Assembly: GCA_015233195.1 (NCBI GenBank)
Contig: JADFYE010000010.1
Span: 9,869-73,868, forward strand
Length of the DNA: 64,000 nucleotides
Reading direction: 5' to 3'
Source: Candidatus Omnitrophota bacterium
Lineage (GTDB): Bacteria > Omnitrophota > Gorgyraeia > Zapsychrales > Zapsychraceae
Below the pieces are notes generated by a model. The model was given only the letters and a program-made list of their open reading frames with translations, was not told where the DNA came from and made no database searches. Shown one piece after another: positions 1 through 64,000 of this stretch. A program made the position numbers and the translations under genes. Each line of letters opens with the position of its first letter. Positions within the stretch are counted from its first letter, which is position 1.

Positions 1-175
1 ACCACCTTTATCACATTTATCACTTTTCTAAAAAATTTCCCTAAAATCCTATTGCATTAGTCTATGTCCAGTGCTATAGTCGAAATAGCCACGGAGACTT
101 TTAAATTTGTAAAGTTAATGTGGCTTTTTTGTAAAGTTATATTAACTCGAACCATTGATTGAGGGGGGTCATGAC

Positions 176-592
176 ATGGACAGAGAAAAACAACAGACAA
201 GCAGTGTCCGCGAATCCGACGACCGCTATTTACCGCGCTGGGAAGTCGAGAATAAAGTACTTTTTCAACTCGACGACAGTATAGGTATACATGAGGCCGC
301 TACTAAAGATTTAAATTGCTCCGGTGCTTGTATACGCTCAGACAGCGATTTTCATGCAGACCAAAAAGTAAAACTTACCATATATCTCGATGATAATACT
401 CCGGTAACTGTACACGGTAATATCCGCTGGATAAAAAATTCAAACCGTAACCGGGTAAATGAAAAAGAAATTGGGATAAGTTTTTACAACACTCCAGAAT
501 CAGCTCAAGATCTGATATTGCAATACGCTTTTGAATTAAATGAAAGAAAATTGGCTAATTATTGGTTCAAAGATTGGCCGAGTGACAAATAA
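176..592 (+). CDS. PilZ-domain-like protein
   Basis: The track ORF 155..592 starts at TTG. The ATG at 176 follows a GAGGGGGG SD. Arg-rich 'DDRYLPRWEV' followed by 'DLNCSGACIRS' resembles the two PilZ c-di-GMP motifs. Confidence 0.55.
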   Translation: MDREKQQTSSVRESDDRYLPRWEVENKVLFQLDDSIGIHEAATKDLNCSGACIRSDSDFHADQKVKLTIYLDDNTPVTVHGNIRWIKNSNRNRVNEKEIGISFYNTPESAQDLILQYAFELNERKLANYWFKDWPSDK

Positions 593-1373
593 CATCCAGC
601 TCCCCTGCTATTTTAATGTATTGTCCAAGACTTAAACTTTCCGCTCTATCTTGCGAATCAATCCCTAACTTCACAAATATTTTTTCTAAACTTGCCTTAT
701 CCGCAAAACCATTCAAAGAATTAAGAATAGTTTTTCGCCGCTGCTGAAAAGCTGTTCTTATAATCATAAATAATCTTTCTTCTATGTGAAATTCTTGAGG
801 AAGTTTTTTAAACAAGTCATACTTTATAAAACATGATTGAACTTTAGGCATAGGTTGAAAAGCTCCCCGCCCGATTTTAAATAATATTTCAGGCAAACCA
901 TAATACTGAACAAAACAACTGAAAGACCCATAAGTTTTATTTCCTGGCACCGCGCACATTCTTTGCCCATATTCCAACTGTACCATCATAAAAAACTGAT
1001 TAAATTTTCTTCGATGCGCTATGACTTTTTCAATTATAGGCGTGGCAATATTGTATGGAAGATTACTTATGAGCTTGATGTTATCCGGTAGTTTTTCAAA
1101 ATCAAATTTTAATATGTCTTCTGAAAACACCGTTATATTTGTGCCTGTGAATTTTTCATGAAGATATTTAGCCAATGTATGGTCAGCTTCTACCGCCAAT
1201 ACTTGTTTGACTCTCGAGGCGATCCCTTCAGTTATAGCCCCTTTACCTGGTCCAATTTCTAAAACCACATCATCTTTTTTAAGATCACAAACTTCAATTA
1301 TTTTTTTAATAATGGCAGAATTGGTCAGAAAATTTTGCCCTAAGGATTTTTTTGCTCTATGATTTTGTATCAT
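567..1373 (-). CDS. rsmA: 16S rRNA (adenine1518/1519-N6)-dimethyltransferase
   Basis: 'SLGQNFL', SAM motif 'EIGPGKGAIT' and 'NLPYNIATP'. 268 aa. Conserved surA-pdxA-ksgA synteny. Confidence 0.93.
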   Translation of the reverse strand: MIQNHRAKKSLGQNFLTNSAIIKKIIEVCDLKKDDVVLEIGPGKGAITEGIASRVKQVLAVEADHTLAKYLHEKFTGTNITVFSEDILKFDFEKLPDNIKLISNLPYNIATPIIEKVIAHRRKFNQFFMMVQLEYGQRMCAVPGNKTYGSFSCFVQYYGLPEILFKIGRGAFQPMPKVQSCFIKYDLFKKLPQEFHIEERLFMIIRTAFQQRRKTILNSLNGFADKASLEKIFVKLGIDSQDRAESLSLGQYIKIAGELDVICHSANL

Positions 1374-2242
1374 GCGGATAACTCAAAAGCTAATTTTATG
1401 GCTTCAATCATAGACGATGGATCAGCGACATTTTTTCCAGCAATTCCAAACGCAGTACCATGAGCAGTTGAAGTTCGTATAAACGGAAGCCCAATAGTCA
1501 CATTAACTAAATTAGGAAAAAATAAAGCTTTTATAGGACCTAACCCTTGGTCATGATACATCGAAATAATTGCATCATATTTTTCCCCATTTACAGGAAC
1601 AAACAAGGTATCTGCTGCAAATGGACCATATATTTTCATTTTGCGGTCTTGCGCGGCATCTACAGCTTTTGATACTACTTCTTTCTCTTCCATTCCAATC
1701 TTGCCACCTTCACCAGCGTGAGGATTCAAACCACATACCGCGATCTTAGGCTTTTTTATCTTAAACATTTTTTGCAAAACACTATGCGTAAGCTCTATAG
1801 TCTGACTTAACCCTTTTACCGTAATCGCTGACGACACCTGGTTAAGCGGAATATGCCGAGTAGCTATTATCACCTTCCATTTTCCAGCCACGAATAACAT
1901 TTCTACATTTTTAACGTTAAACGCTTCTGCTAAATATTCCGTATGCCCATGAAAACCCGGACAACTCAAAGAAACTAATTCTTTACTCAAAGGTCCGGTT
2001 ACCAAAGCATCAATCTTTTTCTGCTTAATTAACTCGATACCGGTATTCAAATATTCCAAGGAAGCTTTTCCGCTCTGGGCTGAAGGCTTTCCTAATTTCC
2101 ATTTTAAATCATCGCCTATAATAACAAACTTGCCTAGTTTTTTTATATCCGGTCGGCGCAATGCTTTTGCAATTATTTCAGGACCCACACCACAAGGATC
2201 TCCCAGCGTAATACCTATAACTTTATTTTTTAATCTCGACAT
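1370..2242 (-). CDS. pdxA: 4-hydroxythreonine-4-phosphate dehydrogenase
   Basis: 'GDPCGVGPEI', 'HGHTEYLA', 'NPHAGEGG', 'MYHDQGL' and 'IRTSTAHGTAFGIAGK'. Confidence 0.92.
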   Translation of the reverse strand: MSRLKNKVIGITLGDPCGVGPEIIAKALRRPDIKKLGKFVIIGDDLKWKLGKPSAQSGKASLEYLNTGIELIKQKKIDALVTGPLSKELVSLSCPGFHGHTEYLAEAFNVKNVEMLFVAGKWKVIIATRHIPLNQVSSAITVKGLSQTIELTHSVLQKMFKIKKPKIAVCGLNPHAGEGGKIGMEEKEVVSKAVDAAQDRKMKIYGPFAADTLFVPVNGEKYDAIISMYHDQGLGPIKALFFPNLVNVTIGLPFIRTSTAHGTAFGIAGKNVADPSSMIEAIKLAFELSA

Positions 2243-3158
2243 AAGTTTCCGATTTTAATTTACTTAACCACTTATCAAACTTCTCTTTAAATTTATTCCT
2301 ATACACAACTTCCGAGACAAAATTCTTAACCTCTTCAAAGGTCGCTTCTTTTTCCGGAGTATGCCCTAATAATTTAAAAATAAAATATCCAGTAGTTACT
2401 TCAAAAATATCTGAAACTTCATCGGTTTTTAAAGACGCTATCTTTTTTTCTATATCATCTCTTAATTGCCCCTTTTCTACTTTACCTAAAGATGGGGTAT
2501 CCGAATAATCCATAGCAACTTTTTTAAAATCATCGCCCTTTTTAATTTTCTCCAACGCAGTTGCTATCTTAGCGTGTGCCGCTAACTTATTAGAACCAAA
2601 AGCAACATATATCGACTCTAAACTAAAAGATTCTTTAAGTTTAAATTCATTTTTATTTGCTAAATAAAAATCTTCAGCTTCTTTTGGGTTTATATTAATT
2701 TTAGAACGGATCTCTTGATCGATAATATATTTTATTTTTAACTGATCACGAATTTTATTCCGCAAATCAGTTATAGTGGCTCCGTTGCTTACCAAATCAT
2801 TCATAAAATCCACTTCAGAGGTATACTGTGCTTTTAATTGATTTACCCTCGCATCAACCGCAGATTCACGGATTTCCATTTTTAAGTTATTAGCATAACT
2901 AAGAATTATTTTATCCTCGATCATTTTCTCTACGCCATTAACCTCTAAATCCTTCATAATAGCGTCGATCTGTCTCGGGTCAACCCCATCTGCGACCAAA
3001 CTAACATAAGTAGAATGCAAGTAATCTTTAAGATCTTTAAGCGTGATCAATTCTTTATTGACCACTGCCACAATAGCGTCATCAAATGCCTGCACGCTAA
3101 TTATAAAAAAACCGCCGAATAGAATTAAACAAATTAAAAAACATTTTATAAATTTCAT
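2223..3158 (-). CDS. SurA-like periplasmic chaperone / PpiC-type peptidyl-prolyl isomerase
   Basis: N-terminal signal/TM segment and a SurA_N-like helical region. Parvulin-like segment 'GDDFKKVAMDYSDTPS..GKVEKGQL'. Lies upstream of pdxA as in the surA-pdxA-ksgA cluster. Confidence 0.75.
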   Translation of the reverse strand: MKFIKCFLICLILFGGFFIISVQAFDDAIVAVVNKELITLKDLKDYLHSTYVSLVADGVDPRQIDAIMKDLEVNGVEKMIEDKIILSYANNLKMEIRESAVDARVNQLKAQYTSEVDFMNDLVSNGATITDLRNKIRDQLKIKYIIDQEIRSKININPKEAEDFYLANKNEFKLKESFSLESIYVAFGSNKLAAHAKIATALEKIKKGDDFKKVAMDYSDTPSLGKVEKGQLRDDIEKKIASLKTDEVSDIFEVTTGYFIFKLLGHTPEKEATFEEVKNFVSEVVYRNKFKEKFDKWLSKLKSETYVEIKK

Positions 3159-3195
3159 AAAAATCCTTTTTGTATTTTAATGATATTTAAATTTT

Positions 3196-3228
3196 TATAT
3201 GGGCACGAAGTATCGTGCCCCTACGCAT
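3196..3228. repeat. GGGCAC hairpin repeat, copy 1 (gggcacga-agta-tcgtgccc + ctacg)
   Basis: 8-bp perfect stem at 3201-3220. Near-identical copies at 18682-18714 and 48587-48618. Confidence 0.85.
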
Positions 3229-3249
3229 ATCAATACTCTATACTATTTA

Positions 3250-5136
3250 CTAAGCAATTTTAACGTTTTTTTTCAAGTTCTCAACGGATTCTTTTAATAA
3301 ACGACAATACAGATCAAACCCTATACTTGCGATATAACCATGCTGTTCCTGTCCTAAAAGATTACCTGCCCCACGCAATTGCATATCCTCAAACGCGATT
3401 TTAAAACCAGCACCCAGCTCGCAATATTTTTCAATTGCTTCAATCCTCGCTTCAGCTTCCTGACTCAGTGATCGATGTGGCGGAATCAGAAAATAAGCAT
3501 ACGCTTCTCTAGTAAACCGCCCGACCCTGCCGCGCAATTGATGCAAATCCGCTAAACCAAAATGATCAGCGCGGTTAATTATCAAAGTATTAGCATTAGG
3601 AATATCAATACCAGACTCAATGATTGTGGTCGAGATTAAAACATCAACCGAACCTTCCAGCACCTGAATCATAATATGCTCAAGTTCTTTAGCAGACATT
3701 TGACCATGCCCAATAGCTATTCTCGCTTGCGGAACTAAACGTTTAATAATCGCTCCAATATGACTAATATCTTCGACACGGTTATGTATAAAGAACACTT
3801 GACCATGCCGCTTCACTTCCCGCTCGATCGCCTCTTTTATCAGATCCTCGTCGAATTCTTTAACAAAAGTTTTTACCGGTAACCTTTGCTGCGGCGGCGT
3901 ACTGATTACTGACATATCCCTCGCCCCAACCAAAGACATATGCAAAGTGCGCGGTATAGGCGTCGCGCTCATTGTTAAAACATCTGCCAACAAACGAAAA
4001 TGTTTTAATTTTTCTTTTGCCTTAACCCCAAACCGCTGTTCCTCATCAATAATAATCAGCCCTAAATCTTTAAACGAAATATCTTTTGATAAAAGCCGAT
4101 GCGTTCCAATTACCAAATCCACTTTACCATCCGCGAGGTCAACCACAATTTTTTGTTGTTCAGCTTTTGTTTTAAACCGGCTTAACATTGCTACCTTAAC
4201 CGGAAAATTATCCATGCGTCTTGTAAAATTGTAATAATGCTGTTCTGCCAAAATCGTAGTCGGAACCAACACTGCCACTTGTTTATGGTCCATAACTGCT
4301 TTAAATACCGCGCGCATCGCCACTTCAGTTTTACCAAACCCTACGTCGCCGCACAATAAACGATCCATTGGATAAATGGATTCCATATCACGCTTAACAT
4401 CTTCAATCGCCTTGATTTGATCTAAAGTTTCTTCAAAAGGAAACCCCTTTTCAAATTCTTTTTGCCAATCAGTATCAACGCTAAATGCATGTCCACGTAA
4501 ACTCGCCCGTACTGCCTGAGTATGCAACAACTCTGCAGCCATACGCTGCAATCTTTTTTGAATTTGCTGTTTAACCCTTTTCCATTCTGGACTGCCTAAC
4601 TTATAAACTCGAGGAGGACGCTTAGTAAAACTTACATACTTTTGTATCAAGTGGATATCATGTTTAGGCACAAACAATTTATCCCCGCCCTGATACTCAA
4701 TAACAAAATGTTCTTTTACTTCTTTCTGAACCTCAATGGTTTGTAGCCCAATAAACTTACCAATACCATGATAATTATGGACTACATAATCACCCTGCTG
4801 TATATCAACAAAATTATTTAAAGGAATATCTTCAGAAAATACGACCTTCTTATCAGTCCGTGCATGCGGTAAGACCATTACTATCTTATGTTCCCAAATA
4901 GCTTTACCAGAACGGATATTAACACTCGCGATGCGGGAAATTTTTTCATCATCAAAATCAATGCGGATGGGACCGTCAAAATTCACAGGATATATTTCAA
5001 TGATCTCTCCCCTGTGGGCATACTCTCCCTCTTGCAAAGCGTGACGGACGTTTTGATATTTTAATGCGGATAAATTGTTCAAGACCACATCTAAAGCTAT
5101 GGTCTGACCAACAAATAACTCAAGCGACTGGAACAT
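3250..5136 (-). CDS. mfd: transcription-repair coupling factor, compact form (628 aa)
   Basis: CarD/RID-like 'GDYVVHNYHGIGKFIGL..DKLFVP'. Helicase motifs 'GDVGFGKTEVA', 'DEEQRFG', 'SATPIPRT' and 'QLRGRVGR'. TRG-like 'FEDMQLRGAGNLLGQEQHG'. Confidence 0.88.
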   Translation of the reverse strand: MFQSLELFVGQTIALDVVLNNLSALKYQNVRHALQEGEYAHRGEIIEIYPVNFDGPIRIDFDDEKISRIASVNIRSGKAIWEHKIVMVLPHARTDKKVVFSEDIPLNNFVDIQQGDYVVHNYHGIGKFIGLQTIEVQKEVKEHFVIEYQGGDKLFVPKHDIHLIQKYVSFTKRPPRVYKLGSPEWKRVKQQIQKRLQRMAAELLHTQAVRASLRGHAFSVDTDWQKEFEKGFPFEETLDQIKAIEDVKRDMESIYPMDRLLCGDVGFGKTEVAMRAVFKAVMDHKQVAVLVPTTILAEQHYYNFTRRMDNFPVKVAMLSRFKTKAEQQKIVVDLADGKVDLVIGTHRLLSKDISFKDLGLIIIDEEQRFGVKAKEKLKHFRLLADVLTMSATPIPRTLHMSLVGARDMSVISTPPQQRLPVKTFVKEFDEDLIKEAIEREVKRHGQVFFIHNRVEDISHIGAIIKRLVPQARIAIGHGQMSAKELEHIMIQVLEGSVDVLISTTIIESGIDIPNANTLIINRADHFGLADLHQLRGRVGRFTREAYAYFLIPPHRSLSQEAEARIEAIEKYCELGAGFKIAFEDMQLRGAGNLLGQEQHGYIASIGFDLYCRLLKESVENLKKNVKIA

Positions 5137-5142
5137 ATGTTT

Positions 5143-5184
5143 ATAAAAAAGGACAGCGCCCTAGTTAAAAATAGGACGCTGTCT
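5143..5184 (-). terminator. hairpin plus U-run downstream of secDF
   Basis: Minus strand reads gacagcg(t)ccta..tagg(g)cgctgtc followed by cttttttat. It ends only about 6 nt before the mfd ATG, so it may attenuate rather than terminate. Confidence 0.55.
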
Positions 5185-5198
5185 CTTCTTTAAAAAAA

Positions 5199-7412
5199 TT
5201 ATTTCTTCTTTTTTGCAGTATAATCTTCCCAAGCTATAACAATCGAAGATGCCACGAAAATGCTGGAATAAGTACCAAATATAAAACCTACCAATAAACA
5301 AAAAGCGAAAGAATTTAAAACTTCCCCGCCTTTAAAAAACAATGCCAAAACTACTAACGTAGTTGCAACTGATGTCAAAATCGTCCGGCTCAAGGTTTCA
5401 TTAACGCTGACATTAACTAACTGCGCTAAAGGCATTTTTTGTTTCTTAACCATGTTCTCCCGAATACGATCATAGACCACAATAGTATCATTGATCGAAT
5501 AACCTGCAATGGTCATAAGCGCGGTAACGACCAAAAGATCGATCTGGCGACCGCTCATCAACAACACCCCAAATGCCACGATAACGTCGTGGAACAAAGC
5601 AATAACACCGGCTGTAGCAAAATCAAAATGTTTAAATCTAAACCCGATGTAAATCAGAATGCCGACCATGGCAAGGACTATCGCCCAGACTGCAGCTTGA
5701 CGTAAAGCTTTACCAACTACTGGTCCAACTTTTTCAATACGCATAACTTCAAATTTATTATCACTGAAATCTTTTTTAAATATTCCTGACACTAAATTAA
5801 AAGTATCATCAGCAGTACGGATCATGACTGTTTCCGGATTCTTAGCAAATTGCTGAATTACCGCATCCTTAATATTAGCGTCTTTCAATGCTTTACGTAC
5901 CTGATCCGCATTCACTGCTTTTTCAAAACGATATTGCTGGATCTGTCCACCTGAAAAATCAATACCATAAGCAGCGTCACCTTTTTTGAATAACACGACC
6001 AGACTGGTTATAACCAATATGGCGGAAAAACAAATCATAATATAACGAAGCCCGACGAAATTAAAATTCGTATGCTTGAAAAAATTACGCATTTTCAAAG
6101 CTTTGATCCAACCGTTTTCCAAAGCCAAAGAGAATAAATCGCGGCTGACCAAAACTGAAGTGAACAAACTTGCAGCCAACCCGATCGACAAAGTAACTGC
6201 GAAACCTTTGATTGGTCCAGAACCGAACTGGAATAACATAAAAGCAGCAATAAAATTAGTAACGTGAGTATCAATGATGGTCGTCAAAGCGCGTTTAAAC
6301 CCCGCAGTAATCGCGGCGGGTAAAGGTCTGCCATTACTAATCTCCTCGCGAATACGTTCGTTAATAAGGATATTACCGTCAACTGCCATACCTAAAGTCA
6401 AAATAACACCAGCTATACCAGGTAAAGTTAAAGTTAATGGCGAGCCTGGCATTAATTTATTAACTAAACCCATAATCCCAAATAACATTACCAAATTTAT
6501 CAATAAAGCAATGTTAGCAATGATACCTGATTCCCAATAATAAAATAACATGAACAAAAATACTAAAACCCCGCCGATAACTGTAGCAGTGATCCCGTCA
6601 CGAATCGAATCTTTTCCAAGTAAAGGTCCGATAGTGCGTTCTTCTTCGATTTTCATAGGCGCTGGTAAAGCACCAGAACGAAGCGCTAAACTCAAAACTG
6701 ACGCTTCTTCAAAAGTAAAATTACCAGATATACTGGCAGTCCCGCCTAATATCGCTTCTTTAATATTAGGAGCTGAAAGAACTTCACCGTCCATAACAAT
6801 TGCTAATCTGCGGTTAACATTATTCTGAGTCAATATTCCGAAATTCTTTGCGCCTTCAGCATTAAATTTAAGCGAGATACTCGGCTGTCCAAAACTTTGT
6901 GAATTATAATCAACCCTGGCATCAGCTACAGTGTCGCCTTTTAAAGCTACAGCTTTATCTATCAAAACTGGAGGAGCTCCGCCTTCTTTTTTAACATACT
7001 TAATTTCATAACCTTCAGGGATGTTACCTTTTAATGCGTCACTTACTTTGGTAGGATCATCATTTACCAAATGAAATTCCAATTGCGCTACCCGTCCAAT
7101 AATTGATAAAGCTTTTTCACGGTCAGTTACGCCAGGCAACTGAACTAATATTTCATCTTCGCCCTGTCTTTGAATAACTGTTTCACCAACTCCCATACCA
7201 TCAATACGATTACGCAAAATTTCAATCGCCCGTAACACTGCGTCATTTTTTGCATTACCCTCTATCTTAGTAGTATCGACCTGCAAAACTAAATGCATAC
7301 CACCTTTAAGGTCTAAACCTAAGTTAATATGATCTTTTATCGGGAAAGTAAACAATAAAGATACAACAATTATGGCGCCTACCCATAAAAGCCGAACACG
7401 TAAATTCTTCAT
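5199..7412 (-). CDS. secDF: protein translocase subunit SecDF (fused)
   Basis: 737 aa. SecD-like periplasmic domain plus two 6-TM SecD/SecF modules ('GLDLKGGMHLVLQV', 'GIDFSGG', 'DTIVVYDRIREN'). Confidence 0.92.
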   Translation of the reverse strand: MKNLRVRLLWVGAIIVVSLLFTFPIKDHINLGLDLKGGMHLVLQVDTTKIEGNAKNDAVLRAIEILRNRIDGMGVGETVIQRQGEDEILVQLPGVTDREKALSIIGRVAQLEFHLVNDDPTKVSDALKGNIPEGYEIKYVKKEGGAPPVLIDKAVALKGDTVADARVDYNSQSFGQPSISLKFNAEGAKNFGILTQNNVNRRLAIVMDGEVLSAPNIKEAILGGTASISGNFTFEEASVLSLALRSGALPAPMKIEEERTIGPLLGKDSIRDGITATVIGGVLVFLFMLFYYWESGIIANIALLINLVMLFGIMGLVNKLMPGSPLTLTLPGIAGVILTLGMAVDGNILINERIREEISNGRPLPAAITAGFKRALTTIIDTHVTNFIAAFMLFQFGSGPIKGFAVTLSIGLAASLFTSVLVSRDLFSLALENGWIKALKMRNFFKHTNFNFVGLRYIMICFSAILVITSLVVLFKKGDAAYGIDFSGGQIQQYRFEKAVNADQVRKALKDANIKDAVIQQFAKNPETVMIRTADDTFNLVSGIFKKDFSDNKFEVMRIEKVGPVVGKALRQAAVWAIVLAMVGILIYIGFRFKHFDFATAGVIALFHDVIVAFGVLLMSGRQIDLLVVTALMTIAGYSINDTIVVYDRIRENMVKKQKMPLAQLVNVSVNETLSRTILTSVATTLVVLALFFKGGEVLNSFAFCLLVGFIFGTYSSIFVASSIVIAWEDYTAKKKK

Positions 7413-7429
7413 ATTAAAACTCCTTTTGC

Positions 7430-7708
7430 CTATTTCTTAACTACACTAATTATTGCTTCTTTTTCAAATTCGATTTTTACTTTTTCATCCACCCTAAGCA
7501 CCACCGTCTTATCCTTGATCAAAGTTACAACGCCGTGAATACCAGACGAAGTAATGACCTCATCATCTTTTTGCAAATTTTTACGACGAGCTTCTAATTC
7601 TTTTTGTTGTTTATTCTGCGGACGGATCACCAAAAAATAAAATATAAAAAACACAACTACAAACGGGAACATCTGTATTAAAGCATTTCCTGCAGGTTGA
7701 GTAGGCAT
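7430..7708 (-). CDS. yajC: preprotein translocase subunit YajC
   Basis: 92 aa with a single TM. 'RPQNKQQKE' and 'GDEVITSSGIHGVV' are YajC signatures. Adjacent to secDF. Confidence 0.88.
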   Translation of the reverse strand: MPTQPAGNALIQMFPFVVVFFIFYFLVIRPQNKQQKELEARRKNLQKDDEVITSSGIHGVVTLIKDKTVVLRVDEKVKIEFEKEAIISVVKK

Positions 7709-7742
7709 AACTGCTCCTTAATAAAACAAATTTAGTACTGTC

Positions 7743-8000
7743 TTACGCTGCGACAGCTTTTTTATTTTTGTTGACCAGGGCTTTAACAGTATTCGTCATT
7801 CTAGCACCCTTTTTAAGCCATTTTTCAATCTTTTCATGACGAATAAGAACTTCTGCCGGCTTCTTGGTTGGATTATAATGCCCGAGGATTTCTAAATTTT
7901 TTGAATCACGGCTCTGATTCTTGCTCATTGCCACGATACGAAAACAATTAGATAATTTTGTGATTTTACCGATTTTTTGTAAACGAATACTTACTTCCAT
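7743..8000 (-). CDS. rpsP: 30S ribosomal protein S16
   Basis: 'IRLQKIGK...FRIVAM..SRDSK.LEILGHYNP' matches the S16 N-terminal pattern. AGGAGA SD. Confidence 0.9.
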   Translation of the reverse strand: MEVSIRLQKIGKITKLSNCFRIVAMSKNQSRDSKNLEILGHYNPTKKPAEVLIRHEKIEKWLKKGARMTNTVKALVNKNKKAVAA

Positions 8001-8047
8001 TAACTATTTCTCCTGTTTAATTTATATTGGTGATAAATAAGGTCTAA

Positions 8048-8076
8048 ATAATATATTATATATAAGCCATTGTCAA
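8048..8076 (-). promoter_or_regulatory. sigma70-like promoter for rpsP
   Basis: Minus strand TTGACA (8076-8071), 17-nt spacer, TATTAT (8053-8048). Confidence 0.55.
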
Positions 8077-10100
8077 TTTTTAATTTTTAACGTTTTTACT
8101 TTCTTCATTAAATCCAGTAATTCCGAATTATTCGGGTTCATTTTCAAGCCCTGATCAATAGCTTTTAAAGCTTCATCAAAATTGCCAATATGACCCATTA
8201 ATTTACCTATACCAACATAAGCAGGTACAAACGAAGCATCGACTTTAAGTGCTTTATAATAAAAATCAAAAGCTGGCATTAGCATTTTATGAAAAGCACA
8301 AATATTACCAGCTTTTACTAAAATATCTTTATCCGCAGATTCTTTACTTAGTTTCTCAATCCAAAAATTAATTTTATCCTGCTCATGATTTAAAAAAACC
8401 ATACGAAATATATCAAATTTTATATTTTCATCAGTGGGTTCTATTTCTGAAGCCTTTTCATAAAATTTTTGCGCATTAATAAAATCTTTATTTTTTTCAT
8501 AAGCAAGCGCTAAATTCATAGCCAATATTTTATTTTGCTGACCTAATGCATAAGCCCTGAAAAATTCTTTCACAGCTTCTTCAAATTTACCAGATTCACT
8601 ATAAGCATTAGCAAGATTATTCAAGATATCAGGCTGATTAGGAGACAACTCCAAAGCTTTTTTAAAATATTCAACCGCTAAGTTTAAATTGTTTTCTTTC
8701 GCAGCTAATACTCCTAAATTAGATAAATCTTTCCATCGATCAGATAATTTTACCTTAGCAGCCTTTTGAAATAAATCCTGAGCTTTAGAATAATTTTTTT
8801 CTTTAAAATAGGCTGCAGCCTGAAACGAATCTATTAGCTTAAATTTAGCAGTTGCAATTGTATTTCTCCAAAAATCACAATATACAACTTCATCACCCCA
8901 TATAGCATTCATAACAATGGACTGAGTTATTAATGCAAATATTATGCTTAATATCAAGCCGCCAACTAATATTTTTGAATATCGTCTAAACAAATACAAC
9001 AAAACCCAAGCTACAAAAACAAAAAAACCTATAGAATTAAAACAAAACCAATGCGGTTCCGTAACAATACCAAAACTACTGAATGATAAAGAAGCTAAAC
9101 CCGCAATAACAATTCCAAAAATAAAAACTACTGACAAAACCGCATATATTCTTTTATCATTAACTATAAATTTAAAAATAACTAAACATGCAATTAAAAT
9201 AAAAACCAATAAAACACTTATCAATAACCAAATATCTTGCTTTACTACATCCGTCGCCCATATCAATACAACACCTTTAGGATCCAACAACTGCCCCAAA
9301 TACCAAAACCACGCCTTCGATACAGAAGCTAACCACTGATACGGCGATATACCCATATTCTTATACGAACCTAATATCGAACCGCCTACGTTTGAAAATT
9401 TAGCCCGGAATAATAAAAGTATGCCTAATATTAAAAATAAAACAACCGTGTATTTTATGGTTTGTCGAATAGATAAACGATGAGCGATTAAACAAAGACC
9501 TGCCGCATAGAAAGGTAAAAAATATGCAGTTTCATGACATAAACAAGAAATTAAATACAACAACCCTGCACCTAATATTGAAACACGTTTTATGAATTTA
9601 TCAGAAGTTAATATGCTGCGATGGATTAACCATAAAGAAACTACCATTAATATAAACTGCAATATAAGAACATTAGCAGTTATATAATTCACAAAAATTC
9701 CGTTAATCGGATGGATACAAAACAAAACCGTGCTCAAAACTGCAAGCCAATAATCTTTGAGCAAATCAAATAAAAAAAAGAATATAAAAACACAGAGAAG
9801 AAAAAACAGCAGACAGTTTGTTATATGGTAACCTAGCGGATTATATTGAAACGCATTAAAATATAAAACCTGCATCACACTTCTAATCGGACGAAAATGA
9901 GCAGAAACATTATCCTCTGATAACCCATTCCCCGACGAAAAAGCAAAAAATAAATTCTTTATATTATGTGTGTTGTAATTCGAAACAAAATGATTCGCGT
10001 CATCCATCATGAACGCATTATTTAAACTATTAAAATAAGTCAAGAACACTAAAAAAAATAATACCACTAAAAAAAATATTTTATTTTTAGTTTCGATCAT
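8073..10100 (-). CDS. GT-C (PMT/TMTC-like) membrane glycosyltransferase with C-terminal TPR domain, paralog 1
   Basis: About 400 aa polytopic N-terminus with a loop-1 'MMDD' acidic motif, 'HPINGIFVNYITANV' and 'CHETAYFLPFY'. C-terminal TPR repeats. Confidence 0.7.
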   Translation of the reverse strand: MIETKNKIFFLVVLFFLVFLTYFNSLNNAFMMDDANHFVSNYNTHNIKNLFFAFSSGNGLSEDNVSAHFRPIRSVMQVLYFNAFQYNPLGYHITNCLLFFLLCVFIFFFLFDLLKDYWLAVLSTVLFCIHPINGIFVNYITANVLILQFILMVVSLWLIHRSILTSDKFIKRVSILGAGLLYLISCLCHETAYFLPFYAAGLCLIAHRLSIRQTIKYTVVLFLILGILLLFRAKFSNVGGSILGSYKNMGISPYQWLASVSKAWFWYLGQLLDPKGVVLIWATDVVKQDIWLLISVLLVFILIACLVIFKFIVNDKRIYAVLSVVFIFGIVIAGLASLSFSSFGIVTEPHWFCFNSIGFFVFVAWVLLYLFRRYSKILVGGLILSIIFALITQSIVMNAIWGDEVVYCDFWRNTIATAKFKLIDSFQAAAYFKEKNYSKAQDLFQKAAKVKLSDRWKDLSNLGVLAAKENNLNLAVEYFKKALELSPNQPDILNNLANAYSESGKFEEAVKEFFRAYALGQQNKILAMNLALAYEKNKDFINAQKFYEKASEIEPTDENIKFDIFRMVFLNHEQDKINFWIEKLSKESADKDILVKAGNICAFHKMLMPAFDFYYKALKVDASFVPAYVGIGKLMGHIGNFDEALKAIDQGLKMNPNNSELLDLMKKVKTLKIKN

Positions 10101-10104
10101 TAAA

Positions 10105-12144
10105 TTACCTTTTTAATTCTTTAGCCTGCTTAATCAACAATTCAAACTCTTGGAGATTATTCGTAAATTTTTCTCCCTCACGCCAAACTTTGATCGCATC
10201 ATCAAAACGATTCATATTACCAAGTAACTTTCCTAATTCCATATACACTCTAAAAAACTTTGGATCAACAGTAATAGCTTTATGATAAAAATCTAAAGCA
10301 TCCACAACATAACCAGACTTAGCCAACAGACTGCCAACTGATGTAAGTACGTCAGCAGAACGAAGCTTACTCAATTGAAGCATAAAACTTTTTGCTTTCT
10401 GACTATATCCATCAACTCTTAAATAACAATCCAATAAATTTATTTTGACTTTATCTTGTGATGGATCAACATCAATAACCACCTCATAAAGCGAGGCTGC
10501 CTCAAAAAAATTTTTTTCATTATAATAAACTTGGGCAAGTAATATTTTAGGTTGAATCCAAAAAGGATTAAAATGAATAGCTTCTAAACAGTATTTTTCC
10601 GCTTTTATCAAATCATTCTTTTTGAAATATAAATATCCTATATTTGTATTAATTATTGAAGACTGGGGATTAACCGCATTTGCTTTTTCAAAAAATTCTC
10701 CAGCCTTATCAAATTCATTCCGTTTAATATTAATCAAACCAAGGTTATTATATACCTGCCAATCAACACGGGAACCGTGTAATGACGCAAAATAAAATTT
10801 TTCTGCGTTTTCTATATCATTTTTATCTTGATATACTAATGCCTTATAAAAATCTATTGAAGCTATATTTTTATCTATATTTTGTGACCAATAATCCAAA
10901 TATCTTAAGGGATCTCCCCAAAAATAATTATTTATATGGGCTGCCCACATAAGGCTAAATATAATTGTTAAAATCAACCCTGAAACAACATATTTATTTG
11001 ATTTTTCAAATAATCCACATAAAAATAATGCCAATAAAAAGAAAAACCCTAACGAATTAAAAATTATCCAATGCGGTTCAATCATTACACCATCAATAGG
11101 ATTATAAAATGCCGGTAGTAAAATTACACAAATACTGAACAAAAAAATAAAACCTGCCCATGCAGCTATAAAGTTTTTACGCTTATAAAACCCAAAACAT
11201 ATTAATACAACCGCAAAAATGAAAATTATAAATAATAAACTTCTTAACTCTAAATAATTTGTTACAGCTCTTGTATTCCAGATAAGTACAATACCTTGAG
11301 GATTACACAACTTACTCAAATACCAAAACCAAACCTTTGATAAAACCGCCACATAAGAAAGAAAACCTATTCCTTGATTAGCAACTTTATCTAACACGCT
11401 TATTTTCAAGTCCGCATAAAAAAATCTAAAAAGAATAAATATTGATAAAACAATCCATAAACCTAAAGTTATTTTAAAAGCACTCCCAAAACTTTTCCTT
11501 CGTACAATGATTAAAAATCCTATAATATAAAATGGTAAGAAATAACTTGTTTCATGACACAAGCATGTAAAAATAAACAAAATTACTCCACAAATATGCC
11601 AAAGCCAAGTATTACTTTTTTCGTCCTTATTCGCAAAACATAACATGGTCAATATCATTAAAATGATTTGAACAGTATACACGTTAGCCGTTAAATAATT
11701 GACCAATAATCCATTTATTGGGTGAATAATAAAAATGATAGCGGTTAAAAACGAAACTACCTTATTTTTACTTAAATAGAACCAAAAATAAAATATAATT
11801 AGTGCACATAACCAGAGCAAAACCATATTAAAAATTCGCAAACTTTCTTTATTCAAATGAAATAATTGGTAAGCTACTGCTGGAGTTAAATGCGCAAGCG
11901 GACGATAATAAACCGCCCTTGACCGATCATCAAGATTCAAATTTTTATTTATATCAGGAATAAACTGTAAATAAAAATTTTGAACATTACGTATCTGATA
12001 ATTATCAGTTATCAGAGTATCATCAATCAAAAACTCATTATGAATACTATTAAAATAAGTAGCAAATACAAATCCCAATAATACCAAAGCTGAATATATT
12101 TTATTTCGAATAATAGCTGATACTAAATTTTGAATAAATATCAT
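10105..12144 (-). CDS. GT-C (PMT/TMTC-like) membrane glycosyltransferase with C-terminal TPR domain, paralog 2
   Basis: Tandem paralog of 8073..10100, sharing 'YFNSI.NEF.IDD', 'HPINGLLVNYLTANV', 'CHETSYFLPFY' and 'EPHW..FNS.GFF'. TPR tail. Confidence 0.7.
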   Translation of the reverse strand: MIFIQNLVSAIIRNKIYSALVLLGFVFATYFNSIHNEFLIDDTLITDNYQIRNVQNFYLQFIPDINKNLNLDDRSRAVYYRPLAHLTPAVAYQLFHLNKESLRIFNMVLLWLCALIIFYFWFYLSKNKVVSFLTAIIFIIHPINGLLVNYLTANVYTVQIILMILTMLCFANKDEKSNTWLWHICGVILFIFTCLCHETSYFLPFYIIGFLIIVRRKSFGSAFKITLGLWIVLSIFILFRFFYADLKISVLDKVANQGIGFLSYVAVLSKVWFWYLSKLCNPQGIVLIWNTRAVTNYLELRSLLFIIFIFAVVLICFGFYKRKNFIAAWAGFIFLFSICVILLPAFYNPIDGVMIEPHWIIFNSLGFFFLLALFLCGLFEKSNKYVVSGLILTIIFSLMWAAHINNYFWGDPLRYLDYWSQNIDKNIASIDFYKALVYQDKNDIENAEKFYFASLHGSRVDWQVYNNLGLINIKRNEFDKAGEFFEKANAVNPQSSIINTNIGYLYFKKNDLIKAEKYCLEAIHFNPFWIQPKILLAQVYYNEKNFFEAASLYEVVIDVDPSQDKVKINLLDCYLRVDGYSQKAKSFMLQLSKLRSADVLTSVGSLLAKSGYVVDALDFYHKAITVDPKFFRVYMELGKLLGNMNRFDDAIKVWREGEKFTNNLQEFELLIKQAKELKR

Positions 12145-12150
12145 ATTAAG

Positions 12151-12501
12151 CTATACCGGAATAGTTCTATAAAAACACGATCTTTGGTTAGTGTGGCATG
12201 CAGCATCAACTTGTTCTACTTTAATTAAAAGACAGTCGCAGTCACAATCAAAACGCACTTCTTTGACATACTGAAAATGTCCGGAAGTCATACCCTTTAC
12301 CCAAAATTCTTGTCTGGATCTCGACCAGTAACAGGCTTTTTTATCCGTTAAAGTTCGGCGCAAAGATTCCTGATTCATCCATGCCATCATCAACACTTCA
12401 TTATTCTGCACATCCTGCACAATAACAGGAATAAGACCATCTTTACCATATTTAAGTTGATCAATATTATTTATAGTAACTTGTATTTCTTCAGGTTTCA
12501 T
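12151..12501 (-). CDS. hisI: phosphoribosyl-AMP cyclohydrolase (no HisE domain)
   Basis: 'GLIPVIVQD', '[10 protein letters not shown]', '[16 protein letters not shown]' and '[13 protein letters not shown]...ACHT'. Confidence 0.92.
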
Positions 12502-13253
12502 GCGCGTATCCCAATCCCTTCTTTTTTTAAATATTGTTTCACCTGCCCAATCGTTAATTCTCCATAATGAAAAACTGAAGCAGCCAAAGCCGCGTCAGCA
12601 CTAGTAAGTTTAAACACTTGGGCAAAATCATCTAACTTACCTGCCCCGCCTGAAGCGATAACTGGAATATTTACTGCCCGGCAAACTGCGTCAGTTAAAG
12701 CAATATCATACCCATCTTTAGTTCCGTCAGCATCCATACTAGTCAATAAAATCTCACCTGCGCCTAATTCTTCAACCTGCTTTGCCCACATAACCGCGTT
12801 TTTTCCAGTAGGTATGCGACCGCCATTAATAAATACTTCCCATTTATCACCCACCCTTTTGCCGTCTATAGCGACCACAATACACTGACTTCCAAATTTC
12901 TCAGCAGCTTGGCGAACTAATTCAGGATTTTTTATTGCAGCAGAATTGATAGAAACTTTATCAGTTCCCGCATTTAAAAGTCTGCGTATATCTTCAAGTG
13001 TATTTATCCCCCCACCTACAGTGAGCGGCATAAATACTTTTTCTGCAGTACGATTAACCACATCAATAATAATCGAACGTTTTTCATGGCTGGCTGTAAT
13101 ATCCAAGAATACTATCTCATCAGCACCTGCGCGGTCATAACCTTCTGCCACGTCTACAGGATCTCCAGCGTCGCGTAAATTAACAAAATTAACGCCCTTA
13201 ACCACTCGTCCGTCTTTAACATCCAAACATGGAATTATTCTTTTAGTTAACAT
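12498..13253 (-). CDS. hisF: imidazole glycerol phosphate synthase cyclase subunit
   Basis: '[17 protein letters not shown]', '[13 protein letters not shown]' and 'VIASGGAG'. Confidence 0.95.
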
Positions 13254-13254
13254 A

Positions 13255-14754
13255 TTATTTTAAAATATCAAACAGCCATTCTTGTTTATTATTATGAAGA
13301 TAATTCATAAATTTTTCATCAGTTTTAGTGTCTGTCCACACAATTTTTTTAAACACCTCATCGGATAAAATAAATTTAGCTAGAAAACTTAATTTACGAA
13401 CCGAATATCGCAATACCCTCGCTTCGCCATAAATATTATTATCTTTTATATCTATTGGTATACCTTTATACGCGTGATTAACATAAGCTGAAACATTTTT
13501 ATTTAAACTCACAAATAATATTTGAAGCTCTTTACTTTCTGCATGTATAGCAACGGCATTGTCATATCTATCCAACGCGCCTATTGCAACCATAACAAAA
13601 CACAACATCACAACTACCATTGTTTTAGTTTTTTCTACAAACTGATTTGATTCTTTCAAATATACATCAGCAAAAAACGCGTAACAAACAGCTAATAACA
13701 TAACTGGAAAAACATAATACCTGGGCAACCATAAACGATGTTCTCCCCAAGAAGTTCTAAATATAAATATAATTAGCGTACTGAATAATCCTACAAAGAC
13801 AAAAAACCAAATTTTATTCCAATCAATTTTATTAGAATAATTTTTTATTATAAATATAGCTCCGTAAAAATAACCAAACGAAAAATACTGAAAAGATAAC
13901 AACATTGGGATAACACTAAAAAGAAGAAATCTGCATAAATAATAAAAAGACTGAGAATAATTAGCTATTTTATCTAAAGACCCTCCTCTGCCGATATAGT
14001 GTTCTGAAAAAAATATATTATGCACATTCATAGCATACACCACGATTCCAATCAAAGAACCCATAACATAATATACGAGCAATGACTTATCATTTTTCCT
14101 AACATCTTTCGGAATACAAAGAAAATGAAACGCTATAACATAAAAAATCATAAACATGCCTAACGCGAAAGTAAGCATACTGAGTAAAAATGACAGCATC
14201 CAAACCACACGCCAAATCCAATTAGGACGTAAAGCATTTTTATATTGAGCAAAAAATACTAATAAAACGCCTAATAGACAATATAAAATATGCGCGTCAG
14301 TAAAAATAAAAACCGCTCTATCAAAAAGATTTGAAGCTGCAAATATTGAACATCCCAACAGCGCCCCATTTGATGAAACCTTTAGTAGCTTTAACAAATG
14401 ATATAAAACAACAATTACCCCAATCGTAACCAAAAATGTTAGTAAATGAAAAAATTCAGTGTAAAGCCAAAAATTTTTGTAAGAAAAAAGATATAAATAC
14501 TTCATTATTGGTATTACATGTTCATTGTGCGCGCTGAATATCCACCCCCATTCAGTATTATCCCGTATAGAGCTAACCATTTTGTCTAAATAGTCGATAT
14601 CATCAACCATATAAGGAATATGAATGGCTGGTAAAACTGAGTAAAGGTAAACTGAAGATATAATTAACAACATAAATGTATAAATGCGTTCAGTATTTTG
14701 CTTTGCCATTAAAAATACTAAAACACCAATCAGCGAGAAAACACAAAAATTCAT
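13255..14754 (-). CDS. polytopic membrane protein, GT-C-like (no TPR tail), embedded in the his operon
   Basis: 499 aa with more than 10 hydrophobic segments. Early-loop '[10 protein letters not shown]' acidic motif. 1-nt gaps to both hisA and hisF. Confidence 0.5.
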
Positions 14755-14755
14755 A

Positions 14756-15475
14756 TTAAATTTCCTTTAATTTTTTCAAATCAATCTTGCCTTCATAAAT
14801 CGCTTTGCCGGTAATAACCCCGACCACACCTTTTGATTCCAAAGTTTTGATCTGCTTTATATCGTCTATACATGACACCCCACCTGAAGCAATAATATTT
14901 ACTCCTTGCACGCTTTCTGCCAATGCTTTCAAAGCCGCAATGTTCGGACCAGTCAGCATACCGTCACGAGCAATATCAGTAAAAATAATCCATTTAACGC
15001 CTATCGTCTGCAATTTTTTCACAAAATCTGTTGCAATTATATCTGAGGTTTCTGCCCAGCCATGCTTAGCCACCATGCCATTATGACAATCTAAACTGAC
15101 TGCGATTTTGTCGCCCCAAATAGCAATTATCTCCCGTAAAAAATCCAGATCTTGAATAACTTTAGTCCCTAAAATAACCCGGCTAATACCACCGTCAATC
15201 AAACTCTTTATATCATCTTTGGTCCGTATCCCGCCGCCCATCTCAATTGGGATCTTAACTGTCTTTGCAATATCAAGAATGACCTTTTTATTACGCATCA
15301 CTCCGTATTTAGCGCCGTCAAGATCAACTACATGCAGCCACTTGGCGCCTTCTTTTTCCAAATACTGTGCCATAACCAATGGGTCGCGGCTGTATTCAGT
15401 GACCTGGTCGAATTTGCCTTGAGTAAGGCGTACGACTTTGCCGTCTTTAATATCTATCGCTGGGAAAATTATCAT
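14756..15475 (-). CDS. hisA: ProFAR isomerase
   Basis: 'IIFPAIDIKDGKVVRL.QG', 'LHVVDLDGA' and 'IASGGVS' typical of HisA. Confidence 0.93.
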   Translation of the reverse strand: MIIFPAIDIKDGKVVRLTQGKFDQVTEYSRDPLVMAQYLEKEGAKWLHVVDLDGAKYGVMRNKKVILDIAKTVKIPIEMGGGIRTKDDIKSLIDGGISRVILGTKVIQDLDFLREIIAIWGDKIAVSLDCHNGMVAKHGWAETSDIIATDFVKKLQTIGVKWIIFTDIARDGMLTGPNIAALKALAESVQGVNIIASGGVSCIDDIKQIKTLESKGVVGVITGKAIYEGKIDLKKLKEI

Positions 15476-15510
15476 GCATATCCTATCTTATATACATTTT
15501 TCAATTTGAT

Positions 15511-15938
15511 CCCTTCTACCCTTTGGGGAGAAGGTTAGGATGAGGGGATAATTTCTTCAATTTTATTTTCAATAACTTCGTAAACCCCATCCATGTTTAT
15601 CAGAACATCGTTATTTGCAAACCGCAAAATTTTTATGCCTTGAGATTCTAAATATTTACTTCGAGTTTTATCTTTACGCTCACCAATATCTTCATAATGC
15701 TGACCCCCATCTATTTCAATTGCTAATTTAATTGATGGAGCATAAAAATCGATTATGTAATTCCCGATTGAAAATTGTCTCCTAAATTTAATATTTTTAA
15801 TTTGTTGATTTCTAACATACAACCAAATTAATTTTTCAGCGTCTGTTTGCTCTTTACGAAGATCTCGACAATAATCAATATTCGGTCTTTTTGGCATTAC
15901 CCCTCACCCTAACCCTCTCCCCAGAGGCTGGAGAGGGG
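15511..15938 (-). mobile_element. DUF559 endonuclease gene bracketed by inverted ~38-nt hairpin repeats (cassette-like insertion in the his operon)
   Basis: Left arm 15511-15547 is the reverse complement of right arm 15900-15938 at most positions. The gene fills the interval almost exactly. The same repeat occurs solo elsewhere. Confidence 0.45.
15535..15897 (-). CDS. DUF559 (Vsr/restriction-endonuclease-fold) protein
   Basis: 'TDAEKLIW..VRN', 'FRRQFSIGNYIIDFY', 'LAIEIDGGQH' and 'GIKILRFANNDV' match the DUF559 pattern. Confidence 0.85.
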   Translation of the reverse strand: MPKRPNIDYCRDLRKEQTDAEKLIWLYVRNQQIKNIKFRRQFSIGNYIIDFYAPSIKLAIEIDGGQHYEDIGERKDKTRSKYLESQGIKILRFANNDVLINMDGVYEVIENKIEEIIPSS

Positions 15939-15961
15939 ACTTTCCCATCTATCTATACTCT

Positions 15962-16564
15962 CTACTCTATACTAATAAAGTTTTTAATTATTTCCAACCC
16001 TACTTCCTGGCTTTTTTCTGGGTGGAATTGGACTCCAAAAATATTATTCGAACATATCGACGAGCAATAATCTATACCATAATTAGTGGTTGTTGCAATA
16101 ATACTCTGATCCTTAGGTTTTACATAATACGAATGACAAAAATATACATTCGACTGATCTGGAATATTTTTAAAAATAGCGCAATTCTTATTAGAAATAT
16201 TTAACTGATTCCATCCCATTTGCGGCACTTTTAATTTAGTAAATTTTTCAACGCTACCTTTTAATATTCCCAGCCCCTCAACTTTACCGCCTTCATAACC
16301 AACTTCAAACAATATCTGAAATCCCAAGCATATACCAAAAAACGGTTTATTCTCGTTGACCACATTTTTTATCACAGGAATAAGCCCGAGTTCAGTTAAT
16401 TTTTCCATAGCTGGACGCATCGCGCCTACCCCGGGAAGCACGATTTTTTGAGCAGCTTTAATATCACTGGCTTTTTGCGTAACTACAGTTTCTGCTCCGG
16501 CTTTTTCAAAAGCCTTTTGCACGCTGCGTAAATTACCCATGCCATAGTCGATGATTGCAATCAT
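15962..16564 (-). CDS. hisH: imidazole glycerol phosphate synthase glutaminase subunit
   Basis: 'IAIIDYGMGNLRSV', 'LPGVGA', catalytic 'GICLGFQ' and 'FGVQFHPEKS'. Confidence 0.94.
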   Translation of the reverse strand: MIAIIDYGMGNLRSVQKAFEKAGAETVVTQKASDIKAAQKIVLPGVGAMRPAMEKLTELGLIPVIKNVVNENKPFFGICLGFQILFEVGYEGGKVEGLGILKGSVEKFTKLKVPQMGWNQLNISNKNCAIFKNIPDQSNVYFCHSYYVKPKDQSIIATTTNYGIDYCSSICSNNIFGVQFHPEKSQEVGLEIIKNFISIE

Positions 16565-16567
16565 GTG

Positions 16568-17179
16568 TTAATCAATTATACCTTTTGTCGATGGAACAGA
16601 ATCTGGTCTTGCTGGATTGATCCGGGTTGCTTCATGCAAAGCCAAACCCAAGGCTTTAAACGCAGCCTCTAAGTTGGTATGCAGATCTTCGCTAGTTCCC
16701 TCGATCTTTACGTTAACAGTAGCGCCGATATTATGCGCGAAAGATTCAAGGAAATGTTCAAGGTAAGCCATAGTATAGCCATCTTCATTTTTAATATTCA
16801 CTTTATCCATATTTTCAATGGTCAAAGTCAAATAACCCCGACCGCTAATATCAACCACTGCCCGTCCTAAAGTAGACTCCATCGGAGCATATGCAGAACC
16901 AAAACGTTTAATCCCTTGCATTTCACCCAAAGCTTTTTTAAACAATTTGCCTAACACTATACCAATATCTTCATTAGTATGATGGATATCAATTTCCAAA
17001 TCAGCTTTCTTCACTGCCAATTCCAAATCAAAACAAGCATGGAACGCGAACAGATCCAACATATGGTCGAGCAAACCAATATTAGTCTTGATCTTACTCT
17101 TGCCCCGCCCATCAATATTTATTGACGCGGTAATTTCAGTTTCTTTACTTTTTCGCTCCAGCTGCGCTTTTCGTTCCAT
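16568..17179 (-). CDS. hisB: imidazoleglycerol-phosphate dehydratase
   Basis: 'HMLD', 'HHTNEDIGI' and 'HNIGA/HFLESF' IGPD motifs. The track start 17227 is a GTG inside the repeat (translated 'PSPASGERARVRG'). ATG 17179 ('MERKAQLERK') is preferred. Confidence 0.92.
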   Translation of the reverse strand: MERKAQLERKSKETEITASINIDGRGKSKIKTNIGLLDHMLDLFAFHACFDLELAVKKADLEIDIHHTNEDIGIVLGKLFKKALGEMQGIKRFGSAYAPMESTLGRAVVDISGRGYLTLTIENMDKVNIKNEDGYTMAYLEHFLESFAHNIGATVNVKIEGTSEDLHTNLEAAFKALGLALHEATRINPARPDSVPSTKGIID

Positions 17180-17183
17180 ATTT

Positions 17184-17221
17184 CCCCTCACCCTTGCCCT
17201 CTCCCCAGAGGCTGGAGAGGG
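17184..17221. repeat. 38-nt CU/GA hairpin repeat (cccctcaccc..ccctctcc..ggagaggg)
   Basis: One of 7 copies: 15511-15547, 15900-15938, 17184-17221, 21835-21871, 21897-21933, 41684-41722 and 50543-50575. Confidence 0.9.
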
Positions 17222-17246
17222 AATCACTTTAATTTATTATTTAAAA

Positions 17247-17423
17247 ACAAATTTTTAAAAATTAAAAGGCGCAGGTATTTAAGCGGACGTTGATAATTCG
17301 AGCGGGCACGGTTTGGACGAGTTTTATCGTCCAAGAGCGAGAATTATCTTCGAGCGTAGTTTAGTCTCGCAGGGACTAGCAAGCGTTCCGCGAAATACCG
17401 AAGACTTTTATCTAAAAATTTGT
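17247..17423. repeat. ~170-nt branched-hairpin intergenic element, copy 1 (candidate structured RNA or MITE)
   Basis: Terminal inverted repeats acaaattttt/aaaaatttgt. Nested helices aaaag.c/g.ctttt, ggtattt/aaatacc, gcgga/tccgc and gataattc/gaattatc. Two tip hairpins. Confidence 0.85.
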
Positions 17424-17438
17424 TAATTATATCACTTT

Positions 17439-18662
17439 TTACTTAAATCTAACCTTGACCGATTCAGAATGTTTCTCCAATCCTTCCAAACTCGCAATCT
17501 GAATTATAGCATCTTTTACCTTTTCCAAAGCCTTTTTTGAATACGAAATAACATGACTCTTTTTCATAAAATGATCAGTGCCTAGACCAGAAAAATACTT
17601 TGCAGATCCTAAAGTCGGCAGAACATGACTGGGTCCTGCAGCATAATCCCCTAAAGCTGTTGGACTGTACGGTCCCAAAAATATCGCCCCAGCATTTATT
17701 ATACGTTTAGCAATAACATTTGGATTATTAGTCATAATTTCTAAATGTTCAGGCGCTATTTTATTAGCAATATCAGCAGCTTCCTCAATATTTTTCGCTA
17801 ATACACCATATCCAGCCGGCACACGATTACGCATTTGTTTCAATAATTGTTTTGAAGTTGAAATCAAAATTGCTAATCCACCCAAATGCTCTATCTGCCC
17901 TTCCATATCTGCAGCAATAAAATCCGGATTAGAATGACGGTTAGCAATGATCGCTAACTCCGACGGTCCAGCTAACATATCAATATCCACAAACCCAAAA
18001 ACCTGACGTTTCGCTTCAGTAACATACATATTACCCGGACCAACAATTTTATGCACCCTAGGTATAGTCTTAGTACCTAAAGCCAAAGCCGCGATCGCTT
18101 GCGCTCCTCCAACTTTATAAATTTCATTCACCTTTAATAAATTCGCAACAGCCAATACATAAGGATTAACATGACCATTTTTATTCGGTGGAGTCATGAT
18201 AACAATACGTTTAACACCTGCGACTTTAGCTGGGATTACTGTCATATATACCGTCGACACTAACGGAGCAGTGCCTGCTGGAATATAAATACCAACCGCG
18301 TCCAAAGGTAAAATTGTTTCTCTTAATATAACCCCTTCTTCAGCTTTAACAAAACATGGACTCTGTTTATGAGTCTTGTAGAACGTAGTCACGTTCTTAA
18401 TTATCATTTTTAAATTTTCAACAAAATCAGTCGTGATATTCTGGAACGCAGCGCTTATCTCGCTTTCAGGCACCCGCAAATCTTTGGCTGTCAGCTTAAC
18501 TCCGTCGAACTTACGAGTATATTTAATCACCGCGTCATCGCCCTGCAAACGCACATCTTCGATTATTTGACGGACTTTCTCGCCCAAGCTTCTTTTATGT
18601 ACTTGAACATCACGGTTATAAATATCTTGTAAACTTTTTCCGGTTTGAGTCAGAATTTTCAT
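17439..18662 (-). CDS. hisD: histidinol dehydrogenase
   Basis: 407 aa. 'GGAQAIAALA.GT', 'IVGPGN.YV..AK', 'AGPSE' and 'EH' motifs. Confidence 0.93.
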   Translation of the reverse strand: MKILTQTGKSLQDIYNRDVQVHKRSLGEKVRQIIEDVRLQGDDAVIKYTRKFDGVKLTAKDLRVPESEISAAFQNITTDFVENLKMIIKNVTTFYKTHKQSPCFVKAEEGVILRETILPLDAVGIYIPAGTAPLVSTVYMTVIPAKVAGVKRIVIMTPPNKNGHVNPYVLAVANLLKVNEIYKVGGAQAIAALALGTKTIPRVHKIVGPGNMYVTEAKRQVFGFVDIDMLAGPSELAIIANRHSNPDFIAADMEGQIEHLGGLAILISTSKQLLKQMRNRVPAGYGVLAKNIEEAADIANKIAPEHLEIMTNNPNVIAKRIINAGAIFLGPYSPTALGDYAAGPSHVLPTLGSAKYFSGLGTDHFMKKSHVISYSKKALEKVKDAIIQIASLEGLEKHSESVKVRFK

Positions 18663-18681
18663 ATATTTGCTCGTTTAATTT

Positions 18682-18714
18682 TATTTGGGCACGAAGTATC
18701 GTGCCCCTACGAAT
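18682..18714. repeat. GGGCAC hairpin repeat, copy 2
   Basis: gggcacgaagtatcgtgccc at 18687-18706. The conserved 'cctacg' tail contains the alaS stop codon. Confidence 0.85.
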
Positions 18715-21376
18715 TTTTTCTATCGTCTATCTTCTTCTTTGTTATTTGATAAGCAGCGTCAACAGCTCTATCTAAATTTTTTGTATCCTTGCTTCCAGCC
18801 TGCGCCATTTGTGGTCTGCCGCCGCCTTTACCACTAAATAAATCAGCTGCGTCTTTAATAAGCTCATTCGCATTTAAGCCTTGTTTCACCAGATCATCTG
18901 AAACTGTTATCAAAATTGTAGCACTATCTACTGATCTGGCTCCTAAAATCGATACTGACGACTTAACTTTTTGTTTTATCAAATCTGATAACTTACGTAG
19001 AATATTTATATCAACGTCTTCTAAAACCTGCACAACAATCTTACTGTCTTTAACCTGCGTTCCTTTTTGAATAATCTGATCTATGCCAGATTTTACCGCC
19101 TCAAACTTAAATTGTTCTAACTGTTTTTCAAGATCCTTAACCCGAGCGGATTGAGCAATAGTTTTATCTGCCAATTCTGTTACCGGACATTTAAATAAAT
19201 CAGCCAATTTATCTAACGTGCTTTCCTGCTCTTCAACAAACATAACTGCGTCCATACCAGTCTTAGCTTCAATCCGACGGATGCCCTGTGCGATCGCACT
19301 CTCTCCCACAATTTTAAATAAACCAATTTCACCTGTTGAATCCAAATGTGTACCACCGCAAAATTCTTTTGAATAATCACCAATAGAAATAACTCTGACT
19401 ACATCGCCGTATTTTTCCGCAAAAAATGCTAAAGCACCAGTTGATTTAGCCTCTGTAATAGGCAAGAATTCTTTGGTAACGCAGTCACAAGCTAAAATAT
19501 ATTCATTCACTCTGCGTTCAACTTTAAGTAAGTCAGCTCTTGTAATAGCTTGGTGATGTGTAAAATCCAAACGTAAACGATCATCGGAAACATACGAACC
19601 TTGCTGTTGAACATGCGTGCCTAAAATTTCCCTCAAAGCAGCTTGCAAAAGATGAGTTGCAGTATGATTACGCATAACTGCCCAGCGTCGATCAATATCA
19701 ATTTCAGCTGCCACTAAATCACCAACCTCGAACTTTCCTTTTTCTACCACACCCAAATGCAAAAACACTTCTGAAATTTTCTGAGTATCAGTGATCTTTA
19801 AAATATTTTCGCCTTTACTAATATATCCAACATCGCCAATCTGCCCGCCGGATTCAGCATAAAAAGGTGATCGATCTAAAACTATTTTTGCCTGATCCCC
19901 TTGTTTAATTTCATGAACTGGTTTATTATCCTTAAATATTCTCAAAATCGAATCTGTGGTCTTAAAATGTTTATAACCAGTAAAATCCGTCTTAGGAATA
20001 TTTAGCTCTAAAGTATTATTAGTAAATACATCGCCAGTCATTTTGCTCGATGCCCTGGATTTTTCCTGCTGCTCTGCCATTAAATGATCAAACTCGTTTT
20101 TTACCGAAGAAAAAAATGAGCTGTCATTTCCAAACACTTTAATCAAAGGCTCTTTCATGGTCTCTAAAGTCAAACCATACGTGTCACGGAAATTAAACAA
20201 TATTACTCCTACTTCTTTGTGCGCCAAATTTACAGCTAATCCCTTTTCTTTAATTTTAACCAATTCTTTTTCAAATTCCGGTATGCGTTCTTTCCTTAAC
20301 TTTATATAACCAGCCTCAATATTTTTAACTAAATTCTCAATGTCTTTATGCTTAGCTTTTATCTCAGGATATTGATCTGCCATAGCTTCGATCACAGAAG
20401 GTATTAATTTATAAACACAAGGTTCATGCTTACCGCTGCGGATTGCTATATCAGAGATAGTGATAATCAATTTTTTCATGATATAACCACGTCCTTCATT
20501 AGAAGGAATTACCCCGTCTGAAATACCAAAAGTAACTGCCCGGATATGATCAGCCATAACCCGTTTTTCCCGCAAAGACAATTTCGCGTTTACATTCTGA
20601 TCAATTGATTTTAAAATCGGTTCAAACAAAGTAGTATCAAAATTATTATGTTTACCCTGCATTAAAGCAGTTAAACGTTCCAAGCCCATACCTGTATCAA
20701 TGTTCTTATTGGGTAATGGTTCCAAAACCCCTCCGTCTTTACGCTCAAACTGTGTAAATACCAAATTCCAAATTTCACAAAAACGTCCCATTTCATCGTC
20801 TGGGTCTTTGGGCGCGTTTTTAATTCCTTTTGTTTCCCATTCATAATCAAAAAATATTTCAGAACAAGGACCACACGGACCATTCGGACCATTAAGCCTA
20901 GCATTAGACGGCCAAAAATTACTTTTATCGCCTAAACGAAAAAGTTTTATATCTTTAATACCTACTTCTTTAAGCCAAATTTGTTCAGCTTCTTTGTCTT
21001 CTTTATTTACTGATACCCATAATTTTTCCGAAGGAATGCCTAATTCTTTGGTCAAGAATTCCCACGCCCAGAAAATCGCCTCGCGTTTAAAATAATCTCC
21101 AAAAGAAAAATTACCCAACATCTCGAAAAAAGTATGATGAAAGTCGGTCTTACCTACCTCGTCCAGATCATCAGTACGCAAACATTTTTGAGCAGTAGCT
21201 GCTCGTCTGAAATCAGTAATATCCCCTAGAAATTGGCGTTTGAATTGCTGCATACCTGCAGTAGTGAACAAAACAGTTGGGTCATCTTTAGGCACTAATG
21301 AATCGCTTGCAATAACCTTATGCCCTTTAGAAGCAAAAAAATTCAAATATTTTCTGCGGATTTCGCTAGTCGTCAT
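18707..21376 (-). CDS. alaS: alanine--tRNA ligase
   Basis: 889 aa. 'FTTAGM..FK', 'QKC.R..D...VG', editing-domain 'HTATHLL' and 'CGGTH'. C-terminal DHHA1-like region. Confidence 0.96.
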   Translation of the reverse strand: MTTSEIRRKYLNFFASKGHKVIASDSLVPKDDPTVLFTTAGMQQFKRQFLGDITDFRRAATAQKCLRTDDLDEVGKTDFHHTFFEMLGNFSFGDYFKREAIFWAWEFLTKELGIPSEKLWVSVNKEDKEAEQIWLKEVGIKDIKLFRLGDKSNFWPSNARLNGPNGPCGPCSEIFFDYEWETKGIKNAPKDPDDEMGRFCEIWNLVFTQFERKDGGVLEPLPNKNIDTGMGLERLTALMQGKHNNFDTTLFEPILKSIDQNVNAKLSLREKRVMADHIRAVTFGISDGVIPSNEGRGYIMKKLIITISDIAIRSGKHEPCVYKLIPSVIEAMADQYPEIKAKHKDIENLVKNIEAGYIKLRKERIPEFEKELVKIKEKGLAVNLAHKEVGVILFNFRDTYGLTLETMKEPLIKVFGNDSSFFSSVKNEFDHLMAEQQEKSRASSKMTGDVFTNNTLELNIPKTDFTGYKHFKTTDSILRIFKDNKPVHEIKQGDQAKIVLDRSPFYAESGGQIGDVGYISKGENILKITDTQKISEVFLHLGVVEKGKFEVGDLVAAEIDIDRRWAVMRNHTATHLLQAALREILGTHVQQQGSYVSDDRLRLDFTHHQAITRADLLKVERRVNEYILACDCVTKEFLPITEAKSTGALAFFAEKYGDVVRVISIGDYSKEFCGGTHLDSTGEIGLFKIVGESAIAQGIRRIEAKTGMDAVMFVEEQESTLDKLADLFKCPVTELADKTIAQSARVKDLEKQLEQFKFEAVKSGIDQIIQKGTQVKDSKIVVQVLEDVDINILRKLSDLIKQKVKSSVSILGARSVDSATILITVSDDLVKQGLNANELIKDAADLFSGKGGGRPQMAQAGSKDTKNLDRAVDAAYQITKKKIDDRKNS

Positions 21377-21828
21377 ATTTGGTCAATTACTTTCTTGATC
21401 GACGAGAAACCAAAACCCCGTCGTAATAAAAAATTATAAATACGTTGTTTGAATTTATCATTATCGGAGTGAACGCCATGCTGCAGTTTACGGTCTACTA
21501 ATGAACGGATCATTGCAAGTTCATCGTATTCCTCGCTGGCAAAGCCTAAAGTCTTTTTTAAAATTTCTTTATCAATACCCTTATCGAGCAATTCTCGTCT
21601 GATCCGGTTTATGCCAAAAGGCTTATTTAAACGCGAATTCACCCATGCCTTAGCAAAATCCTCATCATTGACCAAACCGGTGTTCTTAAAATATTCAATA
21701 GTCTGGTCTATAACTGATAGATCAAATTTTTTCTCTTTAAGTTTTGCCTTTAACTCGTATTCACTCCGCGGCCGATAATTCAAGAGCCGGTAAACTGCGT
21801 TTTTTGCTGACGATAAATCATTTTTCAT
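21373..21828 (-). CDS. recX: recombination regulator RecX
   Basis: 151 aa helical repeat protein ('YLNYRPRSEYEL..KL', 'FGINRIRRELLDKGI') between recA and alaS. Confidence 0.8.
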   Translation of the reverse strand: MKNDLSSAKNAVYRLLNYRPRSEYELKAKLKEKKFDLSVIDQTIEYFKNTGLVNDEDFAKAWVNSRLNKPFGINRIRRELLDKGIDKEILKKTLGFASEEYDELAMIRSLVDRKLQHGVHSDNDKFKQRIYNFLLRRGFGFSSIKKVIDQI

Positions 21829-21834
21829 TTTTAT

Positions 21835-21933
21835 CTCTTCTCCCCTCCGGGGAGAAGATTAAGATGAGGGGTTTTAATAATTTTTATTTTTTAATTCCCC
21901 TCACCCTGCCCTCTCCCCATAGGTTGGAGAGGG
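21835..21933. repeat. inverted pair of the 38-nt hairpin repeat with a 25-nt AT-only spacer (gene-less counterpart of the DUF559 cassette arms)
   Basis: 21835-21871 (ctcttctcccctccggggagaagattaagatgagggg) and 21897-21933 (cccctcaccctgccctctccccataggttggagaggg) have the same relative orientation as the arms at 15511 and 15900. Confidence 0.85.
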
Positions 21934-21934
21934 T

Positions 21935-22951
21935 TTATTTCAACCCTAACTTCGTCTTAATTTCTTTTTCAATCTTCGCTAAAATTTTTGGATTCTCTTT
22001 TAAAAATTTGCGAGAATTTTCTTTTCCCTGCCCAATCTTTTCATTTTCAAAAGCAAACCAAGCACCAGATTTTACTACCACATTATTCTTAGCGCCTAAT
22101 TCCAAAATATCCGCTTCCTTGGAAATACCTTCTGAAAAATACGTCTCAAATTCAGCTTCTTTAAAAGGCGCAGCAACTTTATTCTTAACAATCTTGGCTT
22201 TTACCAAATTGCCTATAAATTCATCGCCTTGTTTCAAGCTCTCGATCTTGCGCAACTCAATACGTACTGAAGAATAAAATTTTAAAGCGCGTCCACCGGT
22301 AGTAGTTTCAGGATTGCCAAACATAACCCCGATCTTCATGCGGATCTGATTAATAAAAATGATGCAAGTATTGGATTTATTGATCGCTGCAGTCAATTTT
22401 CTTAATGCTTGCGACATCAAACGGGCATGTAAACCCATATGCGAATCACCCATTTCACCTTCAATCTCTGCCCGAGGAGTTAAGGCAGCGACTGAATCAA
22501 TGACTACCAAATCAACTGCGCTGGAACGAACCAAAGTCTCAGCGATTTCAAGTGCCTGTTCTCCGGTATCAGGTTGAGAAATCAAAAGATCCTCAAGTTT
22601 AATCCCTAATTTTTTTGCATAATTCGCGTCAAACGCATGTTCAGCGTCTATAAAAGCAGCAGTACCGCCCATTTTTTGTACTTGTTTAATAATACTTAAA
22701 GTCAGAGTAGTTTTTCCTGAAGACTCCTGCCCAAATATCTCGATAACCCTTCCCCGAGGCACCCCGCCCACACCTAAAGCCACATCTAAAGTCAATGAAC
22801 CAGTAGGAATAGCTTCAATGTCAAAGCTCAGACTTCCGTCCAGCTTCATGATTGAACCTTTCCCAAATTGCTTTTCAATTTGAGATAATGCTAATTCTAA
22901 TGCTTTTTTCTTGTTCTCCAACTCCACATTAATTTTTTTCTCTTCAGCCAC
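21935..22951 (-). CDS. recA: recombinase RecA
   Basis: Walker A '[10 protein letters not shown]', 'AFIDAEHA' and 'VVIDSVAAL'. GTG start. Confidence 0.97.
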
Positions 22952-22998
22952 AGTAACATCCTTTCTTATCCTGGGGGTGTATTGGGAAAGTGTGAAGA

Positions 22999-23027
22999 AT
23001 TATACCCCACTGAAAATTTGTTGTCAA
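22999..23027 (-). promoter_or_regulatory. consensus sigma70-type promoter for recA
   Basis: Minus strand TTGACA (23027-23022), 17 nt, TATAAT (23004-22999). Confidence 0.65.
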
Positions 23028-23118
23028 TCAATTCGATTTTCGTCCAACTTTCGACTAAAAAATATTAATTTTTTGATATTTTATAGCATAAATTAAATAT
23101 AACTTTTATAATGCCTTT

Positions 23119-24873
23119 ATGAAATTATCTCTAAACAACAAAAATAAATATATATTTACCTCGATTTTACTTATAGCAATATGCTTTATTACCTATTGGC
23201 CAGTGCTTACACATAAATTTATGGTCGATGATCCGGCATTTGTAATAAAAAAATATAGTAAATTTTTTACTCAACCCTCAGATTTTTTTATACAAACCCC
23301 AGCTACTCATCATTATGAACCATTCAACAATATTATAAATGTTAACCTATTTAATATTTTTGAACAACCCGCGCCGTTATATTTAATCAATATTTTTCTC
23401 TTTAGCTTTAACTGTATTTTATTTTTTTCTTTACTATTTAAAACTTCAAAAAATTACAAATTAGCTTTAATCTCCTCAATATTATTCTGTTTGCATCCGT
23501 ACAATGCAGATCTGATCCAACACATAACTTTTAATATAATATTTTTTACTTCAGCAGCAATGTGTCTAAGCCTTATTTGCCTTACCTCCCACTTAGAAAA
23601 GCCCTCCCGAGCCTTGTATATATCAAGCATCTTACTTGCCTTATTAGCCTCTTTCTCCCAAGCAATATCCATAATTATGCCAGCTTACGCATTTGTATTT
23701 CTCCTATACTATAGAACTAATTTTAAAAAACTCGTCTTGATAATAACCCCATTTATTCTGATAAGTATTAATCAACTAGTGATTTGGTTTATGCTGGTTG
23801 GAAGTAAATTTAAACTTGGAACACGTTTAGAAATATTGCATTTATCCATTTGGGAAATTATCAGAAATTACGCTCATATTATTTGGTTATACTTGTCTAA
23901 TTTAATTAATCCCAAAACCATTGTGTTCATGTATAATTTTCAACCACTACGAGATAACATTTCTTTATATTGCGGCATAACCTTCATTACCGTGTTAGCA
24001 GTCTTAATTAGTCTAATTATTGCCCGAAATAAATTCTATTTTCTCGCCTTACCTTTATTTATAACCGGATTTTTAATTACAATACCAGCTGCTGTAGCCC
24101 GTCCAGAGCAAGGCTTCACCTTTGAGCCTTACTGGATGTACTTTTCTTCGATTTGGATATTTTGTTTATTTGGATCATTAATCATAAAACTCGCCACAAA
24201 AATAAATCGTACACTTCTTATTCTGTTTATCGCCATCATAAGTTTATTTTTATTTATACATTCACAAAAACAATTATCATATGGAACATCAGAAATCCGA
24301 TATACAGTATATTGGCTTAAATCTTCACCTGGTAATGCTTTGGCTAACCAAATTTTTGGCGAACTTTACTTTTCTAATGATTTGCCAGTAATTGACGAAA
24401 TGGTCGATCCACTACTCGAACAGATAAACGCTTATATTAAAAACGATCAACCTGCATTAGCAATTACTTTATGCAATAAAATATTTAAAAATAAACTTAA
24501 ACCGGAAATAATAAAGAGAACTGCAATTCTAAAAGCTGCAGCGTATGAAAAAGATAAAAAACCAAAAAAAAATAAACTGATGTTAAGACAAATAATTGAT
24601 ACATACAAAAAGCCGGATATTTATATACAAATCAGCTCCACCTTTGACCAGCTCAAAATGTCTGATACAGCAATTAACGTGCTTGACGAATGTTTACTAA
24701 CATATCCAAAATATAAAGAAGCCCTCTTATTAAAAGGCATTATCTTAGGAAATAAAGAAAAATATTCGGAAAGTATTGAGATTTGGAAAAAAGGATTAGA
24801 AATTGATCCTGCAGACCAGCGTTTTATCACACTTATCAATGCGGCAGAAAAATTATTAAATAATAAACATTAA
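23119..24873 (+). CDS. GT-C (PMT/TMTC-like) membrane glycosyltransferase with C-terminal TPR-like domain, paralog 3
   Basis: 'YWPVLTHKFMVDDPAFV', 'HPYNADLIQHITF' and 'FEPYWMYFSS'. Polytopic. C-terminal helical repeats. Confidence 0.6.
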   Translation: MKLSLNNKNKYIFTSILLIAICFITYWPVLTHKFMVDDPAFVIKKYSKFFTQPSDFFIQTPATHHYEPFNNIINVNLFNIFEQPAPLYLINIFLFSFNCILFFSLLFKTSKNYKLALISSILFCLHPYNADLIQHITFNIIFFTSAAMCLSLICLTSHLEKPSRALYISSILLALLASFSQAISIIMPAYAFVFLLYYRTNFKKLVLIITPFILISINQLVIWFMLVGSKFKLGTRLEILHLSIWEIIRNYAHIIWLYLSNLINPKTIVFMYNFQPLRDNISLYCGITFITVLAVLISLIIARNKFYFLALPLFITGFLITIPAAVARPEQGFTFEPYWMYFSSIWIFCLFGSLIIKLATKINRTLLILFIAIISLFLFIHSQKQLSYGTSEIRYTVYWLKSSPGNALANQIFGELYFSNDLPVIDEMVDPLLEQINAYIKNDQPALAITLCNKIFKNKLKPEIIKRTAILKAAAYEKDKKPKKNKLMLRQIIDTYKKPDIYIQISSTFDQLKMSDTAINVLDECLLTYPKYKEALLLKGIILGNKEKYSESIEIWKKGLEIDPADQRFITLINAAEKLLNNKH

Positions 24874-24877
24874 AAAA

Positions 24878-26485
24878 TTATTTTTTTTCACTAAGTAACC
24901 GGCGAACTATTTCTTTATTATTTAAAGTATTTCTATCATTAGGTTGAATACTTAAAGCTTTATTATAATCTAACAAAGCTTTACTTAATTCCCCTTTATA
25001 AAAATATACGCCTCCTCGACTAAACAATGCCTGAAAATAATATGGAAAAATTTCCAAGGCTTGATTATATTCTTTCAATGCTTCATCCCATTTTTGCGTC
25101 TTCATATAAATAACGCCCTTAGTATAATGCGCAGTATAATATTTATGGTCTAAACTTAAAGCTTTATCACATAATGCTATTGCAAAACTATAATTTTTCT
25201 TATCAAGATAATAGCCAGCTAAATTATCATAACCCAAAGGATGCTTTGGATATTTTTTTACAACATCCGCCCATAAAGTACCACTATTTTTCCAGACTTT
25301 ACTTCTTTGAAAAGTTAAAAAACTAAACCAAACTGCTATAAAAACTAAAATCACAAGTAGATAATATCTTTTATTAAATGACGCAGTTAAAATATACTGT
25401 TCAATATAAAACCCTGTAGCAAATGCCAACCCTAAATATGGTAAATAAGTAAACCGATCCGCACTTATAGAATATCCCGCGCCAAAACACGGCAGATTAA
25501 ACACAATGGTAAAAACAAAAAAGCTTAAACCAAATATCAAAACTCTTTGCCGCTTAAAATTTTTTAAAATTAGCCATATCAAACCAACAAAACCTAACAT
25601 ATAAATGCTCAAATATAAATTCAATAACCCTCCTGATTTAGGATAAGGATAAAAAAATGATAAATTAAAAGGCAAAAAAAACTTAACCATATAATCCCAT
25701 AAAGCATATGTCGACAATAAGACTCGTTCAACAAAGTTAAAATTAAGCTGTTCCGGTGAAACTATTTCATAAGCCATAAATGGGGTTTGAGCCGCGTATA
25801 AAGCTATGCAACCAAAAATCAGAGATAATATAAAAAATGGAGTCTTATCGAAAATTTGCTTTTTATCAATTTTTCCTGATCGATAATAATCAATTAATAA
25901 TAAGACTATTGGAAAAGAAACCGCTGTAGGTTTGGATAAAAGTGCCAAAATAAAAAACAATAAAACTAAAAAATTTTTAAATATTTTATTTAAAATCCGA
26001 TCAAATAACACACAATAAATTATCAAGCCCCACATATAAAAAAATAAAAATAATACATCTTTCCTTTCTGATACCCATACCACAGACTCAACATGCATTG
26101 GATGCACCAAAAAAAATACACTTACAAACAAAGCAATAAACCAATTTCTGCATAACAAAATAATAAACCAACATACTAGTCCAGCATTACCCAAATGTAA
26201 TAATAAATTAGTAAGATGAAAAAAGAATGGTTTTAGTTGAAATATTTTATAGTCTATAGCAAATGATAAAATAGTAAGCGGCTGATAATTACCTACTACG
26301 AACTCGGAAAAAATCTTAGCTAATGAACTTACTGATAAAGAACGTATCTGTTCATTATTAATAATATAACTTGTATCATCTAACCCGGAAAAATCATTAC
26401 CTAAAGATGGTATATATGCTGCTGCACCAAGCAACAAGACCAAAAATATCAATAACCATACTTTGTAACGTGTCATTATAATCAT
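24878..26485 (-). CDS. GT-C (TMTC/DUF1736-like) membrane glycosyltransferase with C-terminal TPR domain, paralog 4
   Basis: 'GNDFSGLDDTSYI', 'NYQPLT' and 'VHPMHVESVVWVSERKDVL'. Three or more C-terminal TPRs. Confidence 0.7.
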   Translation of the reverse strand: MIIMTRYKVWLLIFLVLLLGAAAYIPSLGNDFSGLDDTSYIINNEQIRSLSVSSLAKIFSEFVVGNYQPLTILSFAIDYKIFQLKPFFFHLTNLLLHLGNAGLVCWFIILLCRNWFIALFVSVFFLVHPMHVESVVWVSERKDVLFLFFYMWGLIIYCVLFDRILNKIFKNFLVLLFFILALLSKPTAVSFPIVLLLIDYYRSGKIDKKQIFDKTPFFILSLIFGCIALYAAQTPFMAYEIVSPEQLNFNFVERVLLSTYALWDYMVKFFLPFNLSFFYPYPKSGGLLNLYLSIYMLGFVGLIWLILKNFKRQRVLIFGLSFFVFTIVFNLPCFGAGYSISADRFTYLPYLGLAFATGFYIEQYILTASFNKRYYLLVILVFIAVWFSFLTFQRSKVWKNSGTLWADVVKKYPKHPLGYDNLAGYYLDKKNYSFAIALCDKALSLDHKYYTAHYTKGVIYMKTQKWDEALKEYNQALEIFPYYFQALFSRGGVYFYKGELSKALLDYNKALSIQPNDRNTLNNKEIVRRLLSEKK

Positions 26486-26490
26486 AAATT

Positions 26491-27222
26491 TTATTTTAAA
26501 AAAATCTGACTAAATGCCATCACACTTATTGCCGCAGTTTCTACTCTTAATATATTAGCACCTAAAGTAACTGGAATGCATCCTTTTTGAAATGCCAAAG
26601 CATATTCTTCAGGCGTGAAATCCCCTTCTGGTCCGATAAAAAAAGAAAATGCGTTTTTATTCGACTGATTCAATAACACATCTTTTAACAGCTTACGCTC
26701 TCCCATTAAACTTGGAATAATAACAGTTGATTTATCAACCAGGACATCCAACGCCTTATCAAATTTTGTAAACTCGTGTATTTTCGGGAAATAAGCTCTT
26801 TGGCATTGCTTGCAAGCATTCAGCGCAACCGTCTTAAACCTGTCAACTTTATGACCGCCTGCGTATTTAACCCGTCCGAATTCAGTTCTTTGGGTCAATA
26901 AAGGCACGATCTCACTCACTCCCAGCTCAGTAGCTTTTTCAACGATTAATTCAAATTTACTATTCTTCGGAATAGCGCATGCCAATATCAAACGCGGCAA
27001 AGATTCAGATATTTGTTCGAAGTTATGCGTAAATATTTTTATTAATTTAGGCGAAATCTCCTCAATAACCCCTTGTGCTTGCAAACCTTTTCCGTTAAAT
27101 ACAGAAACAATGTCGCCTGATTTTACCCGCAAGACATTCTTTAAATGATGAACTTCATCAACATCAGTAATAACACACTGTTTTGAGTTTAATATTAGAC
27201 CAGGAAAGTACGCGCGCATCAT
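26491..27222 (-). CDS. rsmE: 16S rRNA (uracil1498-N3)-methyltransferase
   Basis: 'HH..NVLR.K.GD' PUA-like N-terminus, 'KFE.IVEKATELGV' and 'GPEGDFT..E', with C-terminal 'LRVETAAI'. Confidence 0.88.
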   Translation of the reverse strand: MMRAYFPGLILNSKQCVITDVDEVHHLKNVLRVKSGDIVSVFNGKGLQAQGVIEEISPKLIKIFTHNFEQISESLPRLILACAIPKNSKFELIVEKATELGVSEIVPLLTQRTEFGRVKYAGGHKVDRFKTVALNACKQCQRAYFPKIHEFTKFDKALDVLVDKSTVIIPSLMGERKLLKDVLLNQSNKNAFSFFIGPEGDFTPEEYALAFQKGCIPVTLGANILRVETAAISVMAFSQIFLK

Positions 27223-27809
27223 GAACAGCTCTGCTGCGGAGGACGGATAATGGTTGTATATTCAACTTGCGGATTTTGCATGGGATTAACTGGCAAAGTA
27301 GGACTTTGTCTTAACTGAAAATATAATTTTACATTACAATTTGTCACCGAGGTATAACGAAAATCAGCCACAACAACTTGTGAAGATATAATTTCTGAAT
27401 TAGCAGCACAAGACATTGGCGGCGCATAAATAGCATTGCCAACCCAACGACAAATACGATATCTTGGATAATCATGCCTATAATATATCCAAGATGTAAC
27501 ACTTGCAGGAGGAGGTGAGACAGATCTAAAAGCTATCCAAAGACTGACACCTGGAGTAGCCAGATCCTCAATAGCTGATCTAATCGCAGAATCCGTAACA
27601 TTCCCATCAGCATTGGAAACATCCGCACTTATACGAGCCGCAATACTCATTGCTTCCATATGCAGAAGCGCGGAACGCTGGGAGGTTGAACCAAAACGTT
27701 TTATAGTCAGGTCAAAACCAACAATACCGAGCATAACTATGCCGATAAGAACAGTCGCAATCAAAAGTTCAGCTAAAGTTATTGCGTGATTATTTAAAAT
27801 TTTTTTCAT
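27219..27809 (-). CDS. minor pseudopilin-like protein (PilW/GspJ-like)
   Basis: N-terminal 'AITLAELLIATVLIGIV' prepilin-like helix with conserved Glu. Paralog of 27836..28390. Confidence 0.6.
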   Translation of the reverse strand: MKKILNNHAITLAELLIATVLIGIVMLGIVGFDLTIKRFGSTSQRSALLHMEAMSIAARISADVSNADGNVTDSAIRSAIEDLATPGVSLWIAFRSVSPPPASVTSWIYYRHDYPRYRICRWVGNAIYAPPMSCAANSEIISSQVVVADFRYTSVTNCNVKLYFQLRQSPTLPVNPMQNPQVEYTTIIRPPQQSCS

Positions 27810-27835
27810 TATTATAAATCCTAATATTTTTTTAA

Positions 27836-28390
27836 CTACATACTAGTCAATACGGAATTCAAACCTCCAGATAAAGTATACCTGGGATTTTTCATCGGGT
27901 CAAAGGGTTGCGAAATATCATATAACACTGATATTTTAATTTGCAGACGAGTTCCAGATGCCTGCGTTACCTGAAAAGTTTCCACGTTACTTAAAAGCTC
28001 CTCATTTCCTGAAGAACAAGTTCCCGTTTTATCTGACACACATGAAAACAGCGAGTTATTCAATATATAATACGTAATCCAAGTATCGTCGCTATAATCC
28101 GTAGTCTGCGGATTGTTCCGATCTTCCCGCATGGTAATGCGCTGTCCTCCGCCACTCAAAATTATAGCTGGATCTGTAGCATTACCAATAGCTTGATAAA
28201 TATTATGGGTCAAATTAGCAAAAACACTGTTTAACCTGATATTAACAATTGCAGTTTTTTGATTATTAGATTGAAACCGTTGGATGGTAAGGCTGAATCC
28301 TATGACCCCCAGTAAAATTACACTAACTAATATAGACGCAGTCATAAGTTCAACTAAAGTCAGACCGTATTTTCCGCGCAAATATTTCAT
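27836..28390 (-). CDS. minor pseudopilin-like protein (PilW/GspJ-like)
   Basis: 'KYGLTLVELMTASILVSVIL' prepilin-type N-terminus. Shares 'F.LTI.RF.S' and 'P.NPM.NP' with its neighbour. Confidence 0.65.
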   Translation of the reverse strand: MKYLRGKYGLTLVELMTASILVSVILLGVIGFSLTIQRFQSNNQKTAIVNIRLNSVFANLTHNIYQAIGNATDPAIILSGGGQRITMREDRNNPQTTDYSDDTWITYYILNNSLFSCVSDKTGTCSSGNEELLSNVETFQVTQASGTRLQIKISVLYDISQPFDPMKNPRYTLSGGLNSVLTSM

Positions 28391-28743
28391 TAATCAACCC
28401 AATTAACCGTCATGTTGATATCACGGGCAGAAGTTGCTGCATTAGCAGTAATAGTATACCTTACTGTAAAATTACCTATGGTATTTGTATAATAACCAGG
28501 ATTTAATGGACTTGTTGGATTTTCCGCAGCACACCAAGTACTAGCATCAACTGACGAACGTAATTTTGATAAAACATCTTTTGCCACATAAATCGCTTCA
28601 ATTTCTTTAGACGATGTTGTAGCTTTTGGACGAAGCATGGATACTGTACTGATAATACCTACAGCAGCGACTAAAAAAATCACAGCAGTGATAATTATCT
28701 CTACCATTGAAGCCACGCCGTCTTTTTTTAAAATCTTTAACAT
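28390..28743 (-). CDS. minor pseudopilin-like protein (PilV/GspI-like)
   Basis: 'GVASMVEIIITAVIFLVAAVGI' hydrophobic N-terminal helix with Glu. 117 aa. Confidence 0.5.
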   Translation of the reverse strand: MLKILKKDGVASMVEIIITAVIFLVAAVGIISTVSMLRPKATTSSKEIEAIYVAKDVLSKLRSSVDASTWCAAENPTSPLNPGYYTNTIGNFTVRYTITANAATSARDINMTVNWVD

Positions 28744-28764
28744 AACATTTTTAATCCAACCATA

Positions 28765-29190
28765 TTAATCCGGACAATTTGTTCCTGCACACGACGGATT
28801 ACGTGTTGCAAGTAAAGGCGAAGAATCAGTAACTTGAGTTTGATCCAACGTAAAATCACAAACACCAGCCGTAGTATACTTATAAGTTGCGTTATAAGTG
28901 GTTGTACTCGTATAATTATACATAAAATCCATATTTTTTATGCTTACTAAATTAATACTCATTCCTGGATTAACCACTGTCAAATTTCCACTACTATTAT
29001 AATAACGCCCCTGCTCTGCTCTCCAAATAGTATTTGCCCCGCTAAAAGCAATTAGCTGTGCTCTGGCTTGCCTGCACGCATTGTTACGTGTAGTTTTTTG
29101 ATATCCTGGAATAGAGATTGAAGCCAATATCCCAATGATCACGACTACAATCATTAATTCCATTAAAGTAAAACCAGATTTTTTTGTCAT
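28765..29190 (-). CDS. type IV pilin / GspG-like pseudopilin
   Basis: Canonical 'KSGFTLMELMIVVVIIGILASISIPGY' prepilin N-terminus (G/F cleavage site, Glu+5). Confidence 0.85.
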   Translation of the reverse strand: MTKKSGFTLMELMIVVVIIGILASISIPGYQKTTRNNACRQARAQLIAFSGANTIWRAEQGRYYNSSGNLTVVNPGMSINLVSIKNMDFMYNYTSTTTYNATYKYTTAGVCDFTLDQTQVTDSSPLLATRNPSCAGTNCPD

Positions 29191-29204
29191 TAAATCACTT
29201 ACTT

Positions 29205-29242
29205 TTTTTAAAAAAAGGGAGGGTAAAACCCTCCCTTTTTAA
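29205..29242 (-). terminator. Rho-independent terminator after the major pilin gene
   Basis: aaaagggaggg-(t)aaaa-ccctccctttt hairpin with T/A runs on both sides (bidirectional). Confidence 0.75.
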
Positions 29243-29252
29243 TTAAGCAGTA

Positions 29253-29669
29253 TTATTTTACACCAACAAATTTACTTGAGCCAAATCTCGTAACACCTGT
29301 TGAAGAAACAGTAAGAATAACTTTATCACCAGCGGTTCCACCATCAATAGTATTACGGGTTGCTGTAATAGTCATAGCACCAGCAGTATCCAAACCTGTA
29401 ACTGAATAGGTAAAATGCGTACCACCTGTTTTATCTGGATCTGCCATATCTAATTCGGATGTTGAACAAGATGCAGAAGCTCCTGTAGATAAAATACATC
29501 TTCCCAGAGAATCACGCAGAGAACCCATTACGTTCAAAGATTCAGAAGCGCGTGAAAATTCAACTGTACCAAACAACTTAGGTAATGCCAAACTTGCTAA
29601 AACACCTAAAATAATTACTACAATGATAATTTCCAATAATGTAAACCCTTTTTTACTATTAACCTTCAT
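29253..29669 (-). CDS. type IV pilin-like protein (probable major subunit)
   Basis: 'KKGFTLLEIIIVVIILGVLASLALPK'. Own promoter and terminator. Strong AAAGGAG SD. Confidence 0.85.
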   Translation of the reverse strand: MKVNSKKGFTLLEIIIVVIILGVLASLALPKLFGTVEFSRASESLNVMGSLRDSLGRCILSTGASASCSTSELDMADPDKTGGTHFTYSVTGLDTAGAMTITATRNTIDGGTAGDKVILTVSSTGVTRFGSSKFVGVK

Positions 29670-29714
29670 TTTAAAACTCCTTTCTTAATCTGCTTAATAA
29701 TTACTCCTATTTCA

Positions 29715-29743
29715 AATATACCATATCCCTTATACTCAGTCAA
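29715..29743 (-). promoter_or_regulatory. sigma70-like promoter for the major pilin gene
   Basis: Minus strand TTGACT (29743-29738), 17 nt, TATATT (29720-29715). Confidence 0.55.
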
Positions 29744-29770
29744 AAGCGAAAACATTTATTTCTTTCTTAT

Positions 29771-31006
29771 CTATATCCCTCCTGTTGACATTTTAAATAA
29801 TGGCAAGAACATAGCTATAACTATAGTACCAATTACAGCACCCATAAATACTATCATAGCCGGTTCAATTAGAGTCGAAACCCGTTTAATATAAGTTTCT
29901 ACCAATTCCTGATAATACTTTGAAACATGCTTCAACATTTTACTTAACTCTCCGGTTTCCTCTCCTACACTTATCAACTGCACGCACATAGCAGGAAAGA
30001 AACCACTTTTTTCCATAGGCGTTACTAACAATTCACCTTTTTTTACACCTTCTTTTATATTACGCACGATCTTCCCGCAAGTAATATTATCTACTAATTT
30101 TTCCGCAATATCCAAAGCTGCTAAAATCGGTACACCAGCCTCAATAAGAATCGCCATTTGTCCGGCAAAACGCTCTACAACAATCAAACGGAATATCTGA
30201 CCAATACTTGGAACTTTAAATAAAAATCTTTCAAACATTTCTTTGCCTTTATGCGTTTTTATAGACTGCAGAAATAAAAATATTGAAATAACTATTGCTC
30301 CAACGATATAAAAAAAATAATTACGCACAAACGCGAATGTCGCCAATAGTATTACAGTAATCAAAGGCAATTTAATACTCATCTGATTAAAAATCCCTTC
30401 AAAACGCGGTCCCACAAACAAAGCAAAAAAAGCAATAGCGCCGCAAGCCACGAAGAACAATAAAGCCGGATAAATAACGCTAGAAATAACTGTGCTACGG
30501 AACGCGTTCTGCTGGTCAAGATAAAAAGTCAATTTATTCAAAACCATTGGTAAAGTACCTGAAGCTTCACCAACCTCGACTAAACTAACCCAGAACTGGT
30601 TAAATGCTCGAGGATGTTTTGACAAAGCCTGACTCAAAGAAAGACCTTTTTCAACATCATTCTTAACTTTAGCTACTATATTCGATAAACGTTCGCTCTC
30701 AACTTGTCCGCTGATAACTTCCAAACTCCGCATCAAAGAAACCCCTGCCTCAAGCATGGTAGCTAACTGCCGAGCAAAAACTATCACGTCCTGAAGTTTA
30801 ATTTTTTTATGTTTATGCTTTATAGTAACCCGGTGTACTGGTCCGCCTCTTTTCTGCTGGGCTTGCATTGAAAATTCAGTGATACTTATAACAAAATAAC
30901 CCTGACGCTGCAGAAGGTCTGAAGCTGCTATACGATCAGACGCGTCAATAAAATTCTCGATTGACCGTCCATTTTTATCTTTGGCTATAAAACTAAAACG
31001 CGGCAA
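29771..31006 (-). CDS. type II secretion / type IV pilus platform protein (GspF/PilC family)
   Basis: 411 aa with two T2SSF repeats ('FARQLATMLEAGVSL', 'FAGQMAILIEAGVPIL') and 3 TM segments. Confidence 0.9.
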   Translation of the reverse strand: MPRFSFIAKDKNGRSIENFIDASDRIAASDLLQRQGYFVISITEFSMQAQQKRGGPVHRVTIKHKHKKIKLQDVIVFARQLATMLEAGVSLMRSLEVISGQVESERLSNIVAKVKNDVEKGLSLSQALSKHPRAFNQFWVSLVEVGEASGTLPMVLNKLTFYLDQQNAFRSTVISSVIYPALLFFVACGAIAFFALFVGPRFEGIFNQMSIKLPLITVILLATFAFVRNYFFYIVGAIVISIFLFLQSIKTHKGKEMFERFLFKVPSIGQIFRLIVVERFAGQMAILIEAGVPILAALDIAEKLVDNITCGKIVRNIKEGVKKGELLVTPMEKSGFFPAMCVQLISVGEETGELSKMLKHVSKYYQELVETYIKRVSTLIEPAMIVFMGAVIGTIVIAMFLPLFKMSTGGI

Positions 31007-31017
31007 TTTTAAACTCC

Positions 31018-32760
31018 TTAATCAACGCTTACGCAAACATTTCCGATTTCTTCAAAACTGGTAATACCTTTTTCAACTAATTTTAATCCTGAATCAAACA
31101 AAGTATCCATACCATTTTTACGCGCGGTATCTTTTATTTTCTGATATCCAGCGTTCTGGGCGATCAAAGACCGGATCTCTTCATTTACTTCAAGCACTTC
31201 ACCAATAACAATCCGACCTTTATATCCGGTATGATTACATAACTGGCAGCCTTTAGCTTTATATATCAAATCACTTTTGAATTTTATATTACCATGTGCG
31301 AGCGCGTCCGGCTCATACGCTTCTTTGCAATTCTGACACAGCCGTTTTGCCAGACGCTGAGCTAATATCATTACCATAGACGGAGTTAACAAATAATTCG
31401 GCACACCAATATCAATCAAACGGGAAATCGCAGACGGAGCATCATTAGTGTGGAGCGTACTCATGACAAAGTGACCAGTCAAAGCCGCGCGTACGCAGAT
31501 CTGCGCGGTTTCTAAATCCCGGGTTTCCCCGACCATCATGATATCCGGATCCTGACGCAAAAAAGCTTTCAAAGCTGTGGCAAAAGTCAAACCAATATCC
31601 GGCTTAACATTAACCTGATTTATCCCCTCTAATTTATACTCGACAGGATCTTCAACTGTAATAATATTTTTCCGAGGATCTCTGGTCTCATTAACTGCCG
31701 CGTATAATGTGGTGGATTTCCCGCTGCCAGTAGGTCCAGTTACAAAAAATAAACCATAAGGCATTTTCAACGCCTTTTTCATTATATCAACCTGCTTAGT
31801 ATCAAATCCTAACCCGGATAAAGCTAATGGGACTGAGCCTTTATCCAGAATACGCATTACCACTTTCTCACCCCAAATCGTCGGAATAGTCGAAACGCGA
31901 AGATCAACATTACGGTCTTCCAATTTCGCGGAAATCGCGCCATCTTGAGGCAAACGTTTTTCCGCTATATCCAACTTAGCCAAAATTTTGATCCTGGATA
32001 CTATGGGAAGTAGCAGATGCGGTGCTGGCGGCGGAAGATCTACCAAACTTCCGTCAATGCGGTAGCGCAATTTAATTTTATTTTCAAATGGTTCAATATG
32101 GATATCACTAGCTTTTTCATCTATAGCCTGACGGATAATAAGATCAACTAATTTTATGACCGGAGCTTCCCCTGCTTTGGCAATAAGCTTATCCATGCTC
32201 AATTCAGCAGAAGCAGTTTTAAATACTACTACGCCTTCATCAGAATCATCAGAATAAGAACTCTCAACCGCCCGGGTCAACATAGTTTGGTCAGAATTTA
32301 AATTAGCCGGAGATCCGTGATACAGCAGATTAATAGCTTTTTGGATTGAGCTCTTAGTAGCAATGACCAGATTCAGTTCACATCCAGTCATACGTTTTAA
32401 ATTATCAATCAAGAGTAAATCTAAAGGATCCGCAACAGCACACGTTAATGAATGCATATGTTTAGAAAGCGGCAGCGCGTCATTCTTACGGGCAAAACTT
32501 TCAGAAATTAATTTTTTTAAATCTTCTTTTTGGTCTTCAGAAGTAGTCAATAACTGCGGATTTTCAGACGAGTAAAACGGTATAGCTAACTGCGTACCAA
32601 TAGCTTGGGTCATGTTCTCTTCTGTAACAAAACCTAACCTGACCAAAGTTTCACCAATACGAGTTTTCTCTACTTTTTGAACCTGAATGGCTTTATCTAA
32701 CTGCTCCTGCGTGATAAAGCCCTGCTTTATCAAAATCTCGCCTAATTTTAAACGCATCAT
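31018..32760 (-). CDS. GspE/PilB-family assembly ATPase with N-terminal MshEN domain
   Basis: Walker A 'GPTGSGKSTT', 'DPDIMMVGETRD' and His box 'TLHTNDA'. Tetracysteine 'CQNC...CQLC'. N-terminal tandem 24-aa MshEN motifs. Confidence 0.92.
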   Translation of the reverse strand: MMRLKLGEILIKQGFITQEQLDKAIQVQKVEKTRIGETLVRLGFVTEENMTQAIGTQLAIPFYSSENPQLLTTSEDQKEDLKKLISESFARKNDALPLSKHMHSLTCAVADPLDLLLIDNLKRMTGCELNLVIATKSSIQKAINLLYHGSPANLNSDQTMLTRAVESSYSDDSDEGVVVFKTASAELSMDKLIAKAGEAPVIKLVDLIIRQAIDEKASDIHIEPFENKIKLRYRIDGSLVDLPPPAPHLLLPIVSRIKILAKLDIAEKRLPQDGAISAKLEDRNVDLRVSTIPTIWGEKVVMRILDKGSVPLALSGLGFDTKQVDIMKKALKMPYGLFFVTGPTGSGKSTTLYAAVNETRDPRKNIITVEDPVEYKLEGINQVNVKPDIGLTFATALKAFLRQDPDIMMVGETRDLETAQICVRAALTGHFVMSTLHTNDAPSAISRLIDIGVPNYLLTPSMVMILAQRLAKRLCQNCKEAYEPDALAHGNIKFKSDLIYKAKGCQLCNHTGYKGRIVIGEVLEVNEEIRSLIAQNAGYQKIKDTARKNGMDTLFDSGLKLVEKGITSFEEIGNVCVSVD

Positions 32761-34304
32761 TTTTGATCGCCTAATTTCTCAACCATTGAAAGTTCATGAT
32801 TAATATAATCCATTTGACTTGAAGGAATATCCTGTTCCCTTACTAATTGATTATATTTTACACCCTGAAGCGCAACATTACTATCTTTCATAATATGCGG
32901 AGTCAAAAATATTACCAATTCCCGCTCCTGAACTTTTTCATCTTTATGCCTAAATGCAGCGCCAACTATTGGCAGTTTGGATAATACCGGCACATTAGTC
33001 TTAGTTTTCTTTGTATCTTTTCGCAGTAACCCGCCTAAAACAATAGTATCTCCATCTTTAACTCTTAAAGTTGATTTTGTACCACGTTCTTCCGGATCTC
33101 TAAATTCAAAAATTTGATTAGCTTGCCCTCCAACAGAAGTAGTTAAAGTATTAGGAATGGTCTGAACTACCCGAGGACGTATTGACATAGTTATCTCATT
33201 TAAATCAAGATTAACTTGCGGTGTAACTCTTAACGAAACTCCGGTTTCATACCGTTCAGCAGTAACTGAGGTAAGAGTTCCACTGCTACCACTGCCAGAA
33301 GAACTACTATTTGAATTTACACCAATAGATTCTTGAGTAGTAATTTTAATTTCAGCAGTTTCATTATTTAAAGTCATTATCCTTGGTCTGGCTAAAGTTT
33401 GAGTATCAGAACAAGTACGTAAAAAATTTATAGCAGCGCCTAGTCCATCAAAATTTTGAACGCCGGATGTAAACCGCGGCGTTACATAAGTAAATTTATC
33501 TCCATCTTGAGAAAACGGCCACGGCATTTGTTGATTAGCGCCATGAAATGTCATAGGCGTATCTCCCCACTTAACCCCCAACAAATCTGAGTTAGATTTA
33601 GAAATATCTAATATCTCAGCTTCAATTAATAACTGGGATACCGGCACATCCAATTTTGCAATGGTCTGATCAATTAACGGAAATTGTGACGGCAAATCCG
33701 AAACTATTAAACTGTTAGTCCGAGGATCCTGCGCTATAGAACCATCCTTGGTCAGCATGGATTTAATAATGGTTACGATATCCGAATTTTCTTTTGCGCC
33801 AGGGCTGGAATCGCTGTCAGAAGAACTGCTGCTTGAACTACCGGTCCCATCATCTTTCTTTATTTCATAAGTCTTATTTATTTTTGAAGCGGGAATAATC
33901 GCGTTCTTTAATGTATAAACTTTAGTAATAACAGATTTATCTGGTTTAGGAACAGTTTGAACAATAAAAATATTACTGCCAGGTTTTAATTCATACGTTA
34001 ACCCATTAGCAGCTAAAATCCGTTCCAACGCCTGTTCAACTGGAACTTTATCCAGAAAAATATCCACAGTTTTTTCAGCAATAGTAGAATCTGCTATAAA
34101 ATTCATACCTGATTGCTGAGAAAAAACTTTCAGCACGTCATTCAGATTTGCTTTCTTAAAATCCATAGAAATGGTTTTAGACGAGTCAAACTCCATCAAA
34201 CGCTTAATGTCTTCGTCCACTTCGTAGTATGACGCTTTAGCAAACGACGACCACATCGCAACAATCGCGATCGCAAATAAAAATGTTCTTTTATTGAATA
34301 TCAT
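32757..34304 (-). CDS. secretin (GspD/PilQ family)
   Basis: Signal peptide, N-domains and secretin C-domain: 'RPRIMTLNNETAEI', 'GDTIVLGGLL', 'VPVLSKLPIVGAAFR' and 'ELVIFLTPHI'. Confidence 0.9.
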   Translation of the reverse strand: MIFNKRTFLFAIAIVAMWSSFAKASYYEVDEDIKRLMEFDSSKTISMDFKKANLNDVLKVFSQQSGMNFIADSTIAEKTVDIFLDKVPVEQALERILAANGLTYELKPGSNIFIVQTVPKPDKSVITKVYTLKNAIIPASKINKTYEIKKDDGTGSSSSSSSDSDSSPGAKENSDIVTIIKSMLTKDGSIAQDPRTNSLIVSDLPSQFPLIDQTIAKLDVPVSQLLIEAEILDISKSNSDLLGVKWGDTPMTFHGANQQMPWPFSQDGDKFTYVTPRFTSGVQNFDGLGAAINFLRTCSDTQTLARPRIMTLNNETAEIKITTQESIGVNSNSSSSGSGSSGTLTSVTAERYETGVSLRVTPQVNLDLNEITMSIRPRVVQTIPNTLTTSVGGQANQIFEFRDPEERGTKSTLRVKDGDTIVLGGLLRKDTKKTKTNVPVLSKLPIVGAAFRHKDEKVQERELVIFLTPHIMKDSNVALQGVKYNQLVREQDIPSSQMDYINHELSMVEKLGDQK

Positions 34305-34370
34305 ATTCTCTCCTGTTTTTAAAGTGCCCCCCGGCCCTTATTCACTTAAAAAACTATTAAACCAAAAAAT

Positions 34371-34850
34371 TTATTTAATTATATGGTTTTCGCCCTGGAA
34401 AGAGACTTCTACTCCCTCCCGGGTTATAGATAATATTTTAATTGTCGTGTCTTGCGCCTGTTCTTGATTCCCGCCTTCAGGCGCTTGATTATTACTATCA
34501 AATTTAAACGGTAAAATATCGCCTTCTTTATAAACTTGGTCATCAATTATCGCTTGCGGCATGTCAGAATTCCAAACCAGACCTTTTACTTTAAAACTCG
34601 GCAAACTTAATTTTTTAGGCGGCACTTCTGGCTGCTCAGTTGTCGTCTGATTTTGCGAATTATTATTATTATTCGCAACCGGCTCTCCTACTTGCCTGTT
34701 TTGTTGATAATTAGACTCCTGCTTTGTAGGCTCAGGCAAAGGCATTTGTATTTCAAATGGATCCCGTTCAAACTCGGTTTCTTCAGCATAAACCACGCTG
34801 AAAAAAACCAGCATAAACACCAATATTATCGAAAAGATATATTTATTCAT
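34371..34850 (-). CDS. PilP-like periplasmic protein
   Basis: Signal peptide, 'RDPF' motif, N/Q-rich linker and a C-terminal beta domain ('VKGLVWNSDMPQAIIDDQVYKEGD'). Sits between PilO-like and secretin genes. Confidence 0.5.
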   Translation of the reverse strand: MNKYIFSIILVFMLVFFSVVYAEETEFERDPFEIQMPLPEPTKQESNYQQNRQVGEPVANNNNNSQNQTTTEQPEVPPKKLSLPSFKVKGLVWNSDMPQAIIDDQVYKEGDILPFKFDSNNQAPEGGNQEQAQDTTIKILSITREGVEVSFQGENHIIK

Positions 34851-35436
34851 TTTTCAATACAATGGTTTTTATTGAAACTTGCGCCCGGATAAATGACGAA
34901 TTTTCTTTAGACTTATTTTCATAATTAACCGGCATCACGTTGATATCATCTACCATTATTGCGAATTCAGTATTTTCTAACCCTTTAATAAACTCTCCTA
35001 AATTTTTATATCTCGCAGCCGTAACCTCAATCCGCATAGAATAAAAATAATGATAGGTACTGTCAGCTTTTTGACCAGGAGACAAACTGCTTATCTCAAT
35101 ACCATTTTTTAACGCAATACTGGATATAAGCGCGGTAAGCTGGTCAGAATCACACGCTTTAGGAAAACTTCCCTTAATATCACTTTGTTTTTTTTCGCTG
35201 CTCTTAATCTGATTTACCAAATCCAGCTTAGACTTTCCCTCTGATATCTTTACCTTTATTCCCTGGATCTCTTGTTTGGGTCCAGTACTAAAATTTATAC
35301 AAATAATAATCGTAGCTATAGTCACCAAAACATTAACTATAATATCCGGGCGTCGTCTAACAAATTCCTTTAGAAACAACGGATCCATATCTTTAAAATC
35401 ATCCAATTGAATCTGTTTTAATTGTTTTAAGTCCAT
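34843..35436 (-). CDS. PilO-like pilus assembly protein
   Basis: Single TM, then coiled-coil and a ferredoxin-like C-terminus. Position in the pilMNOPQ order. Confidence 0.5.
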   Translation of the reverse strand: MDLKQLKQIQLDDFKDMDPLFLKEFVRRRPDIIVNVLVTIATIIICINFSTGPKQEIQGIKVKISEGKSKLDLVNQIKSSEKKQSDIKGSFPKACDSDQLTALISSIALKNGIEISSLSPGQKADSTYHYFYSMRIEVTAARYKNLGEFIKGLENTEFAIMVDDINVMPVNYENKSKENSSFIRAQVSIKTIVLKNE

Positions 35437-35440
35437 AAGT

Positions 35441-36985
35441 TTATCTGAGCTTTACAGAAAAAGCTGTTACTTTATGTCCATTAATATCTCGTGAAGTCAT
35501 ATCTTCCCTATATATGTCTTCTGGTTTATAAAAATTCTTTAGTTTAGAATTTTTCCTTAAATTATCCAAAAATTCCGCGATCAAATTTATCTGATTTGAA
35601 GCAACTTCATCATACGCATATCCGCTCAACGCTATATTTGGTGATTTTTTTTTCGAAGCGGAATCTTTTGAATCAAAAGAATTATTTTGCGAATAAGCAA
35701 CAGAAAAATTAGTAAGCCAAATTCCTTTAGCTGGTAAAGCTGCAGGTACAGCATTTATAAAATACGCGACTTTGCTTTTTGAAGGAACCAGCTCTAAACC
35801 TTTAACCTTTTCTTCAATAGTCGTTTTCTTCGTCTTAAGATCTTCAATGCTACTGCTATTATAAAGACCTAATTTTCCACTAATACTTTTAAATTCAGCT
35901 CGTGCCTGCTCTAACGGTATTTGCTGCGCCAGTCTAACTATAAAACAAATTACTACCGCGATCACAATAAAAATTCCCATCAAAATATAATTAGGCGGTT
36001 TAATAGCATTAAAATCAAATTTTACAACATCTTTTTTGGTCTCTATTTCTTTTATGGCTAGATTAAACGCGGCTGGCAATACCACATCCAAACAACTGCC
36101 CATAGCTTTTAAAAACGCGGTATTATCGACGATCTGATTTTCAATTAAAGTCCGGGATTTACACTCAGTTACCGCTATACCCAAATCCGTAGTTAACGCA
36201 GTCTGCAACTGCGCTTCTTCAGCCGACGATATAAGCACTGCTTCTTTTACGGTTATGCTGTTTTCTTGACGAGCAAAATAATCCAGAGATACCCTGGTTT
36301 CATTAATAAATTTCTGGGTATAATCTCCTTTATCCGGAGTGCCTGCAGCAACTTGAAAATCGCGCACAAATAAAGGCAGCCCTTTATCTACTACAGTAAT
36401 TTTTCCGCCGGTACCTTCATGTTCTATCAATGCCACGGTCTTATCCATGGTGATTTTATTTTTAAACGCCAAGATTTTCAGCAAACTATTTACCGACGGT
36501 TCGGTAATATTTATATTTATCCCGATCTTATGGAACAGGTTTTCATATTTCTGCAAAGTTGAATAACGGATGGCTACGAATATTACTTGAATTTTTTTCA
36601 TGCCCCCGAGATTTATCGGGTTCCAATGATAAACATTCCGTAATTCTTCGATCCGGAAAGGAATATATTTATTTACCTCGAATTGAATAACCCCTTCCAA
36701 TTCATTCGGCTGCATCCAAGGCACAATAAAAGACCGGAAAATAATATCTTTTCCCGGTAAAGACAAATTAGCTTCTTTGGTTGTAATATGATGTTCAGCT
36801 AAAGCGGTGTTGATTTTATTGGCAAGATTATTTGACGGTGCTAAAAATTGATTAGTCTCAAACTCATTAAAATCGTCTTGAGATAATTCAATAGAAAATG
36901 ACTGTTCCAATCTTCCGTCGAAAACTTCAGCAAAATAGACAGAATCATGGCTAAAATATACGCCTAGTTGTTTTTTCTCCCCCAT
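35441..36985 (-). CDS. PilM-PilN-like fusion (actin-like ATPase domain + TM + periplasmic domain)
   Basis: The N-terminal ~330 aa resembles PilM. TM 'YILMGIFIVIAVVICFIV' at about residue 335. C-terminal periplasmic part. Confidence 0.6.
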   Translation of the reverse strand: MGEKKQLGVYFSHDSVYFAEVFDGRLEQSFSIELSQDDFNEFETNQFLAPSNNLANKINTALAEHHITTKEANLSLPGKDIIFRSFIVPWMQPNELEGVIQFEVNKYIPFRIEELRNVYHWNPINLGGMKKIQVIFVAIRYSTLQKYENLFHKIGININITEPSVNSLLKILAFKNKITMDKTVALIEHEGTGGKITVVDKGLPLFVRDFQVAAGTPDKGDYTQKFINETRVSLDYFARQENSITVKEAVLISSAEEAQLQTALTTDLGIAVTECKSRTLIENQIVDNTAFLKAMGSCLDVVLPAAFNLAIKEIETKKDVVKFDFNAIKPPNYILMGIFIVIAVVICFIVRLAQQIPLEQARAEFKSISGKLGLYNSSSIEDLKTKKTTIEEKVKGLELVPSKSKVAYFINAVPAALPAKGIWLTNFSVAYSQNNSFDSKDSASKKKSPNIALSGYAYDEVASNQINLIAEFLDNLRKNSKLKNFYKPEDIYREDMTSRDINGHKVTAFSVKLR

Positions 36986-36998
36986 AGTTCATTCCCCG

Positions 36999-37032
36999 AA
37001 TTTCAAACCTAAATATATATAAGTTTGAAATT
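36999..37032. promoter_or_regulatory. 10-bp perfect inverted repeat upstream of pilMN-like gene
   Basis: aatttcaaac-N14-gtttgaaatt, 14 nt upstream of the ATG at 36985. Confidence 0.35.
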
Positions 37033-37111
37033 GCAATTTTATTGTATGTGAAAGAATAAGTTACGTCTATAGTATTTTAAAAATTTTTACTTATGTTTTT
37101 ATTTGCCAAGT

Positions 37112-37516
37112 TTAATTCGCATCACAAGTTACTGATAATGGACAAGTGCCGTCTATTGCACTAGCCCCGACACATGGTGAACCAACTGCTGGTGGCGCCT
37201 GCTTCTGCACCATAATGTTATACGTCAAGTTATCCATAGTAACTGTATAAGCTTTGCAGTAATCAAATCCACTAGGACAAGGGCTTGGCGATGTAGCAGG
37301 AAGACCTTTATTTGCATACTCAGACAAAAATGAATTCAAAATCCCTTCGCTTAATATCTCACACTTTAGTTTTTTGGTCTCTTCTTTACTTACCACACTT
37401 TGACTTACATTCATACTTATAATACTTACTACTAATATCATCATTACCGCAATAATAATCACTACAGTAATCAACACAATCCCTGACTCTTTTCCAATTT
37501 TTCTGAACATAGCCAC
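37112..37516 (-). CDS. PilX/GspK-N-like pseudopilin candidate, Cys-rich C-terminus
   Basis: 'GIVLITVVIIIAVMMILVVSIISMNV' N-terminal helix. Six Cys in the C-terminal half. Confidence 0.4.
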   Translation of the reverse strand: MAMFRKIGKESGIVLITVVIIIAVMMILVVSIISMNVSQSVVSKEETKKLKCEILSEGILNSFLSEYANKGLPATSPSPCPSGFDYCKAYTVTMDNLTYNIMVQKQAPPAVGSPCVGASAIDGTCPLSVTCDAN

Positions 37517-37523
37517 ACTCCTA

Positions 37524-37754
37524 TTAAGCCCGAACGTTAATGTAACATTCGCATTGCGGACAACGGGTTAAGGTTTCTGTGTTTCTTTCCCGTATAAAAA
37601 ATACCTGACCACAATATTCACATTGACAAAAATCCCGCACCACCTTCGTATATTGCCTCTTTCTTAAAGTATAGGATAGAGCAAAAATAAATACAAGCAG
37701 TAATATGAAAAATATCAGCCCGGAAATAGCCCAGTCTATCGAAACGCTTATCAT
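37524..37754 (-). CDS. small membrane-anchored zinc-ribbon protein
   Basis: One TM, then 'CQCEYCG...CPQCEC' (CxxC x2). Confidence 0.45.
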   Translation of the reverse strand: MISVSIDWAISGLIFFILLLVFIFALSYTLRKRQYTKVVRDFCQCEYCGQVFFIRERNTETLTRCPQCECYINVRA

Positions 37755-38164
37755 CGCGTATCCAAACGTAAAGGTTTATATGTTTCAAATGTTATGCCGC
37801 TTATATCCGCCTTATTTATATTATCCGCATTATCAACTCCCAGCTTTTTCCCCTTAAACAAAGTTACGGCAGAAACTACTGTTCCAGACTGCGCCACTGA
37901 CTTTTTTTTAAGCGCAGGCAGCTTATCCAGCGGCGCAGGTTGAACAAAAGCAGAAGACTTAGAAATCACCTCAATATCTTCTACCCCTTTAGAAGTTTTT
38001 ATTACTGTATTCTTGGAATCTAAAAACCCTCCTATTGCTATTAAAGTAGGCTGGGCGTCCTGGACTTTATATGGAATATTAATTGAAAATAGACTTGAAA
38101 ATAAAATATGCGTGATCAATGCTATGACCAAAGCGCTATAAATAAAATTTTTTGTTCTTATCAT
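37751..38164 (-). CDS. membrane-anchored protein in the TonB/TolA position
   Basis: N-terminal TM. Follows the ExbB/ExbD-like genes with 4-nt coupling. No recognisable TonB C-terminal motif. Confidence 0.3.
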   Translation of the reverse strand: MIRTKNFIYSALVIALITHILFSSLFSINIPYKVQDAQPTLIAIGGFLDSKNTVIKTSKGVEDIEVISKSSAFVQPAPLDKLPALKKKSVAQSGTVVSAVTLFKGKKLGVDNADNINKADISGITFETYKPLRLDTR

Positions 38165-38167
38165 ATT

Positions 38168-38569
38168 TTATTTTGTCGTAGCCACATTTATCTTATCAAT
38201 ACCTGCCCTACGGCATATATCCCAAATATCCATTATTCTGCCAGCAGATGCGCGACGGTCTGACCTAATCAAAAATTGATTCTCTCCCCATGATTTACTT
38301 TTTAATTCTTTCTCAAGTTCTTTTACCGTCGTGATTTTATTATTAAAATAAATCACATTCTCTCCGGTAATTGTTATAACCATTCCCATGCCACTAACTA
38401 CCTGACTAGTAACTGTCTTAGGAAGCTTGACTGTAATCGTTGTATCAACTGTAAAAAAAGAAAAAATATAAATTAGTACCGCTGTTAAAAAAAGAACATT
38501 TACCAGCGGGATGAGCAGAACCGAATGCATATCCGACGAATAATTTAATAATCTGTAATTTTTAAACAT
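38168..38569 (-). CDS. ExbD/TolR-family protein
   Basis: 133 aa with a single TM ('LIPLVNVLFLTAVLIYIF'). Periplasmic 'IRSDRRASAGRIMDIWDICRRAG' is typical of ExbD. Confidence 0.8.
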   Translation of the reverse strand: MFKNYRLLNYSSDMHSVLLIPLVNVLFLTAVLIYIFSFFTVDTTITVKLPKTVTSQVVSGMGMVITITGENVIYFNNKITTVKELEKELKSKSWGENQFLIRSDRRASAGRIMDIWDICRRAGIDKINVATTK

Positions 38570-39194
38570 TGTGTTTTTCCATTAACTCAACTGCTGAGCG
38601 ATCCATCTCATTAATAAACTGCGTTATCCTGTACTCACAATAATTATAAGCAATAAAAGCCAAAATACCGACCAACATGCCAGCTACTGTAGTTAAAATC
38701 GCGGACCACACTCCAAAAGCAAGATCTCCAGTAGTGAATGGCTGTAAAGCTTTAGTCTTTACTTCAATCGTACGAAAAATTACTGCCATACCAGTAGCTG
38801 TTCCTAATAATCCGAGCAATGGACTTATATACGTTATGCTAGAAAGAAAAATAAGATTGATTTTAAACTCCGGAATCAGCAAATCGCCCGCGTTTTTCAT
38901 GCTTTCTTTTATTTCAATTCTCGACGCGCTGAACTTAATTAATCCGGCTTTAATAATCTTAGCTGAAGGAGAACTACTGCCTTCACATATCGCGTAAGCT
39001 TCCTTAAGTTTATTGAGACTAATCAAATCAAATACCCGGTCTTTTAATAACTGCACGTCGGCTCTTATTGAATTAAAATACATCAGTCTTTCAATAAAAA
39101 TCGTCAAAGTTATCACCGAACATAATATGATCGGGATCAAAATCGGTCCGCCGGAAATTATCAATTGAAAAAAATTCATAGCACTATTTTCCAT
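38562..39194 (-). CDS. MotA/TolQ/ExbB-family proton channel
   Basis: 3 TM segments. 'ISPLLGLLGTATGM' and 'AILTTVAGMLVGI' signatures. Confidence 0.85.
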   Translation of the reverse strand: MENSAMNFFQLIISGGPILIPIILCSVITLTIFIERLMYFNSIRADVQLLKDRVFDLISLNKLKEAYAICEGSSSPSAKIIKAGLIKFSASRIEIKESMKNAGDLLIPEFKINLIFLSSITYISPLLGLLGTATGMAVIFRTIEVKTKALQPFTTGDLAFGVWSAILTTVAGMLVGILAFIAYNYCEYRITQFINEMDRSAVELMEKHNV

Positions 39195-41676
39195 TCGTTG
39201 TAATTACTTTATTATTAATCCAATCCAATCGCTCTTGCGCGAATTTTTTCTCCTCTACATTATAACTAAGCACTTTCTGATAAATCTGTTTTGCTTTAAT
39301 CCACTCATCCTGGTCTTCAAATATTCTCGCAACTCTAAGGTACGCCTTAACTGCCCATAAAGTCTGATCAATATAAAGATATGGAATCTTCAAATATTCG
39401 TCGAGAGCCTTATCCGTGTTATTCATCAACTCATAATCGTCTGCCAGACTAAACCTGATCTCAGCGTCAGGCGTGTGGCTCTGTCCTTTTACTGATTTCA
39501 AAGCATTTTCATAATATTGTGCTGCCTTTTGCTGATCATTCTGGCTCTTATATATTTCCGCGATTTTAAATAACGCATCTTTTGCAAAACTTGGGACTTT
39601 ATCCAGCATAGTCTTATACGTAGCAATCGCTGCATCAGGATCCATTTTTTGGGATAGAATTTCAGCTATCGCGCTCTTAGCTTTAACAAATATTTCCGGA
39701 GAAACTGTCTCAGAAATATTTTTAAACGACTCAATCGCTGCCTTATAGTCATTATTAGCTTTATATGCCTGACCTAAAGAATAATATACTTCGACCAGCC
39801 TCTTATTACCGGGGAAACTTTTAATGAATTCATTATAATGACTGATCGCGTAATTATAATCTCCGGCTTCCAAATAATGGTCGCCCAGCCAAATTAAAGC
39901 TTCTTGTCCAGCGTCGGAATCATGATATTTTGTTGCAACATTCCTAAATCTTTTCAAAGCTTCATTAATATTTCCGTTTTTATATAAACACTTTGCGATA
40001 TGCAATTCTGAATTTTTTACAATATTAGAATCACTCGGATACTCCTTTATTATTTTCTGAAAGACTGCTGCAGCTTCCGTGTATTTAGCTAAATTAAAAT
40101 TTGATAATCCTAATATATAATTCGCTTCTGAACGAAACTCGCTGCTATCCGTAGATTCTTTAAGAAAAGCACTCGCCTGCTCCATAGCGGTCTGCCATTG
40201 TTCCTGTTTAAAATATGCGACTGCAAGATAATATTTAGCGTCTTTTAAATATTTACTTTTTGGAAAGTTGGCTTGTAAAGTCTGTAAAGATAAAGTAGCA
40301 GCTTCGATCTTATTTTGTTTTAATAGGGTTACTGCCTGACGATATTGAACATAATCCGTATATGGACCAGCCGGAAATTCACCTAATATCTTGTCATAAA
40401 CTTCTACTGCTTGGTCCAACTGTCCGGCTTCCTGATACGCGTCTCCAATCTGGGTCATAGCGCTGATACGAATCGTATTATTATCAGTCTTACTTTGAAT
40501 GGTCTCAAAAGTATGAATTGAAAGATCCAGCGCCCCAGCTTTCATGTAACTCCACCCTAACGCGAAATAAGCTTTCTCCACAATATCAGGATAATCAGCG
40601 GACGCTTCATATTTATTTATTATCGCCCGGTAATCTTTTATTGCTGCATCATATTTCTGTTCTTGATAATAAGTGTTGCCTCTGCCTAATAATGCTTCGG
40701 GTACTCTCGGGCTATCTTGATATTTATTGACTATCTCAGAATAAGCGGACAAAGCCTTATCCACATTATTAGTCTCAGAATACAAAGATGCCAATCCCAA
40801 ATAAACATCATCTGCAGGTATACTCTTACTCTGCGCAAAACTTAAAGCATCGTTAAAATTTTTTTCTGAAAGATCATATTTCCCCAACTTTAAATAACAC
40901 CAACCCAAGCTTACCTTAGACGCAAAAATAGTCTTATTATCATACGATAAGCTCGCGGATTTTGCATAATACCCTACCGCATCCAACGGCTGGTTAAGAT
41001 AATAAAATGATTCTCCAATATAAAAATATGCCTCAGGATGTTTGACTGAATCCGGATAAGTATTTATATATTTTATGAAATGTTCCGTAGTTTTTTCATA
41101 ATTTTTTTGGGTATATAATATCTCACCTATTTTAAAAGCAGCGTCTTCAGCTAACTGATTGTCTGGAAATTTTTTTAAAATTTTTTCAAATATATCCTGA
41201 GCCTTCGTATAATCATTCTGAACAAAATATGTCCAGCCTAGAGAATAATAAGCCTGCGGCGCGTAAATCGAATCCGGATACGCGTCAATAACTTGTTTAT
41301 ACATTTCTTCAGCCTGTTTATAGTCCGAACCTTTTAAATACGTCTCACCCAGCCAGAATAAAGTAGCATCTTTAAATTGGGAGTATTGACTGGTTTCTTT
41401 AAAATAATTGAATGCCTTTAAATATTCACTTTTGAAAAAATAACATTGTCCTAATAAAAGTTTTGACTCAACTGACTTCGTGGTCTGAGGATAGTCCCGC
41501 ATTAATTGTTCGATATACCGGATGGATATATCATAGAACCCGTCGTCAAAAGCCTTTTGCGCTACTAAAAATAATTCTTCATCGCCTTCGGCAAAGGCGT
41601 CACGCGCGGTAAAACTAACTGCGGTTAAAACGACAAAAATAAAAACCAATATTATTCTTAAAAACTTCTTATTCAT
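39184..41676 (-). CDS. large secreted TPR protein (YbgF/BamD-type repeats)
   Basis: Signal peptide, then repeated '..YP(D/K)S....EA.Y.LG..Y' units. The track start 41691 is the GTG inside the repeat. ATG 41676 ('MNKKFLRI') is preferred. Confidence 0.75.
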   Translation of the reverse strand: MNKKFLRIILVFIFVVLTAVSFTARDAFAEGDEELFLVAQKAFDDGFYDISIRYIEQLMRDYPQTTKSVESKLLLGQCYFFKSEYLKAFNYFKETSQYSQFKDATLFWLGETYLKGSDYKQAEEMYKQVIDAYPDSIYAPQAYYSLGWTYFVQNDYTKAQDIFEKILKKFPDNQLAEDAAFKIGEILYTQKNYEKTTEHFIKYINTYPDSVKHPEAYFYIGESFYYLNQPLDAVGYYAKSASLSYDNKTIFASKVSLGWCYLKLGKYDLSEKNFNDALSFAQSKSIPADDVYLGLASLYSETNNVDKALSAYSEIVNKYQDSPRVPEALLGRGNTYYQEQKYDAAIKDYRAIINKYEASADYPDIVEKAYFALGWSYMKAGALDLSIHTFETIQSKTDNNTIRISAMTQIGDAYQEAGQLDQAVEVYDKILGEFPAGPYTDYVQYRQAVTLLKQNKIEAATLSLQTLQANFPKSKYLKDAKYYLAVAYFKQEQWQTAMEQASAFLKESTDSSEFRSEANYILGLSNFNLAKYTEAAAVFQKIIKEYPSDSNIVKNSELHIAKCLYKNGNINEALKRFRNVATKYHDSDAGQEALIWLGDHYLEAGDYNYAISHYNEFIKSFPGNKRLVEVYYSLGQAYKANNDYKAAIESFKNISETVSPEIFVKAKSAIAEILSQKMDPDAAIATYKTMLDKVPSFAKDALFKIAEIYKSQNDQQKAAQYYENALKSVKGQSHTPDAEIRFSLADDYELMNNTDKALDEYLKIPYLYIDQTLWAVKAYLRVARIFEDQDEWIKAKQIYQKVLSYNVEEKKFAQERLDWINNKVITTNGK

Positions 41677-41683
41677 ATAACAA

Positions 41684-41722
41684 CCCCTCACCCTAACCCT
41701 CTCCCCATAGGCTGGAGAGGGG
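41684..41722. repeat. 38-nt CU/GA hairpin repeat
   Basis: cccctcaccctaaccctctccccataggctggagagggg. On the minus strand it ends GAGGGG, 7 nt before the TPR gene ATG. Confidence 0.9.
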
Positions 41723-41773
41723 AAAATTTAGTTTTTCTATTTTAAATTCACAGATAAAATTAAATATATATAA

Positions 41774-41948
41774 GCAAATTTTTTATATTAAAAGACGCAG
41801 GTATTTCAGCGGACGTTGATAATTCGAGCAGGCACGGTTCGTACATGCTTCACCGTACGAGAGCGAGAATTATCGTCGAGCGCAGTTAGACTAGCCGGGG
41901 CTAACCAGCGTTCCGCAAAATACCTAAGTCTTTTAACCAAAAATTTGC
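41774..41948. repeat. ~170-nt branched-hairpin intergenic element, copy 2
   Basis: TIR gcaaattttt/aaaaatttgc. P1 aaaagac/gtctttt. Tip hairpins tcgtac/gtacga and gttag/ctaac. Confidence 0.85.
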
Positions 41949-41954
41949 TAATCC

Positions 41955-44750
41955 CTATTTCAAAATTTTCCCCAAAAACTGTCCCGTATACGACTTTGCA
42001 CATTTTACTATTTCTTCAGGCGTGCCGCAAGCTATCACCTCTCCGCCTTTATCCCCGCCTTCAGGTCCAAGATCAATTATATGATCCGCGCTTTTTACCA
42101 CATCTAAATTATGCTCAATTATTAATATAGTATTGCCTCGATCAACTAACCGCTGCAAGACGCTCAATAATTTTTCAACATCCGCAAAATGCAAGCCTGT
42201 AGTCGGCTCGTCTAAAATATAAAAAGTCTGTCCAGTAGACTGTTTGCACAATTCACTTGCCAATTTAACCCGCTGCGCTTCACCGCCTGACAATGTAGTC
42301 GCGCTTTGACCTAATTTTATATATCCTAATCCTACATCATTTAAAGTCTCTAATACTTTACGAATTTTAGGCACATTTTCAAATACGTTCAAAGCTTCTA
42401 CTACCGAAGTGTTAAGAATATCATTAATATTCTTTCCCTTAAATTGTACTTCCAACGTCTGATCATTAAACCTGCGTCCGCCGCAAATTTCACATTGCAC
42501 ATAAACATCCGGTAAAAAATGCATTTCAATTTTCTTGATACCGTCGCCATTACACGCTTCACACCTACCGCCTTTGACATTAAAACTAAACCGCCCAGGT
42601 TTATAACCACGCATCTTTGAATCTGGCAGCATAGTAAATACATTACGGATATGGTCAAACATTCCGGTATAAGTCGCGGGATTAGATCGCGGCGTCCGAC
42701 CTATAGGAGATTGATCTACCACAATAAATTTATCAATCAGCTCCATGCCGGTTATTTTTTTTACTTTTCCGGGCTTTTCTTTAGAACTATAAAATTTCTG
42801 GGCTAAAGACTTATGAATAATTTCTTCGACTAATGTTGATTTTCCAGAACCGGAAACTCCGGTGATACAAGTAAAAGTTCCTAATGGTATCGCAATATCA
42901 ATATTTTTTAAGTTGTGCGCAGCAGCACCAAATATTTTTAATTGTTTTTTAAAATCAATATTACGTCTTATTTTAGGCACTGGGATAGTTAATTTACCGT
43001 TAAGATACTGACCAGTTAAAGATTTTTCAGACTTTAACAAAGCCGGCACGTCACCTTCAAATATTATTTCTCCGCCAAAAGCTCCAGCTCCCGGACCAAG
43101 ATCTATTACATGATCAGCCCTGCGTATTGTATCTTCGTCGTGCTCAACCACAATCAAGCTGTTACCCATATCCCTTAAAGCGTGCAAAGTTGAAAGCAGC
43201 CGGTCATTATCCCGTTGATGTAAGCCAATACTGGGTTCATCTAAAATATAAATAACCCCGACCAGCCCAGAACCTACTTGGGTTGCTAGACGGATACGTT
43301 CAGCTTCACCGCCTGACAATGTGCCGCTCTTCCTATCCAAAGTTAAATAATCTAAACCGACGTTTATACAAAAATCTAACCGTCTTTCAATCTCTTTTAA
43401 AATCGCTGCGCTGATTATCTTCTGATCAGCAGTTAATTTTAACTCGCGAAAAAATCGTTTAGCTTCTTTAATCGAAAAAGCGGATACTTCCGCTATATTT
43501 TTATCATTAATCTTAACTGCCAGAGATTCTTTTTTAAGACGAGCGCCATTACACTCCGGGCATGGTTTCAAAGACATATAATTACTTATCTCATCTTTCA
43601 ACCAATCACTATCCGTATCATTAAACATCCGCTCTAAATATCTAACTGCCCCTTCATACTTCTTTCCCCATATCTCGTCCATAGATCCATACAACAAAAT
43701 TTTCTTAAAAGAAGCTGAGAGTTTGTTGAATGGCGTATAAGGATCAACATCATATAGACCAGCCAACTCCCGCATCATCGCCCGATAATACATCAAATAA
43801 TTTCTGCGACCACGTTTAGAAGGGGCTATCGCATTAATCCAAGGCTTTGCCTCATCCGGTATTAAAATATCCGGATCTATTTCCATTTTAGTTCCCAGTC
43901 CATTACACGACGGACAAGCGCCATACGGAGAATTAAATGAAAAAGTTCTGGGCTCAATTTCAATAATACTTATACCGCAGTCAACACACGCAAAATGCTC
44001 GCTAAAAATCCTATCAATGGTTTTATTCTCTTCAGTAATTGAAACAATAACCAAGCCCTTGCCAAACTCTAAAGCCGTTTCAATCGAATCAGTCAAACGC
44101 TTTTTAGTATCCGGTTTAATCGTCAATCTATCGACCACAACTTCAACATTATGGATTTTATACTTATCCATTTTAATTTTATCTTCAGTGGTATAGATTT
44201 GACCATCCACCCGTAAACGCGAAAATCCCGCTTTAGTAACATCCACATTGATTTTACGATACTCCCCTTTGCGTCCTCTGATCAAAGGCGCCATAATAAT
44301 AATCTTAGTGCCTTCCCTATAATTAAATAACTGATCAACTATTTCCTGAGCATGCTGCTTCTCGATCTTTTTACCGCAATTCGGACAATAAGCAATTCCT
44401 ATGCGGGCAAACAACAGCCGCAAATAATCATTTATCTCCGTCTGAGTCGCGACTGTAGAGCGGGGATTCTTACTCGTAGTTTTTTGTTCAATCGATATTG
44501 TTGGAGATAGTCCGTCAATGGACTCAACGTTGGGTTTCTGTAATTGTTCCAGAAATTGCCGGGCATACGCAGACAAACTCTCAACATACCTACGCTGCCC
44601 TTCAGCATAGATAGTATCAAAAGCCAAAGAAGATTTACCCGAACCGCTCAACCCCGTGACTACTACAAATTTATTCCTCGGGATCTTAATGTCGAGATCT
44701 TTAAGATTATGCTCCTTGGCACCTTTAATAATTATAAAATCATTATCCAT
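41955..44750 (-). CDS. uvrA: excinuclease ABC subunit A
   Basis: 931 aa. 'GAKEHNLK', two ABC modules ('[10 protein letters not shown]', '[10 protein letters not shown]', 'LSGGEAQR') and zinc-finger CxxC pairs. Confidence 0.97.
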
Positions 44751-44760
44751 AAGTGGGAAC

Positions 44761-44789
44761 AGTATAAAGTATCAAATATGTAGTGTAAA
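44761..44789 (-). promoter_or_regulatory. sigma70-like promoter for uvrA (near-leaderless)
   Basis: Minus strand TTTACA (44789-44784), 17 nt, TATACT (44766-44761). Only 10 nt separate it from the ATG, with no SD. Confidence 0.45.
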
Positions 44790-44794
44790 GTATA

Positions 44795-44838
44795 AATAAA
44801 ACGACTCTTGCGAGGATATCACAAGAGTCGTTTTTTAT
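44795..44838 (-). terminator. Rho-independent terminator after the small basic protein gene
   Basis: acgactcttg/caagagtcgt 10-bp stem with an 11-nt loop, flanked by T/A runs. Confidence 0.75.
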
Positions 44839-44854
44839 TCTAAGGTAAGAAAAA

Positions 44855-45157
44855 TTACTTTTTCTTAGCTTTTTTTGCTGCTTTTTTTGCCGGTTTTTTT
44901 GCTGCTTTTTTTGCCGGTTTTTTTGACTTTTTTTTGCCGCCTCTTACCATTGCTGCGCAGGAGATATCGCCATCTTTATCGATGAAATACAAGAAACCTG
45001 CTTGTTTTTTCAAACCGACTTTAGTGACTTTTTTAGGTTTTCCGCCTTTTTCTCCGCCGCGTGCCATCTTCGCGCAGGAAATATCTCCGTCTTTATCGAC
45101 GAAATATAAAAATCCTGCTTCCTTCTTGATACCTACTTTAGCTGCTTTCTTTGACAT
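44855..45157 (-). CDS. small lysine-rich protein: two ~38-aa repeats plus histone-H1-like KKPAKKAA tail
   Basis: 'KVG(I/L)KK(E/Q)AGFLYF(V/I)DKDGDISCA.M.RGG' occurs twice. Tail is 'KKPAKKAAKKPAKKAAKKAKKK'. AAAGGGGA SD and its own terminator. Confidence 0.7.
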   Translation of the reverse strand: MSKKAAKVGIKKEAGFLYFVDKDGDISCAKMARGGEKGGKPKKVTKVGLKKQAGFLYFIDKDGDISCAAMVRGGKKKSKKPAKKAAKKPAKKAAKKAKKK

Positions 45158-45202
45158 TGTACTGTCCCCTTTCTTGGGTTGTTGGACACCTCGTCCAGGT
45201 TA

Positions 45203-46033
45203 TTATGTGCCAATTCTTACAACTGAACTATAATCCTTCAAAGTTTGTATCGCGGATAATACTGCCAAATAACTAGTCTTAGGATTATCCGGACAAATCT
45301 CATTATCAGTCTTAGTCATAATAGTACCAAAATCGCCTTTTACAACAATCTCATGCGAATTTAATTTAGCCTTAGGTGACGCTATTAATTGAATTTTAAC
45401 TTTTGATATATCACCGCAAGCCAAAGCTAAAGTCGCGGCAACATTAACATTTTGGGGAAAAGCTTTTACAGCCGCAGCCACATTCCCGCTAAACAATACT
45501 GTATCTTTTTTAATCTTACCTAAATCAAAACCTTTATTCTCTAAATATATGTTATTCCGGAAAGCCTTAACCGGCTTACGACTACTCAAAGTCACAGAAC
45601 GCAATTTCACGCTGCTACCAGCTTTTATAGCATCAATACCAGCAATAGCTCCAGACGGTATTAAAACCTTAGCGCCATATTTTTCTGCTGATTTTAAAAC
45701 CTTGAGATCTTTCAATAATTGACCCACACTCATAACTAAAACAATTTTTTTAGCTTTGATTGTGCGAGCAACCAAATCAATCGTGCAATCAGAAGCAACT
45801 GCCTCGACTACTAAATCACAATTGACCAGTAAATTTTCAAAAGAAGATCGAACTATATTTTTAAGATGAAGATTTTTTTGTAGACGTGAAGATTTAAGCG
45901 GGTCAACATCATACAAGGCAGTGAGTTGATATCGGAATTTTTTAAGTTCCCCGGATATGCTTTTAGCTATTCCTGAACCAATAGCGCCGCAACCCAAAAC
46001 ACCAACTCGAATATATTTTTTGTCTATATCCAT
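45203..46033 (-). CDS. nadX: L-aspartate dehydrogenase-like protein
   Basis: 'VGVLGCGAIG', 'IPSGAIAGIDAIKA', 'FPQNVNVAATLALA' and 'NPKTSYLAVLS'. Confidence 0.75.
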   Translation of the reverse strand: MDIDKKYIRVGVLGCGAIGSGIAKSISGELKKFRYQLTALYDVDPLKSSRLQKNLHLKNIVRSSFENLLVNCDLVVEAVASDCTIDLVARTIKAKKIVLVMSVGQLLKDLKVLKSAEKYGAKVLIPSGAIAGIDAIKAGSSVKLRSVTLSSRKPVKAFRNNIYLENKGFDLGKIKKDTVLFSGNVAAAVKAFPQNVNVAATLALACGDISKVKIQLIASPKAKLNSHEIVVKGDFGTIMTKTDNEICPDNPKTSYLAVLSAIQTLKDYSSVVRIGT

Positions 46034-46039
46034 AAAAAG

Positions 46040-46879
46040 TTAAATGATGATGTTATCAATCAAACGCGTTGATCCGAAATATACCGCGACTGCTATCATA
46101 GCGTCTTTGCGGCATTCTTTTAAAGGTTCAAGCGTATTTTTATCGACGATACAAACATATTGTACTTTCGCCGAACTTTTTTCTGTAATATGCGTCATAA
46201 TAGCAGTTACAACTTTACCCGAATTATATTCGCCGGAACGTATCATGTCTTGTGCAGATCGTAATGCCTGCCATAATACTGGAGCCTGCTGCCGCTCCTC
46301 ATCGTTAAGGTAACGATTCCGTGAACTCATAGCCAAACCATCTTTTTCCCGAACTGTTTTTACTACTTTAACTTTGACCGGAAAATTAAGATCGTTTACC
46401 ATGCGTTTCAGCACTGCCACTTGCTGTCCGTCTTTCTGTCCGAGATATATCGCATCTGGCATAATAATGTTCAACAATTTTGCAACTACAGTTGCCACAC
46501 CTTTAAAATGCCCGGGACGATACGCCCCACATAAACCTTCTGAGACGGACTCCACATTCACATATGTCAAATAACCCCGCGGATACACCATTTCTACCGT
46601 CGGGTAAAATACCACATCAACTTTTTCATCGTCTAACAATAGACTATCTTGTTTAATTTGTCGAGGATATTTTTTAAAATCTTCAGAAGGTCCAAATTGA
46701 ACCGGATTAACAAAAATACTGACTATAACAATCGCATTTTCTCGACGAGCTTCTTTGACAAGCTTAAGATGTCCCTGATGCAGCGCCCCCATGGTAGGAA
46801 CAAACCCGATCGTTTTGTTTTTACCGCGGACTTGTTTTATATATTTTTGCACCGAAAAAATCGAACGCAAAATTTTCAT
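46040..46879 (-). CDS. panC: pantoate--beta-alanine ligase
   Basis: 'GFVPTMGALHQGHL', 'VSIFVNP.QF' and 'GQKD.QQ'. Confidence 0.94.
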   Translation of the reverse strand: MKILRSIFSVQKYIKQVRGKNKTIGFVPTMGALHQGHLKLVKEARRENAIVIVSIFVNPVQFGPSEDFKKYPRQIKQDSLLLDDEKVDVVFYPTVEMVYPRGYLTYVNVESVSEGLCGAYRPGHFKGVATVVAKLLNIIMPDAIYLGQKDGQQVAVLKRMVNDLNFPVKVKVVKTVREKDGLAMSSRNRYLNDEERQQAPVLWQALRSAQDMIRSGEYNSGKVVTAIMTHITEKSSAKVQYVCIVDKNTLEPLKECRKDAMIAVAVYFGSTRLIDNIII

Positions 46880-48582
46880 TTATAAATTTCTTTCAAAGGT
46901 TTTAAAACAAAATCTCTTTCATTCATCCTCGGATGCGGGATCGTTAATTCTTCAGATTCAATTTGTATATTGTCGTACAAAAGTATATCAATGTCAATGG
47001 TTCGCGGACCATTAACAATAGTACGTTCCCGCCCCAGATCATGCTCAACTGAATGAATTAGATTTAATAATTCATAAGGGGAAAGTTTTGTTTCAACTTT
47101 TGCTGCGGCATTAATATACTTCGGCTGCGACGGACCGCCGACCGGATCAGTTTCGATCAAAGAAGATTGTCGCACAATATGTACTCCGGATCGCTCAAGC
47201 AAAACAATGGCATCTTTAATATTCTTATGCCGATCACCTAAATTCGAACCAAAACCAAGATAAACGATACTCATATTTTGTTTAAACCACACTACACTAT
47301 TCCACTTCCGGCATTTTTCCAATGAATACTGCCATGACGGAAAAAAACGGGTTACTGATCTAAATGCGCCATGCTTTTTTATCCACTCTGCGTACTCAAC
47401 ATATTCAGGATAATTTGATAAATGATTCTCTTCCGTCCTAGCTCGAACATAATAAATCAATGATATTACGCCTAATGCCATGCAATATTTAAACGCGACC
47501 AAGGATCCATGTATTGAAAAGAACGGTAAATATATCAACCACCAGCTTGATACTTTACAAATATATGCAGGATGTTTCGTGTAACGATACGGACCATCTG
47601 TAATTATCCCCCGATAAGTTAAATTCGACATCCGATAACCTAAGGCGACTGTGGCAAAACCATACACCATAGATAAAATAATTATGGTCCCGCCAATAAA
47701 ATAATATGACCATGGAGAAAGACTCAACCAATGCATCCAATAAAACCCGTCACTATAAACCAAATAATTATCTATAATTGTAAAAGGATAATAACACGCC
47801 AGACAGGATAACCAACCCCAAAAATGCGGTTCAGTAGAGCGGATATGTGTATCCATTATCCGGCACGTAAAAATATAACCCAAAGACCCATAAATCAAAT
47901 CTAAAGTATAAGAAATCAGTACCAAGAAAAAATAAACCGACAAAAATAGTTTTGGCTGAGCTTGCCATTTAAATGCCAAAAGCTCCTCTATATTACCGGC
48001 TAAAGCCCCAATCATAATCGGAGTAAAAAAAGCTTTTATAAACCAAACAGCAAAGTGCTCTCTAAGCATTATCCAATTTACATTCTTGAATTTTCCGAGT
48101 AGCAGTCTACCCATCTGCCAGTATCCATCACGGGGTTCAACTTGCCTGCGGTCGATTATAGGGAAATATACTAAACAAATAATAACCAAAAACGGTCCGG
48201 CAATTTTTAATAGATCAAAAAATGGGATATAAAAAGATTTACGAAAAAACGGCAGGTACCAATATAAAACAAGGATAATTGTAAAAGTTCCAAATAAACC
48301 TAACAACTTTGTTAATACTCGTGATATATCTACGGCATTTAATTTATCCGCAAGACCAGTTGATTCTCTTCGGTGTACTTTTAAAACCAGAATTTCATAA
48401 ACTACTAAAGGAAAAAGTACAGCCAATAAACTAAATGACATTAACCAAACAGATTTTAAATTTGGGAAAAAGTAGTGCAAAAAATAAATTGCAGCAAAGA
48501 AGAATCCCAAAGCAAAAAAATTCGCCCAATAACTTGAGCTAGATCGAGGAAGATGAGCATCTTGTCCTGATATATTTGGCAT
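46876..48582 (-). CDS. folK: fusion: polytopic ICMT/PEMT-like methyltransferase + HPPK
   Basis: N-terminal ~420 aa is multi-TM with 'GPYRYTKHPAYI' and 'RTEENHL..YPEY.EY'. C-terminal ~155 aa has 'YLGFGSNLGD', 'RTIDIDILLY' and 'IPHPRM.ERDFVL.PL'. No in-frame stop between the parts. Confidence 0.8.
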   Translation of the reverse strand: MPNISGQDAHLPRSSSSYWANFFALGFFFAAIYFLHYFFPNLKSVWLMSFSLLAVLFPLVVYEILVLKVHRRESTGLADKLNAVDISRVLTKLLGLFGTFTIILVLYWYLPFFRKSFYIPFFDLLKIAGPFLVIICLVYFPIIDRRQVEPRDGYWQMGRLLLGKFKNVNWIMLREHFAVWFIKAFFTPIMIGALAGNIEELLAFKWQAQPKLFLSVYFFLVLISYTLDLIYGSLGYIFTCRIMDTHIRSTEPHFWGWLSCLACYYPFTIIDNYLVYSDGFYWMHWLSLSPWSYYFIGGTIIILSMVYGFATVALGYRMSNLTYRGIITDGPYRYTKHPAYICKVSSWWLIYLPFFSIHGSLVAFKYCMALGVISLIYYVRARTEENHLSNYPEYVEYAEWIKKHGAFRSVTRFFPSWQYSLEKCRKWNSVVWFKQNMSIVYLGFGSNLGDRHKNIKDAIVLLERSGVHIVRQSSLIETDPVGGPSQPKYINAAAKVETKLSPYELLNLIHSVEHDLGRERTIVNGPRTIDIDILLYDNIQIESEELTIPHPRMNERDFVLKPLKEIYK

Positions 48583-48586
48583 TTTT

Positions 48587-48618
48587 TATTTGGGCACAAA
48601 TTATTGTGCCCCTACGAA
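48587..48618. repeat. GGGCAC hairpin repeat, copy 3
   Basis: gggcacaa-atta-ttgtgccc at 48592-48611. It carries a compensated G-C to A-T change relative to copies 1 and 2. Confidence 0.85.
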
Positions 48619-48638
48619 TAACTATATTCTTTTACAAT

Positions 48639-49799
48639 CTATAAGATTTTCTGTATCCGATGCACTGCTTCAGTAATCCGATCAGTCGATACTGTTAAAG
48701 CCATGCGAATATAACCTTCACCAAATTCTCCAAATCCAACACCCGGCGTCATTACAATATTAGCTTGATCTAAAAATGCTTTAGCAGCAGTCATAGAATC
48801 AGAAAATTTTTCAGGAATTTTTGCCCAAACATAAAACGCGGCTTTTGGCGGCTGAATCTTCCACCCGATCGCGCGTAACCCGTTTATCAAAGCGTCACGT
48901 CTGGTCTGAAATATTTCACGCATATCTTCTGTAACTTCAGGACCGCTTTGCAACGCGGCAATACCAGCGACCTGAATTGCCTGAAAAATACCTGAATCAA
49001 AATTACTTTTTACTTTCGCTAGCGCAGCTACCAAAGTCGGATTGCCGCACGCCCAGCCAATACGCCAGCCAGTCATGCAATAAGTTTTTGACAAAGAATG
49101 GAATTCAATCGCCACATCTTTTGCCCCATCAATTTCAAAAATACTTAACGGTTTTTCACCGTCATAATAAACTTCTGAATACGCCATGTCAGATACCAGA
49201 ATAAATCCTTTTTCTTTCGCAAGCGCGACCAACTGCGTATAAAACTCACGCGTTGCAACAGCGGCTGTCGGATTATTTGGATAATTAATATACATGGCTT
49301 TTAAATGTTTTAATTCCGCGACTTGTGTTAAATTCGGAAGAAAATCATTGCCAGGCTTCATCGGCACATAAATAATTCTCCCTCCCGCAAATTCAACTGA
49401 TGGACGATATGCCGGATAACAAGGATTAGTTAAGACCACTTTGTCGCCTGGATTAATTATACCTAAAGGTAAATGTGCCAAACCTTCTTTAGAACCAATT
49501 AACGGATAAATTTCAGCATCCGGATCTAAAGCCACATTGAATCTATTTTGAAACCATTTAGCAATTTCTTTTCGTAATTCAGGTAAACCAGCGTCGAAAG
49601 CGTAGTGATGGTTATTCGGATCAGCCACTGCTTTTTGCATAGCTTTAATAATGTGTTCCGGCGTAGCTATATCCGGGTCGCCAATACCTAAATTTATAAT
49701 ATCCCGACCTTCGGCAATGGCAGCACGTTTTGCTTTGTCAATCTCAACGAATAAATACGGAGGTAAAACTTTCAATCGTTCTGCAAATTCAATATTCAT
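48639..49799 (-). CDS. dapL: LL-diaminopimelate aminotransferase-type class I aminotransferase
   Basis: 'LPPYLFVEIDKAK', 'INLGIGDPD..TP' and 'SLSKTY.MTGWRIG'. Flanked by dapB, dapA, dapF and lysA. Confidence 0.75.
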   Translation of the reverse strand: MNIEFAERLKVLPPYLFVEIDKAKRAAIAEGRDIINLGIGDPDIATPEHIIKAMQKAVADPNNHHYAFDAGLPELRKEIAKWFQNRFNVALDPDAEIYPLIGSKEGLAHLPLGIINPGDKVVLTNPCYPAYRPSVEFAGGRIIYVPMKPGNDFLPNLTQVAELKHLKAMYINYPNNPTAAVATREFYTQLVALAKEKGFILVSDMAYSEVYYDGEKPLSIFEIDGAKDVAIEFHSLSKTYCMTGWRIGWACGNPTLVAALAKVKSNFDSGIFQAIQVAGIAALQSGPEVTEDMREIFQTRRDALINGLRAIGWKIQPPKAAFYVWAKIPEKFSDSMTAAKAFLDQANIVMTPGVGFGEFGEGYIRMALTVSTDRITEAVHRIQKIL

Positions 49800-49813
49800 T
49801 TTTTATATTCTTT

Positions 49814-50536
49814 CTATTCTAATCCCAACACTTGTTTCATTGTAAACAGCCCGTTTTTCTTATCCATGACAAATTTAGCTGCAGCCAGACCGCCTTTCGC
49901 GAACATGCCGCGGTTTTTCGCGTTATGGATCAGCGTCAATGTATCTTCCGGAGTCTCAAACGTGATCTTATGATATCCGACGACTTCGCCTTCACGAATT
50001 GATTCAACTGGCTTGACTTTTAAATTAGAAAATTTCTCCGCGATTTGAAGCATGGTCTTAGCCGTCCCTGACGGCGCGTCTTTTTTATGGATATGATGCG
50101 TTTCTGTAATCTTGATGTCATCAATTCCGACTAGCATTTTCGATGCCAACTCAATCATCTTGAATAAAACATTAACGCCGATTGACATGTTCGAAGAAAA
50201 TACGATCGGGATTTTTTTAGACGCTGATTCGATTTTTTTTACCTGCTCCTCATTTAATCCTGTTGTTCCAATGACCATGCGCACCCCGTATTTCAAACAT
50301 ACTTCTAAATTCTGCATCGTAGCCTCAGGAGATGTGAATTCGATCAGTACGTCGCAACCCTTCAACGCATTGTTATCCGCCGAAGGCATAACACCGCAGA
50401 CACTTTCTTTGATCTTGGGATGCGTCGCAATTTCAAAAAGCGTTTTGATATGGAACCTTGGATCTTTTTTTGCTGAATCACAAATCGCCTGACCCACCCG
50501 ACCGTGACACCCGCTAATTGCTAATTTAATGCTCAT
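49814..50536 (-). CDS. dapB: 4-hydroxy-tetrahydrodipicolinate reductase
   Basis: 'KLAISGCHGRVG', 'VIGTTG' and 'E.HH..K.DAPSGTA'. The track start 50566 lies in the repeat. ATG 50536 is preferred. Confidence 0.93.
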   Translation of the reverse strand: MSIKLAISGCHGRVGQAICDSAKKDPRFHIKTLFEIATHPKIKESVCGVMPSADNNALKGCDVLIEFTSPEATMQNLEVCLKYGVRMVIGTTGLNEEQVKKIESASKKIPIVFSSNMSIGVNVLFKMIELASKMLVGIDDIKITETHHIHKKDAPSGTAKTMLQIAEKFSNLKVKPVESIREGEVVGYHKITFETPEDTLTLIHNAKNRGMFAKGGLAAAKFVMDKKNGLFTMKQVLGLE

Positions 50537-50542
50537 AAAATT

Positions 50543-50575
50543 CCCCTCACCTAACCTCTCCCACAAAGGGAGAGG
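50543..50575. repeat. 38-nt CU/GA hairpin repeat (shorter variant)
   Basis: cccctcacctaacctctcccacaaagggagagg. Its minus-strand GAGGGG lies 6 nt before the dapB ATG. Confidence 0.85.
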
Positions 50576-50622
50576 AAAATTAATCTATCTTTATTTTAAA
50601 ATTCGTAAACGACATTGTACGA

Positions 50623-50791
50623 ACAAATTTTTTAAATAAAAGTCGAAGGTATTTAAGCGGACATTGGTAATTCGAGCGGGCACGGTTCGTACGCCAAAAG
50701 CGTACGAGAGCGAGAATTACCGCGAGCGTAGTTTAACACGCTGGGTTAAACAAGCGTTCCGCGAAATACCGAAGACTTTTAAAAAAATTTG
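50623..50791. repeat. ~170-nt branched-hairpin intergenic element, copy 3
   Basis: P1 aaaagtc/gactttt. P4 ggtaattc/gaattacc, a double compensatory change relative to copies 1 and 2. Tip hairpins tcgtacgc/gcgtacga and gtttaac/gttaaac. Confidence 0.85.
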
Positions 50792-50846
50792 CCCATCCGA
50801 CATCTATCCTCCCAAGGACACATGAATTTTAAACTATTCATATACC

Positions 50847-51725
50847 CTATTTAATCAATCCATAATTTATTAGCGCCTGACGAAGCTTCTCTTTATTATC
50901 CGCCCCCATCTCGCACAACGGCAGACGCACTTCATCCGAACACAATCCCATCATACCCATCGCAGTTTTGACAGGTACTGGATTAGTTTCAATAAACATG
51001 GCTTTTACCAACGGTAGCATTTTGTAATGCAGTTTCTTCGCGCTGGCAAAATCCCCTTTTTCAAAACACTGGACCATCTTCGCAGTATCTGACGGAATAA
51101 TATTTGCGACCACAGAAATTATACCTGTACCGCCAATAGACATAAGCGGTAAAGTTAAAACATCATCGCCTGATAAAAGATCAAATTTATCGCCGCAAGC
51201 CGCTTTTACGTCCATCATCTGACTCAAAGAGCCTGATGCCTCTTTTACGCCTACGATATTCTTACAATCTTTAGCTAAACGCGCTAAAGTTGAAGTTTCA
51301 ATATTAACTGCAGTACGTCCAGCAATATTATAAACAATAATTGGTATCTTAACCGTATCAGCTATCTTTTTAAAATGACGGTATAACCCTTCCTGCGTCG
51401 GACGATTATAATACGGACTTACGATCAATGCCGCGTCAGCGCCTGACTCTTTTGCGTGCTGAGTCAATTCAATGGCTTCAGCTGTAGAATTAGATCCTGT
51501 TCCAGCAATAACCGGTACTTTGCCTTTAGCTTCTTCAATACATATCTCAATCACCCGGTAATGTTCTTTATATGACAACGTCGGAGATTCGCCAGTAGTA
51601 CCACACGGAACAATACCATCAGTCCCTTGTTTAATATGCCATTGCACTAATTTGCGTAATGTCTTTTCGTCCACCTGATCATTTTGAAAAGGTGTGGCAA
51701 CAGCAACAATTGAACCTCTAAACAT
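50847..51725 (-). CDS. dapA: 4-hydroxy-tetrahydrodipicolinate synthase
   Basis: 'MFRGSIVAVATPF', 'GTTGESPTL' and 'YN.P.RT'. The internal ATG at 51725 is preferred over the track start 51743. Confidence 0.94.
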   Translation of the reverse strand: MFRGSIVAVATPFQNDQVDEKTLRKLVQWHIKQGTDGIVPCGTTGESPTLSYKEHYRVIEICIEEAKGKVPVIAGTGSNSTAEAIELTQHAKESGADAALIVSPYYNRPTQEGLYRHFKKIADTVKIPIIVYNIAGRTAVNIETSTLARLAKDCKNIVGVKEASGSLSQMMDVKAACGDKFDLLSGDDVLTLPLMSIGGTGIISVVANIIPSDTAKMVQCFEKGDFASAKKLHYKMLPLVKAMFIETNPVPVKTAMGMMGLCSDEVRLPLCEMGADNKEKLRQALINYGLIK

Positions 51726-52542
51726 ACAATTCTCCTTTAGCAATAAATTTTGCGTTTCCCTTTAGCCAAACATTATTAATAACACCGTTATTAATGTCAA
51801 ACCTTACTTCTAAAATATCACCACTTAAAGTTTGTACTTTCATTAAAGCAGCTTTTTTATCTTTTATATACGGGTGTGTTTTTAAATATGTCACAATAGC
51901 TGCAGCTACACTCCCGGTACCGCAAGCTTTGGTCTCAGCTTCAACCCCTCGCTCATAAGTACGGTTACGCACTAAAACATCATTAACCTGCTCGACAAAA
52001 TTAACGTTTGTTCCTTTAGGTTTAAACTGGTCGTGAAAACGTATTGCTTTGCCAATCTGATCAACATTTATCTGGTCGAGATCTTGCACAAATATAATCA
52101 CATGCGGAACCCCGGTATTTAAAAAGTTTACTTTCATAACCTTAGTATTAACCTTTATTGGAATATCCGGTAAATATCCGCTCGGAGCGCTTAACCGCAC
52201 ATTAGCAGTTTCCCCTTTTGCTTCACATAATATCTGTCCAGCTAAAGTCTCGAGGGTAAACTGTTCTTTTTTAGGTTTACGGGTTTCTTTAATATACACT
52301 GCCATACAACGCGCTCCATTGCCGCACATTTCCGCTTCTGACCCGTCGGCATTTATAATGCGCATCTTATAATCTGCCTTCTTGGATTTCTCACATACTA
52401 AAATCCCGTCAGCACCCAACCCAGTTGAGCGGTCACACGCAATCTTAGCAAAAGTCTTTACATTCAATCCCGTAACCGGTTCAATAACAATAAAATCATT
52501 TCCCGTTCCAGCCATCTTAGTAAAATTAATTTTCTTTTTCAT
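51718..52542 (-). CDS. dapF: diaminopimelate epimerase
   Basis: 'KM.GTGNDFIVI', 'MCGNGARC' and 'ACGTG' catalytic Cys motifs. Confidence 0.94.
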   Translation of the reverse strand: MKKKINFTKMAGTGNDFIVIEPVTGLNVKTFAKIACDRSTGLGADGILVCEKSKKADYKMRIINADGSEAEMCGNGARCMAVYIKETRKPKKEQFTLETLAGQILCEAKGETANVRLSAPSGYLPDIPIKVNTKVMKVNFLNTGVPHVIIFVQDLDQINVDQIGKAIRFHDQFKPKGTNVNFVEQVNDVLVRNRTYERGVEAETKACGTGSVAAAIVTYLKTHPYIKDKKAALMKVQTLSGDILEVRFDINNGVINNVWLKGNAKFIAKGELYV

Positions 52543-53783
52543 ACTCTCTGTCCTTTAATTAGATCCTTAAACGTTTCTCGCTCCCGAACCACAAAATATT
52601 TATTCCCCTTTACCAAAACTTCAACCGCACGAGTACGGGAATTATAATTACTCGACATAACGTGACCATAAGCACCCGCGCTCATTATAGCTAAAAAATC
52701 GCCTTTCTTTAATGAAACATTTACCTGCCGGTCTTTGGCAAAATAATCGCCGCTTTCGCAGATCGGACCAACTATATCCATTTTTTCTTTTCTGCCAGTC
52801 AGTTTACGCAGCGGAACTATCTCATGATATGCATCATACATCGACGGTCTTACCAAATCATTCATGCCGCTGTCAACGATCAAAAACTTTTTCACCCCAT
52901 TATCTTTGAGATATAAAATTTTTGTGGCTAATATGCCAGAATTACCGCAAATAAATCTTCCTGGTTCCATGATTATTTTTAAACCGGTTTTCTTTAATAT
53001 CGGTATGATCGCTTTAGCAAAATCCTTAACGCAAAAAGGATCCTCTTGGTTATACACAATACCAAACCCTCCGCCAATATCAAAATATTCAAGCCCAATT
53101 CCATCGACTTTTAACTCGTCAATAAACGCCGCCACTTTTTTAATCGCACTTATAAACGGATTTTTAGATGTGATCTGTGAACCAATATGCATATGCACAC
53201 CGCAAATATCCACATATTTGTATTTTTTACGATTTTTAAGAATCTTATGCGCAGTCAAAAGATCAATGCCGAATTTTTTTTGCAAAGTTCCAGTCGTAAT
53301 CCGGTCATGGGTCGCAGCTTTAACATCCGGATTAATCCGTAAAGCCGCCTTAGTCTTTTTACCCAACTTTTTTGCAATGCGCTCGATCTCTTCCAATTCT
53401 GGTAAAGATTCAACATTAAACAACAATATACCAGCTTTTAAAGACGCCTTGATCTCTTCTTCGGTTTTTCCGACTGACGCATACACAATTTTTTTAGGAT
53501 CAGTCTTAACTGCCAAAGCTTTATATAATTCTCCGCCTGAAACAATATCACAGCCAGCGCCTTGATCGACCAGAGATTTAACTACTGCCAAATTATCATT
53601 GGCTTTCATGGCAAAACAGATCAATGGTTTAATCTCTGCAAATGCTTCCTTTAATTTCATAAATTGGCTCAACAACGATTTATAACTGTAAATGTAGCTT
53701 GGCGTGCCAACAGCTTTTACAATAGAGCTGACTTTAACATTTTCACAATATAACTCGTTAGAACGATAATTAAATTCTGACAT
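52539..53783 (-). CDS. lysA: diaminopimelate decarboxylase
   Basis: 'FAMKAN', 'HMHIGSQ', 'DIGGGFG', 'EPGR' and 'CESGD'. Confidence 0.94.
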   Translation of the reverse strand: MSEFNYRSNELYCENVKVSSIVKAVGTPSYIYSYKSLLSQFMKLKEAFAEIKPLICFAMKANDNLAVVKSLVDQGAGCDIVSGGELYKALAVKTDPKKIVYASVGKTEEEIKASLKAGILLFNVESLPELEEIERIAKKLGKKTKAALRINPDVKAATHDRITTGTLQKKFGIDLLTAHKILKNRKKYKYVDICGVHMHIGSQITSKNPFISAIKKVAAFIDELKVDGIGLEYFDIGGGFGIVYNQEDPFCVKDFAKAIIPILKKTGLKIIMEPGRFICGNSGILATKILYLKDNGVKKFLIVDSGMNDLVRPSMYDAYHEIVPLRKLTGRKEKMDIVGPICESGDYFAKDRQVNVSLKKGDFLAIMSAGAYGHVMSSNYNSRTRAVEVLVKGNKYFVVRERETFKDLIKGQRV

Positions 53784-55152
53784 TTAGCGATTTCTTCCAT
53801 TTATTGATCTGTTTTTTGACCAGATCAGGGTTGGTGGAACCAAATGACTTTTTATTCTTAACTGATACTTGCGGATCTAAAAGTTTTTTAACGTCTATCT
53901 CGAATTTAAGAGAATATTTTTTTAGATCAGACTTAGAAAAATTTTTTATACTGTTTCCTTTATCCAGACATTCTTTAACCATCTTACCGACAATATCATG
54001 TGCTTCCCGATAAGAAACGCCTTTCTTGATCAAATAATCCATTATATCAACTGTAAAAAATGACTCATTATTAATTTTCGCCTTAATAACATCCTTATTA
54101 ACCTTTAACGTATTGAACAAAGCCGTAAAAAGTCCGAGCATATCGCCCACTTTTTCCACAGATTCAAACAAAGGCGGTTTGTCCAATTGCAAATCCCGGT
54201 TATACGTCAACGGTAATGCTTTGGTTAAAATCAATAATTTGTTCAAATTCGCATATAAGGTCGCAGTCTCACCTCGGACCAATTCCATAATATCCGGATT
54301 CTTTTTATGCGGCATAATAGACGAGCCGGTACACAGCGACCAATCAATATTCACAAAATTAAATTCCTGCGTCGACCATATTATCATATCTTCGGCTATT
54401 CGAGAAAAATGCATCCCTAAAATAGCCAGAGCAGATAATGCTTCAATAATAAAATCCCGGTCGCTGACAGAATCAATACTGTTAGCTGTAACTTTTGGAA
54501 AACCTAATTGTTCAGCTACCATTTCCCGTTTGATCGGTAATGATGTGCCAGATAAAGCACAGCTTCCCAAAGGCATAGTATCCATCCGGCTTAACGCGTC
54601 GAATAACCGACTTTTATCCCGTTCTAACATTTCAACGTATGCTAATAATTGATGCGCCAATAAAACTACCTGTGCTGATTGCAGATGTGTGTACGCAGGA
54701 ATTATCACGTCAATATTCTTATCCGCAAACTGCACTATCGCTTTCTGAACCTGGGCGATCTTATTTACAATCATGGTCAACTCATATAAACAATACAATT
54801 TCATATCCAAGACGATCAAATCATTCCGCGACCGGGCAGTATGTAATTTATCAGCCGAAGTTCCAATTAATTTTTTTAGTTCCGTTTGAATATTGGAATG
54901 AATGTCCTCTTCTTTGAAATCAAATTTAAAAGTTCCCTGCTCGATTTTTTTACCGATCTTAGCTAATCCAGTCGCAATCTTCTTTGATTCAGCCTGAGAA
55001 ATTATACCGCATTGCCCAAGCATAGTCGCATGAGCAATGCTGCCCATCACGTCGTACAAAGCCAGTTTGTGATCGTAAGCAATACTGAAACTAAACTTAT
55101 CCGCCAAAGCGGAAGTTCCTTTTTCAAATCTGCTACCCCAAAATTTAGACAT
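53770..55152 (-). CDS. argH: argininosuccinate lyase
   Basis: 'WGSRF', 'TARSRND', 'YTHLQ.AQ' and 'GSSIMPHKKNPD'. Confidence 0.95.
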   Translation of the reverse strand: MSKFWGSRFEKGTSALADKFSFSIAYDHKLALYDVMGSIAHATMLGQCGIISQAESKKIATGLAKIGKKIEQGTFKFDFKEEDIHSNIQTELKKLIGTSADKLHTARSRNDLIVLDMKLYCLYELTMIVNKIAQVQKAIVQFADKNIDVIIPAYTHLQSAQVVLLAHQLLAYVEMLERDKSRLFDALSRMDTMPLGSCALSGTSLPIKREMVAEQLGFPKVTANSIDSVSDRDFIIEALSALAILGMHFSRIAEDMIIWSTQEFNFVNIDWSLCTGSSIMPHKKNPDIMELVRGETATLYANLNKLLILTKALPLTYNRDLQLDKPPLFESVEKVGDMLGLFTALFNTLKVNKDVIKAKINNESFFTVDIMDYLIKKGVSYREAHDIVGKMVKECLDKGNSIKNFSKSDLKKYSLKFEIDVKKLLDPQVSVKNKKSFGSTNPDLVKKQINKWKKSLNVRI

Positions 55153-55160
55153 ACGACTCC

Positions 55161-56330
55161 TTATTTTTTAAATGGAGTTGTCCACAATTTAATAAAACCT
55201 TCAGCTAAAGACTGATCAAATTTATCACCTTTACCATAGGTCGCTAATTTGTGACTATAGCGTGAATGCGGCGACTTACGTCCGACCACATCACAATTAC
55301 CTTTGAACAAACGCAGCCGAACCACGCCGCTGGTATGCTCATGCACTTTATTAAAAAACGCATCTAACTGCTCTTTCAACGGTATCCACCAAAGACCGTT
55401 ATAAATTAATTCAGAATATTTTTGCGACAACGCGGTTTTAAATTTCATTGTTTCTCTATCAAGCACCAAACTTTCCAAATCATTTAACGCCTTAAACAAC
55501 ATAGTGCCTGCCGGATTTTCATAAACCTCTCGCGATTTAATCCCGACCAGACGATTCTCAATCATATCTACCCGCCCAACGCCATGTTTCCCGCCTAATT
55601 TGTTCAAAGTCTCAATCAATTTCACTGGTTCATAAGCTTCCCCATTTACTTTTTTAGGGAGACCTTTTACAAACTCGATCTCAACGTATTCAGCTTTTGC
55701 CGGAGCTTTTTGAGGCGACACAGTTAAAGTGAATACATCTTCAGGCGGCTCAACCCACGGATCTTCGAGCACACCGCATTCAATCGCTTTACCATAAACA
55801 TTCGTATCAATGCTGTACGGCTTTTTCTTGGTCACATTAATTACAAAACCTTTAGACTTCAAATAATCAATTTCCTCGTCGCGGGTCTTAAATTCCCAAC
55901 CGCGTACCGGAGCAATAACTTCAATATCCGGATCTGTCAGACGATAAGTTACTTCAAACCGTACCTGATCATTGCCTTTTCCAGTACAACCATGCGCGAC
56001 TGCAGTAGCGCCTTCTTTTTTCGCAATCAGCATTTGATGTTTTGCAATAACTGGACGTGATAAAGCGCAGGCTAAAATATATTTTCCTTCATAAAGCGCG
56101 CCCGCCTTTATAGACGGAAAAACATATTCCTCAATAAATTCTTTTTGAAGGTTCAAACAATATACTTTACTTGCACCCAATTTCAATGCCCTGCTTTTTA
56201 CCTCTTCAAAATCATCACCCTGACCAACATCACCGACCACAGCAATAACATCATATTGGCGTTCTTTTAACCAAGCAATAATACAGCTGGTATCCAACCC
56301 GCCCGAATAAGCCAAAACAACTTTTTTCAT
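55161..56330 (-). CDS. argG: argininosuccinate synthase
   Basis: 'VLAYSGGLDTS', 'AHGCTGKGNDQVRFE' and 'D.N..G...E'. Confidence 0.95.
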   Translation of the reverse strand: MKKVVLAYSGGLDTSCIIAWLKERQYDVIAVVGDVGQGDDFEEVKSRALKLGASKVYCLNLQKEFIEEYVFPSIKAGALYEGKYILACALSRPVIAKHQMLIAKKEGATAVAHGCTGKGNDQVRFEVTYRLTDPDIEVIAPVRGWEFKTRDEEIDYLKSKGFVINVTKKKPYSIDTNVYGKAIECGVLEDPWVEPPEDVFTLTVSPQKAPAKAEYVEIEFVKGLPKKVNGEAYEPVKLIETLNKLGGKHGVGRVDMIENRLVGIKSREVYENPAGTMLFKALNDLESLVLDRETMKFKTALSQKYSELIYNGLWWIPLKEQLDAFFNKVHEHTSGVVRLRLFKGNCDVVGRKSPHSRYSHKLATYGKGDKFDQSLAEGFIKLWTTPFKK

Positions 56331-56333
56331 ATT

Positions 56334-57251
56334 TTAACCTTTCATTAAAAATACCAGGATCGCTTTTTGAGTGTGCAAACGGTTTTCAGCCTGATCAAAC
56401 ACAATTGAATGTCCGCCGTCAATAATTTCTCCAGTAACTTCCTGTCCTCTATGCGCAGGCAAACAATGCATGAAAACATATCCAGGCTTTGCATGTTTAA
56501 CTAATTCTTTATTTATCTGAAAATTCGCAAAATCCCGAATCCTTTGCTGAGTCTCAACTTCCTGCCCCATACTTACCCAAACATCTGAATAGATCACATC
56601 AACATCTTTAACACCCTCGATCGGTGAATGCGTAATAACTATATCCGAACCATTTTGTTTGGCAAAAGCTTTAGCCTGCATGATCACATTCACATTCGGC
56701 TCATATCCTGCTGGAGTTGCAATTTTAATATCAACTCCAATCTTTGCGCAGCACATTAAAAGCGAATGACAAACATTATTACCGTCGCCGATGTAACTGA
56801 CAGTCACATCTTTCAGTTTTGGAAATTTTTCCATTACTGAAAACACATCAGTCAACGCCTGACAAGGATGATACATATCGCACAAACCATTAATTACTGG
56901 AACAGACGCGTTTTGCGCCAAAGCCATAACATCCCGATTAGAATTAACCCGGGCAACTATCGCATCAAGATACCGGGATAATGTCCGAGCCACATCTTCC
57001 GTAGTTTCCCGCACGCCTAAATTTATCTCAGACGGACTCAAATAAACACAATGTCCGCCAAGCTGTGTGATCCCGACTTCAAAAGAAACCCGGGTCCGGT
57101 TCGAAGGTTTTTGAAAAACCAGTCCAACTGACTTATTTTTCAACGCAGTATTCATTGAGAACCGGTCTTTCTTCAACTTTGAAGTAAGCTCCAATATATG
57201 CAAAATTTCTTCTTTTGTAAGATCTTTTACGTCGATCAAATCACGTTTCAT
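56334..57251 (-). CDS. argF: ornithine carbamoyltransferase
   Basis: 'FQKPSNRTRVSFE', 'HPCQ' and 'HCLPA.RG.E'. Confidence 0.93.
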   Translation of the reverse strand: MKRDLIDVKDLTKEEILHILELTSKLKKDRFSMNTALKNKSVGLVFQKPSNRTRVSFEVGITQLGGHCVYLSPSEINLGVRETTEDVARTLSRYLDAIVARVNSNRDVMALAQNASVPVINGLCDMYHPCQALTDVFSVMEKFPKLKDVTVSYIGDGNNVCHSLLMCCAKIGVDIKIATPAGYEPNVNVIMQAKAFAKQNGSDIVITHSPIEGVKDVDVIYSDVWVSMGQEVETQQRIRDFANFQINKELVKHAKPGYVFMHCLPAHRGQEVTGEIIDGGHSIVFDQAENRLHTQKAILVFLMKG

Positions 57252-58432
57252 AATTTTACCTCACTTAATGCTTTTTCGATTATATACATTGCTTTTTTAA
57301 TTTGTCTCTCAGTTACATCCAATGCCGGCATGATCCGCAATATTTTTCCCTGGGTACAATTTATTATCAAACCGTTTTCCAAACATGCTTTAACGATCGG
57401 AGCACCTTCAATACTTAACTCAACTCCTAACATTAAGCCTAAACCCCTAACATCTACGATAAAATCAAATTTTGATTTCAGTTTATTTAATTGATCTTTT
57501 AAATACTTGCCCATAGCCTTGGCATTCTTAAGCATTTTCCCAGTATGGATCGCTTTAAACGCGCCTAATGCTGCCTTACATACTAAAGGACTGCCGCCAA
57601 AAGTTGAAGCATGCATACCCGGCTTAAACACGTCCGCATATTTTTCTTTCACTACCAAAACGCCGATGGGTAAACCGCCACCTAAAGCTTTTGCCAAGAT
57701 CATCAAATCCGGTTCAACTCCATAATTTTCATAAGCGAACATGGTTCCAGTCCGCCCCATACCCGTCTGAACTTCATCAAATATCAAAAGCATATTTTTA
57801 TCGTCGCAAATCTTCCGTAATTCCTCAATATACGTTTTATCAGCTATATTGATCCCGCCTTCGCCCTGAACTAATTCCAAATTTATCGCTATGGTTTTAG
57901 GTGTTATTGCTTTCTTTAACTGGTCGAGATCATTAAAATCAACTGATACAAAACCCGGAGTCAAAGGATGAAAATCCTTTTGGTATTTATTCTGCGCTGT
58001 AGCAGCTAATGCGCCCATTGTCCGTCCATGGAACGACTGGTTCATGGTAATAATTTCAAACCGCTCGCCTTTCCCATAAGCCCGCGAAAATTTTATAGCT
58101 GCTTCATTTCCTTCAGCACCGCTATTACAAAAAAATACTTTTCCCGGAAACGAGCACCGAATTATCTCCTGCGCCAGTTTTGCCTGGTTAGGATGATAAA
58201 AATTATTTGGAACAAAAATTAGTTTGCCGATCTGATCGCGCACTGCTGAAACCACTTTAGGATTGCAATGCCCAACGTTATTTACGCCCCAGCCTGGAAA
58301 AAAATCCAAATACTTTTTCCCGTCAACGTCGATCAATTCCGAACCCTTACCCTTAACAAAAACTACCGGCGTCTTGGTATAAGTATTCAAAATATATTTA
58401 TCGTATGATTTAATTATCTCGTCTTTTTTCAC
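57248..58432 (-). CDS. argD: acetylornithine aminotransferase
   Basis: 'NSGAEGNEAAIK', 'DEVQTGMGRTG' and 'LAKALGGG'. Confidence 0.92.
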   Translation of the reverse strand: MKKDEIIKSYDKYILNTYTKTPVVFVKGKGSELIDVDGKKYLDFFPGWGVNNVGHCNPKVVSAVRDQIGKLIFVPNNFYHPNQAKLAQEIIRCSFPGKVFFCNSGAEGNEAAIKFSRAYGKGERFEIITMNQSFHGRTMGALAATAQNKYQKDFHPLTPGFVSVDFNDLDQLKKAITPKTIAINLELVQGEGGINIADKTYIEELRKICDDKNMLLIFDEVQTGMGRTGTMFAYENYGVEPDLMILAKALGGGLPIGVLVVKEKYADVFKPGMHASTFGGSPLVCKAALGAFKAIHTGKMLKNAKAMGKYLKDQLNKLKSKFDFIVDVRGLGLMLGVELSIEGAPIVKACLENGLIINCTQGKILRIMPALDVTERQIKKAMYIIEKALSEVKL

Positions 58433-58451
58433 GATTTTTCCTCTTTTACCT

Positions 58452-59303
58452 CTATTTCAAAATTTGCGTTCCAATACCCTGATTGGTAAAGAACTCCAAA
58501 AGCAACGCGTGTTCAATTTGCGCGTCTACGATGTGGACTTTATTAACTCCTGCCTGCAATGCTTCGATGCAAGAGCTGACCTTTGGGATCATACCTCCGT
58601 TAATTACTCCAGTCTTAATTAAATCCATTACCTCATTCAAAGTCAAAGTCGGAATTAATGAATTCGGATCCTGAACATCTTTCATCACGCCTGCTACATC
58701 AGTCAATAATACCAATTTTTCAGCGTTCATGGATGTAGCAATGGCGCTCGCTACTTCATCCGCATTAACGTTGTATGTTTGTTCTTTTTCGCCCACCCCT
58801 AACGGAGATATAACGGTTATGTGTCCGCGTTTTAAATGCGCTTCCAATAGCTCTCGATTTATATCTGTAACAGTTCCGACAAATCCTAGATCTTTATCGG
58901 ATTCTCTCTTTATTACAGAAACCAAGTTTTCATTACCGATAATTCCCGTAACGTCGCCTTTAAGCTCTTTTATTTCTTTTACAATCCGTTTATTAAGCGT
59001 AGTCAACTCTTCAGTAACAATCTTCAAAGTCGGTTCATCCGTCACCCGGATTCCATTATGAAAAACCGGCTGAACTCCAATCTCTTTTAACCGCGAACTT
59101 ATATGCGGTCCACCGCCGTGAACTAATATAGTCCTGATACCTACATAACTTAAAAACACAATATCTTCTAACACGTTCTTGCGTATTTCCGGATCTTCCA
59201 AAATACTTCCGCCATATTTAATAACAAACACTTTATGCCGGAAAGCATGAATATACGGAATAGCCTCGACCAAAACTCCTGCTTTTTTAATTATATTCTG
59301 CAT
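58452..59303 (-). CDS. argB: acetylglutamate kinase
   Basis: 'VIKYGGS', 'LVHGGGP' and 'NVNAD..A' AAK motifs. Confidence 0.93.
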   Translation of the reverse strand: MQNIIKKAGVLVEAIPYIHAFRHKVFVIKYGGSILEDPEIRKNVLEDIVFLSYVGIRTILVHGGGPHISSRLKEIGVQPVFHNGIRVTDEPTLKIVTEELTTLNKRIVKEIKELKGDVTGIIGNENLVSVIKRESDKDLGFVGTVTDINRELLEAHLKRGHITVISPLGVGEKEQTYNVNADEVASAIATSMNAEKLVLLTDVAGVMKDVQDPNSLIPTLTLNEVMDLIKTGVINGGMIPKVSSCIEALQAGVNKVHIVDAQIEHALLLEFFTNQGIGTQILK

Positions 59304-60429
59304 TGATCCTCACATATTCATTCGACAAATCCGACGTATAGACTGTCGCGTTTTGTTTACCCTGGGTGAAAATTACAGAAATCGATATTTCCTTTTTATT
59401 AAACGGACTAAACTCAATCTTCATATGATTCTCATTCACATACGATATACCAAGCGAACCAACTGCTTGCGCTACCCGTCCCCAGTTAGGATTACAGCCA
59501 AATGCCGCAGTCTTAACCAAATTAGAATTTGCAACTGCCATTGCCATATCATGAGCGTGTTTTTCCGTCTTAGCTCCGATAATATTTACAGTAATGAATT
59601 TTGTTGCGCCTTCACCGTCTAAAACTATTTTTTTTGCCAGATCCAAACACACAAAATTCAAAGCTTCTTGAAATTTTTCAAAATCCTTGCCCTTGGTGCT
59701 AATAACTTTATTGCCCGCTAAACCATTCGCGAATACCGTAACCATATCATTGGTACTCATACATCCATCTACAGTTATCCGGTTAAAAGACAACTCATTA
59801 GCTTTTTGTAAAGCTTCTTTTAAAAGCTTTGGAGTTATCGCAGCGTCAGTAGTAATAAAACCCAGCATAGTCGCCATATTCGGAGCTATCATTCCTGAAC
59901 CTTTAGCACATCCGCCGATAATGACTTTCTTCCCGCCGATAATTATCTCAACAGTTTTTTCTTTTTCAGCCAGATCAGTAGTAAGAATAGCTTGTTCAAA
60001 ATTCTTTGACCCGGTCTTAGACAAACCGGATACCAATTTATCAACTGCTTTCTCAATTTTTTCAAAAGGCAGAGCCTTACCGATTATTCCCGTCGAAGTT
60101 ACTAAAACATCATTTACTGCTATGCCTAATTTATTAGCAAAAATCTCTGTAGTCAGATAAGCCTGCAGCAAACCTAACTCTCCGGTATAACAATTAGCAT
60201 TGCCGCTGTTGACTATCATTGCCTGAGCTTTACCGTTCTTAATATGTTTCTTGGATATCACCAAAGGAGCTGCCACGACCGAGTTTTTTGTGAAGACACC
60301 AGCAGCAACACATGGCTTTTCAGAATAAAACATGCCCAGGTCAAACTTGCCAGATTTTCTTATGCCACAGCAAAGCCCGTTAGCCTTGAACCCTTGAGGT
60401 TTTGTTATCCCACCAGTAATTATTTTCAT
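59287..60429 (-). CDS. argJ: bifunctional ornithine acetyltransferase / N-acetylglutamate synthase
   Basis: 'GFKANG..CGI' and self-cleavage site 'ATMLGFITTDA'. Confidence 0.93.
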   Translation of the reverse strand: MKIITGGITKPQGFKANGLCCGIRKSGKFDLGMFYSEKPCVAAGVFTKNSVVAAPLVISKKHIKNGKAQAMIVNSGNANCYTGELGLLQAYLTTEIFANKLGIAVNDVLVTSTGIIGKALPFEKIEKAVDKLVSGLSKTGSKNFEQAILTTDLAEKEKTVEIIIGGKKVIIGGCAKGSGMIAPNMATMLGFITTDAAITPKLLKEALQKANELSFNRITVDGCMSTNDMVTVFANGLAGNKVISTKGKDFEKFQEALNFVCLDLAKKIVLDGEGATKFITVNIIGAKTEKHAHDMAMAVANSNLVKTAAFGCNPNWGRVAQAVGSLGISYVNENHMKIEFSPFNKKEISISVIFTQGKQNATVYTSDLSNEYVRINAEYN

Positions 60430-60430
60430 T

Positions 60431-61453
60431 TTAAAGTAGTCCCATCGTTTCGTTGAAACCGAACATAATATTCATGTTTTGTATTGCTTGACTAGCCGCG
60501 CCTTTATACAAATTATCAATAACACTAGTTATGACCAGCAATTTCCCATTTGCGCTCATTGCCATTCCTATATCACAAAAATTCGTATTAACTACATTCT
60601 TTACTTCCGGCTGCACACCCAAATCCATTACTCGAACAAATGTTTCTGAATGATAAAAACGTTTATATACTTTATGCACCTCGGCTAAAGAAATTTTTTC
60701 ATTCAAATGCACATATATCGTCTCAAGTATGCCCTGATTGATCGGCAATAAATGCGCGACAAAATTAAAATCAAAATCACCTTCCACCGCGATCTTTTTC
60801 AAATACATTTCAATTTCAGGCGAATGTTGATGTTCTAATACTTTATACGCCTTAAAACTTTCATTAACCTCACAAAAACTAAGATCGCTAGAAGCTTTTT
60901 TACCAGCGCCTGAAGTTCCAGATTTAGCGTCTATGACCACATTATCAATAATTGAAGTGAATATTGATACCATAGGCGCAAGACCCAATAAAGCCGCAGT
61001 CGGATAACATCCCGGATTCGAAATAAATCCGGATTTTTTAATCTTTACCCGAAACAATTCCGGAAGACCATAAACTGCTTTTTTCAAATTTAACGGATCA
61101 GTATGTTCCACGCCGTACCACTGCTTATAAGTGCGCGCATTCTTTAGACGATAATCCCCGCTTAGATCAATAACCTTTAATCCTTTTTTCAAAAGCAAAG
61201 GCGTAACTTCCATAGATACTTTATGCGGCACAGCTAAAAATACCACGTCACATTTTTCTGCTGCCACATTAGCGTCAAATTTAACACATTCTAATTTAGT
61301 TAATCCCCGAAGCTGAGACCATATATCACTTAATTTACCGGTCGTAGTATTCGCACTGACGTAAGTTAGTCTTACTTCAGGATGTTTTAAAAGTAATTTT
61401 AAGGCGATCAGACCAGAATAACCACTAACTCCAACAATTCCGACTTTTATCAT
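60431..61453 (-). CDS. argC: N-acetyl-gamma-glutamyl-phosphate reductase
   Basis: 'VGIVGVSGYSG', 'NPGCYPTA' and 'DNL.KGAA.QA.QN.N'. Confidence 0.94.
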   Translation of the reverse strand: MIKVGIVGVSGYSGLIALKLLLKHPEVRLTYVSANTTTGKLSDIWSQLRGLTKLECVKFDANVAAEKCDVVFLAVPHKVSMEVTPLLLKKGLKVIDLSGDYRLKNARTYKQWYGVEHTDPLNLKKAVYGLPELFRVKIKKSGFISNPGCYPTAALLGLAPMVSIFTSIIDNVVIDAKSGTSGAGKKASSDLSFCEVNESFKAYKVLEHQHSPEIEMYLKKIAVEGDFDFNFVAHLLPINQGILETIYVHLNEKISLAEVHKVYKRFYHSETFVRVMDLGVQPEVKNVVNTNFCDIGMAMSANGKLLVITSVIDNLYKGAASQAIQNMNIMFGFNETMGLL

Positions 61454-61492
61454 ATATGTCCTTTGTTTCCGTCGTGAAACGGATTAGTTATC

Positions 61493-61556
61493 ATAAAATA
61501 AAAAACCTATCCCGTCAACTGAATTAACAGCAGAAAGAGATAGGTTCTTTTTTTCT
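61493..61556 (-). terminator. possible terminator after rpsI (large-loop hairpin)
   Basis: aacctatc/gataggtt stem with a 27-nt loop, flanked by A/T runs on both sides. Confidence 0.35.
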
Positions 61557-61577
61557 AAAACTATGTGCGGCTTAAGC

Positions 61578-61973
61578 TTAACGTTTAACCCACTGGAATT
61601 TCCTACGCGCCCCTTTCTGTCCGGGTTTTTTGCGTTCCTTCATCCTTGGGTCACGCCTAAGCATATCAGCTTTTTTAAGAGTAGATCTAGTTTCTAAATC
61701 AAATAAAGTTAATGCCCGAGACAAACCTAAACGCATAGCGCCTGCTTGTCCGGTTGAACCGCCGCCATTAACATTTACCGTAATGTCAAATTTCTCTGCT
61801 GTATTAGTAAGTTTCAAAGGCTCTGTGATCAAAATACGGTCAGTTTCACGAGTAAAATAATTCGTGAATTCACGTTTGTTGACCCGGATAACCCCTTTTC
61901 CAGGAGTTAACACAACCCGCGCGATTGAACTTTTTCTACGACCTGTAGCTGCATATTTAACGACTTCTACCAT
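61578..61973 (-). CDS. rpsI: 30S ribosomal protein S9
   Basis: 'GRRK.S.ARV', 'GGG..GQA.A...G..RAL' and C-terminal 'RRD.R..ERKK.G..KARR..Q..KR'. Confidence 0.96.
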   Translation of the reverse strand: MVEVVKYAATGRRKSSIARVVLTPGKGVIRVNKREFTNYFTRETDRILITEPLKLTNTAEKFDITVNVNGGGSTGQAGAMRLGLSRALTLFDLETRSTLKKADMLRRDPRMKERKKPGQKGARRKFQWVKR

Positions 61974-61990
61974 ATTCGTTCCTACTCCTG

Positions 61991-62434
61991 TTAGACTTCA
62001 ACTGCTATTGGTTTTTGAGCTGTGTGCGGATGAACATCTCCGGCATACACCTTAAGTTTAGTTTGAACTTTATTGCCTAAAGGTCCTTTTGGGATCATGC
62101 GAGTGATCGCTAATTCCAAAACTTTAGTCGGTCTATTTTGTAACATATCCTTTAAAGCTACGCGTTGTTGACCGCTTGGATAACCAGAATAACGTAAATA
62201 AAATTTATCCGTTAATTTAGCTCCAGTAACCTTTACTTTGCTAGCATTGATAACTATAACCATATCGCCGGTATCAACATGCGGAGTAAAAGTTGCCTTA
62301 TGTTTACCACGTAATAAAACCGCAGCCTTGGTAGCTACCCTGCCCAGAACTTTGTTTTCCGCATCAATCAAATAACATTTGCGCTCAACGGTTTCAGCCT
62401 TAGCCATAAAAGTTTTTTTAGTTGCATTAACCAT
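61991..62434 (-). CDS. rplM: 50S ribosomal protein L13
   Basis: 'VERKCYLIDA...LGR.A...A..LRGKHK..FTPH.D.GD'. The start choice (ATG 62434 after GGTGA versus the track GTG 62446) is uncertain. Confidence 0.93.
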   Translation of the reverse strand: MVNATKKTFMAKAETVERKCYLIDAENKVLGRVATKAAVLLRGKHKATFTPHVDTGDMVIVINASKVKVTGAKLTDKFYLRYSGYPSGQQRVALKDMLQNRPTKVLELAITRMIPKGPLGNKVQTKLKVYAGDVHPHTAQKPIAVEV

Positions 62435-62483
62435 CTTCATCACCACTTATTGTATAGAGTTAACCTAAATTAATGAGACAACA

Positions 62484-62511
62484 AATATAACATTTAGTTG
62501 TAAAAAGTCAA
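62484..62511 (-). promoter_or_regulatory. sigma70-like promoter for rplM-rpsI
   Basis: Minus strand TTGACT (62511-62506), 16 nt, TATATT (62489-62484). Confidence 0.5.
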
Positions 62512-62527
62512 TAGGTTTTTTACAGTG

Positions 62528-64000
62528 TCATTTTACAAACAATTGACCTAAACTATCAAACTCTGTGACACTTATAATAACCGGCTTGATGCCTGACATA
62601 TCTGAATTCATGCCTTTCCCCAACATGGCTTGATCCATTGCGAAATTTATACCAGAACCTTTTTGATCAATCATTATATCGCCCATATCAATACCACCGA
62701 CGTCTTTTGATAAAACCGCTTTATCTAAAGAATTTTCGGCTAATAACTTCGCGTTTTCTTCAGTTATTTTTTTAACCAAATCTCTTTCATATTCAGCAAT
62801 GCTCTCTAAAGCTCCTTGAATGATCAAATCAACATTCTCGTCTTTATTTTCAACAGCCTGAAAAACTGGAAGAAAAATTTCCATAAGTTTATCAATATCC
62901 GCGTAATATTTAAATGTTTTTTGTCTAGCTGCTTTATTTATACTTGCAACAGTATGCACTGGAACTCCCCAATATTTTGAAGCAGCTTCTGCAAATAACC
63001 CTACCCGAACTGAACTGGCTATATCTCCGCTAATTATTACCGGTACCCCATTCTTTACTGCCTGCATAATTATAAAACATAAATTACGCAATAATGGCGG
63101 TTTGGGGTTAGTAAAATATTCAGCATATTGCGGATTATTTCTGGCAAAATCTTTAATAAATTTCGTATATATAGACTGGATCAAATCATTTGTACCCACT
63201 TCTATAATCGTACTATTAGGATAGTGATAGTAAAAATCAGGAATATGATCAATCGCGTCTGTAGTTTCAACATAAAACCCAAATTCTATCCGAGACATAA
63301 CTGTACGCATTTCACCTTCGGTTTTACCCAGCTCCTTAACAATTTGCGCCTTAGCATCGTCAATTAAAACCCGCACTTTTTCAATTGAAACAATTTCATT
63401 CTCCTGCATATTTGGAAAAGTAATGCCAATATGCTTTTCTGCCTTAGCTGATGCTTTGATCAAGTTCTTTATCTGCCGCACCCCAAAATCATAAAAAGGT
63501 CGCTTTCCTTCATATTCATAAAAATAAAATGCCACGCCTGAATAATTTTCCAGTATATCTTTTTTTACTTGTGCCCGTTCATGTTCCGGAACTCCAGCAA
63601 GAAACTGTTCAAAAACGAAAGCTGGTTTATCCTGCTGATTATCTGCAATACGAAAAATTACCGGAACATTATCAGTATTTTTATAATTATGGTTAGCCGC
63701 AGAAATAAATTCATAAAACAATTCAGACATTTCATCATCCGCAAACTCAATCCATCTTCCAGCTTCATAATTAGCAAACAAGCTTTCTAACCTGATTAAA
63801 GCATATCCATCTGCACCTTCAGCTTCAAAATAAAAAATATCACTATGCCGCGCGGCATCCGCATACGTTTTCGATTGCTGTAAATGTCCGTCAAGAGTAG
63901 CAATATAACGATAATAAATTTGAAAAGCTCTTTGTTCATCTTCTTCTTTATATGCCTGAACCCGTTCATGTACAGTCGGATTGATTATCAATTCCGCTTT
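62528..64000 (-). CDS. PEP-utilizing-enzyme (PtsI/PPDK TIM-barrel)-like protein, partial (open to window edge)
   Basis: 'VGTNDLIQSIY' (compare the GTNDL.QY signature), 'FRIADNQQDK', 'ITFPNM' and 'FGFYVETTDA'. C-terminal 'GGIDMG...IKPVIISV' module. The frame stays open upstream of the TTG at 63991. Confidence 0.55.
   Translation of the reverse strand, partial: KAELIINPTVHERVQAYKEEDEQRAFQIYYRYIATLDGHLQQSKTYADAARHSDIFYFEAEGADGYALIRLESLFANYEAGRWIEFADDEMSELFYEFISAANHNYKNTDNVPVIFRIADNQQDKPAFVFEQFLAGVPEHERAQVKKDILENYSGVAFYFYEYEGKRPFYDFGVRQIKNLIKASAKAEKHIGITFPNMQENEIVSIEKVRVLIDDAKAQIVKELGKTEGEMRTVMSRIEFGFYVETTDAIDHIPDFYYHYPNSTIIEVGTNDLIQSIYTKFIKDFARNNPQYAEYFTNPKPPLLRNLCFIIMQAVKNGVPVIISGDIASSVRVGLFAEAASKYWGVPVHTVASINKAARQKTFKYYADIDKLMEIFLPVFQAVENKDENVDLIIQGALESIAEYERDLVKKITEENAKLLAENSLDKAVLSKDVGGIDMGDIMIDQKGSGINFAMDQAMLGKGMNSDMSGIKPVIISVTEFDSLGQLFVK

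Follow-up and report, generated by a model that had tools for sequence, protein, structure and literature searches.

In the window, by which we mean the whole 64,000-nucleotide stretch of DNA analysed here, the genes recA and recX lie in tandem on the reverse strand and are separated by a gap of 106 nt (21829-21934), which is filled by an inserted unit of ~100 nt. Read along the forward strand, the gap comprises a 6-nt flank, an arm on the recX side, a spacer, an arm on the recA side, a single nucleotide and then the recA stop codon. The two arms, of 37-38 nt, face inwards and form a pair of 99 nt (21835-21933); they align with one another at 27 positions in inverted orientation. The arms fall into two subtypes, alpha and beta, and the features of the junction are as follows.

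21373..21828 (-): recX, with Pfam RecX HTH1-3; 6 nt separate its ATG from the beta arm.
21835..21871 (+): recX-side arm, beta subtype, composed of TCTTCTCCCC (21836-45), a TCC loop, GGGGAGAAGA (21849-58), TTA and the core AGATGAGGGG (21862-71).
21872..21896: spacer of 25 nt, A/T only, with zero G or C, flanked by the inward-facing cores.
21897..21933 (-): recA-side arm, alpha subtype, composed of CCCTCTCC, a 9-nt loop, GGAGAGGG, CA and the core GGGTGAGGGG.
21935..22951 (-): recA (Pfam RecA, E=1e-135); 1 nt separates its stop codon from the alpha arm.

On the forward strand the recA-side arm therefore reads as the core CCCCTCACCC, then TG, then the stem CCCTCTCC/GGAGAGGG. The first-pass annotation had described an inverted arm pair around a 25-nt A/T spacer, and this anatomy is confirmed from the sequence, as are the distances that it gave to the recA stop and the recX ATG, which are exact. 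The ORF at 21744..22277 (+), which it had taken for an artefact of translating the repeats, has no Pfam hit, runs antisense to both recX and recA, and is indeed an artefact.

Judged by their sequence, the arms are copies of the BoxC/PIT/TM_ECO (triplex motif) repeat, which has already been described, rather than a new repeat. BoxC, PIT and TM_ECO are names for one cross-phylum family, which E. coli shares with over 260 other prokaryotes (Holder et al. 2015, PMC4666352, and Bergler 1992, Bachellier 1999 and Hoyne and Maher 2000-2002 as cited there). The family follows a three-block plan of ~34-41 nt, consisting of a pyrimidine block CCCTCTCCC, a complementary purine block GGGAGAGGG and a mirror-repeat purine block GGGTGAGGG, and all seven arms found in the window comply with it. 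Compared with the published E. coli consensus CCCTCGCCCCTTTGGGGAGAGGGTTAGGGTGAGGGG (PMC4666352, Table 1), alpha arms match at 32-34 of 36 positions, beta arms at 28-32 and a degenerate arm at 31; in the recA-recX pair the recX-side arm matches at 28/36 (type A) and the recA-side arm at 32/36. The departures of the recX-side arm from the consensus are mirrored across its three blocks. In a set of 202 distinct arms drawn from many taxa, the blocks co-vary from C-G·G to T-A·A, with three-way changes at block positions 1 and 3 in 8 and 9 arms and changes confined to one or two blocks in 7 and 5, and the window's beta arm carries both changes. For the E. coli sequence, CD and NMR have shown that the G-rich strand in isolation folds into an intrastrand purine-motif triplex. 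The G-rich strand of the recA-side arm also fits a G-quadruplex motif.

The likeness to the E. coli repeat extends beyond the single arm. There, 23 BoxC arms include five inverted pairs, each containing both subtypes, and four of the five face inwards with spacers of 16-27 nt (PMC4666352), a range that includes the 25 nt found here. Like BoxC, the arms of the window are built as CCCTCTCCC, loop, GGGAGAGGG, loop, GGGTGAGGG(G), are intergenic and multi-copy, and occupy loci that vary between close relatives. Unlike E. coli BoxC, they reside in an AT-rich Candidatus Omnitrophica MAG, their alpha loops measure 8-9 nt as against 3-5 nt, their spacer consists of A/T alone, and the unit is lodged within an operon, where it parts a stop codon from a start codon otherwise only 3 nt away. 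The arms are ~57-69% GC and in sequence almost identical to the E. coli consensus, in a genome of 36.5% GC. Taken by itself, the recA-recX pair is an ordinary representative of a known family of repeats, in a phylum new to that family.

The core CCCCTCAYCYT occurs six times in the window (0.01 expected) and the hairpin part four times (0.00 expected). Of the seven arm copies in the 64 kb, all are intergenic or overlap only the last codons of a gene for a DUF559 protein, a Vsr-like PD-(D/E)XK endonuclease, which two of the arms enclose as a cassette. These further features are:

15511..15547 (+): beta arm of the cassette, overlapping the last codons of the DUF559 gene; the TAA loop of the arm is the stop codon of the gene.
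15535..15897 (-): gene for the DUF559 (Vsr-like PD-(D/E)XK) endonuclease, 120 aa (PF04480, E=1.7e-34).
15900..15940 (-): alpha arm of the cassette, matching the consensus at 34/36 positions; 2 nt separate the end of its core GGGTGAGGGG from the DUF559 ATG.
17184..17222 (-): lone alpha arm without a beta partner, ending 4 nt short of the likely hisB ATG.
41684..41723 (-): lone alpha arm without a beta partner, ending 7 nt before the ATG of a gene for an 835-aa protein.
50537..50578 (-): degenerate alpha arm, the seventh copy, with core GGTGAGGGG, ending 6 nt before the ATG (50535) of the next ORF, whose product begins MSIKLAISG.

The cassette and the recA-recX pair, which lie 6 kb apart, have the same arm subtypes in the same order, with cores facing inwards, and share a lineage-specific 9-nt hairpin loop. 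The recA-side arm has 34 matches to the upstream (alpha) arm of the cassette, and the recX-side arm matches the downstream (beta) arm at 31/37 positions. This vindicates the earlier claim that the two sets of arms are kin; the direction of descent, from cassette to pair, is our inference. Each of the two beta arms in the window has an alpha partner, and the order is the same in both cases; besides recA-recX, the contexts in which the element occurs are his, dapB-like and DUF559. The pair has ATAAA (or TAA) on either side, which is weak as a target-site duplication in A/T-rich DNA, and no such duplication was seen at the cassette. The ends of the cassette interior bear no similarity to the 25-nt spacer, with alignment scores of 7 and 10, the latter reached by 6.7% of random windows.

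The protein encoded in the cassette retains all the residues that are invariant in its family (alignment A1). Searched against the PDB, the profile built from this alignment recovers 3HRL (E=2.5e-32) and, at a distance, the homing endonuclease I-Bth0305I (3R3P, E=5e-5). Among its homologues are a DUF559 protein that is 76% identical (P0002) and another, 57% identical, whose gene has the same arm arrangement as in the window (L001). Across 80 GTDB DUF559 loci belonging to many phyla, the core lies in forward orientation within 150 nt upstream of the gene in 27, in reverse orientation downstream in 25, and on both sides in 19, and it has the wrong orientation in 4 and 5; background windows carry it in 12/1282 and 9/1282 cases (~1%), giving odds ratios of 54 and 64 (p ~1e-26). 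Recognisable arms are found at only 19-33 of the 80 loci, at distances from the gene of ~0 to 100 nt. Arms as a property of all DUF559 genes can be dismissed, given that just 1 of 43 DUF559 genes on viral contigs has them. In E. coli the DUF559 gene ycjD has decayed arms, with TM no. 9 located ~170 nt downstream, and among complete genomes BoxC is present in 5426/5426 and ycjD in 3378/5426, so that the repeat persists without ycjD in 2048. Genes hit by inverted repeats show a 14-fold enrichment of DUF559 proteins (PMC9881135). Our literature search, in which coverage of subscription journals was scant, found no paper linking DUF559 to BoxC. To our knowledge, no origin has been known for the BoxC/PIT/triplex-motif repeats since the early 1990s. 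The link to DUF559 is the new angle, and the part worth following.

Gene-less pairs with spacers of 12-55 nt recur across phyla, and their spacers are family-specific and often palindromic. In scans of viral contigs, spacers of 1-31 nt were found at 45 loci, of 32-62 nt at 38 and of 63-93 nt at 16; insert sizes are not cleanly bimodal, the spacers forming a continuum from 12 to 92 nt and falling into sequence families. A DUF559 ORF is recognisable in two of the seven inserts that measure 345-406 nt, and the contig of a third was independently matched to DUF559. Gene-less pairs and single arms are far commoner than cassettes, both in E. coli (23 arms, one decayed ycjD) and on viral contigs. A 160-nt repeat had no copy in the viral contigs or in any of the retrieved loci. 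At three E. coli pair loci examined in the 5426 genomes, the matches listed include no pair with a DUF559 gene inside and no clear target-site duplication, although a TAA duplication is possible at fepB-entC. The fepB-entC locus shows a 186-nt indel that is present in 2755/5426 genomes. At ygfF-gcvP the query is fully covered in 3026 genomes and the rest match the gcvP side only, and at alx-sstT recombination between CCCTCTCCC blocks has collapsed the pair, or unrelated DNA has taken its place.

When the unit arrived can be read from the relatives. Empty sites were defined from one close syntenic relative (L218), in which RecA is 94%, HisA 82% and RecX 65% identical. Its junction reads recA TAA-AAC-ATG recX, with 3 nt between the genes, which upholds the earlier view that the junction of the window is built wholly from the element; its hisH/hisA junction is overlapping, and no BoxC motif occurs in 20 syntenic kb. 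An exact RecX look-up gave no match, and more distant recA-recX loci (L210-L217) came from a metagenome RecX scan, at 34-52% identity (34-39% near-full-length); their junctions are ~0-9 nt long and lack the element. Comparison of these junctions places the entry of the unit into a recA-recX junction of 2-3 nt after the split from the closest sequenced relative. As the arms of both the pair and the cassette are absent from L218, both are lineage-specific insertions and not a conserved recA:recX attenuator, and because both sites in L218 are without any arms, at least the arms themselves are mobile.

As RNA, the pair is predicted to fold into one long interrupted stem-loop (-53.5 kcal/mol, z = -6.5) in which GGAGGGGAGAAGAG, the purine-rich putative Shine-Dalgarno ahead of the recX ATG, is mostly base-paired. 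On the mRNA strand both hairpins are followed by A-rich sequence, and no terminator-like site and no U-tract occur on either strand of 21600-22200. PIT elements showed neither promoter nor terminator activity in E. coli (PMC4666352). A search of the window against Rfam at gathering thresholds gave no hit, tRNA and tmRNA being absent, and a snoRNA hit around 17150-17450 from an E-value search was spurious. On the predicted fold, a side effect of the pair on recX expression is likely: the stem-loop would break the translational coupling of recA and recX and bury most of the Shine-Dalgarno-like stretch of recX, so that RecX is predicted to be lowered relative to RecA.

The first-pass annotation had left three readings of the pair, namely a non-autonomous derivative of the DUF559 cassette, a cargo-less landing pad and an attenuator, and the first is the best supported of them, though not proven. 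We consider it somewhat probable that the recA-recX pair is a gene-less, MITE-like member of a BoxC element associated with DUF559, with incidental effects on recX. The pair would stand to the cassette as a MITE to its autonomous element, the arms being under selection and the spacer, free of constraint, having presumably drifted to pure A/T. The structured arms, with their hairpin and mirror-repeat third block, are probably recognised and nicked in trans by the Vsr-like DUF559 endonuclease, and copying through host repair or recombination probably follows the nick. Under this explanation the element at recA-recX would not have evolved as a regulator. Counter to it, DUF559 is no known transposase and its binding and cutting of the arms are putative; the spacer is unlike the ends of the cassette interior, the distance from gene to arm varies, and the arms are rare at viral DUF559 genes. 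The small share of the 80 DUF559 loci that have recognisable arms, the persistence of BoxC in E. coli genomes without ycjD, the weakness of ATAAA or TAA as a target-site duplication and the reliance on a single close relative for the empty sites likewise weigh against it.

Several of these same observations bear on a different history, in which BoxC pairs spread without DUF559 and a free-standing, homing-like DUF559 gene encodes an enzyme that cleaves an unoccupied pair between its arms, the gene then being copied in from an occupied pair. The recA-recX pair would in that case be an unoccupied target and no derivative of the cassette. The distant profile match to I-Bth0305I, the great excess of gene-less pairs and single arms over cassettes, the retention of BoxC in the E. 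coli genomes without ycjD and the variable gene-arm distance, which fits repeated independent landings, all speak for such landings. We nevertheless regard them as rather unlikely, because gene-less spacers differ so much in length (12-92 nt) and sequence that there is no conserved central target, the arms would offer only ~38 nt of homology per side, no DUF559 gene was seen inside a pair among the matches listed for the three E. coli loci, and at both L218 sites the arms are missing altogether. That a full cassette once lay at recA-recX and later lost its gene by deletion or excision in situ is improbable. Such a footprint would account for arm subtypes, order and orientation as in the cassette, and E. 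coli pairs do undergo internal deletions between repeated blocks (PMC4666352); random deletions would not, however, be expected to yield recurrent gene-less pairs of 12-55 nt with family-specific spacers, and no relative is known with a cassette at this junction. The spacer also has a 20/24 match inside the DUF559 gene, as good as that of 0.6% of random windows, but this match involves A/T alone, is of low complexity, lies internally and not at an end, and is uncorrected for the several comparisons tried, and we judged it to be chance.

REP-type hairpins can stabilise the mRNA upstream of them, and RecX is an inhibitor of RecA. Both facts lend some appeal to the earlier suggestion of a double-hairpin attenuator, selected by the host to attenuate recA-recX transcription or translation, or to stabilise the recA message, and so to set the ratio of RecA to RecX; the great stability of the predicted RNA and its exact placement between the stop of recA and the start of recX, where it pairs most of the upstream purine-rich stretch, point the same way. 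The comparison of junctions tells against it, in that the relative whose RecA is 94% identical, with its 3-nt gap, lacks the pair, as do the more distant junctions; the same element recurs in unrelated contexts (his, dapB-like, DUF559), there is no U-run or terminator-like site, and the E. coli repeat showed no activity as promoter or terminator. We therefore think a host-selected device quite improbable and set the attenuator aside. Two independent insertions of single arms, adjacent and in opposite orientation by coincidence, have very little to commend them: alpha arms without a beta partner do exist (at 17184, 41684 and 50537), but both beta arms of the window are paired with alpha in the same order, short-spacer pairs of the two subtypes recur in all five E. 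coli pairs and at ~100 other loci, and the ancestral junction offered a target of only 2-3 nt.

The preferred reading, a gene-less derivative of the DUF559 cassette, can be set beside several known systems. The REP/BIME-RAYT system (REPtron) likewise has short, GC-rich, palindromic extragenic repeats in many copies, often as inverted pairs, and a small nuclease-type gene flanked by inverted copies of the repeat; REP/BIME repeats, too, can lie in operons and alter the fate of the mRNA. Unlike RAYT, an HUH/Y1 (IS200/IS605-like) transposase, the enzyme here is Vsr-like PD-(D/E)XK (PF04480), and the repeat is unrelated. With MITEs such as Correia, ERIC/IRU and RUP the pair shares a length of ~100 nt, terminal inverted repeats, a strong RNA hairpin, insertion between genes of an operon, presence or absence in close relatives and a gene-bearing version with the same ends; it differs from them in that the partner gene is no recognised transposase and, unusually for a MITE, the same termini are conserved from phylum to phylum. 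The enzyme itself resembles I-Bth0305I (EDxHD-type), Vsr and 3HRL (a DUF559 protein of N. gonorrhoeae), small nucleases that nick or cut and some of which take part in selfish mobility; I-Bth0305I is encoded within an intron and has additional DNA-binding parts, whereas the 120-aa DUF559 protein here is free-standing, with structured repeats framing it. Published work on BoxC reported that no mobility gene accompanies the repeats, whereas the arms here enclose the DUF559 gene. More tentatively, as a possibility that we hold short of probable, BoxC/PIT repeats in general may represent the ends of a mobile DUF559 cassette common to many phyla, together with its gene-less derivatives, REPtron-like but with another nuclease fold and an enzyme that recognises a triplex-capable DNA structure of hairpin plus mirror block, in which case the recA-recX pair would be a recently transposed non-autonomous copy.

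For annotation, the arms are a source of false ORFs and of false N-terminal extensions, in the form of PLTL.. and GEG.. peptides. Arm-derived GTG starts open the ORFs at 16568..17227 and 39184..41691. For the biology of the repeat, the pair demonstrates that a unit of ~100 nt can wedge itself into the 3-nt junction of two coupled genes, and the GC-rich arms have been held nearly constant from E. coli to the AT-rich genome of an Omnitrophica bacterium. If DUF559 does recognise the arms, the spread of a widespread and unexplained repeat family would be accounted for, a very large family of domains of unknown function would gain a function, and the debated in-vivo relevance of a triplex-capable structure would become directly testable.

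The 106-nt gap between recA and recX consists of 6 nt of flank, an arm, a spacer, the opposite arm and a single nucleotide that separates it from the recA stop codon. The sequence of the gap (21829-21934) confirms the two opposed repeats with 25 nt of pure A/T between them that the first-pass annotation described, together with its spacing of 1 nt from the recA stop and 6 nt from recX. ORF 21744..22277(+) was rightly dismissed there as an artefact, because it has no family match and lies antisense to two solid genes.

Features of the window
21373..21828 (-): recX (ORF listing and Pfam)
21835-21871: recX-side arm, 37 nt
21872-21896: spacer, 25 nt, zero G or C
21897-21933: recA-side arm, 37 nt, in reverse orientation to the recX-side arm
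21935..22951 (-): recA (ORF listing and Pfam)
50537-50578: seventh arm, degenerate
17250-17410, 41776-41935, 50625-50781 (-): ~160-nt structured repeat, 3 copies, 81-88% identity

Six instances of the arm core CCCCTCAYCYT (0.01 expected) and four of the hairpin part (0.00 expected) are present in the window. Two subtypes can be told apart, alpha (stem CCCTCTCC/GGAGAGGG, core GGGTGAGGGG) and beta (stem CTTCTCCCC/GGGGAGAAG, core GATGAGGGG), and both beta arms in the window have an alpha partner with the cores facing inward. One alpha-beta pair surrounds the DUF559 gene 15535..15897(-) (PF04480, E=1.7e-34), forming a cassette, and the other has nothing but the 25-nt spacer between its arms; the two thus have the same arrangement, as had been proposed, and share arm subtypes and a lineage-specific loop. 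The repeat was first named BoxC in E. coli, later the PIT element and then the triplex motif TM_ECO (Holder et al. 2015, PMC4666352). Its consensus, CCCTCGCCCCTTTGGGGAGAGGGTTAGGGTGAGGGG (PMC4666352), is matched at 32-34 of 36 positions by the alpha arms and at 28-32 of 36 by the beta arms. MG1655 carries 23 copies, including five inverted pairs that each unite both subtypes (PMC4666352), and by the coordinates of the published table 4 of the 5 are inward-facing, their arms 16-27 nt apart. The E. coli repeat has no promoter or terminator activity, forms no stable triplex in vivo and raises local variability, and a mobility gene nearby was explicitly reported absent (PMC4666352). The gene-less pair conforms to BoxC/PIT/TM in all sequence-level criteria and, its family identity established, has an arrangement already documented for this family, now seen in a Candidatus Omnitrophica MAG. 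The assignment to that MAG comes from proteins P0001 and P0101, each 100% identical to a window protein.

Insertion of the pair is established by comparison with a close relative. The nearest RecX relative, P0102 at 65% identity, is encoded on a 179-kb GCA_015233115.1 contig, whose syntenic locus (L218) shares with the window the order recA-recX-alaS-hisD-hisB-hisH-hisA, with RecA 94% and HisA 82% identical. Its recA-recX junction is 3 nt (recA TAA, AAC, recX start), its hisH and hisA overlap in ATGA, and the 20-kb locus has no BoxC motif, the syntenic part of the window having five arms; in distant metagenome loci the recA-recX junctions are ~0-9 nt. This comparison of junctions, proposed in the first-pass annotation, therefore indicates that the gene-less pair and the DUF559 cassette both entered tight gene junctions in the window's lineage. 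The recA-recX unit has ATAAA on either side, with GAAATAAAAATG as the inferred empty site, a candidate target duplication that in such A/T-rich DNA is not distinguishable from chance.

The cassette has extra sequence outside its arms (15941-15962 and 15476-15510) that is missing from the relative's overlapping hisH/hisA junction. These flanks, 21 nt from the hisH stop to the alpha arm and 34 nt from the beta arm to the hisA ATG, contain a loosely matching direct repeat (GTATAGATAGAT and GTATATAAGATAGGAT); they may represent either a decayed target duplication of some length or part of the element. The relative's hisD-hisB gap (14657-15045) lacks the 160-nt repeat and holds a different small insertion, a frameshifted ORF of 89 aa + 46 aa (MDEKITTYQDLRIWKFGVEIV...) that is bracketed by GTATGT-type direct repeats and that may resemble 'four-helix-bundle / 23S rRNA intervening-sequence' proteins. 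Since the window has the 160-nt repeat and an alpha arm in this gap, the junction has been a repeated target for small insertions.

Each copy of the 160-nt repeat lies 50-90 nt upstream (- orientation) of an alpha arm abutting a start codon, so that every alpha arm of the window is partnered by either a beta arm or this repeat. RNAalifold predicts 46 pairs for it, six with compensatory changes, at -44 kcal/mol; it has no Rfam family and no copy in the viral contigs or any fetched locus. The four alpha arms outside the recA-recX pair end 2-7 nt before the start codons of the DUF559 gene, a likely hisB, an 835-aa gene and an ORF whose product begins MSIKLAISG, and their GAGGGG end could act as a ribosome-binding site. 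The mechanical ORFs 16568-17227(-) (hisB-like) and 39184-41691(-) (the 835-aa gene) begin at GTG inside or beyond an alpha arm, which adds spurious N-terminal residues such as MIPSPASGERARVRGN; translation likely begins at ATG 17181 and ATG 41676, only a few bases past the arm. Elsewhere in the window, a short hairpin repeat TTTGGGCACGAAGTATCGTGCCCCTACG (3192-3239, 18678-18725, 48583-48630; 77-83% identity), one copy of which lies in the 44-nt alaS-hisD gap, may be a terminator-like or REP-like element, and a tandem array at 44859-44930 (12-nt period, ~6 units; TTTTTTGCTGCT / TTTTTTGCCGGT) probably reflects repetitive coding sequence of the - strand.

That the pair is a unit is established by its recurrence. 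A scan of viral contigs with exact patterns (full left arm and right core) found spacers of 1-31 nt at 45 loci, 32-62 nt at 38 and 63-93 nt at 16, as well as inserts of 345-375 nt at six loci, two containing a DUF559 ORF, and of 376-406 nt at one, on a contig independently matched to DUF559. Cargo-bearing pairs are thus seen both in the window's cassette and among the 345-375 nt viral inserts. Spacers of the viral-contig pairs form sequence families, are frequently palindromic and follow the host in base composition; the window spacer is pure A/T in a genome of 36.5% GC, against 57-69% GC in the arms. Constraint thus acts on the arms, leaving the spacer to drift freely. In E. coli, the fepB-entC pair (NC_000913 624579-624676, L262) lies in a 186-nt indel (boundaries GTTAA|GGGCG...ATCAA|TAATGC) present in 2755 of 5426 complete genomes. 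The alx-sstT pair (3239599-3239698, L265) is intact in some strains and replaced by unrelated DNA in others; in yet others, recombination between its two CCCTCTCCC blocks has deleted 75 nt and left one hairpin. The ygfF-gcvP region has full coverage in 3026 genomes and the gcvP side only in the rest. Among the matches listed for these three loci, none has a DUF559 gene inside the pair.

The pair as given belongs to a known kind; the DUF559 association is a novel lead, not described in the literature searched, and is established across phyla. We sampled 80 DUF559 loci from GTDB species (Thermodesulfovibrionia, Planctomycetes, candidate-phyla-radiation groups, Pseudomonas, Bradyrhizobium, Sphingomonas, Methylococcaceae, Nitrospirota and others) and sought cores within 150 nt of the gene. 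A forward core lies upstream in 27/80 and a reverse core downstream in 25/80 (both in 19/80), the opposite orientation occurring in only 4/80 and 5/80 and control windows >400 nt from the gene having a core in 12/1282 and 9/1282 (odds ratios 54 and 64, p ~1e-26, 80 loci vs 1282 control windows). Recognisable arms are missing from more than half of the 80 loci, and on viral contigs only 1/43 DUF559 genes has arms beside it. A homologue 57% identical in an unrelated metagenome (L001), within a secretion or pilus operon, is framed likewise (hairpin, GGGTGAGGGGG, ATG ... TAA, AT, CCCCTCACC, hairpin), and in many homologues translated arms form a C- or N-terminal tail. The E. coli K-12 DUF559 gene ycjD (NC_000913 1351407-1351760, L047) carries a decayed arm on each side and is accompanied by a duplicated 3' gene fragment, with TM no. 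9 ~170 nt downstream; it fills the sapF-fabI gap exactly in strains without eefRABCD (PMC12817139). BoxC is present in 5426/5426 complete E. coli genomes and ycjD in only 3378/5426. Independently, Milman et al. report that genes hit by inverted repeats are 14-fold enriched in "DUF559 domain-containing protein" (PMC9881135). The DUF559 profile matches 3HRL (E=2.5e-32) and the homing endonuclease I-Bth0305I (E=5e-5).

Among 202 distinct arms, pooled from fetched loci (L002-L046, L127-L206, L219-L261) and the window, the three blocks co-vary as mirror images: at block positions 1 and 3, respectively, the switch from C-G*G to T-A*A is seen in 8 and 9 arms, vs 7 and 5 arms with changes confined to one or two blocks. 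The recX-side arm bears both three-way changes (TCTTCTCCCC / GGGGAGAAGA / AGATGAGGGG). Several independent arm lineages co-vary, with CCTTCTCCC/GGGAGAAGG/GGATGAGGG in seven arms and TCCTCTCCC/GGGAGAGGA/AGGTGAGGG in five. Such a sequence pattern is consistent with selection acting on a structure that is mirror-symmetric or able to form a triplex. A G-quadruplex motif fits 4/5 alpha arms, which account for 4/5 such motifs in the window. The unit is predicted to fold as RNA (coding strand) into one long interrupted stem-loop, with an established predicted stability of -53.5 kcal/mol (z = -6.5), and as DNA into two arm hairpins and a central hairpin.

The pair resembles a MITE in its inverted termini, size, insertion polymorphism and gene-bearing version with the same ends, but differs in having no demonstrated target duplication and no recognised transposase; to the REP/RAYT arrangement, pair and cassette are alike in architecture only. 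The earlier reading of the pair as a non-autonomous derivative of the cassette is favoured by the common arm subtypes and loop, the insertion and the cross-phylum association; the derivation itself we infer. That the pair is instead an unoccupied homing site for DUF559 is conceivable but unlikely. An in-situ deletion footprint, for which one weak A/T match is the sole support, is improbable. The double-hairpin attenuator setting the recA:recX ratio was not borne out: the comparative data contradict a selected attenuator and the element has no terminator-like site, making this reading less probable again. Two chance insertions of single arms are very improbable.

We thus favour the recA-recX unit as a putative non-autonomous, MITE-like copy of a DUF559-BoxC element, in which a Vsr-like nuclease would recognise and nick the structured arms and host repair would then copy the element, allowing its spread. 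At recA-recX, the insertion would uncouple recX translation from recA and partly bury the recX ribosome-binding stretch, and may thereby lower RecX.

Follow-up and report, generated by a model that had tools for sequence, protein, structure and literature searches.

In a 64-kb window (the whole stretch of 64,000 nucleotides analysed) from a Candidatus Omnitrophota bacterium, genes resembling those of an Exb/Tol-type stator run directly into genes for a secretin-pilus machine, behind a very large TPR protein. Is this one coupled, envelope-spanning apparatus, as the initial annotation suggested, or two separable systems that happen to be neighbours? The open reading frames and coordinates given there for the cluster hold, as do the overlaps or very short gaps between genes, but we count 17 rather than 16 co-directional genes, at 27219-41691 on the minus strand (Table 1). 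They run in the order TPR protein, ExbB/TolQ-like, ExbD/TolR-like, TonB/TolA-like anchor, zinc-ribbon protein and GspK/PilX-like minor pilin, then PilM-N fusion, PilO, PilP, secretin, c-di-GMP-type PilB, PilC and five pilins. Most of the domain calls are backed by Pfam or NCBIfam matches, with weaker support for PilP, PilX-N and the three minor pilins. The block is abutted by uvrA and rsmE, the start of the latter overlapping the stop of the last minor pilin-like gene by 4 nt. Co-directionality carries no weight here, because nearly all genes of the window lie on the minus strand (the GC skew is negative throughout).

Table 1. Features of the Exb-pilus block, in order of transcription
Feature	Coordinates	Strand	Evidence
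Secreted TPR protein	39184..41691	-	CpoB/YbgF- and BamD-type TPR repeats
ExbB/TolQ-like three-TM protein	38562..39194	-	PF01618 E 9e-20
ExbD/TolR-like protein	38168..38569	-	PF02472 E 7e-17
TonB/TolA-like anchor, short, 137 aa	37751..38164	-	family alignment consensus
Zinc-ribbon protein, 76 aa, N-terminal TM helix and C4 ribbon (CxxC...CxxC)	37524..37754	-	sequence
GspK/PilX-N-like minor pilin-like protein	37112..37516	-	family alignment
Intergenic gap	36986..37111	-	promoter-like site 37069-37041; AU-rich 13-bp hairpin about 37032-36999
PilM-PilN fusion: actin-like PilM domain, TM helix, PilN-like domain	35441..36985	-	PF11104; weak PF05137
PilO/GspM-like protein	34843..35436	-	PF04350 E 3e-8; PF10741 E 1e-4
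PilP/GspC-HR-like periplasmic protein, signal peptide, RDPF motif	34371..34850	-	conserved in 75 loci
Secretin, STN/N0, N1 and secretin domains	32757..34304	-	PF00263 E 1e-39, PF03958, PF07660
PilB/GspE-type assembly ATPase	31018..32760	-	PF00437 E 4.5e-135
PilC/GspF platform protein	29771..31006	-	PF00482 E 2.6e-54
Major pilin	29253..29669	-	TIGR02532 above cutoff; top family GspG, 37 bits
Second canonical pilin	28765..29190	-	TIGR02532 above cutoff; GspG 46 bits
Three divergent minor pilin-like genes	27219..28743 (28390-28743, 27836-28390, 27219-27809)	-	HMM matches marginal or none

What kind of pilus machine is this? Its parts (PilM fold, PilO, PilP-like protein, secretin, PilB-like ATPase, platform and prepilin-type pilins) resemble the PilMNOPQ-PilB-PilC machine of type IVa pili. 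An AF2 model of the PilM-N fusion (pLDDT 83.5) found as its top Foldseek matches PilM of P. aeruginosa, T. thermophilus and M. xanthus (E 1e-16 to 1e-18, best 1.6e-18), with GspL/EpsL behind these at about 1e-9; the ATPase scores 607 bits as PilB against 586 as GspE, and the secretin 192 as PilQ, 188 as GspD and 147 as MshL, every one of the last three below cutoff. The locus differs from the type IVa pattern in the fusion of PilM with PilN, in a secretin for which the domain scan found no AMIN domain, in a platform protein (GspF 361, PilC 301 bits) and pilins that score highest with the type II secretion models GspF and GspG, in an ATPase that begins with an MshEN-type c-di-GMP-binding domain (NF053729, 64.7 bits; cutoff 38) and in having neither PilT nor PilD nearby. 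The PilP call draws on position, the RDPF/RNPF motif and non-significant PDB profile matches (E about 1), all of them to GspC/OutC/GspB HR domains. Two of the three minor pilin-like genes have weak N_methyl matches, and their family profiles are found again 3' of the pilins in relatives. The GspK/PilX-like protein has Gly and then a hydrophobic helix, is missing the +5 Glu and is Cys-rich in this lineage only; its match to Pfam PilX_N is at E 0.88, the PilX-N-like assignment coming from family-alignment features only. Type IVa pilus clusters are reported from most Omnitrophota genomes, with an F-type ATPase co-located and no mention of ExbB or TonB (Seymour et al., 2023; PMC10066038); that F-type ATPase is absent from the present window.

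Are the Exb genes those of an ordinary Tol or Ton system? The ExbB-like protein has TolQ as its top match in both NCBIfam (64.6 bits, cutoff 221) and the PDB, but neither Exb gene reaches a TolQ, TolR, ExbB or ExbD equivalog cutoff in NCBIfam, and so they cannot be assigned to either system. The N-terminal TM helix of the TonB-like anchor carries AxxxH (SxxxH in the family consensus, a type common to TolA and TonB); its other motifs are a conserved FLGSIL and, at the C terminus, Y-x-P-L-R. The copy in the window is missing the TonB C-terminal domain and has zero Pfam or PDB matches; longer relatives have a beta-beta-alpha-beta C-domain, and in one locus (L086) the protein in this slot matches Pfam TonB_C. 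The zinc-ribbon family is conserved in 50 loci, its gene always directly following that for the TonB-like protein with a median overlap of 4 nt, and the ribbon is predicted to be cytoplasmic because a stretch RKRQYTK comes after the TM helix. With the ATG at 41676 as its start, the TPR protein is 830 aa long (the ORF reaches a GTG at 41691); it has a signal peptide ending after AFA and before E, and matches TIGR02795 (YbgF; 268 bits over nine stretches) and TIGR03302 (the YfiO/BamD model; 177 bits). Its CpoB/YbgF-type repeats add to the likeness to TolQ-TolR-TolA/CpoB, as does the adjacency of distant ExbBD homologues to division genes (FtsEX/M23/CtpB; others are in unrelated contexts). The differences from Tol-Pal are that TolB and Pal were not found in the window or any locus, that the TPR gene leads the order and has about three times the length, that scores are far under the TolQ and TolR cutoffs, that the Asp23 equivalent is lost here and that the module is dispensable in several lineages.

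Could such a module drive a pilus? The initial annotation proposed a stator driven by the proton-motive force (PMF) and coupled to the secretin-pilus machine; such a stator might power or gate that machine, for example in place of a missing PilT. Adjacency speaks for this, as do the ExbB and ExbD family memberships and the absences it listed, which Pfam scans of all window ORFs of at least 100 aa bear out (no PilD prepilin peptidase, PilT, TolB, Pal or TonB-dependent receptor). The last three were not seen among about 165 loci either, so that no alternative outer-membrane partner emerges. The residues of the motor itself tell against it. In the TM helix of ExbD, Asn22 occupies the position of the essential Asp (D25 of E. 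coli ExbD), 'liplvNvlf' pairing with 'vtpfiDvml' in the alignment with 6tyi_Y; ExbB has Ser at the site of the conserved TM3 Glu (TolQ Glu173, ExbB Glu176) in HMMER alignments to TolQ (8odt) and ExbB (5sv0) and in the family alignment; and the TM helices of the window's ExbB, ExbD and TonB-like proteins show no further carboxylate. In E. coli, ExbD D25N is inactive, and 18 of 19 substitutions at D25 lose activity (bioRxiv 10.1101/2022.09.26.509584; PMC11658791). The TonB-like protein, moreover, is truncated before the domain that normally touches outer-membrane partners, and constraint on ExbBD is relaxed in lineages with Asn. A proton-driven pilus motor is thus unlikely in this genome, as the module seems to have none of the acidic residues that such motors need, and we regard the proposed stator as very improbable.

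Nor is this genome alone. Asp-less ExbD makes up about 20-50% among relatives: 21 Asn and one Thr among 54 in a set seeded with PilMN, 8/76 in an ExbD-seeded set and 68/130 cluster representatives, where Asn, Ser, Gly, Thr, His and Ala occur at the site. The ExbB Glu site in Asn lineages is mostly Gln, Ser or Ala. At equal pilus-protein divergence, ExbB/ExbD distances are 0.59-0.69 between Asn lineages against 0.38-0.51 between Asp lineages, so that Asp-less ExbD evolves about 1.5 times faster (the pairs being phylogenetically non-independent), while distances of the TPR protein are the same in both. Might the module then be a functionless relic in this lineage, heading for the deletion already seen in others? 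A series from Asp to Asn with faster evolution and then clean deletion, the varied residues at the ExbD site and the truncated TonB-like protein would all fit. We nevertheless think decay improbable, given that none of the four ORFs is broken, here or in any sampled Asn lineage, that the PLLGLLGT and ADRRASxGR motifs are kept, and that Asp-less forms are a large, old fraction of the clade. In the sole close Asn-Asn pair, moreover, dN/dS is 0.083, and from this one pair, with dS saturated, Asp-less ExbD appears to be still under purifying selection.

Does conservation of the neighbourhood point to coupling? Seeded with PilMN, the block order is kept in 47 of 64 informative Omnitrophota genomes; seeded with ExbD, module and pilus genes adjoin in 30 of 33 contigs. 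The predicted adjacency is therefore conserved from both directions, but it does not discriminate: control genes upstream of uvrA (for a Lys-rich protein, aspartate dehydrogenase, panC and HPPK) are kept in 40-41 of 44 loci, and the housekeeping neighbours uvrA, panC, aspartate dehydrogenase and rsmE are as conserved as the Exb-pilus order. Because unrelated neighbours do equally well, adjacency is no proof of functional coupling. The rates of ExbBD and of pilus proteins do not co-vary, in a test that a uvrA control marks as uninformative. Furthermore, the ExbB-ExbD-TonB-like-zinc-ribbon unit is separable from the pilus genes. It is cleanly missing from 14 of the 64 informative pilus loci, leaving 196-787 nt between the TPR and minor pilin genes; these loci form two or three subclades nested among module-bearing ones (at least 2-3 deletion events), and no footprint of loss is visible in the pilus genes or secretin N0 region of the relatives compared. 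Conversely, at least five loci (L084, L085, L086, L149 and L161) have the module without pilus genes. The TPR gene is kept in all relatives, the 14 loci without ExbBD included.

The signals reported around the major pilin gene are both strong: a predicted promoter at 29743-29715 (TTGACT-17-TGnTATATT) and a predicted intrinsic terminator (13-bp GC-rich hairpin with U-run, about 29240-29205, z = -3.85). No terminator was found between 37112 and 37524, where the initial annotation had said that a strong one would refute coupling; the promoter-like site and hairpin are in the next gap, the 126-nt space it had noted, with the hairpin (z = -2.67) directly 5' of the PilMN ribosome-binding site. In relatives this gap is the sole consistently large intergenic space, its median over 66 loci being 359 nt, and in L084 synteny breaks precisely there, so it is likely, from these sequence features, to be the boundary between two transcription units.

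We favour, with middling confidence, two adjacent and separable systems: a Ton/Tol-type envelope module (ExbB/TolQ-, ExbD/TolR- and TonB/TolA-like proteins with a membrane zinc-ribbon partner) behind a large secreted CpoB/BamD-type TPR protein, and a type IVa-pilus-like machine whose alignment complex is PilM-N/O/P, with a secretin, a PilB regulated by c-di-GMP, PilC, minor pilins and a major pilin that is strongly expressed. These would have been neighbours since early Omnitrophota evolution, within a long conserved co-directional housekeeping stretch, and their adjacency is probably inherited gene order and not energy coupling. With Asn in ExbD, Ser in ExbB and a TonB-like protein truncated before its C-terminal domain, the module here would be unable to work as a proton-driven stator by the known mechanism; its genes being intact and constrained, it may survive as a static complex of the inner membrane and periplasm, presumably a scaffold, like the assembled but PMF-unresponsive ExbD-D25N of E. 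coli.

A functional tie of another kind has precedents. In P. aeruginosa an ExbB-, ExbD- and TonB-like trio, the 'polar organelle coordinator' PocA-PocB-TonB3, is tied to the type IVa pilus machine: pili are lost or mislocalised in pocA, pocB and tonB3 mutants, and TonB3 is proposed to contact the N0 domain of PilQ, which resembles the signalling domains of TonB-dependent receptors (PMC5285504). The Omnitrophota genes differ in being contiguous with pilus genes, the link being genomic only, in adding the giant TPR protein and zinc-ribbon partner, and, here, in the truncated TonB-like protein and the missing ExbD Asp and ExbB Glu. In the GspA-GspB (ExeA-ExeB) inner-membrane accessory complex of type II secretion, likewise, a single-pass TonB-like protein, ExeB, binds the periplasmic domain of the secretin and aids its assembly through the cell wall (PMC4098917), but the GspA-type ATPase and peptidoglycan-binding domain are missing here, the partners are ExbB/ExbD-like, and weak T2SSB/HR similarity is seen in the PilP-like protein and not in the TonB-slot protein, for which no GspB homology was detected. 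Could TPR, ExbB, ExbD, TonB-like and zinc-ribbon proteins assemble, anchor or position the secretin and alignment complex, driven by the PMF in Asp lineages and reduced, in Asn lineages like the present one, to a scaffold that does not rotate? Besides the precedents, the STN/N0 domain of the secretin and the order kept from both seeds, this would accommodate the tight spacing or overlap of genes from ExbB to the minor pilin, the stay of that minor pilin with the Exb operon in L084, a TPR protein always beside pilus genes, the absence of any other pilotin-like gene, and the finding that all eight stand-alone modules are Asp-type while Asn-type modules are all pilus-adjacent. Equal synteny of housekeeping genes, repeated loss of the module with pilus proteins and N0 unaltered, and modules standing alone weigh on the other side. 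Such a Poc-like role is possible, and we hold it tentatively as the less probable account. The coupling first proposed is supported in part, by the precedent of ExbBD-TonB homologues that assist type IV pili; energisation by a stator in this genome is not supported.

Some observations count against two separate systems, namely the adjacency in those 30 of 33 contigs, the PocAB-TonB3 precedent and the want of an identified alternative outer-membrane partner. Another is the GspK/PilX-like gene. Its translation is coupled to that of the zinc-ribbon gene, the two lying a median of 0 nt apart (7 nt in the window). Where the module is missing it remains beside the TPR and pilus genes, and in L084 beside the Exb operon, which hints at co-regulation of the module with a pilus component.

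Nearly all genes in the window are on the minus strand, and GC skew is negative throughout (GC content c. 0.37), so the co-directionality of the cluster is by itself uninformative. Its open reading frames (ORFs) lie where the initial annotation had placed them, and they number 17 rather than the 16 counted there. Around them are housekeeping genes for arginine, lysine and histidine biosynthesis, as well as recA/recX, alaS, secDF, mfd, surA and the genes for ribosomal proteins S9 and L13, with uvrA immediately upstream of the cluster and rsmE immediately downstream. The window comes from an uncultured Candidatus Omnitrophota genome, and its PilM-N, ExbB and TonB-position proteins match NCBI MAG proteins at 100% identity. 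Searches of the window for Rfam families and tRNAs gave no match, a sigma-54 promoter pattern occurred 22 times in it (24 expected) with no match meaningfully placed, and PADLOC models, including those for Zorya-type stators, matched none of the six upstream proteins of the cluster.

Positions of the cluster, of selected genes within it and of other features mentioned in the text (window coordinates unless stated)
Feature	Position	Strand	Remarks
TPR-bearing multi-pass membrane paralogues	8073-12144	-	four genes in all, with the next two entries
TPR-bearing multi-pass membrane paralogue(s)	23119-24873	+	sole clear plus-strand gene in the window
TPR-bearing multi-pass membrane paralogue(s)	24878-26485	-
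ORF between two His_biosynth genes	13255-14754	-	499 aa; no Pfam/NCBIfam match
DUF559 endonuclease-like gene	15535-15897	-	within histidine biosynthesis operon
rsmE start/last pilin-like stop	27219-27222		4-nt overlap
Whole cluster	27219-41691	-
PilM-PilN fusion (PilMN)	35441-36985	-
GspK/PilX-N-like minor pilin	37112-37516	-
Zinc-ribbon protein	37524-37754	-	76 aa
TonB/TolA-like anchor	37751-38164	-
Promoter matches upstream of uvrA	44789-44731	-	two matches of 10/12
Hairpin just upstream of uvrA	44834-44798	-	very strong terminator, 16-bp stem
Lys-rich protein	44855-45157	-	100 aa; AKK-rich tail; no Pfam or NCBIfam match
HPPK-domain protein	46876-48582	-	568 aa; HPPK domain only at residues 441-567
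Module followed by uvrB (related locus L085)	4433-11086

Pilus clusters as such are already known for the phylum. In this one, the type IVa parts PilM, PilN, PilO, PilP, PilQ, PilB, PilC and prepilin-type pilins were found, with weak PilP and PilN assignments; the PilX-like assignment is likewise among the weaker ones. HMM support was strong for PilM, PilO, the platform protein, the STN/N0, N1 and secretin domains of the secretin, and the two pilins that had been recognized as canonical from sequence. The assembly ATPase combines T2SSE and MshE-type c-di-GMP domains (NF053729, 64.7 bits; cutoff 38), and the modelled PilM-N fusion (pLDDT 83.5) had its best Foldseek matches to type IVa PilM (E 1e-16 to 1e-18), with GspL/EpsL far behind (E only c. 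1e-9). The initial annotation had left the cluster between a type IV pilus and a type II secretion system (T2SS); NCBIfam typing left the class ambiguous, with all equivalog cutoffs missed. The ATPase scored 607 bits as PilB against 586 as GspE (GspE cutoff 630; PilB cutoff also missed), the secretin 192 as PilQ, 188 as GspD and 147 as MshL (GspD cutoff 351, MshL 250; PilQ cutoff also missed), and the platform 361 as GspF (cutoff 424) against 301 as PilC, while GspG was the best model for the pilins (37-46 bits; cutoff 89); the equivalog set of a type II secretion system (GspC, GspD, GspE, GspF, GspG, GspL and GspM) was not recovered from the cluster. Of two features of MSHA-type pili, the MshE-type ATPase domain is above its cutoff and the MshL score of the secretin below. 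In our view the machine is type IVa-like, and some of its components resemble those of a T2SS; this agrees with a published survey in which type IVa pili were near-universal in Omnitrophota (PMC10066038). As initially noted, neither the PilT retraction ATPase nor the PilD prepilin peptidase is found within the 64-kb window; both may be encoded elsewhere in the genome. No second T2SSE-family ATPase was present in the 80 related loci described next, split genes aside.

A genome scan seeded with PilM-N yielded these 80 loci of 521 relatives, nearly all of them Omnitrophota MAGs, with PilMN identities from 66% down to 25%. Gene order, mapped by searching the six-frame ORFs of the loci iteratively with profiles of the window proteins, was uvrA-TPR-ExbB-ExbD-TonB-like-ZnR-minor pilin (ZnR being the zinc-ribbon protein), followed by PilMN-PilO-PilP-secretin-ATPase-platform-pilins-rsmE. 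Where there was enough upstream DNA, ExbB and ExbD were present in 47 of 64 loci, the minor pilin gene came next after the gene for the large secreted TPR protein in 14, and three were otherwise rearranged. Conversely, a metagenome scan seeded with ExbD (using a narrower alignment, as the first was too diverse) found PilMN downstream in 30 of 33 informative loci. The adjacency of pilus genes and module is real and old, and long-range gene order is in general well conserved here: a control group upstream of uvrA, made up of panC and the genes for HPPK, aspartate dehydrogenase and a Lys-rich protein, had its members kept in 40-41 of the 44 loci with sufficient sequence, and uvrA and the TPR gene are a median of 24 nt apart, a distance as short as those within the cluster. 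The initial annotation had proposed a functionally coupled apparatus, to be judged by the neighbourhood in relatives; the order proved to be conserved in both directions, but this does not separate coupling from inheritance, because unrelated housekeeping order is equally conserved. At the other end of the cluster, the last pilin-like gene and rsmE (encoding a 16S rRNA methyltransferase) share 4 nt at stop and start, which shows that in so compact a genome overlapping genes may be unrelated in function. The Lys-rich protein, which is kept ahead of uvrA in 63 related loci, has two internal repeats, G[IL]KK[EQ]AGFLYF[VI]DKDGDISCA.M.RGG.

The four genes ExbB-ExbD-TonB-like-ZnR behave as one module. 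In the 14 module-less loci the gap from the TPR gene to the minor pilin gene is only 196-787 nt, and in the PilMN tree these loci form two or three subclades nested within module-bearing relatives, from which it follows that the module was ancestral and has been lost repeatedly. It also occurs without pilus genes: in L084 the order is uvrA-TPR-ExbB-ExbD-193 aa-ZnR-DUF2582-minor pilin, and then unrelated genes; in L085, TPR-ExbB-ExbD-268 aa-uvrB; in L086, TPR-486 aa-ExbB-ExbD-TonB_C protein-ZnR-DUF2582; and L149 and L161 are further cases. More distant ExbB homologues (c. 35% identity) are found next to FtsEX, an M23 peptidase and CtpB, or in unrelated contexts. Our best reading, to which we give about an even chance, is that there are two separable, ancestrally adjacent systems, one of Ton/Tol type and the other a pilus machine, the module being independent of the machine or merely adjacent to it. 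That the module is instead an accessory of the pilus machine, like PocAB-TonB3 (which is required for pilus production or localization; PMC5285504), seems to us possible but somewhat unlikely. It would fit with the embedding of a minor pilin gene in the Exb operon, with the constant presence of the TPR protein beside a secretin for which there is no other candidate pilotin, and with the precedents of PocAB-TonB3 and ExeB, but the synteny control, the existence of stand-alone modules, and repeated clean loss without a footprint in pilus proteins or in the N0 domain of the secretin all tell against it. The secretin N-terminus contains no segment specific to module-bearing loci. A difference in PilO length (203 versus 174 aa) was considered as such a footprint, but module-bearing loci of the clade concerned have a PilO just as short, which points to an effect of clade. 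Residual-rate co-variation of Exb, TPR and pilus proteins was set aside as uninformative, since the uvrA control correlated as strongly as the true pilus partners.

The gap between the minor pilin gene and PilMN is the only consistently large one in the block (median 359 nt). In the window it has the 126 nt originally reported and contains a promoter-like site and a hairpin, and the synteny break in L084 falls exactly there. For these reasons the likely transcription units are one that includes the TPR, ExbB, ExbD, TonB-like, ZnR and minor pilin genes (and perhaps uvrA), a second from PilMN to the platform gene, and a third with the major pilin, followed by minor pilins; the strong promoter and textbook terminator of the major pilin gene agree with the signals first noted there. 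A very strong terminator hairpin, followed by two promoter matches, lies just upstream of uvrA; these signals suggest a unit that begins with uvrA and perhaps continues into the TPR-Exb genes. In L085 uvrB comes after the module, in contrast to Omnitrophota, where uvrA comes before it, a recurrent link with nucleotide excision repair. A DUF2582 winged-helix gene (67-74 aa) follows ZnR or ExbD in L058, L060, L078, L084 and L086; the window has none at the ZnR/minor pilin position. DUF2582 and the zinc-ribbon protein could be a signalling pair.

The broad family domains are present in ExbD (Pfam PF02472, E 7e-17; 62 bits, cutoff 25.4) and ExbB (Pfam MotA_ExbB, E 9e-20), although ExbB falls below the NCBIfam equivalog cutoffs for both TolQ (64.6 versus 221 bits) and ExbB (35.8 versus 206). 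The TPR protein, with strong HMM support, matches the CpoB/YbgF model in nine stretches and a BamD-type model. Such CpoB-type repeats belong to the Tol-Pal system, in which TolB and Pal are encoded with TolQRA; neither TolB nor Pal is present among the window ORFs, and nor is a TonB-dependent receptor, just as had been reported; TolB and Pal are likewise absent from the cluster in profile maps of gene order in c. 165 loci (maps rather than a direct search), and from the Pfam lists of contigs with distant ExbB homologues or the stand-alone modules L084-L086.

The Glu of the third transmembrane helix (E176 of ExbB, E173 of TolQ) is important according to the mutational literature. In HMMER alignments the window ExbB has Ser at this position, and Asn22 of the window ExbD aligns with Asp25 of the solved ExbD 6tyi_Y, so that the protonatable membrane Asp (D25 of ExbD, D23 of TolR, D32 of MotB) is missing; judged by sequence, the membrane helices of ExbB, ExbD and the TonB-like protein have no further carboxylate. 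With both carboxylate sites changed and no replacement, the PMF-driven stator of the initial annotation is not sustained for the window genome, and we consider it very improbable there. In E. coli, ExbD D25N is inactive but its complex still assembles, and all substitutions of D25 except Glu abolish activity (bioRxiv 10.1101/2022.09.26.509584; PMC11658791). Judging by the sequences, the Asn is not a sequencing oddity, because ExbD lacking the Asp recurs in three sets of relatives: the window with 53 PilMN-linked orthologues (32 Asp, 21 Asn, 1 Thr), ExbD-seeded contigs (68 Asp, 7 Asn and 1 Ser among 76), and the 130 full-length sequences among the best 150 cluster representatives (62 Asp, 50 Asn, 7 Ser, 5 Gly, 2 Thr, one each of His, Ala, Trp and Glu, and one gapped at the site). 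Asn-type ExbD mostly has a partner ExbB in which the Glu is replaced by Gln, Ser or Ala, and Asp-type ExbD mostly one with Glu; the stand-alone modules are without exception Asp-type. When lineages are compared at equal divergence of PilMN, ATPase, platform and secretin, ExbB/ExbD distances between Asn lineages exceed those between Asp lineages by a factor of c. 1.4-1.5, and the TPR protein shows no such shift. The Exb ORFs are intact, and dN/dS is 0.083 in the single Asn-type pair that was close enough for the estimate; that the module is a relic we regard as quite improbable.

The protein in the TonB position is harder to place. SxxxH is a TonB/TolA signature, and the family consensus has an N-terminal helix with SxxxH in which the His is nearly invariant; the window protein has AxxxH, with His19 kept and the Ser replaced. 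It has 137 aa and ends c. 105 residues into the periplasm, with no Pfam or PDB match and no recognizable periplasmic domain, so that the C-terminal TonB_C or TolA-III domain, which contacts outer-membrane partners, is missing, and profile searches of Pfam and PDB with the whole family also gave nothing. Deep-branching relatives are longer (204-233 aa) and have only weak matches to TonB_C/TonB_2 (E 0.0035 and 0.023); they align by hhalign (E 0.004) with the L086 protein, which matches Pfam TonB_C, and the AF2 model of a long form, mostly of low confidence, has a predicted beta-beta-alpha-beta C-domain (pLDDT c. 75). Foldseek with this model returned only noise, and hhalign to E. coli TonB (an approximate sequence) was not significant. 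The case for a TonB-type C-domain in the longer relatives is suggestive, not conclusive, and we read the window protein as a shortened TonB/TolA-like anchor.

Whatever is proposed about the function of the module we infer from sequence. In our best reading, the window's version has lost the features for proton-driven work and persists as a static complex, which may or may not serve the pilus machine. A more specific form of the Poc-like proposal, which we hold only tentatively and think rather doubtful, is that the TPR protein and module form an ancient, chromosomally linked pilus accessory touching the secretin or the alignment complex; the widespread natural Asp-to-Asn variants (with Glu-to-Gln/Ser in ExbB), the window's among them, would then be stators fixed in a state that mimics protonation and retained as structural components. 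Were this so, the scaffold function of a Ton/Tol-type complex would be separable from its motor function. For the question of how ExbBD-TonB homologues such as PocAB-TonB3 affect type IV pili, the phylum-wide linkage, if more than inherited order, would be independent evidence, from genome comparison, that the functional connection is old. The clade has many ExbD-like proteins that lack the near-universal membrane Asp, with the ExbB Glu also lost, and that are still under selection; the group can be seen as a natural experiment on Ton/Tol/Mot-type complexes unable to use the proton gradient. It bears also on the envelope biology of host-dependent nanobacteria, whose type IV pili are thought to mediate host attachment. 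In the Omnitrophota literature that we compared (including PMC10066038), ExbB is unmentioned and a pilus-adjacent TonB-type module is undescribed; the module-pilus gene linkage, the zinc-ribbon and giant TPR partners and the many carboxylate-less ExbB/ExbD proteins are therefore new as a variant, and not as a new category.

Finally, some features of the window lie outside the cluster. The N-terminal 440 residues of the HPPK-domain protein had no Pfam match at E <=1e-5. The histidine biosynthesis genes are interspersed with a DUF559 endonuclease-like gene and an ORF of 499 aa, and AT-rich islands (GC 0.28-0.30, compared with c. 0.37 elsewhere) encode four multi-pass membrane paralogues that carry TPR repeats at the C-terminus.

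What the first reader, a model, noticed from the sequence alone, without database searches (positions are those of the whole stretch)
41774..41948. Copy 2 of the branched-hairpin element, where the ORF track shows two spurious ORFs
Track ORFs 41806..42003(-) and 41816..42130(+) overlap this region. Conservation relative to copies 1 and 3 follows helix pairing, not codon position:
- P1 is a perfect aaaagac/gtctttt.
- The outer IR is a perfect gcaaattttt/aaaaatttgc.
- Tip hairpin A keeps the stem tcgtac/gtacga but has an unrelated 10-nt loop, atgcttcacc.

The element starts only 7 nt after the uvrA stop at 41955. It therefore lies between uvrA and the TPR/Exb/pilus gene array.
Basis: seen in the sequence. 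Interest (0 to 1): 0.6.

Follow-up and report, generated by a model that had tools for sequence, protein, structure and literature searches.

The report
Uncatalogued dispersed structured RNA element
The stretch after uvrA is not protein-coding but one of three copies of a 175-base, intricately folded non-coding element. It belongs to a family found in several uncultivated bacterial phyla, is absent from the RNA family catalogue Rfam, and was inserted into this genome's operons.

Summary
Window 41774-41948 is copy 2 of three copies (17248-17422, 41774-41948, 50623-50793).

- **Not coding.** The two overlapping ORFs are spurious: no Pfam hit, not kept in the other copies, and no reading frame is preserved across the family.
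- **A wider family.** A core pattern plus a covariance model found about 50 relatives. They come from Omnitrophota, Planctomycetes-labelled MAGs, Aminicenantes and CPR bacteria. Rfam 15 has no match.
- **Real structure.** 93.7% of cells are paired against 62.7% in shuffles. 36 of 42 pairs show double changes.
- **Folding strand.** G-U outnumbers A-C 52 to 6. 33 of 35 members are more stable on the strand that is the window + strand. That strand is antisense to uvrA and to every flanking gene, so this is not a uvrA terminator.
- **Insertion.** All three sites are empty in four syntenic relatives (125 kb, 0 hits). The three copies are each other's closest relatives, so the element was inserted and spread within this genome.
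- **Position.** Family-wide, the element's 3' end usually faces the stop codon of an opposite-strand gene (22 of 31).

Best reading: a new dispersed, insertion-polymorphic structured RNA element, probably selfish or mobile. Its function is not established. Rivals are a single-stranded-DNA recombination site, a ribozyme, a host small RNA, and an mRNA cis-element.

The parts
41774..41783 (+). P0 5' arm (outer closing helix), GCAAATTTTT
   Evidence: Pairs with 41939-41948. The outer pair differs between copies with the pairing kept: A-C...G-T in copy 1, A-GC...GC-T in copy 2.
41789..41796 (+). P1 5' arm, TAAAAGAC
   Evidence: Pairs with 41928-41935. One position is compensated between copies: A-U in copy 2, U-A in copy 3.
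41797..41799 (+). 5' side of a 3x3 internal loop (GCA, opposite UAA at 41925-41927). It occupies the place of the outer tandem G-A motif seen in other family members.
   Evidence: Other members have GGC-GA-G.../...C-GA-GCC here.
41800..41806 (+). P2 5' arm, GGTATTT
   Evidence: Pairs with AAATACC at 41918-41924. The helix covaries family-wide (helices 1-2).
41809..41813 (+). P3 5' arm, GCGGA. It leads into the three-way junction.
   Evidence: Pairs with TCCGC at 41912-41916. All 5 pairs show double changes in the family (helix 3).
41818..41825 (+). P4 5' arm, GATAATTC
   Evidence: Pairs with GAATTATC at 41867-41874. 12 of 13 pairs of this helix show double changes (helix 4).
41826..41829 (+). 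GA-GC: the 5' half of a tandem sheared G-A motif plus a 2-bp G-C clamp
   Evidence: Lies opposite A-GC-GA at 41862-41866. It is invariant in 45 of 46 rows. One copy (L040:4193-4367) replaces all four positions with Watson-Crick pairs, UUUC/GAAA.
41830..41837 (+). Conserved 8-nt bulge, AGGCACGG (family consensus GGGCACGG)
   Evidence: Position 3 changes G to C together with a C to G change in the P6 loop, in 3 rows from 2 lineages. The proposed pairs in copy 2 are G41831-C41896, G41832-C41895 and C41833-G41894.
41838..41861 (+). P5 variable tip hairpin: TTCGTAC, loop ATGCTTCACC, GTACGAG
   Evidence: The stem is compensated and the loop is unrelated among copies. All 5 modelled pairs show double changes (helix 6).
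41862..41874 (+). A-GC-GA, then the P4 3' arm GAATTATC
41875..41885 (+). Junction P4/P6, GTCGAGCGCAG. It includes the conserved (G/A)AGCG, whose GC pairs with the GC of the second AGCG at 41907-41910.
   Evidence: Helix 7: G-C in 44 of 44 rows; C-G in 39 rows and U-A in 4.
41886..41905 (+). P6 hairpin: TTAGAC, loop TAGCCGGG (family consensus aCGCUGGG), GCTAAC
   Evidence: 6 of 8 pairs show double changes (helix 8). The loop sequence is conserved across phyla.
41906..41948 (+). 3' strands of the junction and of P3, P2, P1 and P0 (CAGCGT-TCCGC-A-AAATACC-TAA-GTCTTTTA-ACC-AAAAATTTGC)
17248..17422 (+). Copy 1 of the same element, between hisD (17439-18662, -) and hisB
   Evidence: 118.6 bits; Histidinol_dh, IGPD
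50623..50793 (+). Copy 3 of the same element, between dapA (50847-51743, -) and dapB
   Evidence: 126.5 bits; DHDPS, DapB
41684..41746 (-). Neighbouring 'hairpin + Shine-Dalgarno' repeat. On the - strand it reads CCCTCTCC-N8-GGAGAGGG, then GGGTGAGGGG, then the ATG of the TPR gene at about 41676. It lies next to all three copies and may be part of the inserted unit.
   Evidence: families D3, D5. The dapA/dapB genes overlap in the closest relative, so an inserted unit would need to bring a ribosome-binding site.
41806..42003 (-). Spurious ORF, 65 aa
41816..42130 (+). Spurious ORF, 104 aa. Its 3' part is antisense to uvrA.

Best explanation
Copy 2 is a member of a previously uncatalogued family of structured non-coding elements of about 160-180 nt. 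The family is dispersed and insertion-polymorphic.

**Shown:**
- The element folds on the window + strand, antisense to uvrA and to the whole operon context.
- The fold has a long closing rod (P0-P3) punctuated by tandem G-A or purine internal loops.
- The rod opens into a three-way junction with two arms. One arm is P4, a G-A/G-C clamp, an 8-nt bulge GGGCACGG and the variable hairpin P5. The other is hairpin P6 with the conserved loop aCGCUGGG.
- It is not protein-coding.
- It was inserted into the uvrA|TPR, hisD|hisB and dapA|dapB spacers after this lineage split from its closest sequenced relatives.
- The three copies arose by spread inside this genome.

**Inferred:**
- The bulge and the P6 loop pair with each other and dock the two arms into a compact fold.
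- The element is made as its own small RNA, transcribed toward the stop codon of the preceding gene.
- The conserved fold is what a trans-acting factor (or the RNA itself) needs for the element's propagation or maintenance. On this view it is a selfish, non-autonomous mobile RNA module rather than a regulator of uvrA.
- Sense-orientation copies are rare because the native fold inside an operon mRNA would be harmful.
For: **Structure**
- RNAalifold found 30 of 39 pairs with compensatory changes.
- On the 48-row alignment, 93.7% of cells are paired against 62.7% in shuffles. The covariation score is 0.605 against 0.143 (0 of 500 shuffles reach it), and slid controls are at most 0.092.

**Strand**
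- G-U/U-G 52 against A-C/C-A 6.
- The model strand is more stable in 33 of 35 members, mean -11.8 kcal/mol, p = 4.5e-7.
- Tandem G-A motifs are conserved, and once replaced by four Watson-Crick pairs.

**Tertiary pair**
- Bulge G to C co-occurs with loop C to G in 3 rows from 2 lineages, and in no other row.

**Family**
- 28 metagenome loci and 13 true genome loci, from Omnitrophota, Planctomycetes-labelled MAGs, Aminicenantes, Saccharibacteria and Sungiibacteriota.
- Further copies lie within a few kb of the first in 8 genomes (9 loci).

**Not in Rfam 15**
-.

**Insertion and spread**
- The source is an Omnitrophica MAG.
- Four syntenic relatives have short or different spacers at all three sites.
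- The model finds 0 hits in 125 kb of their DNA.
- The window copies are each other's nearest relatives, 78-81% against at most 62% to any other locus.

**Not coding**
-.

**Position rule**
- 17 cases have opposite-strand neighbours on both sides against 2 with same-strand neighbours on both sides.
- In 22 of 31 cases the 3' end faces a stop codon of an opposite-strand gene, mostly within -20 to +60 nt.
- A terminator-like hairpin plus U-run follows the element on its own strand in L040. A bidirectional terminator lies at its 3' side in L041.
Against: - There is no expression data, and no promoter or terminator above chance at any of the three window copies.
- In L017/L041 two copies lie head-to-head with their 5' ends overlapping by 8 nt. 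That leaves no room for separate upstream promoters.
- No transposase, reverse transcriptase or recombinase gene lies next to any of about 45 copies.
- No target-site duplication or defined ends could be seen.
- The window copies differ by about 20%, so the spread is not recent.
- Orthologous sites keep the element in some other lineages (L007/L014; L016/L024). That fits a host function as well as it fits a selfish element.
- G-T wobble and sheared G-A pairs are also tolerated in single-stranded DNA, so the strand evidence does not by itself prove RNA.
- Copy 2 on its own folds slightly better on the - strand (-65.7 against -59.7 kcal/mol).
- Most family members were found with a pattern that fixes the core. 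Conservation of that core is therefore partly by construction.
Confidence: 0.42

Rival explanations
1. Single-stranded-DNA site. The fold is adopted by one DNA strand and is the substrate of a trans-acting recombinase or HUH/Y1 transposase. It would work like integron attC bottom strands or REPIN/REP elements, so the element is a non-autonomous DNA transposon or recombination site rather than an RNA.
For: - Insertion polymorphism and intragenomic spread.
- A strong strand and orientation bias, and a position just past stop codons with the folding strand antisense to the ORF. From general knowledge, attC bottom strands have the same arrangement.
- In the window the folding strand is the C-rich strand, the presumed leading-strand template.
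- Head-to-head adjacent copies.
- GC-rich copies sit next to REP-like GTAG...CTAC palindromes.
- G-T and sheared G-A pairs are stable in DNA.
Against: - About 45 unpaired nucleotides are conserved across phyla, and there is a covarying bulge-loop pair. These are typical of folded RNAs, not of attC or REP sites.
- No R''/L''-L'/R' boxes or GTTRRRY, no 5' GTAG, and no duplication of the target were seen.
- No integrase or RAYT gene is nearby.
- The flanking genes are housekeeping genes in conserved synteny, not cassettes.
Confidence: 0.18
2. A trans-acting host small RNA or ribonucleoprotein scaffold with a cellular function, present as a small multigene family. The purine internal loops of the rod would be protein-binding sites.
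For: - Strong purifying selection on each copy, with compensatory changes among the three window copies.
- The element is kept at orthologous sites in other lineages (L007/L013/L032 against L014; L016 against L024/L037).
- Most copies sit as stand-alone units convergent with the neighbouring gene.
Against: - It is absent from 125 kb of syntenic DNA of four relatives, including one with 86-89% identical UvrA and HisD.
- Distribution is patchy and copy numbers vary.
- Copies sit inside operons that are tightly coupled in relatives; dapA and dapB overlap there.
Confidence: 0.14
3. A new class of small self-cleaving (or otherwise catalytic) ribozyme. Like twister or hammerhead, it would occur in many dispersed copies of unknown biological role.
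For: - It is multi-copy, dispersed and variable in orientation.
- The core has variable helices around many invariant junction, bulge and loop nucleotides, plus a loop-bulge tertiary pair.
- Tandem G-A pairs are common in ribozyme cores (general knowledge).
- It matches no known family.
Against: - There is no similarity to any Rfam ribozyme model.
- No cleavage site can be inferred.
- The long closing rod is unusual for small ribozymes.
- Nothing here tests catalysis.
Confidence: 0.1
4. A cis-acting element of the host mRNA on the - strand. It would be a terminator, a 3' stabiliser or a processing/insulator site between uvrA and the TPR gene, comparable to REP or ERIC elements in transcripts. 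This is what the first reader suggested.
For: - It lies 6 nt after the uvrA stop. In 22 of 31 family cases it lies directly after a stop codon on the gene strand.
- The reverse strand also folds strongly; copy 2 gives -65.7 kcal/mol, z = -6.9.
- In all three window copies it is followed on the - strand by a hairpin plus Shine-Dalgarno module for the next gene.
Against: - The selected strand is the other one. G-U:A-C is 52:6, and the reverse strand is weaker in 33 of 35 members.
- On the - strand the conserved G-A pairs become U-C/C-U mismatches.
- There is no U-tract and no terminator-like hit.
- The sites are empty in relatives that express the same operons.
Confidence: 0.12
5. One or both small ORFs (41806..42003 -, 41816..42130 +) encode real small proteins.
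For: - 28 of 35 family members have a stop-free frame through at least 90% of the element.
- Copy 3 has an ORF starting with the same MxIRAGTVRT.
Against: - No Pfam family matches.
- Copy 1 has no such ORF.
- Distances between the conserved blocks fall in all classes modulo 3, and stop-free frames read the core in phases 0, 1 and 2 about equally (7:6:5).
- Substitutions are compensatory in helices.
- The 3' part of the + ORF is simply antisense to uvrA.
Confidence: 0.01

Closest known systems
REP / REPIN elements with RAYT transposases, and ERIC or Correia-type palindromic intergenic repeats
   Same: - Short, non-coding, multi-copy and intergenic, often inside operons.
- They fold as long imperfect hairpins whose pairing is kept by compensatory change.
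- They show presence/absence polymorphism between related genomes and copy families specific to a genome.
   Different: - Those repeats are specific to a genus or family and are simple hairpins. This element has a branched core.
- About 45 unpaired nucleotides are conserved from 36% to about 75% G+C genomes in at least four phyla, and there is a covarying tertiary pair.
- No GTAG, no TA duplication and no terminal inverted repeats beyond the closing helix.
- No RAYT gene was seen.
HEARO / IscB omega-RNA and other IS200/IS605-family guide-RNA scaffolds, which also occur as many ORF-less copies
   Same: - A structured RNA of 150-300 nt.
- Tied to a mobile element, multi-copy and spread across phyla.
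- Many copies lack a protein gene.
   Different: - No match to the Rfam HEARO or IS605-orfB models.
- No IscB or TnpB gene lies next to any copy.
- Both ends are paired into one closed stem, and no variable guide segment is evident.
Integron attC sites (folded bottom strand)
   Same: - The folding strand is antisense to the preceding ORF and starts a few bases past its stop codon.
- The site is strand-specific, with a variable terminal structure.
   Different: - No R/L boxes and no GTTRRRY.
- The internal core is conserved whereas attC interiors vary.
- Neighbouring genes are syntenic housekeeping genes, not cassettes.
- No integrase.
Small self-cleaving ribozymes (twister, twister-sister, hammerhead, pistol, hatchet)
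   Same: - Many dispersed copies in variable orientation.
- A junction core with invariant nucleotides and loop-loop or loop-bulge tertiary contacts.
- Unknown biological role.
   Different: - No model match.
- Larger, with a long closing rod.
- Catalysis is untested.
Intrinsic (Rho-independent) terminator downstream of uvrA
   Same: A stable hairpin directly after a stop codon.
   Different: - Branched and 175 nt long, with no U-tract.
- The selected strand is the opposite one.
- Absent at the same site in relatives.

Membership tests
Any Rfam 15 family | Score at or above the family's gathering threshold with its covariance model | tested here: not met
   There were 0 hits in the whole window, and only two tRNAs in 20 related loci. 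E-value scans of copy 2, L018 and L036 gave only noise. The best was 25 bits against a gathering score of 112, on the wrong strand.
Protein-coding gene (the two small ORFs) | A reading frame preserved among homologues, and homology to a protein family | tested here: not met
   No Pfam hit. The ORF is absent in copy 1. Block-to-block distances fall in all classes modulo 3.
Intrinsic terminator | A G+C-rich hairpin immediately followed by a U-tract on the transcribed strand | tested here: not met
   0 terminator-like sites were found on either strand around all three copies.
Riboswitch or other 5' cis-regulatory leader | Lies upstream of, and on the same strand as, the regulated gene, with a recurrent gene class | tested here: not met
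   Neighbours are on the opposite strand on both sides in 17 cases and on the same strand on both sides in only 2. The neighbouring genes are unrelated: uvrA, his, dap, rpl, ileS, metF/folD and others.
MITE | Terminal inverted repeats | tested here: inconclusive
   The outer helix P0 is a 10-bp inverted repeat. It differs between genomes and behaves like one more helix of the fold.
MITE | Target-site duplication flanking each copy | tested here: not met
   The flanks of the three copies share no direct repeat.
MITE | A related autonomous insertion sequence with a transposase sharing the ends | not testable with these tools
   No transposase lies next to about 45 copies. Whole genomes could not be scanned.
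REP / REPIN | A 20-40-nt palindromic unit with a conserved 5' GTAG, and a RAYT gene flanked by REPs | tested here: not met
   The element has no GTAG motif. REP-like GTAG...CTAC palindromes are only neighbours of the GC-rich copies. The presence of RAYT elsewhere in the genome was not testable.
Integron attC | R''-L''/L'-R' boxes with GTTRRRY, cassette arrays, and an intI gene nearby | tested here: not met
   None of these are in the sequence. The flanking genes are syntenic housekeeping genes.
HEARO / omega-RNA (IscB, TnpB) | A match to the family model, adjacency to iscB or tnpB in at least some copies, and a variable guide at one end | tested here: not met
   No model hit. No such ORF is adjacent. 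Both ends are paired.
Retron non-coding RNA | Lies directly upstream of a reverse-transcriptase gene | tested here: not met
   The neighbours of the three window copies are hisD/hisB, uvrA/TPR and dapA/dapB.
Kink-turn motif (for the G-A sites) | A three-nucleotide bulge followed directly by tandem G-A pairs | tested here: not met
   The tandem G-A is flanked by Watson-Crick pairs on both sides (C-GA-GC / GC-GA-G). In one copy it is replaced by four Watson-Crick pairs.
Known self-cleaving ribozyme classes | A match to the hammerhead, twister, twister-sister, pistol, hatchet, HDV or glmS models | tested here: not met
Conserved structured RNA (generic) | Statistically supported covariation of the proposed helices in diverged sequences | tested here: met
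   36 of 42 pairs show double changes, and 0 of 500 shuffles reach the observed score.

The most novel reading that the evidence does not exclude
The element is a new class of RNA-defined mobile element. On this reading it is a compact, tertiary-folded RNA, possibly catalytic (self-cleaving or ligating) or retro-mobilised in trans. It would propagate without a gene of its own, have spread horizontally among Omnitrophota, CPR, Aminicenantes and Planctomycetes-like bacteria, and settle antisense just past stop codons inside operons.
Probability: 0.2. Interest if true: 0.9.

Novelty: new variant of a known kind. Interest (0 to 1): 0.72.

Why it matters
- **A new RNA family in poorly studied lineages.** It would add a well-supported structured RNA family to lineages whose RNA biology is almost unknown (Omnitrophota, CPR, Aminicenantes). 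Its covariation support is as strong as for curated riboswitches and ribozymes.
- **An unusual combination of properties.** It has a conserved tertiary core across phyla, many copies per genome and insertion polymorphism. It also follows a strict habit of lying antisense just past stop codons. No described bacterial element matches that combination.
- **A testable question.** It makes one question directly testable: can a small folded RNA, or its DNA strand, behave as a gene-less mobile element?
- **Practical use.** A covariance model for it would remove spurious 'hypothetical protein' calls. Examples are the two ORFs here, and the over-extended SurA-like and pilin-like ORFs in L042 and L036.

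Tried and rejected
- **First genome scan.** The pattern TAATTCGAGCNGGCACGGTT found nothing in genome contigs or viral contigs. It was too specific to this genome, and the source genome is not among the GTDB representatives.
- **Second pattern.** It gave 28 metagenome and 14 genome loci. One of them, L029 (Embleya), is a chance hit in coding DNA and was dropped. Viral contigs gave 0.
- **BLAST.** blastn of a representative against plasmids and phages found no match.
- **Literature.** Four searches, including one for the literal core sequence, found nothing relevant.
- **Exact-protein look-up.** Looking up the window's UvrA and HisD found no record. Homology searches were needed instead.
- **Energy of copy 2 alone.** It does not pick the strand; the - strand is slightly better. 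The strand call rests on the whole family.
- **Promoters and terminators.** Scans are at chance level. A weak TGGAGA-N16-TATTAT match ends 8 nt before copy 1, and a conserved TATTTTAAA lies upstream of all three copies. These were noted but are not evidence.
- **Spurious peptide.** I considered using the translated peptide 'EPCPLE' to census the family in protein databases, but did not spend a search on it.
- **Readings considered and rejected.** Kink-turn, riboswitch, attC, retron, omega-RNA and terminator; see the membership tests.
Full report
**1. The observation**

The sequence at 41774-41948 is as described.
- An outer 10-bp helix: GCAAATTTTT / AAAAATTTGC.
- P1: TAAAAGAC / GTCTTTTA.
- A tip hairpin TCGTAC-ATGCTTCACC-GTACGA.
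- The end of a 931-aa ORF at 41955. This ORF is UvrA by Pfam.

The ORFs 41806..42003(-) and 41816..42130(+) exist.

A repeat search finds two more copies in the same orientation, at about 17248-17422 and 50623-50793 (families D2, D4, D7). The three align with 85% mean column identity. Their differences are concentrated in hairpin tips, where both sides change together.

Copy 2 folds far better than shuffled sequence on either strand, with z = -6.0 and -6.9.

**2. The two ORFs are not genes**

- Neither ORF has a Pfam match.
- Copy 1 has no ORF over 37 aa. Copy 3 has a 53-aa ORF that shares only the residues dictated by the conserved nucleotides and then diverges.
- Many family members do have a stop-free frame (28 of 35), but this is a composition effect.
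  - The distances between the three conserved sequence blocks fall in all classes modulo 3.
  - The stop-free frames read the core in all three phases about equally, 7:6:5.
- Translations of equivalent spurious ORFs in other loci have no family either. Where they 'hit', they are over-extended N-termini of real SurA-like and pilin-like genes.

**3. A family beyond this genome**

Rfam 15 gives nothing at gathering thresholds in the window. It gives only noise in permissive scans of copy 2 and of two better-balanced relatives.

A pattern built on the core around the tip hairpin, CGAGCNGGCACGGT-N14-44-GAGAGCGAGA, found:
- 28 metagenome loci;
- 14 genome loci, of which one (Embleya, L029) is a chance hit;
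- nothing in viral contigs.

The named genomes are MAGs of Omnitrophota, 'Planctomycetes', Aminicenantes, Saccharibacteria and Sungiibacteriota.

Single-sequence folds of all of them give the same architecture, from 36% to about 79% G+C.

A covariance model built from 22 sequences then found 56 matches in the held DNA. These include second copies within a few kb of the first in L008, L009, L015, L017/L041, L028, L034, L040 and L042. Several copies per genome is therefore the rule.

In the window there are exactly three copies. The next best hit scores 10 bits.

**4. The structure is real**

- RNAalifold on the seed alignment found 30 of 39 pairs with compensatory changes.
- On the 48 distinct rows aligned to the model:
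  - 93.7% of cells form standard pairs, against 62.7% after shuffling;
  - 36 of 42 pairs have double changes;
  - the covariation score is 0.605, against 0.143 in shuffles (0 of 500 reach it) and at most 0.092 when partners are slid by 1-3 columns.

The anatomy, from outside to inside:
- A long closing rod (P0-P3) with purine-rich internal loops.
- A three-way junction.
- Arm 1: P4, a tandem G-A plus two G-C pairs, an 8-nt bulge GGGCACGG, then the variable hairpin P5.
- Arm 2: hairpin P6 with the conserved loop aCGCUGGG, framed by two (G/A)AGCG blocks.

The tandem G-A sits inside a continuous helix. One copy (L040:4193-4367) replaces CGAGC/GCGAG with UUUUC/GAAAA, four Watson-Crick pairs. It is therefore not a kink-turn.

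The three rows with C at bulge position 3 (two lineages: L017/L041 and L042) are exactly the rows with G instead of C in the P6 loop. This suggests that bulge G2-G3-C4 pairs with loop G-C-U and docks the two arms. The inference rests on two independent events, and it is limited because my search pattern fixed the bulge in most sequences.

**5. Which strand folds**

Energy of copy 2 alone does not decide. The family does.
- At the paired columns there are 52 G-U/U-G against 6 A-C/C-A.
- The model strand is more stable than its complement in 33 of 35 members, by 11.8 kcal/mol on average, p = 4.5e-7.
- The conserved G-A pairs would be U-C mismatches on the other strand.

The folding strand is the window + strand. 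Nearly every gene in the window is on the - strand, and the + strand is C-rich throughout. The fold is thus antisense to uvrA, hisD/hisB and dapA/dapB.

This removes the reading that the element terminates or processes uvrA mRNA. No terminator-like site is found at any copy.

**6. Genomic behaviour**

The window comes from a Candidatus Omnitrophica MAG, with 100% identical HisD and UvrA on a 74.6-kb contig.

The closest relative available is GCA_015233115.1 (HisD 89%, UvrA 86%). It is fully syntenic but lacks the element at all three sites:
- uvrA and the TPR gene are 103 nt apart;
- dapA and dapB overlap;
- the hisD-hisB spacer holds a PF05635-type (23S-IVS/bAvd-like) small gene instead.

Three more distant syntenic relatives are also empty at the uvrA-TPR spacer, where it measures 24, 48 and 140 nt. 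The fourth, L044, has an empty 40-nt hisD-hisB spacer.

The model finds no copy in 125 kb of these relatives.

The three window copies are each other's nearest relatives: 78-81% identity, against at most 62% to any other locus.

Together this shows insertion, followed by spread inside this lineage.

Elsewhere the element is retained at orthologous sites between related organisms (L007/L013/L032 against L014; L016 against L024/L037). So copies can persist under selection.

**7. Position rule**

Across 32 non-redundant copies, neighbours on both sides are on the opposite strand in 17 cases and on the same strand in 2.

In 22 of 31 cases with a called neighbour, the element's 3' end faces the stop codon of an opposite-strand gene, mostly within -20 to +60 nt. 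The 5' side is further from the next gene.

No protein family recurs next to the element.

Two copies can lie head-to-head with overlapping 5' ends (L017/L041). Two direct copies flank a toxin-antitoxin pair beside a methyltransferase in L040.

**8. Interpretation**

Shown:
- a non-coding, strongly structured element of a multi-phylum family;
- folding on the strand antisense to the host genes;
- inserted and amplified in this genome.

Inferred, with moderate confidence: it is expressed as its own small RNA and behaves as a selfish, non-autonomous mobile module. Its conserved fold would be needed for propagation or maintenance. Sense copies would be rare because the native fold would damage operon mRNAs.

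Main weaknesses:
- There is no expression evidence and no promoter.
- No partner enzyme and no defined ends were found.
- The head-to-head pair leaves no room for upstream promoters.

Rivals:
- A single-stranded-DNA recombination or transposition site. attC bottom strands show the same 'antisense, just past the stop codon' habit, but every attC-defining feature is missing.
- A host small RNA or ribonucleoprotein scaffold. This is hard to square with its absence from close relatives.
- A new ribozyme class. This fits the conserved core and the many copies but is untested.
- An mRNA cis-element. The strand evidence contradicts it.

**9. Comparison with known elements, and novelty**

It works most like REPIN, ERIC or Correia-type repeats and ORF-less HEARO copies in its genomic behaviour. 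In its conservation pattern it looks like a riboswitch- or ribozyme-grade RNA.

It is not a member of any of these families (see the membership tests). Literature searches found no description.

I rate it a new variant of a known kind: a dispersed structured intergenic element. There is about a one-in-five chance that it is something categorically new, namely a gene-less, RNA-defined mobile element or a new ribozyme class.

Noticed in passing
window 15900-15962, 17184-17246, 21904-21933, 41684-41746; diverged copy at 50545-50577: A repeated intercistronic module. On the gene (-) strand it reads hairpin CCCTCTCC-N8-GGAGAGGG, then GGGTGAGGGG (Shine-Dalgarno-like), then the start codon. The downstream genes are a DUF559 gene, hisB, recX, the TPR gene and dapB. 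Three of the five copies sit 26-51 nt from the big element, and those three also share TATTTTAAA in the spacer. The module may travel with the element and supply a ribosome-binding site to the downstream gene.
   Followed up: partly
window 3192-3239, 18678-18725, 48583-48630: A third intergenic repeat family, with the hairpin GGGCACGAAGTATCGTGCCCC followed by TACG (family D6).
   Followed up: no
window 15535-15897 (-); L043 11225-11680; L044 4620-5054; L047 4950-5336: Operon spacers in this clade are a niche for small inserts. Here a DUF559 endonuclease-like gene lies between hisH and hisA. In relatives, PF05635 (23S-rRNA-IVS/bAvd-like) genes occupy his-operon spacers, flanked by GTATGT-type inverted repeats. 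In L047 an unannotated 128-aa ORF lies between dapA and dapB.
   Followed up: partly
window 44859-44930, inside ORF 44855-45157 (-): A 12-nt tandem repeat, TTTTTTGC(T/C)G(C/G)T. It lies in a 100-aa ORF with no Pfam match, just upstream of uvrA on the gene strand.
   Followed up: no
L040 3220-3392 and 4193-4367: Two direct copies of the element flank an AbrB/MazE-like plus RelE/ParE-like toxin-antitoxin pair, next to a DNA methyltransferase-like gene. These gene labels are judged from the sequences by eye, with no family search. The first copy is followed on its own strand by a terminator-like hairpin plus UUUU.
   Followed up: partly
L041 3507-3678 (-) and 3671-3846 (+); the same pair in L017: Two diverged copies (about 68% identical) lie head-to-head with their 5' ends overlapping by 8 nt, between rpsI and argC. 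A classic bidirectional terminator lies between rpsI and the first copy.
   Followed up: partly
L004, L009, L010 (and L008, L011, L012): flanks of the GC-rich copies: In the high-G+C metagenome organism (Ga0137796 / Ga0114945; at least 9 contigs with copies) the element is bordered by REP-like palindromes containing GTAG...CTAC, for example GGTAGTGGCCTACTTTG / CAAAGTAGGCCACTACC.
   Followed up: no
L014, L018 and L037, 50-90 nt upstream of the element: A shared block, GCTCACAAATCCCTCC(G/A)CAAAA, lies upstream of the element at three different loci. In L014 and L037 it is preceded by AAAAGTTTTCTAATGCA. It could be another repeat or a promoter region.
   Followed up: no
L036 5385-5903 (-), L042 1838-3019 (+), and several others: The reverse strand of the conserved core translates to '...EPCPLE...'. 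Naive ORF-finding extends real genes (pilin-like, SurA-like) across the element, or produces short spurious ORFs carrying this peptide. Both are a likely source of bad annotations.
   Followed up: partly
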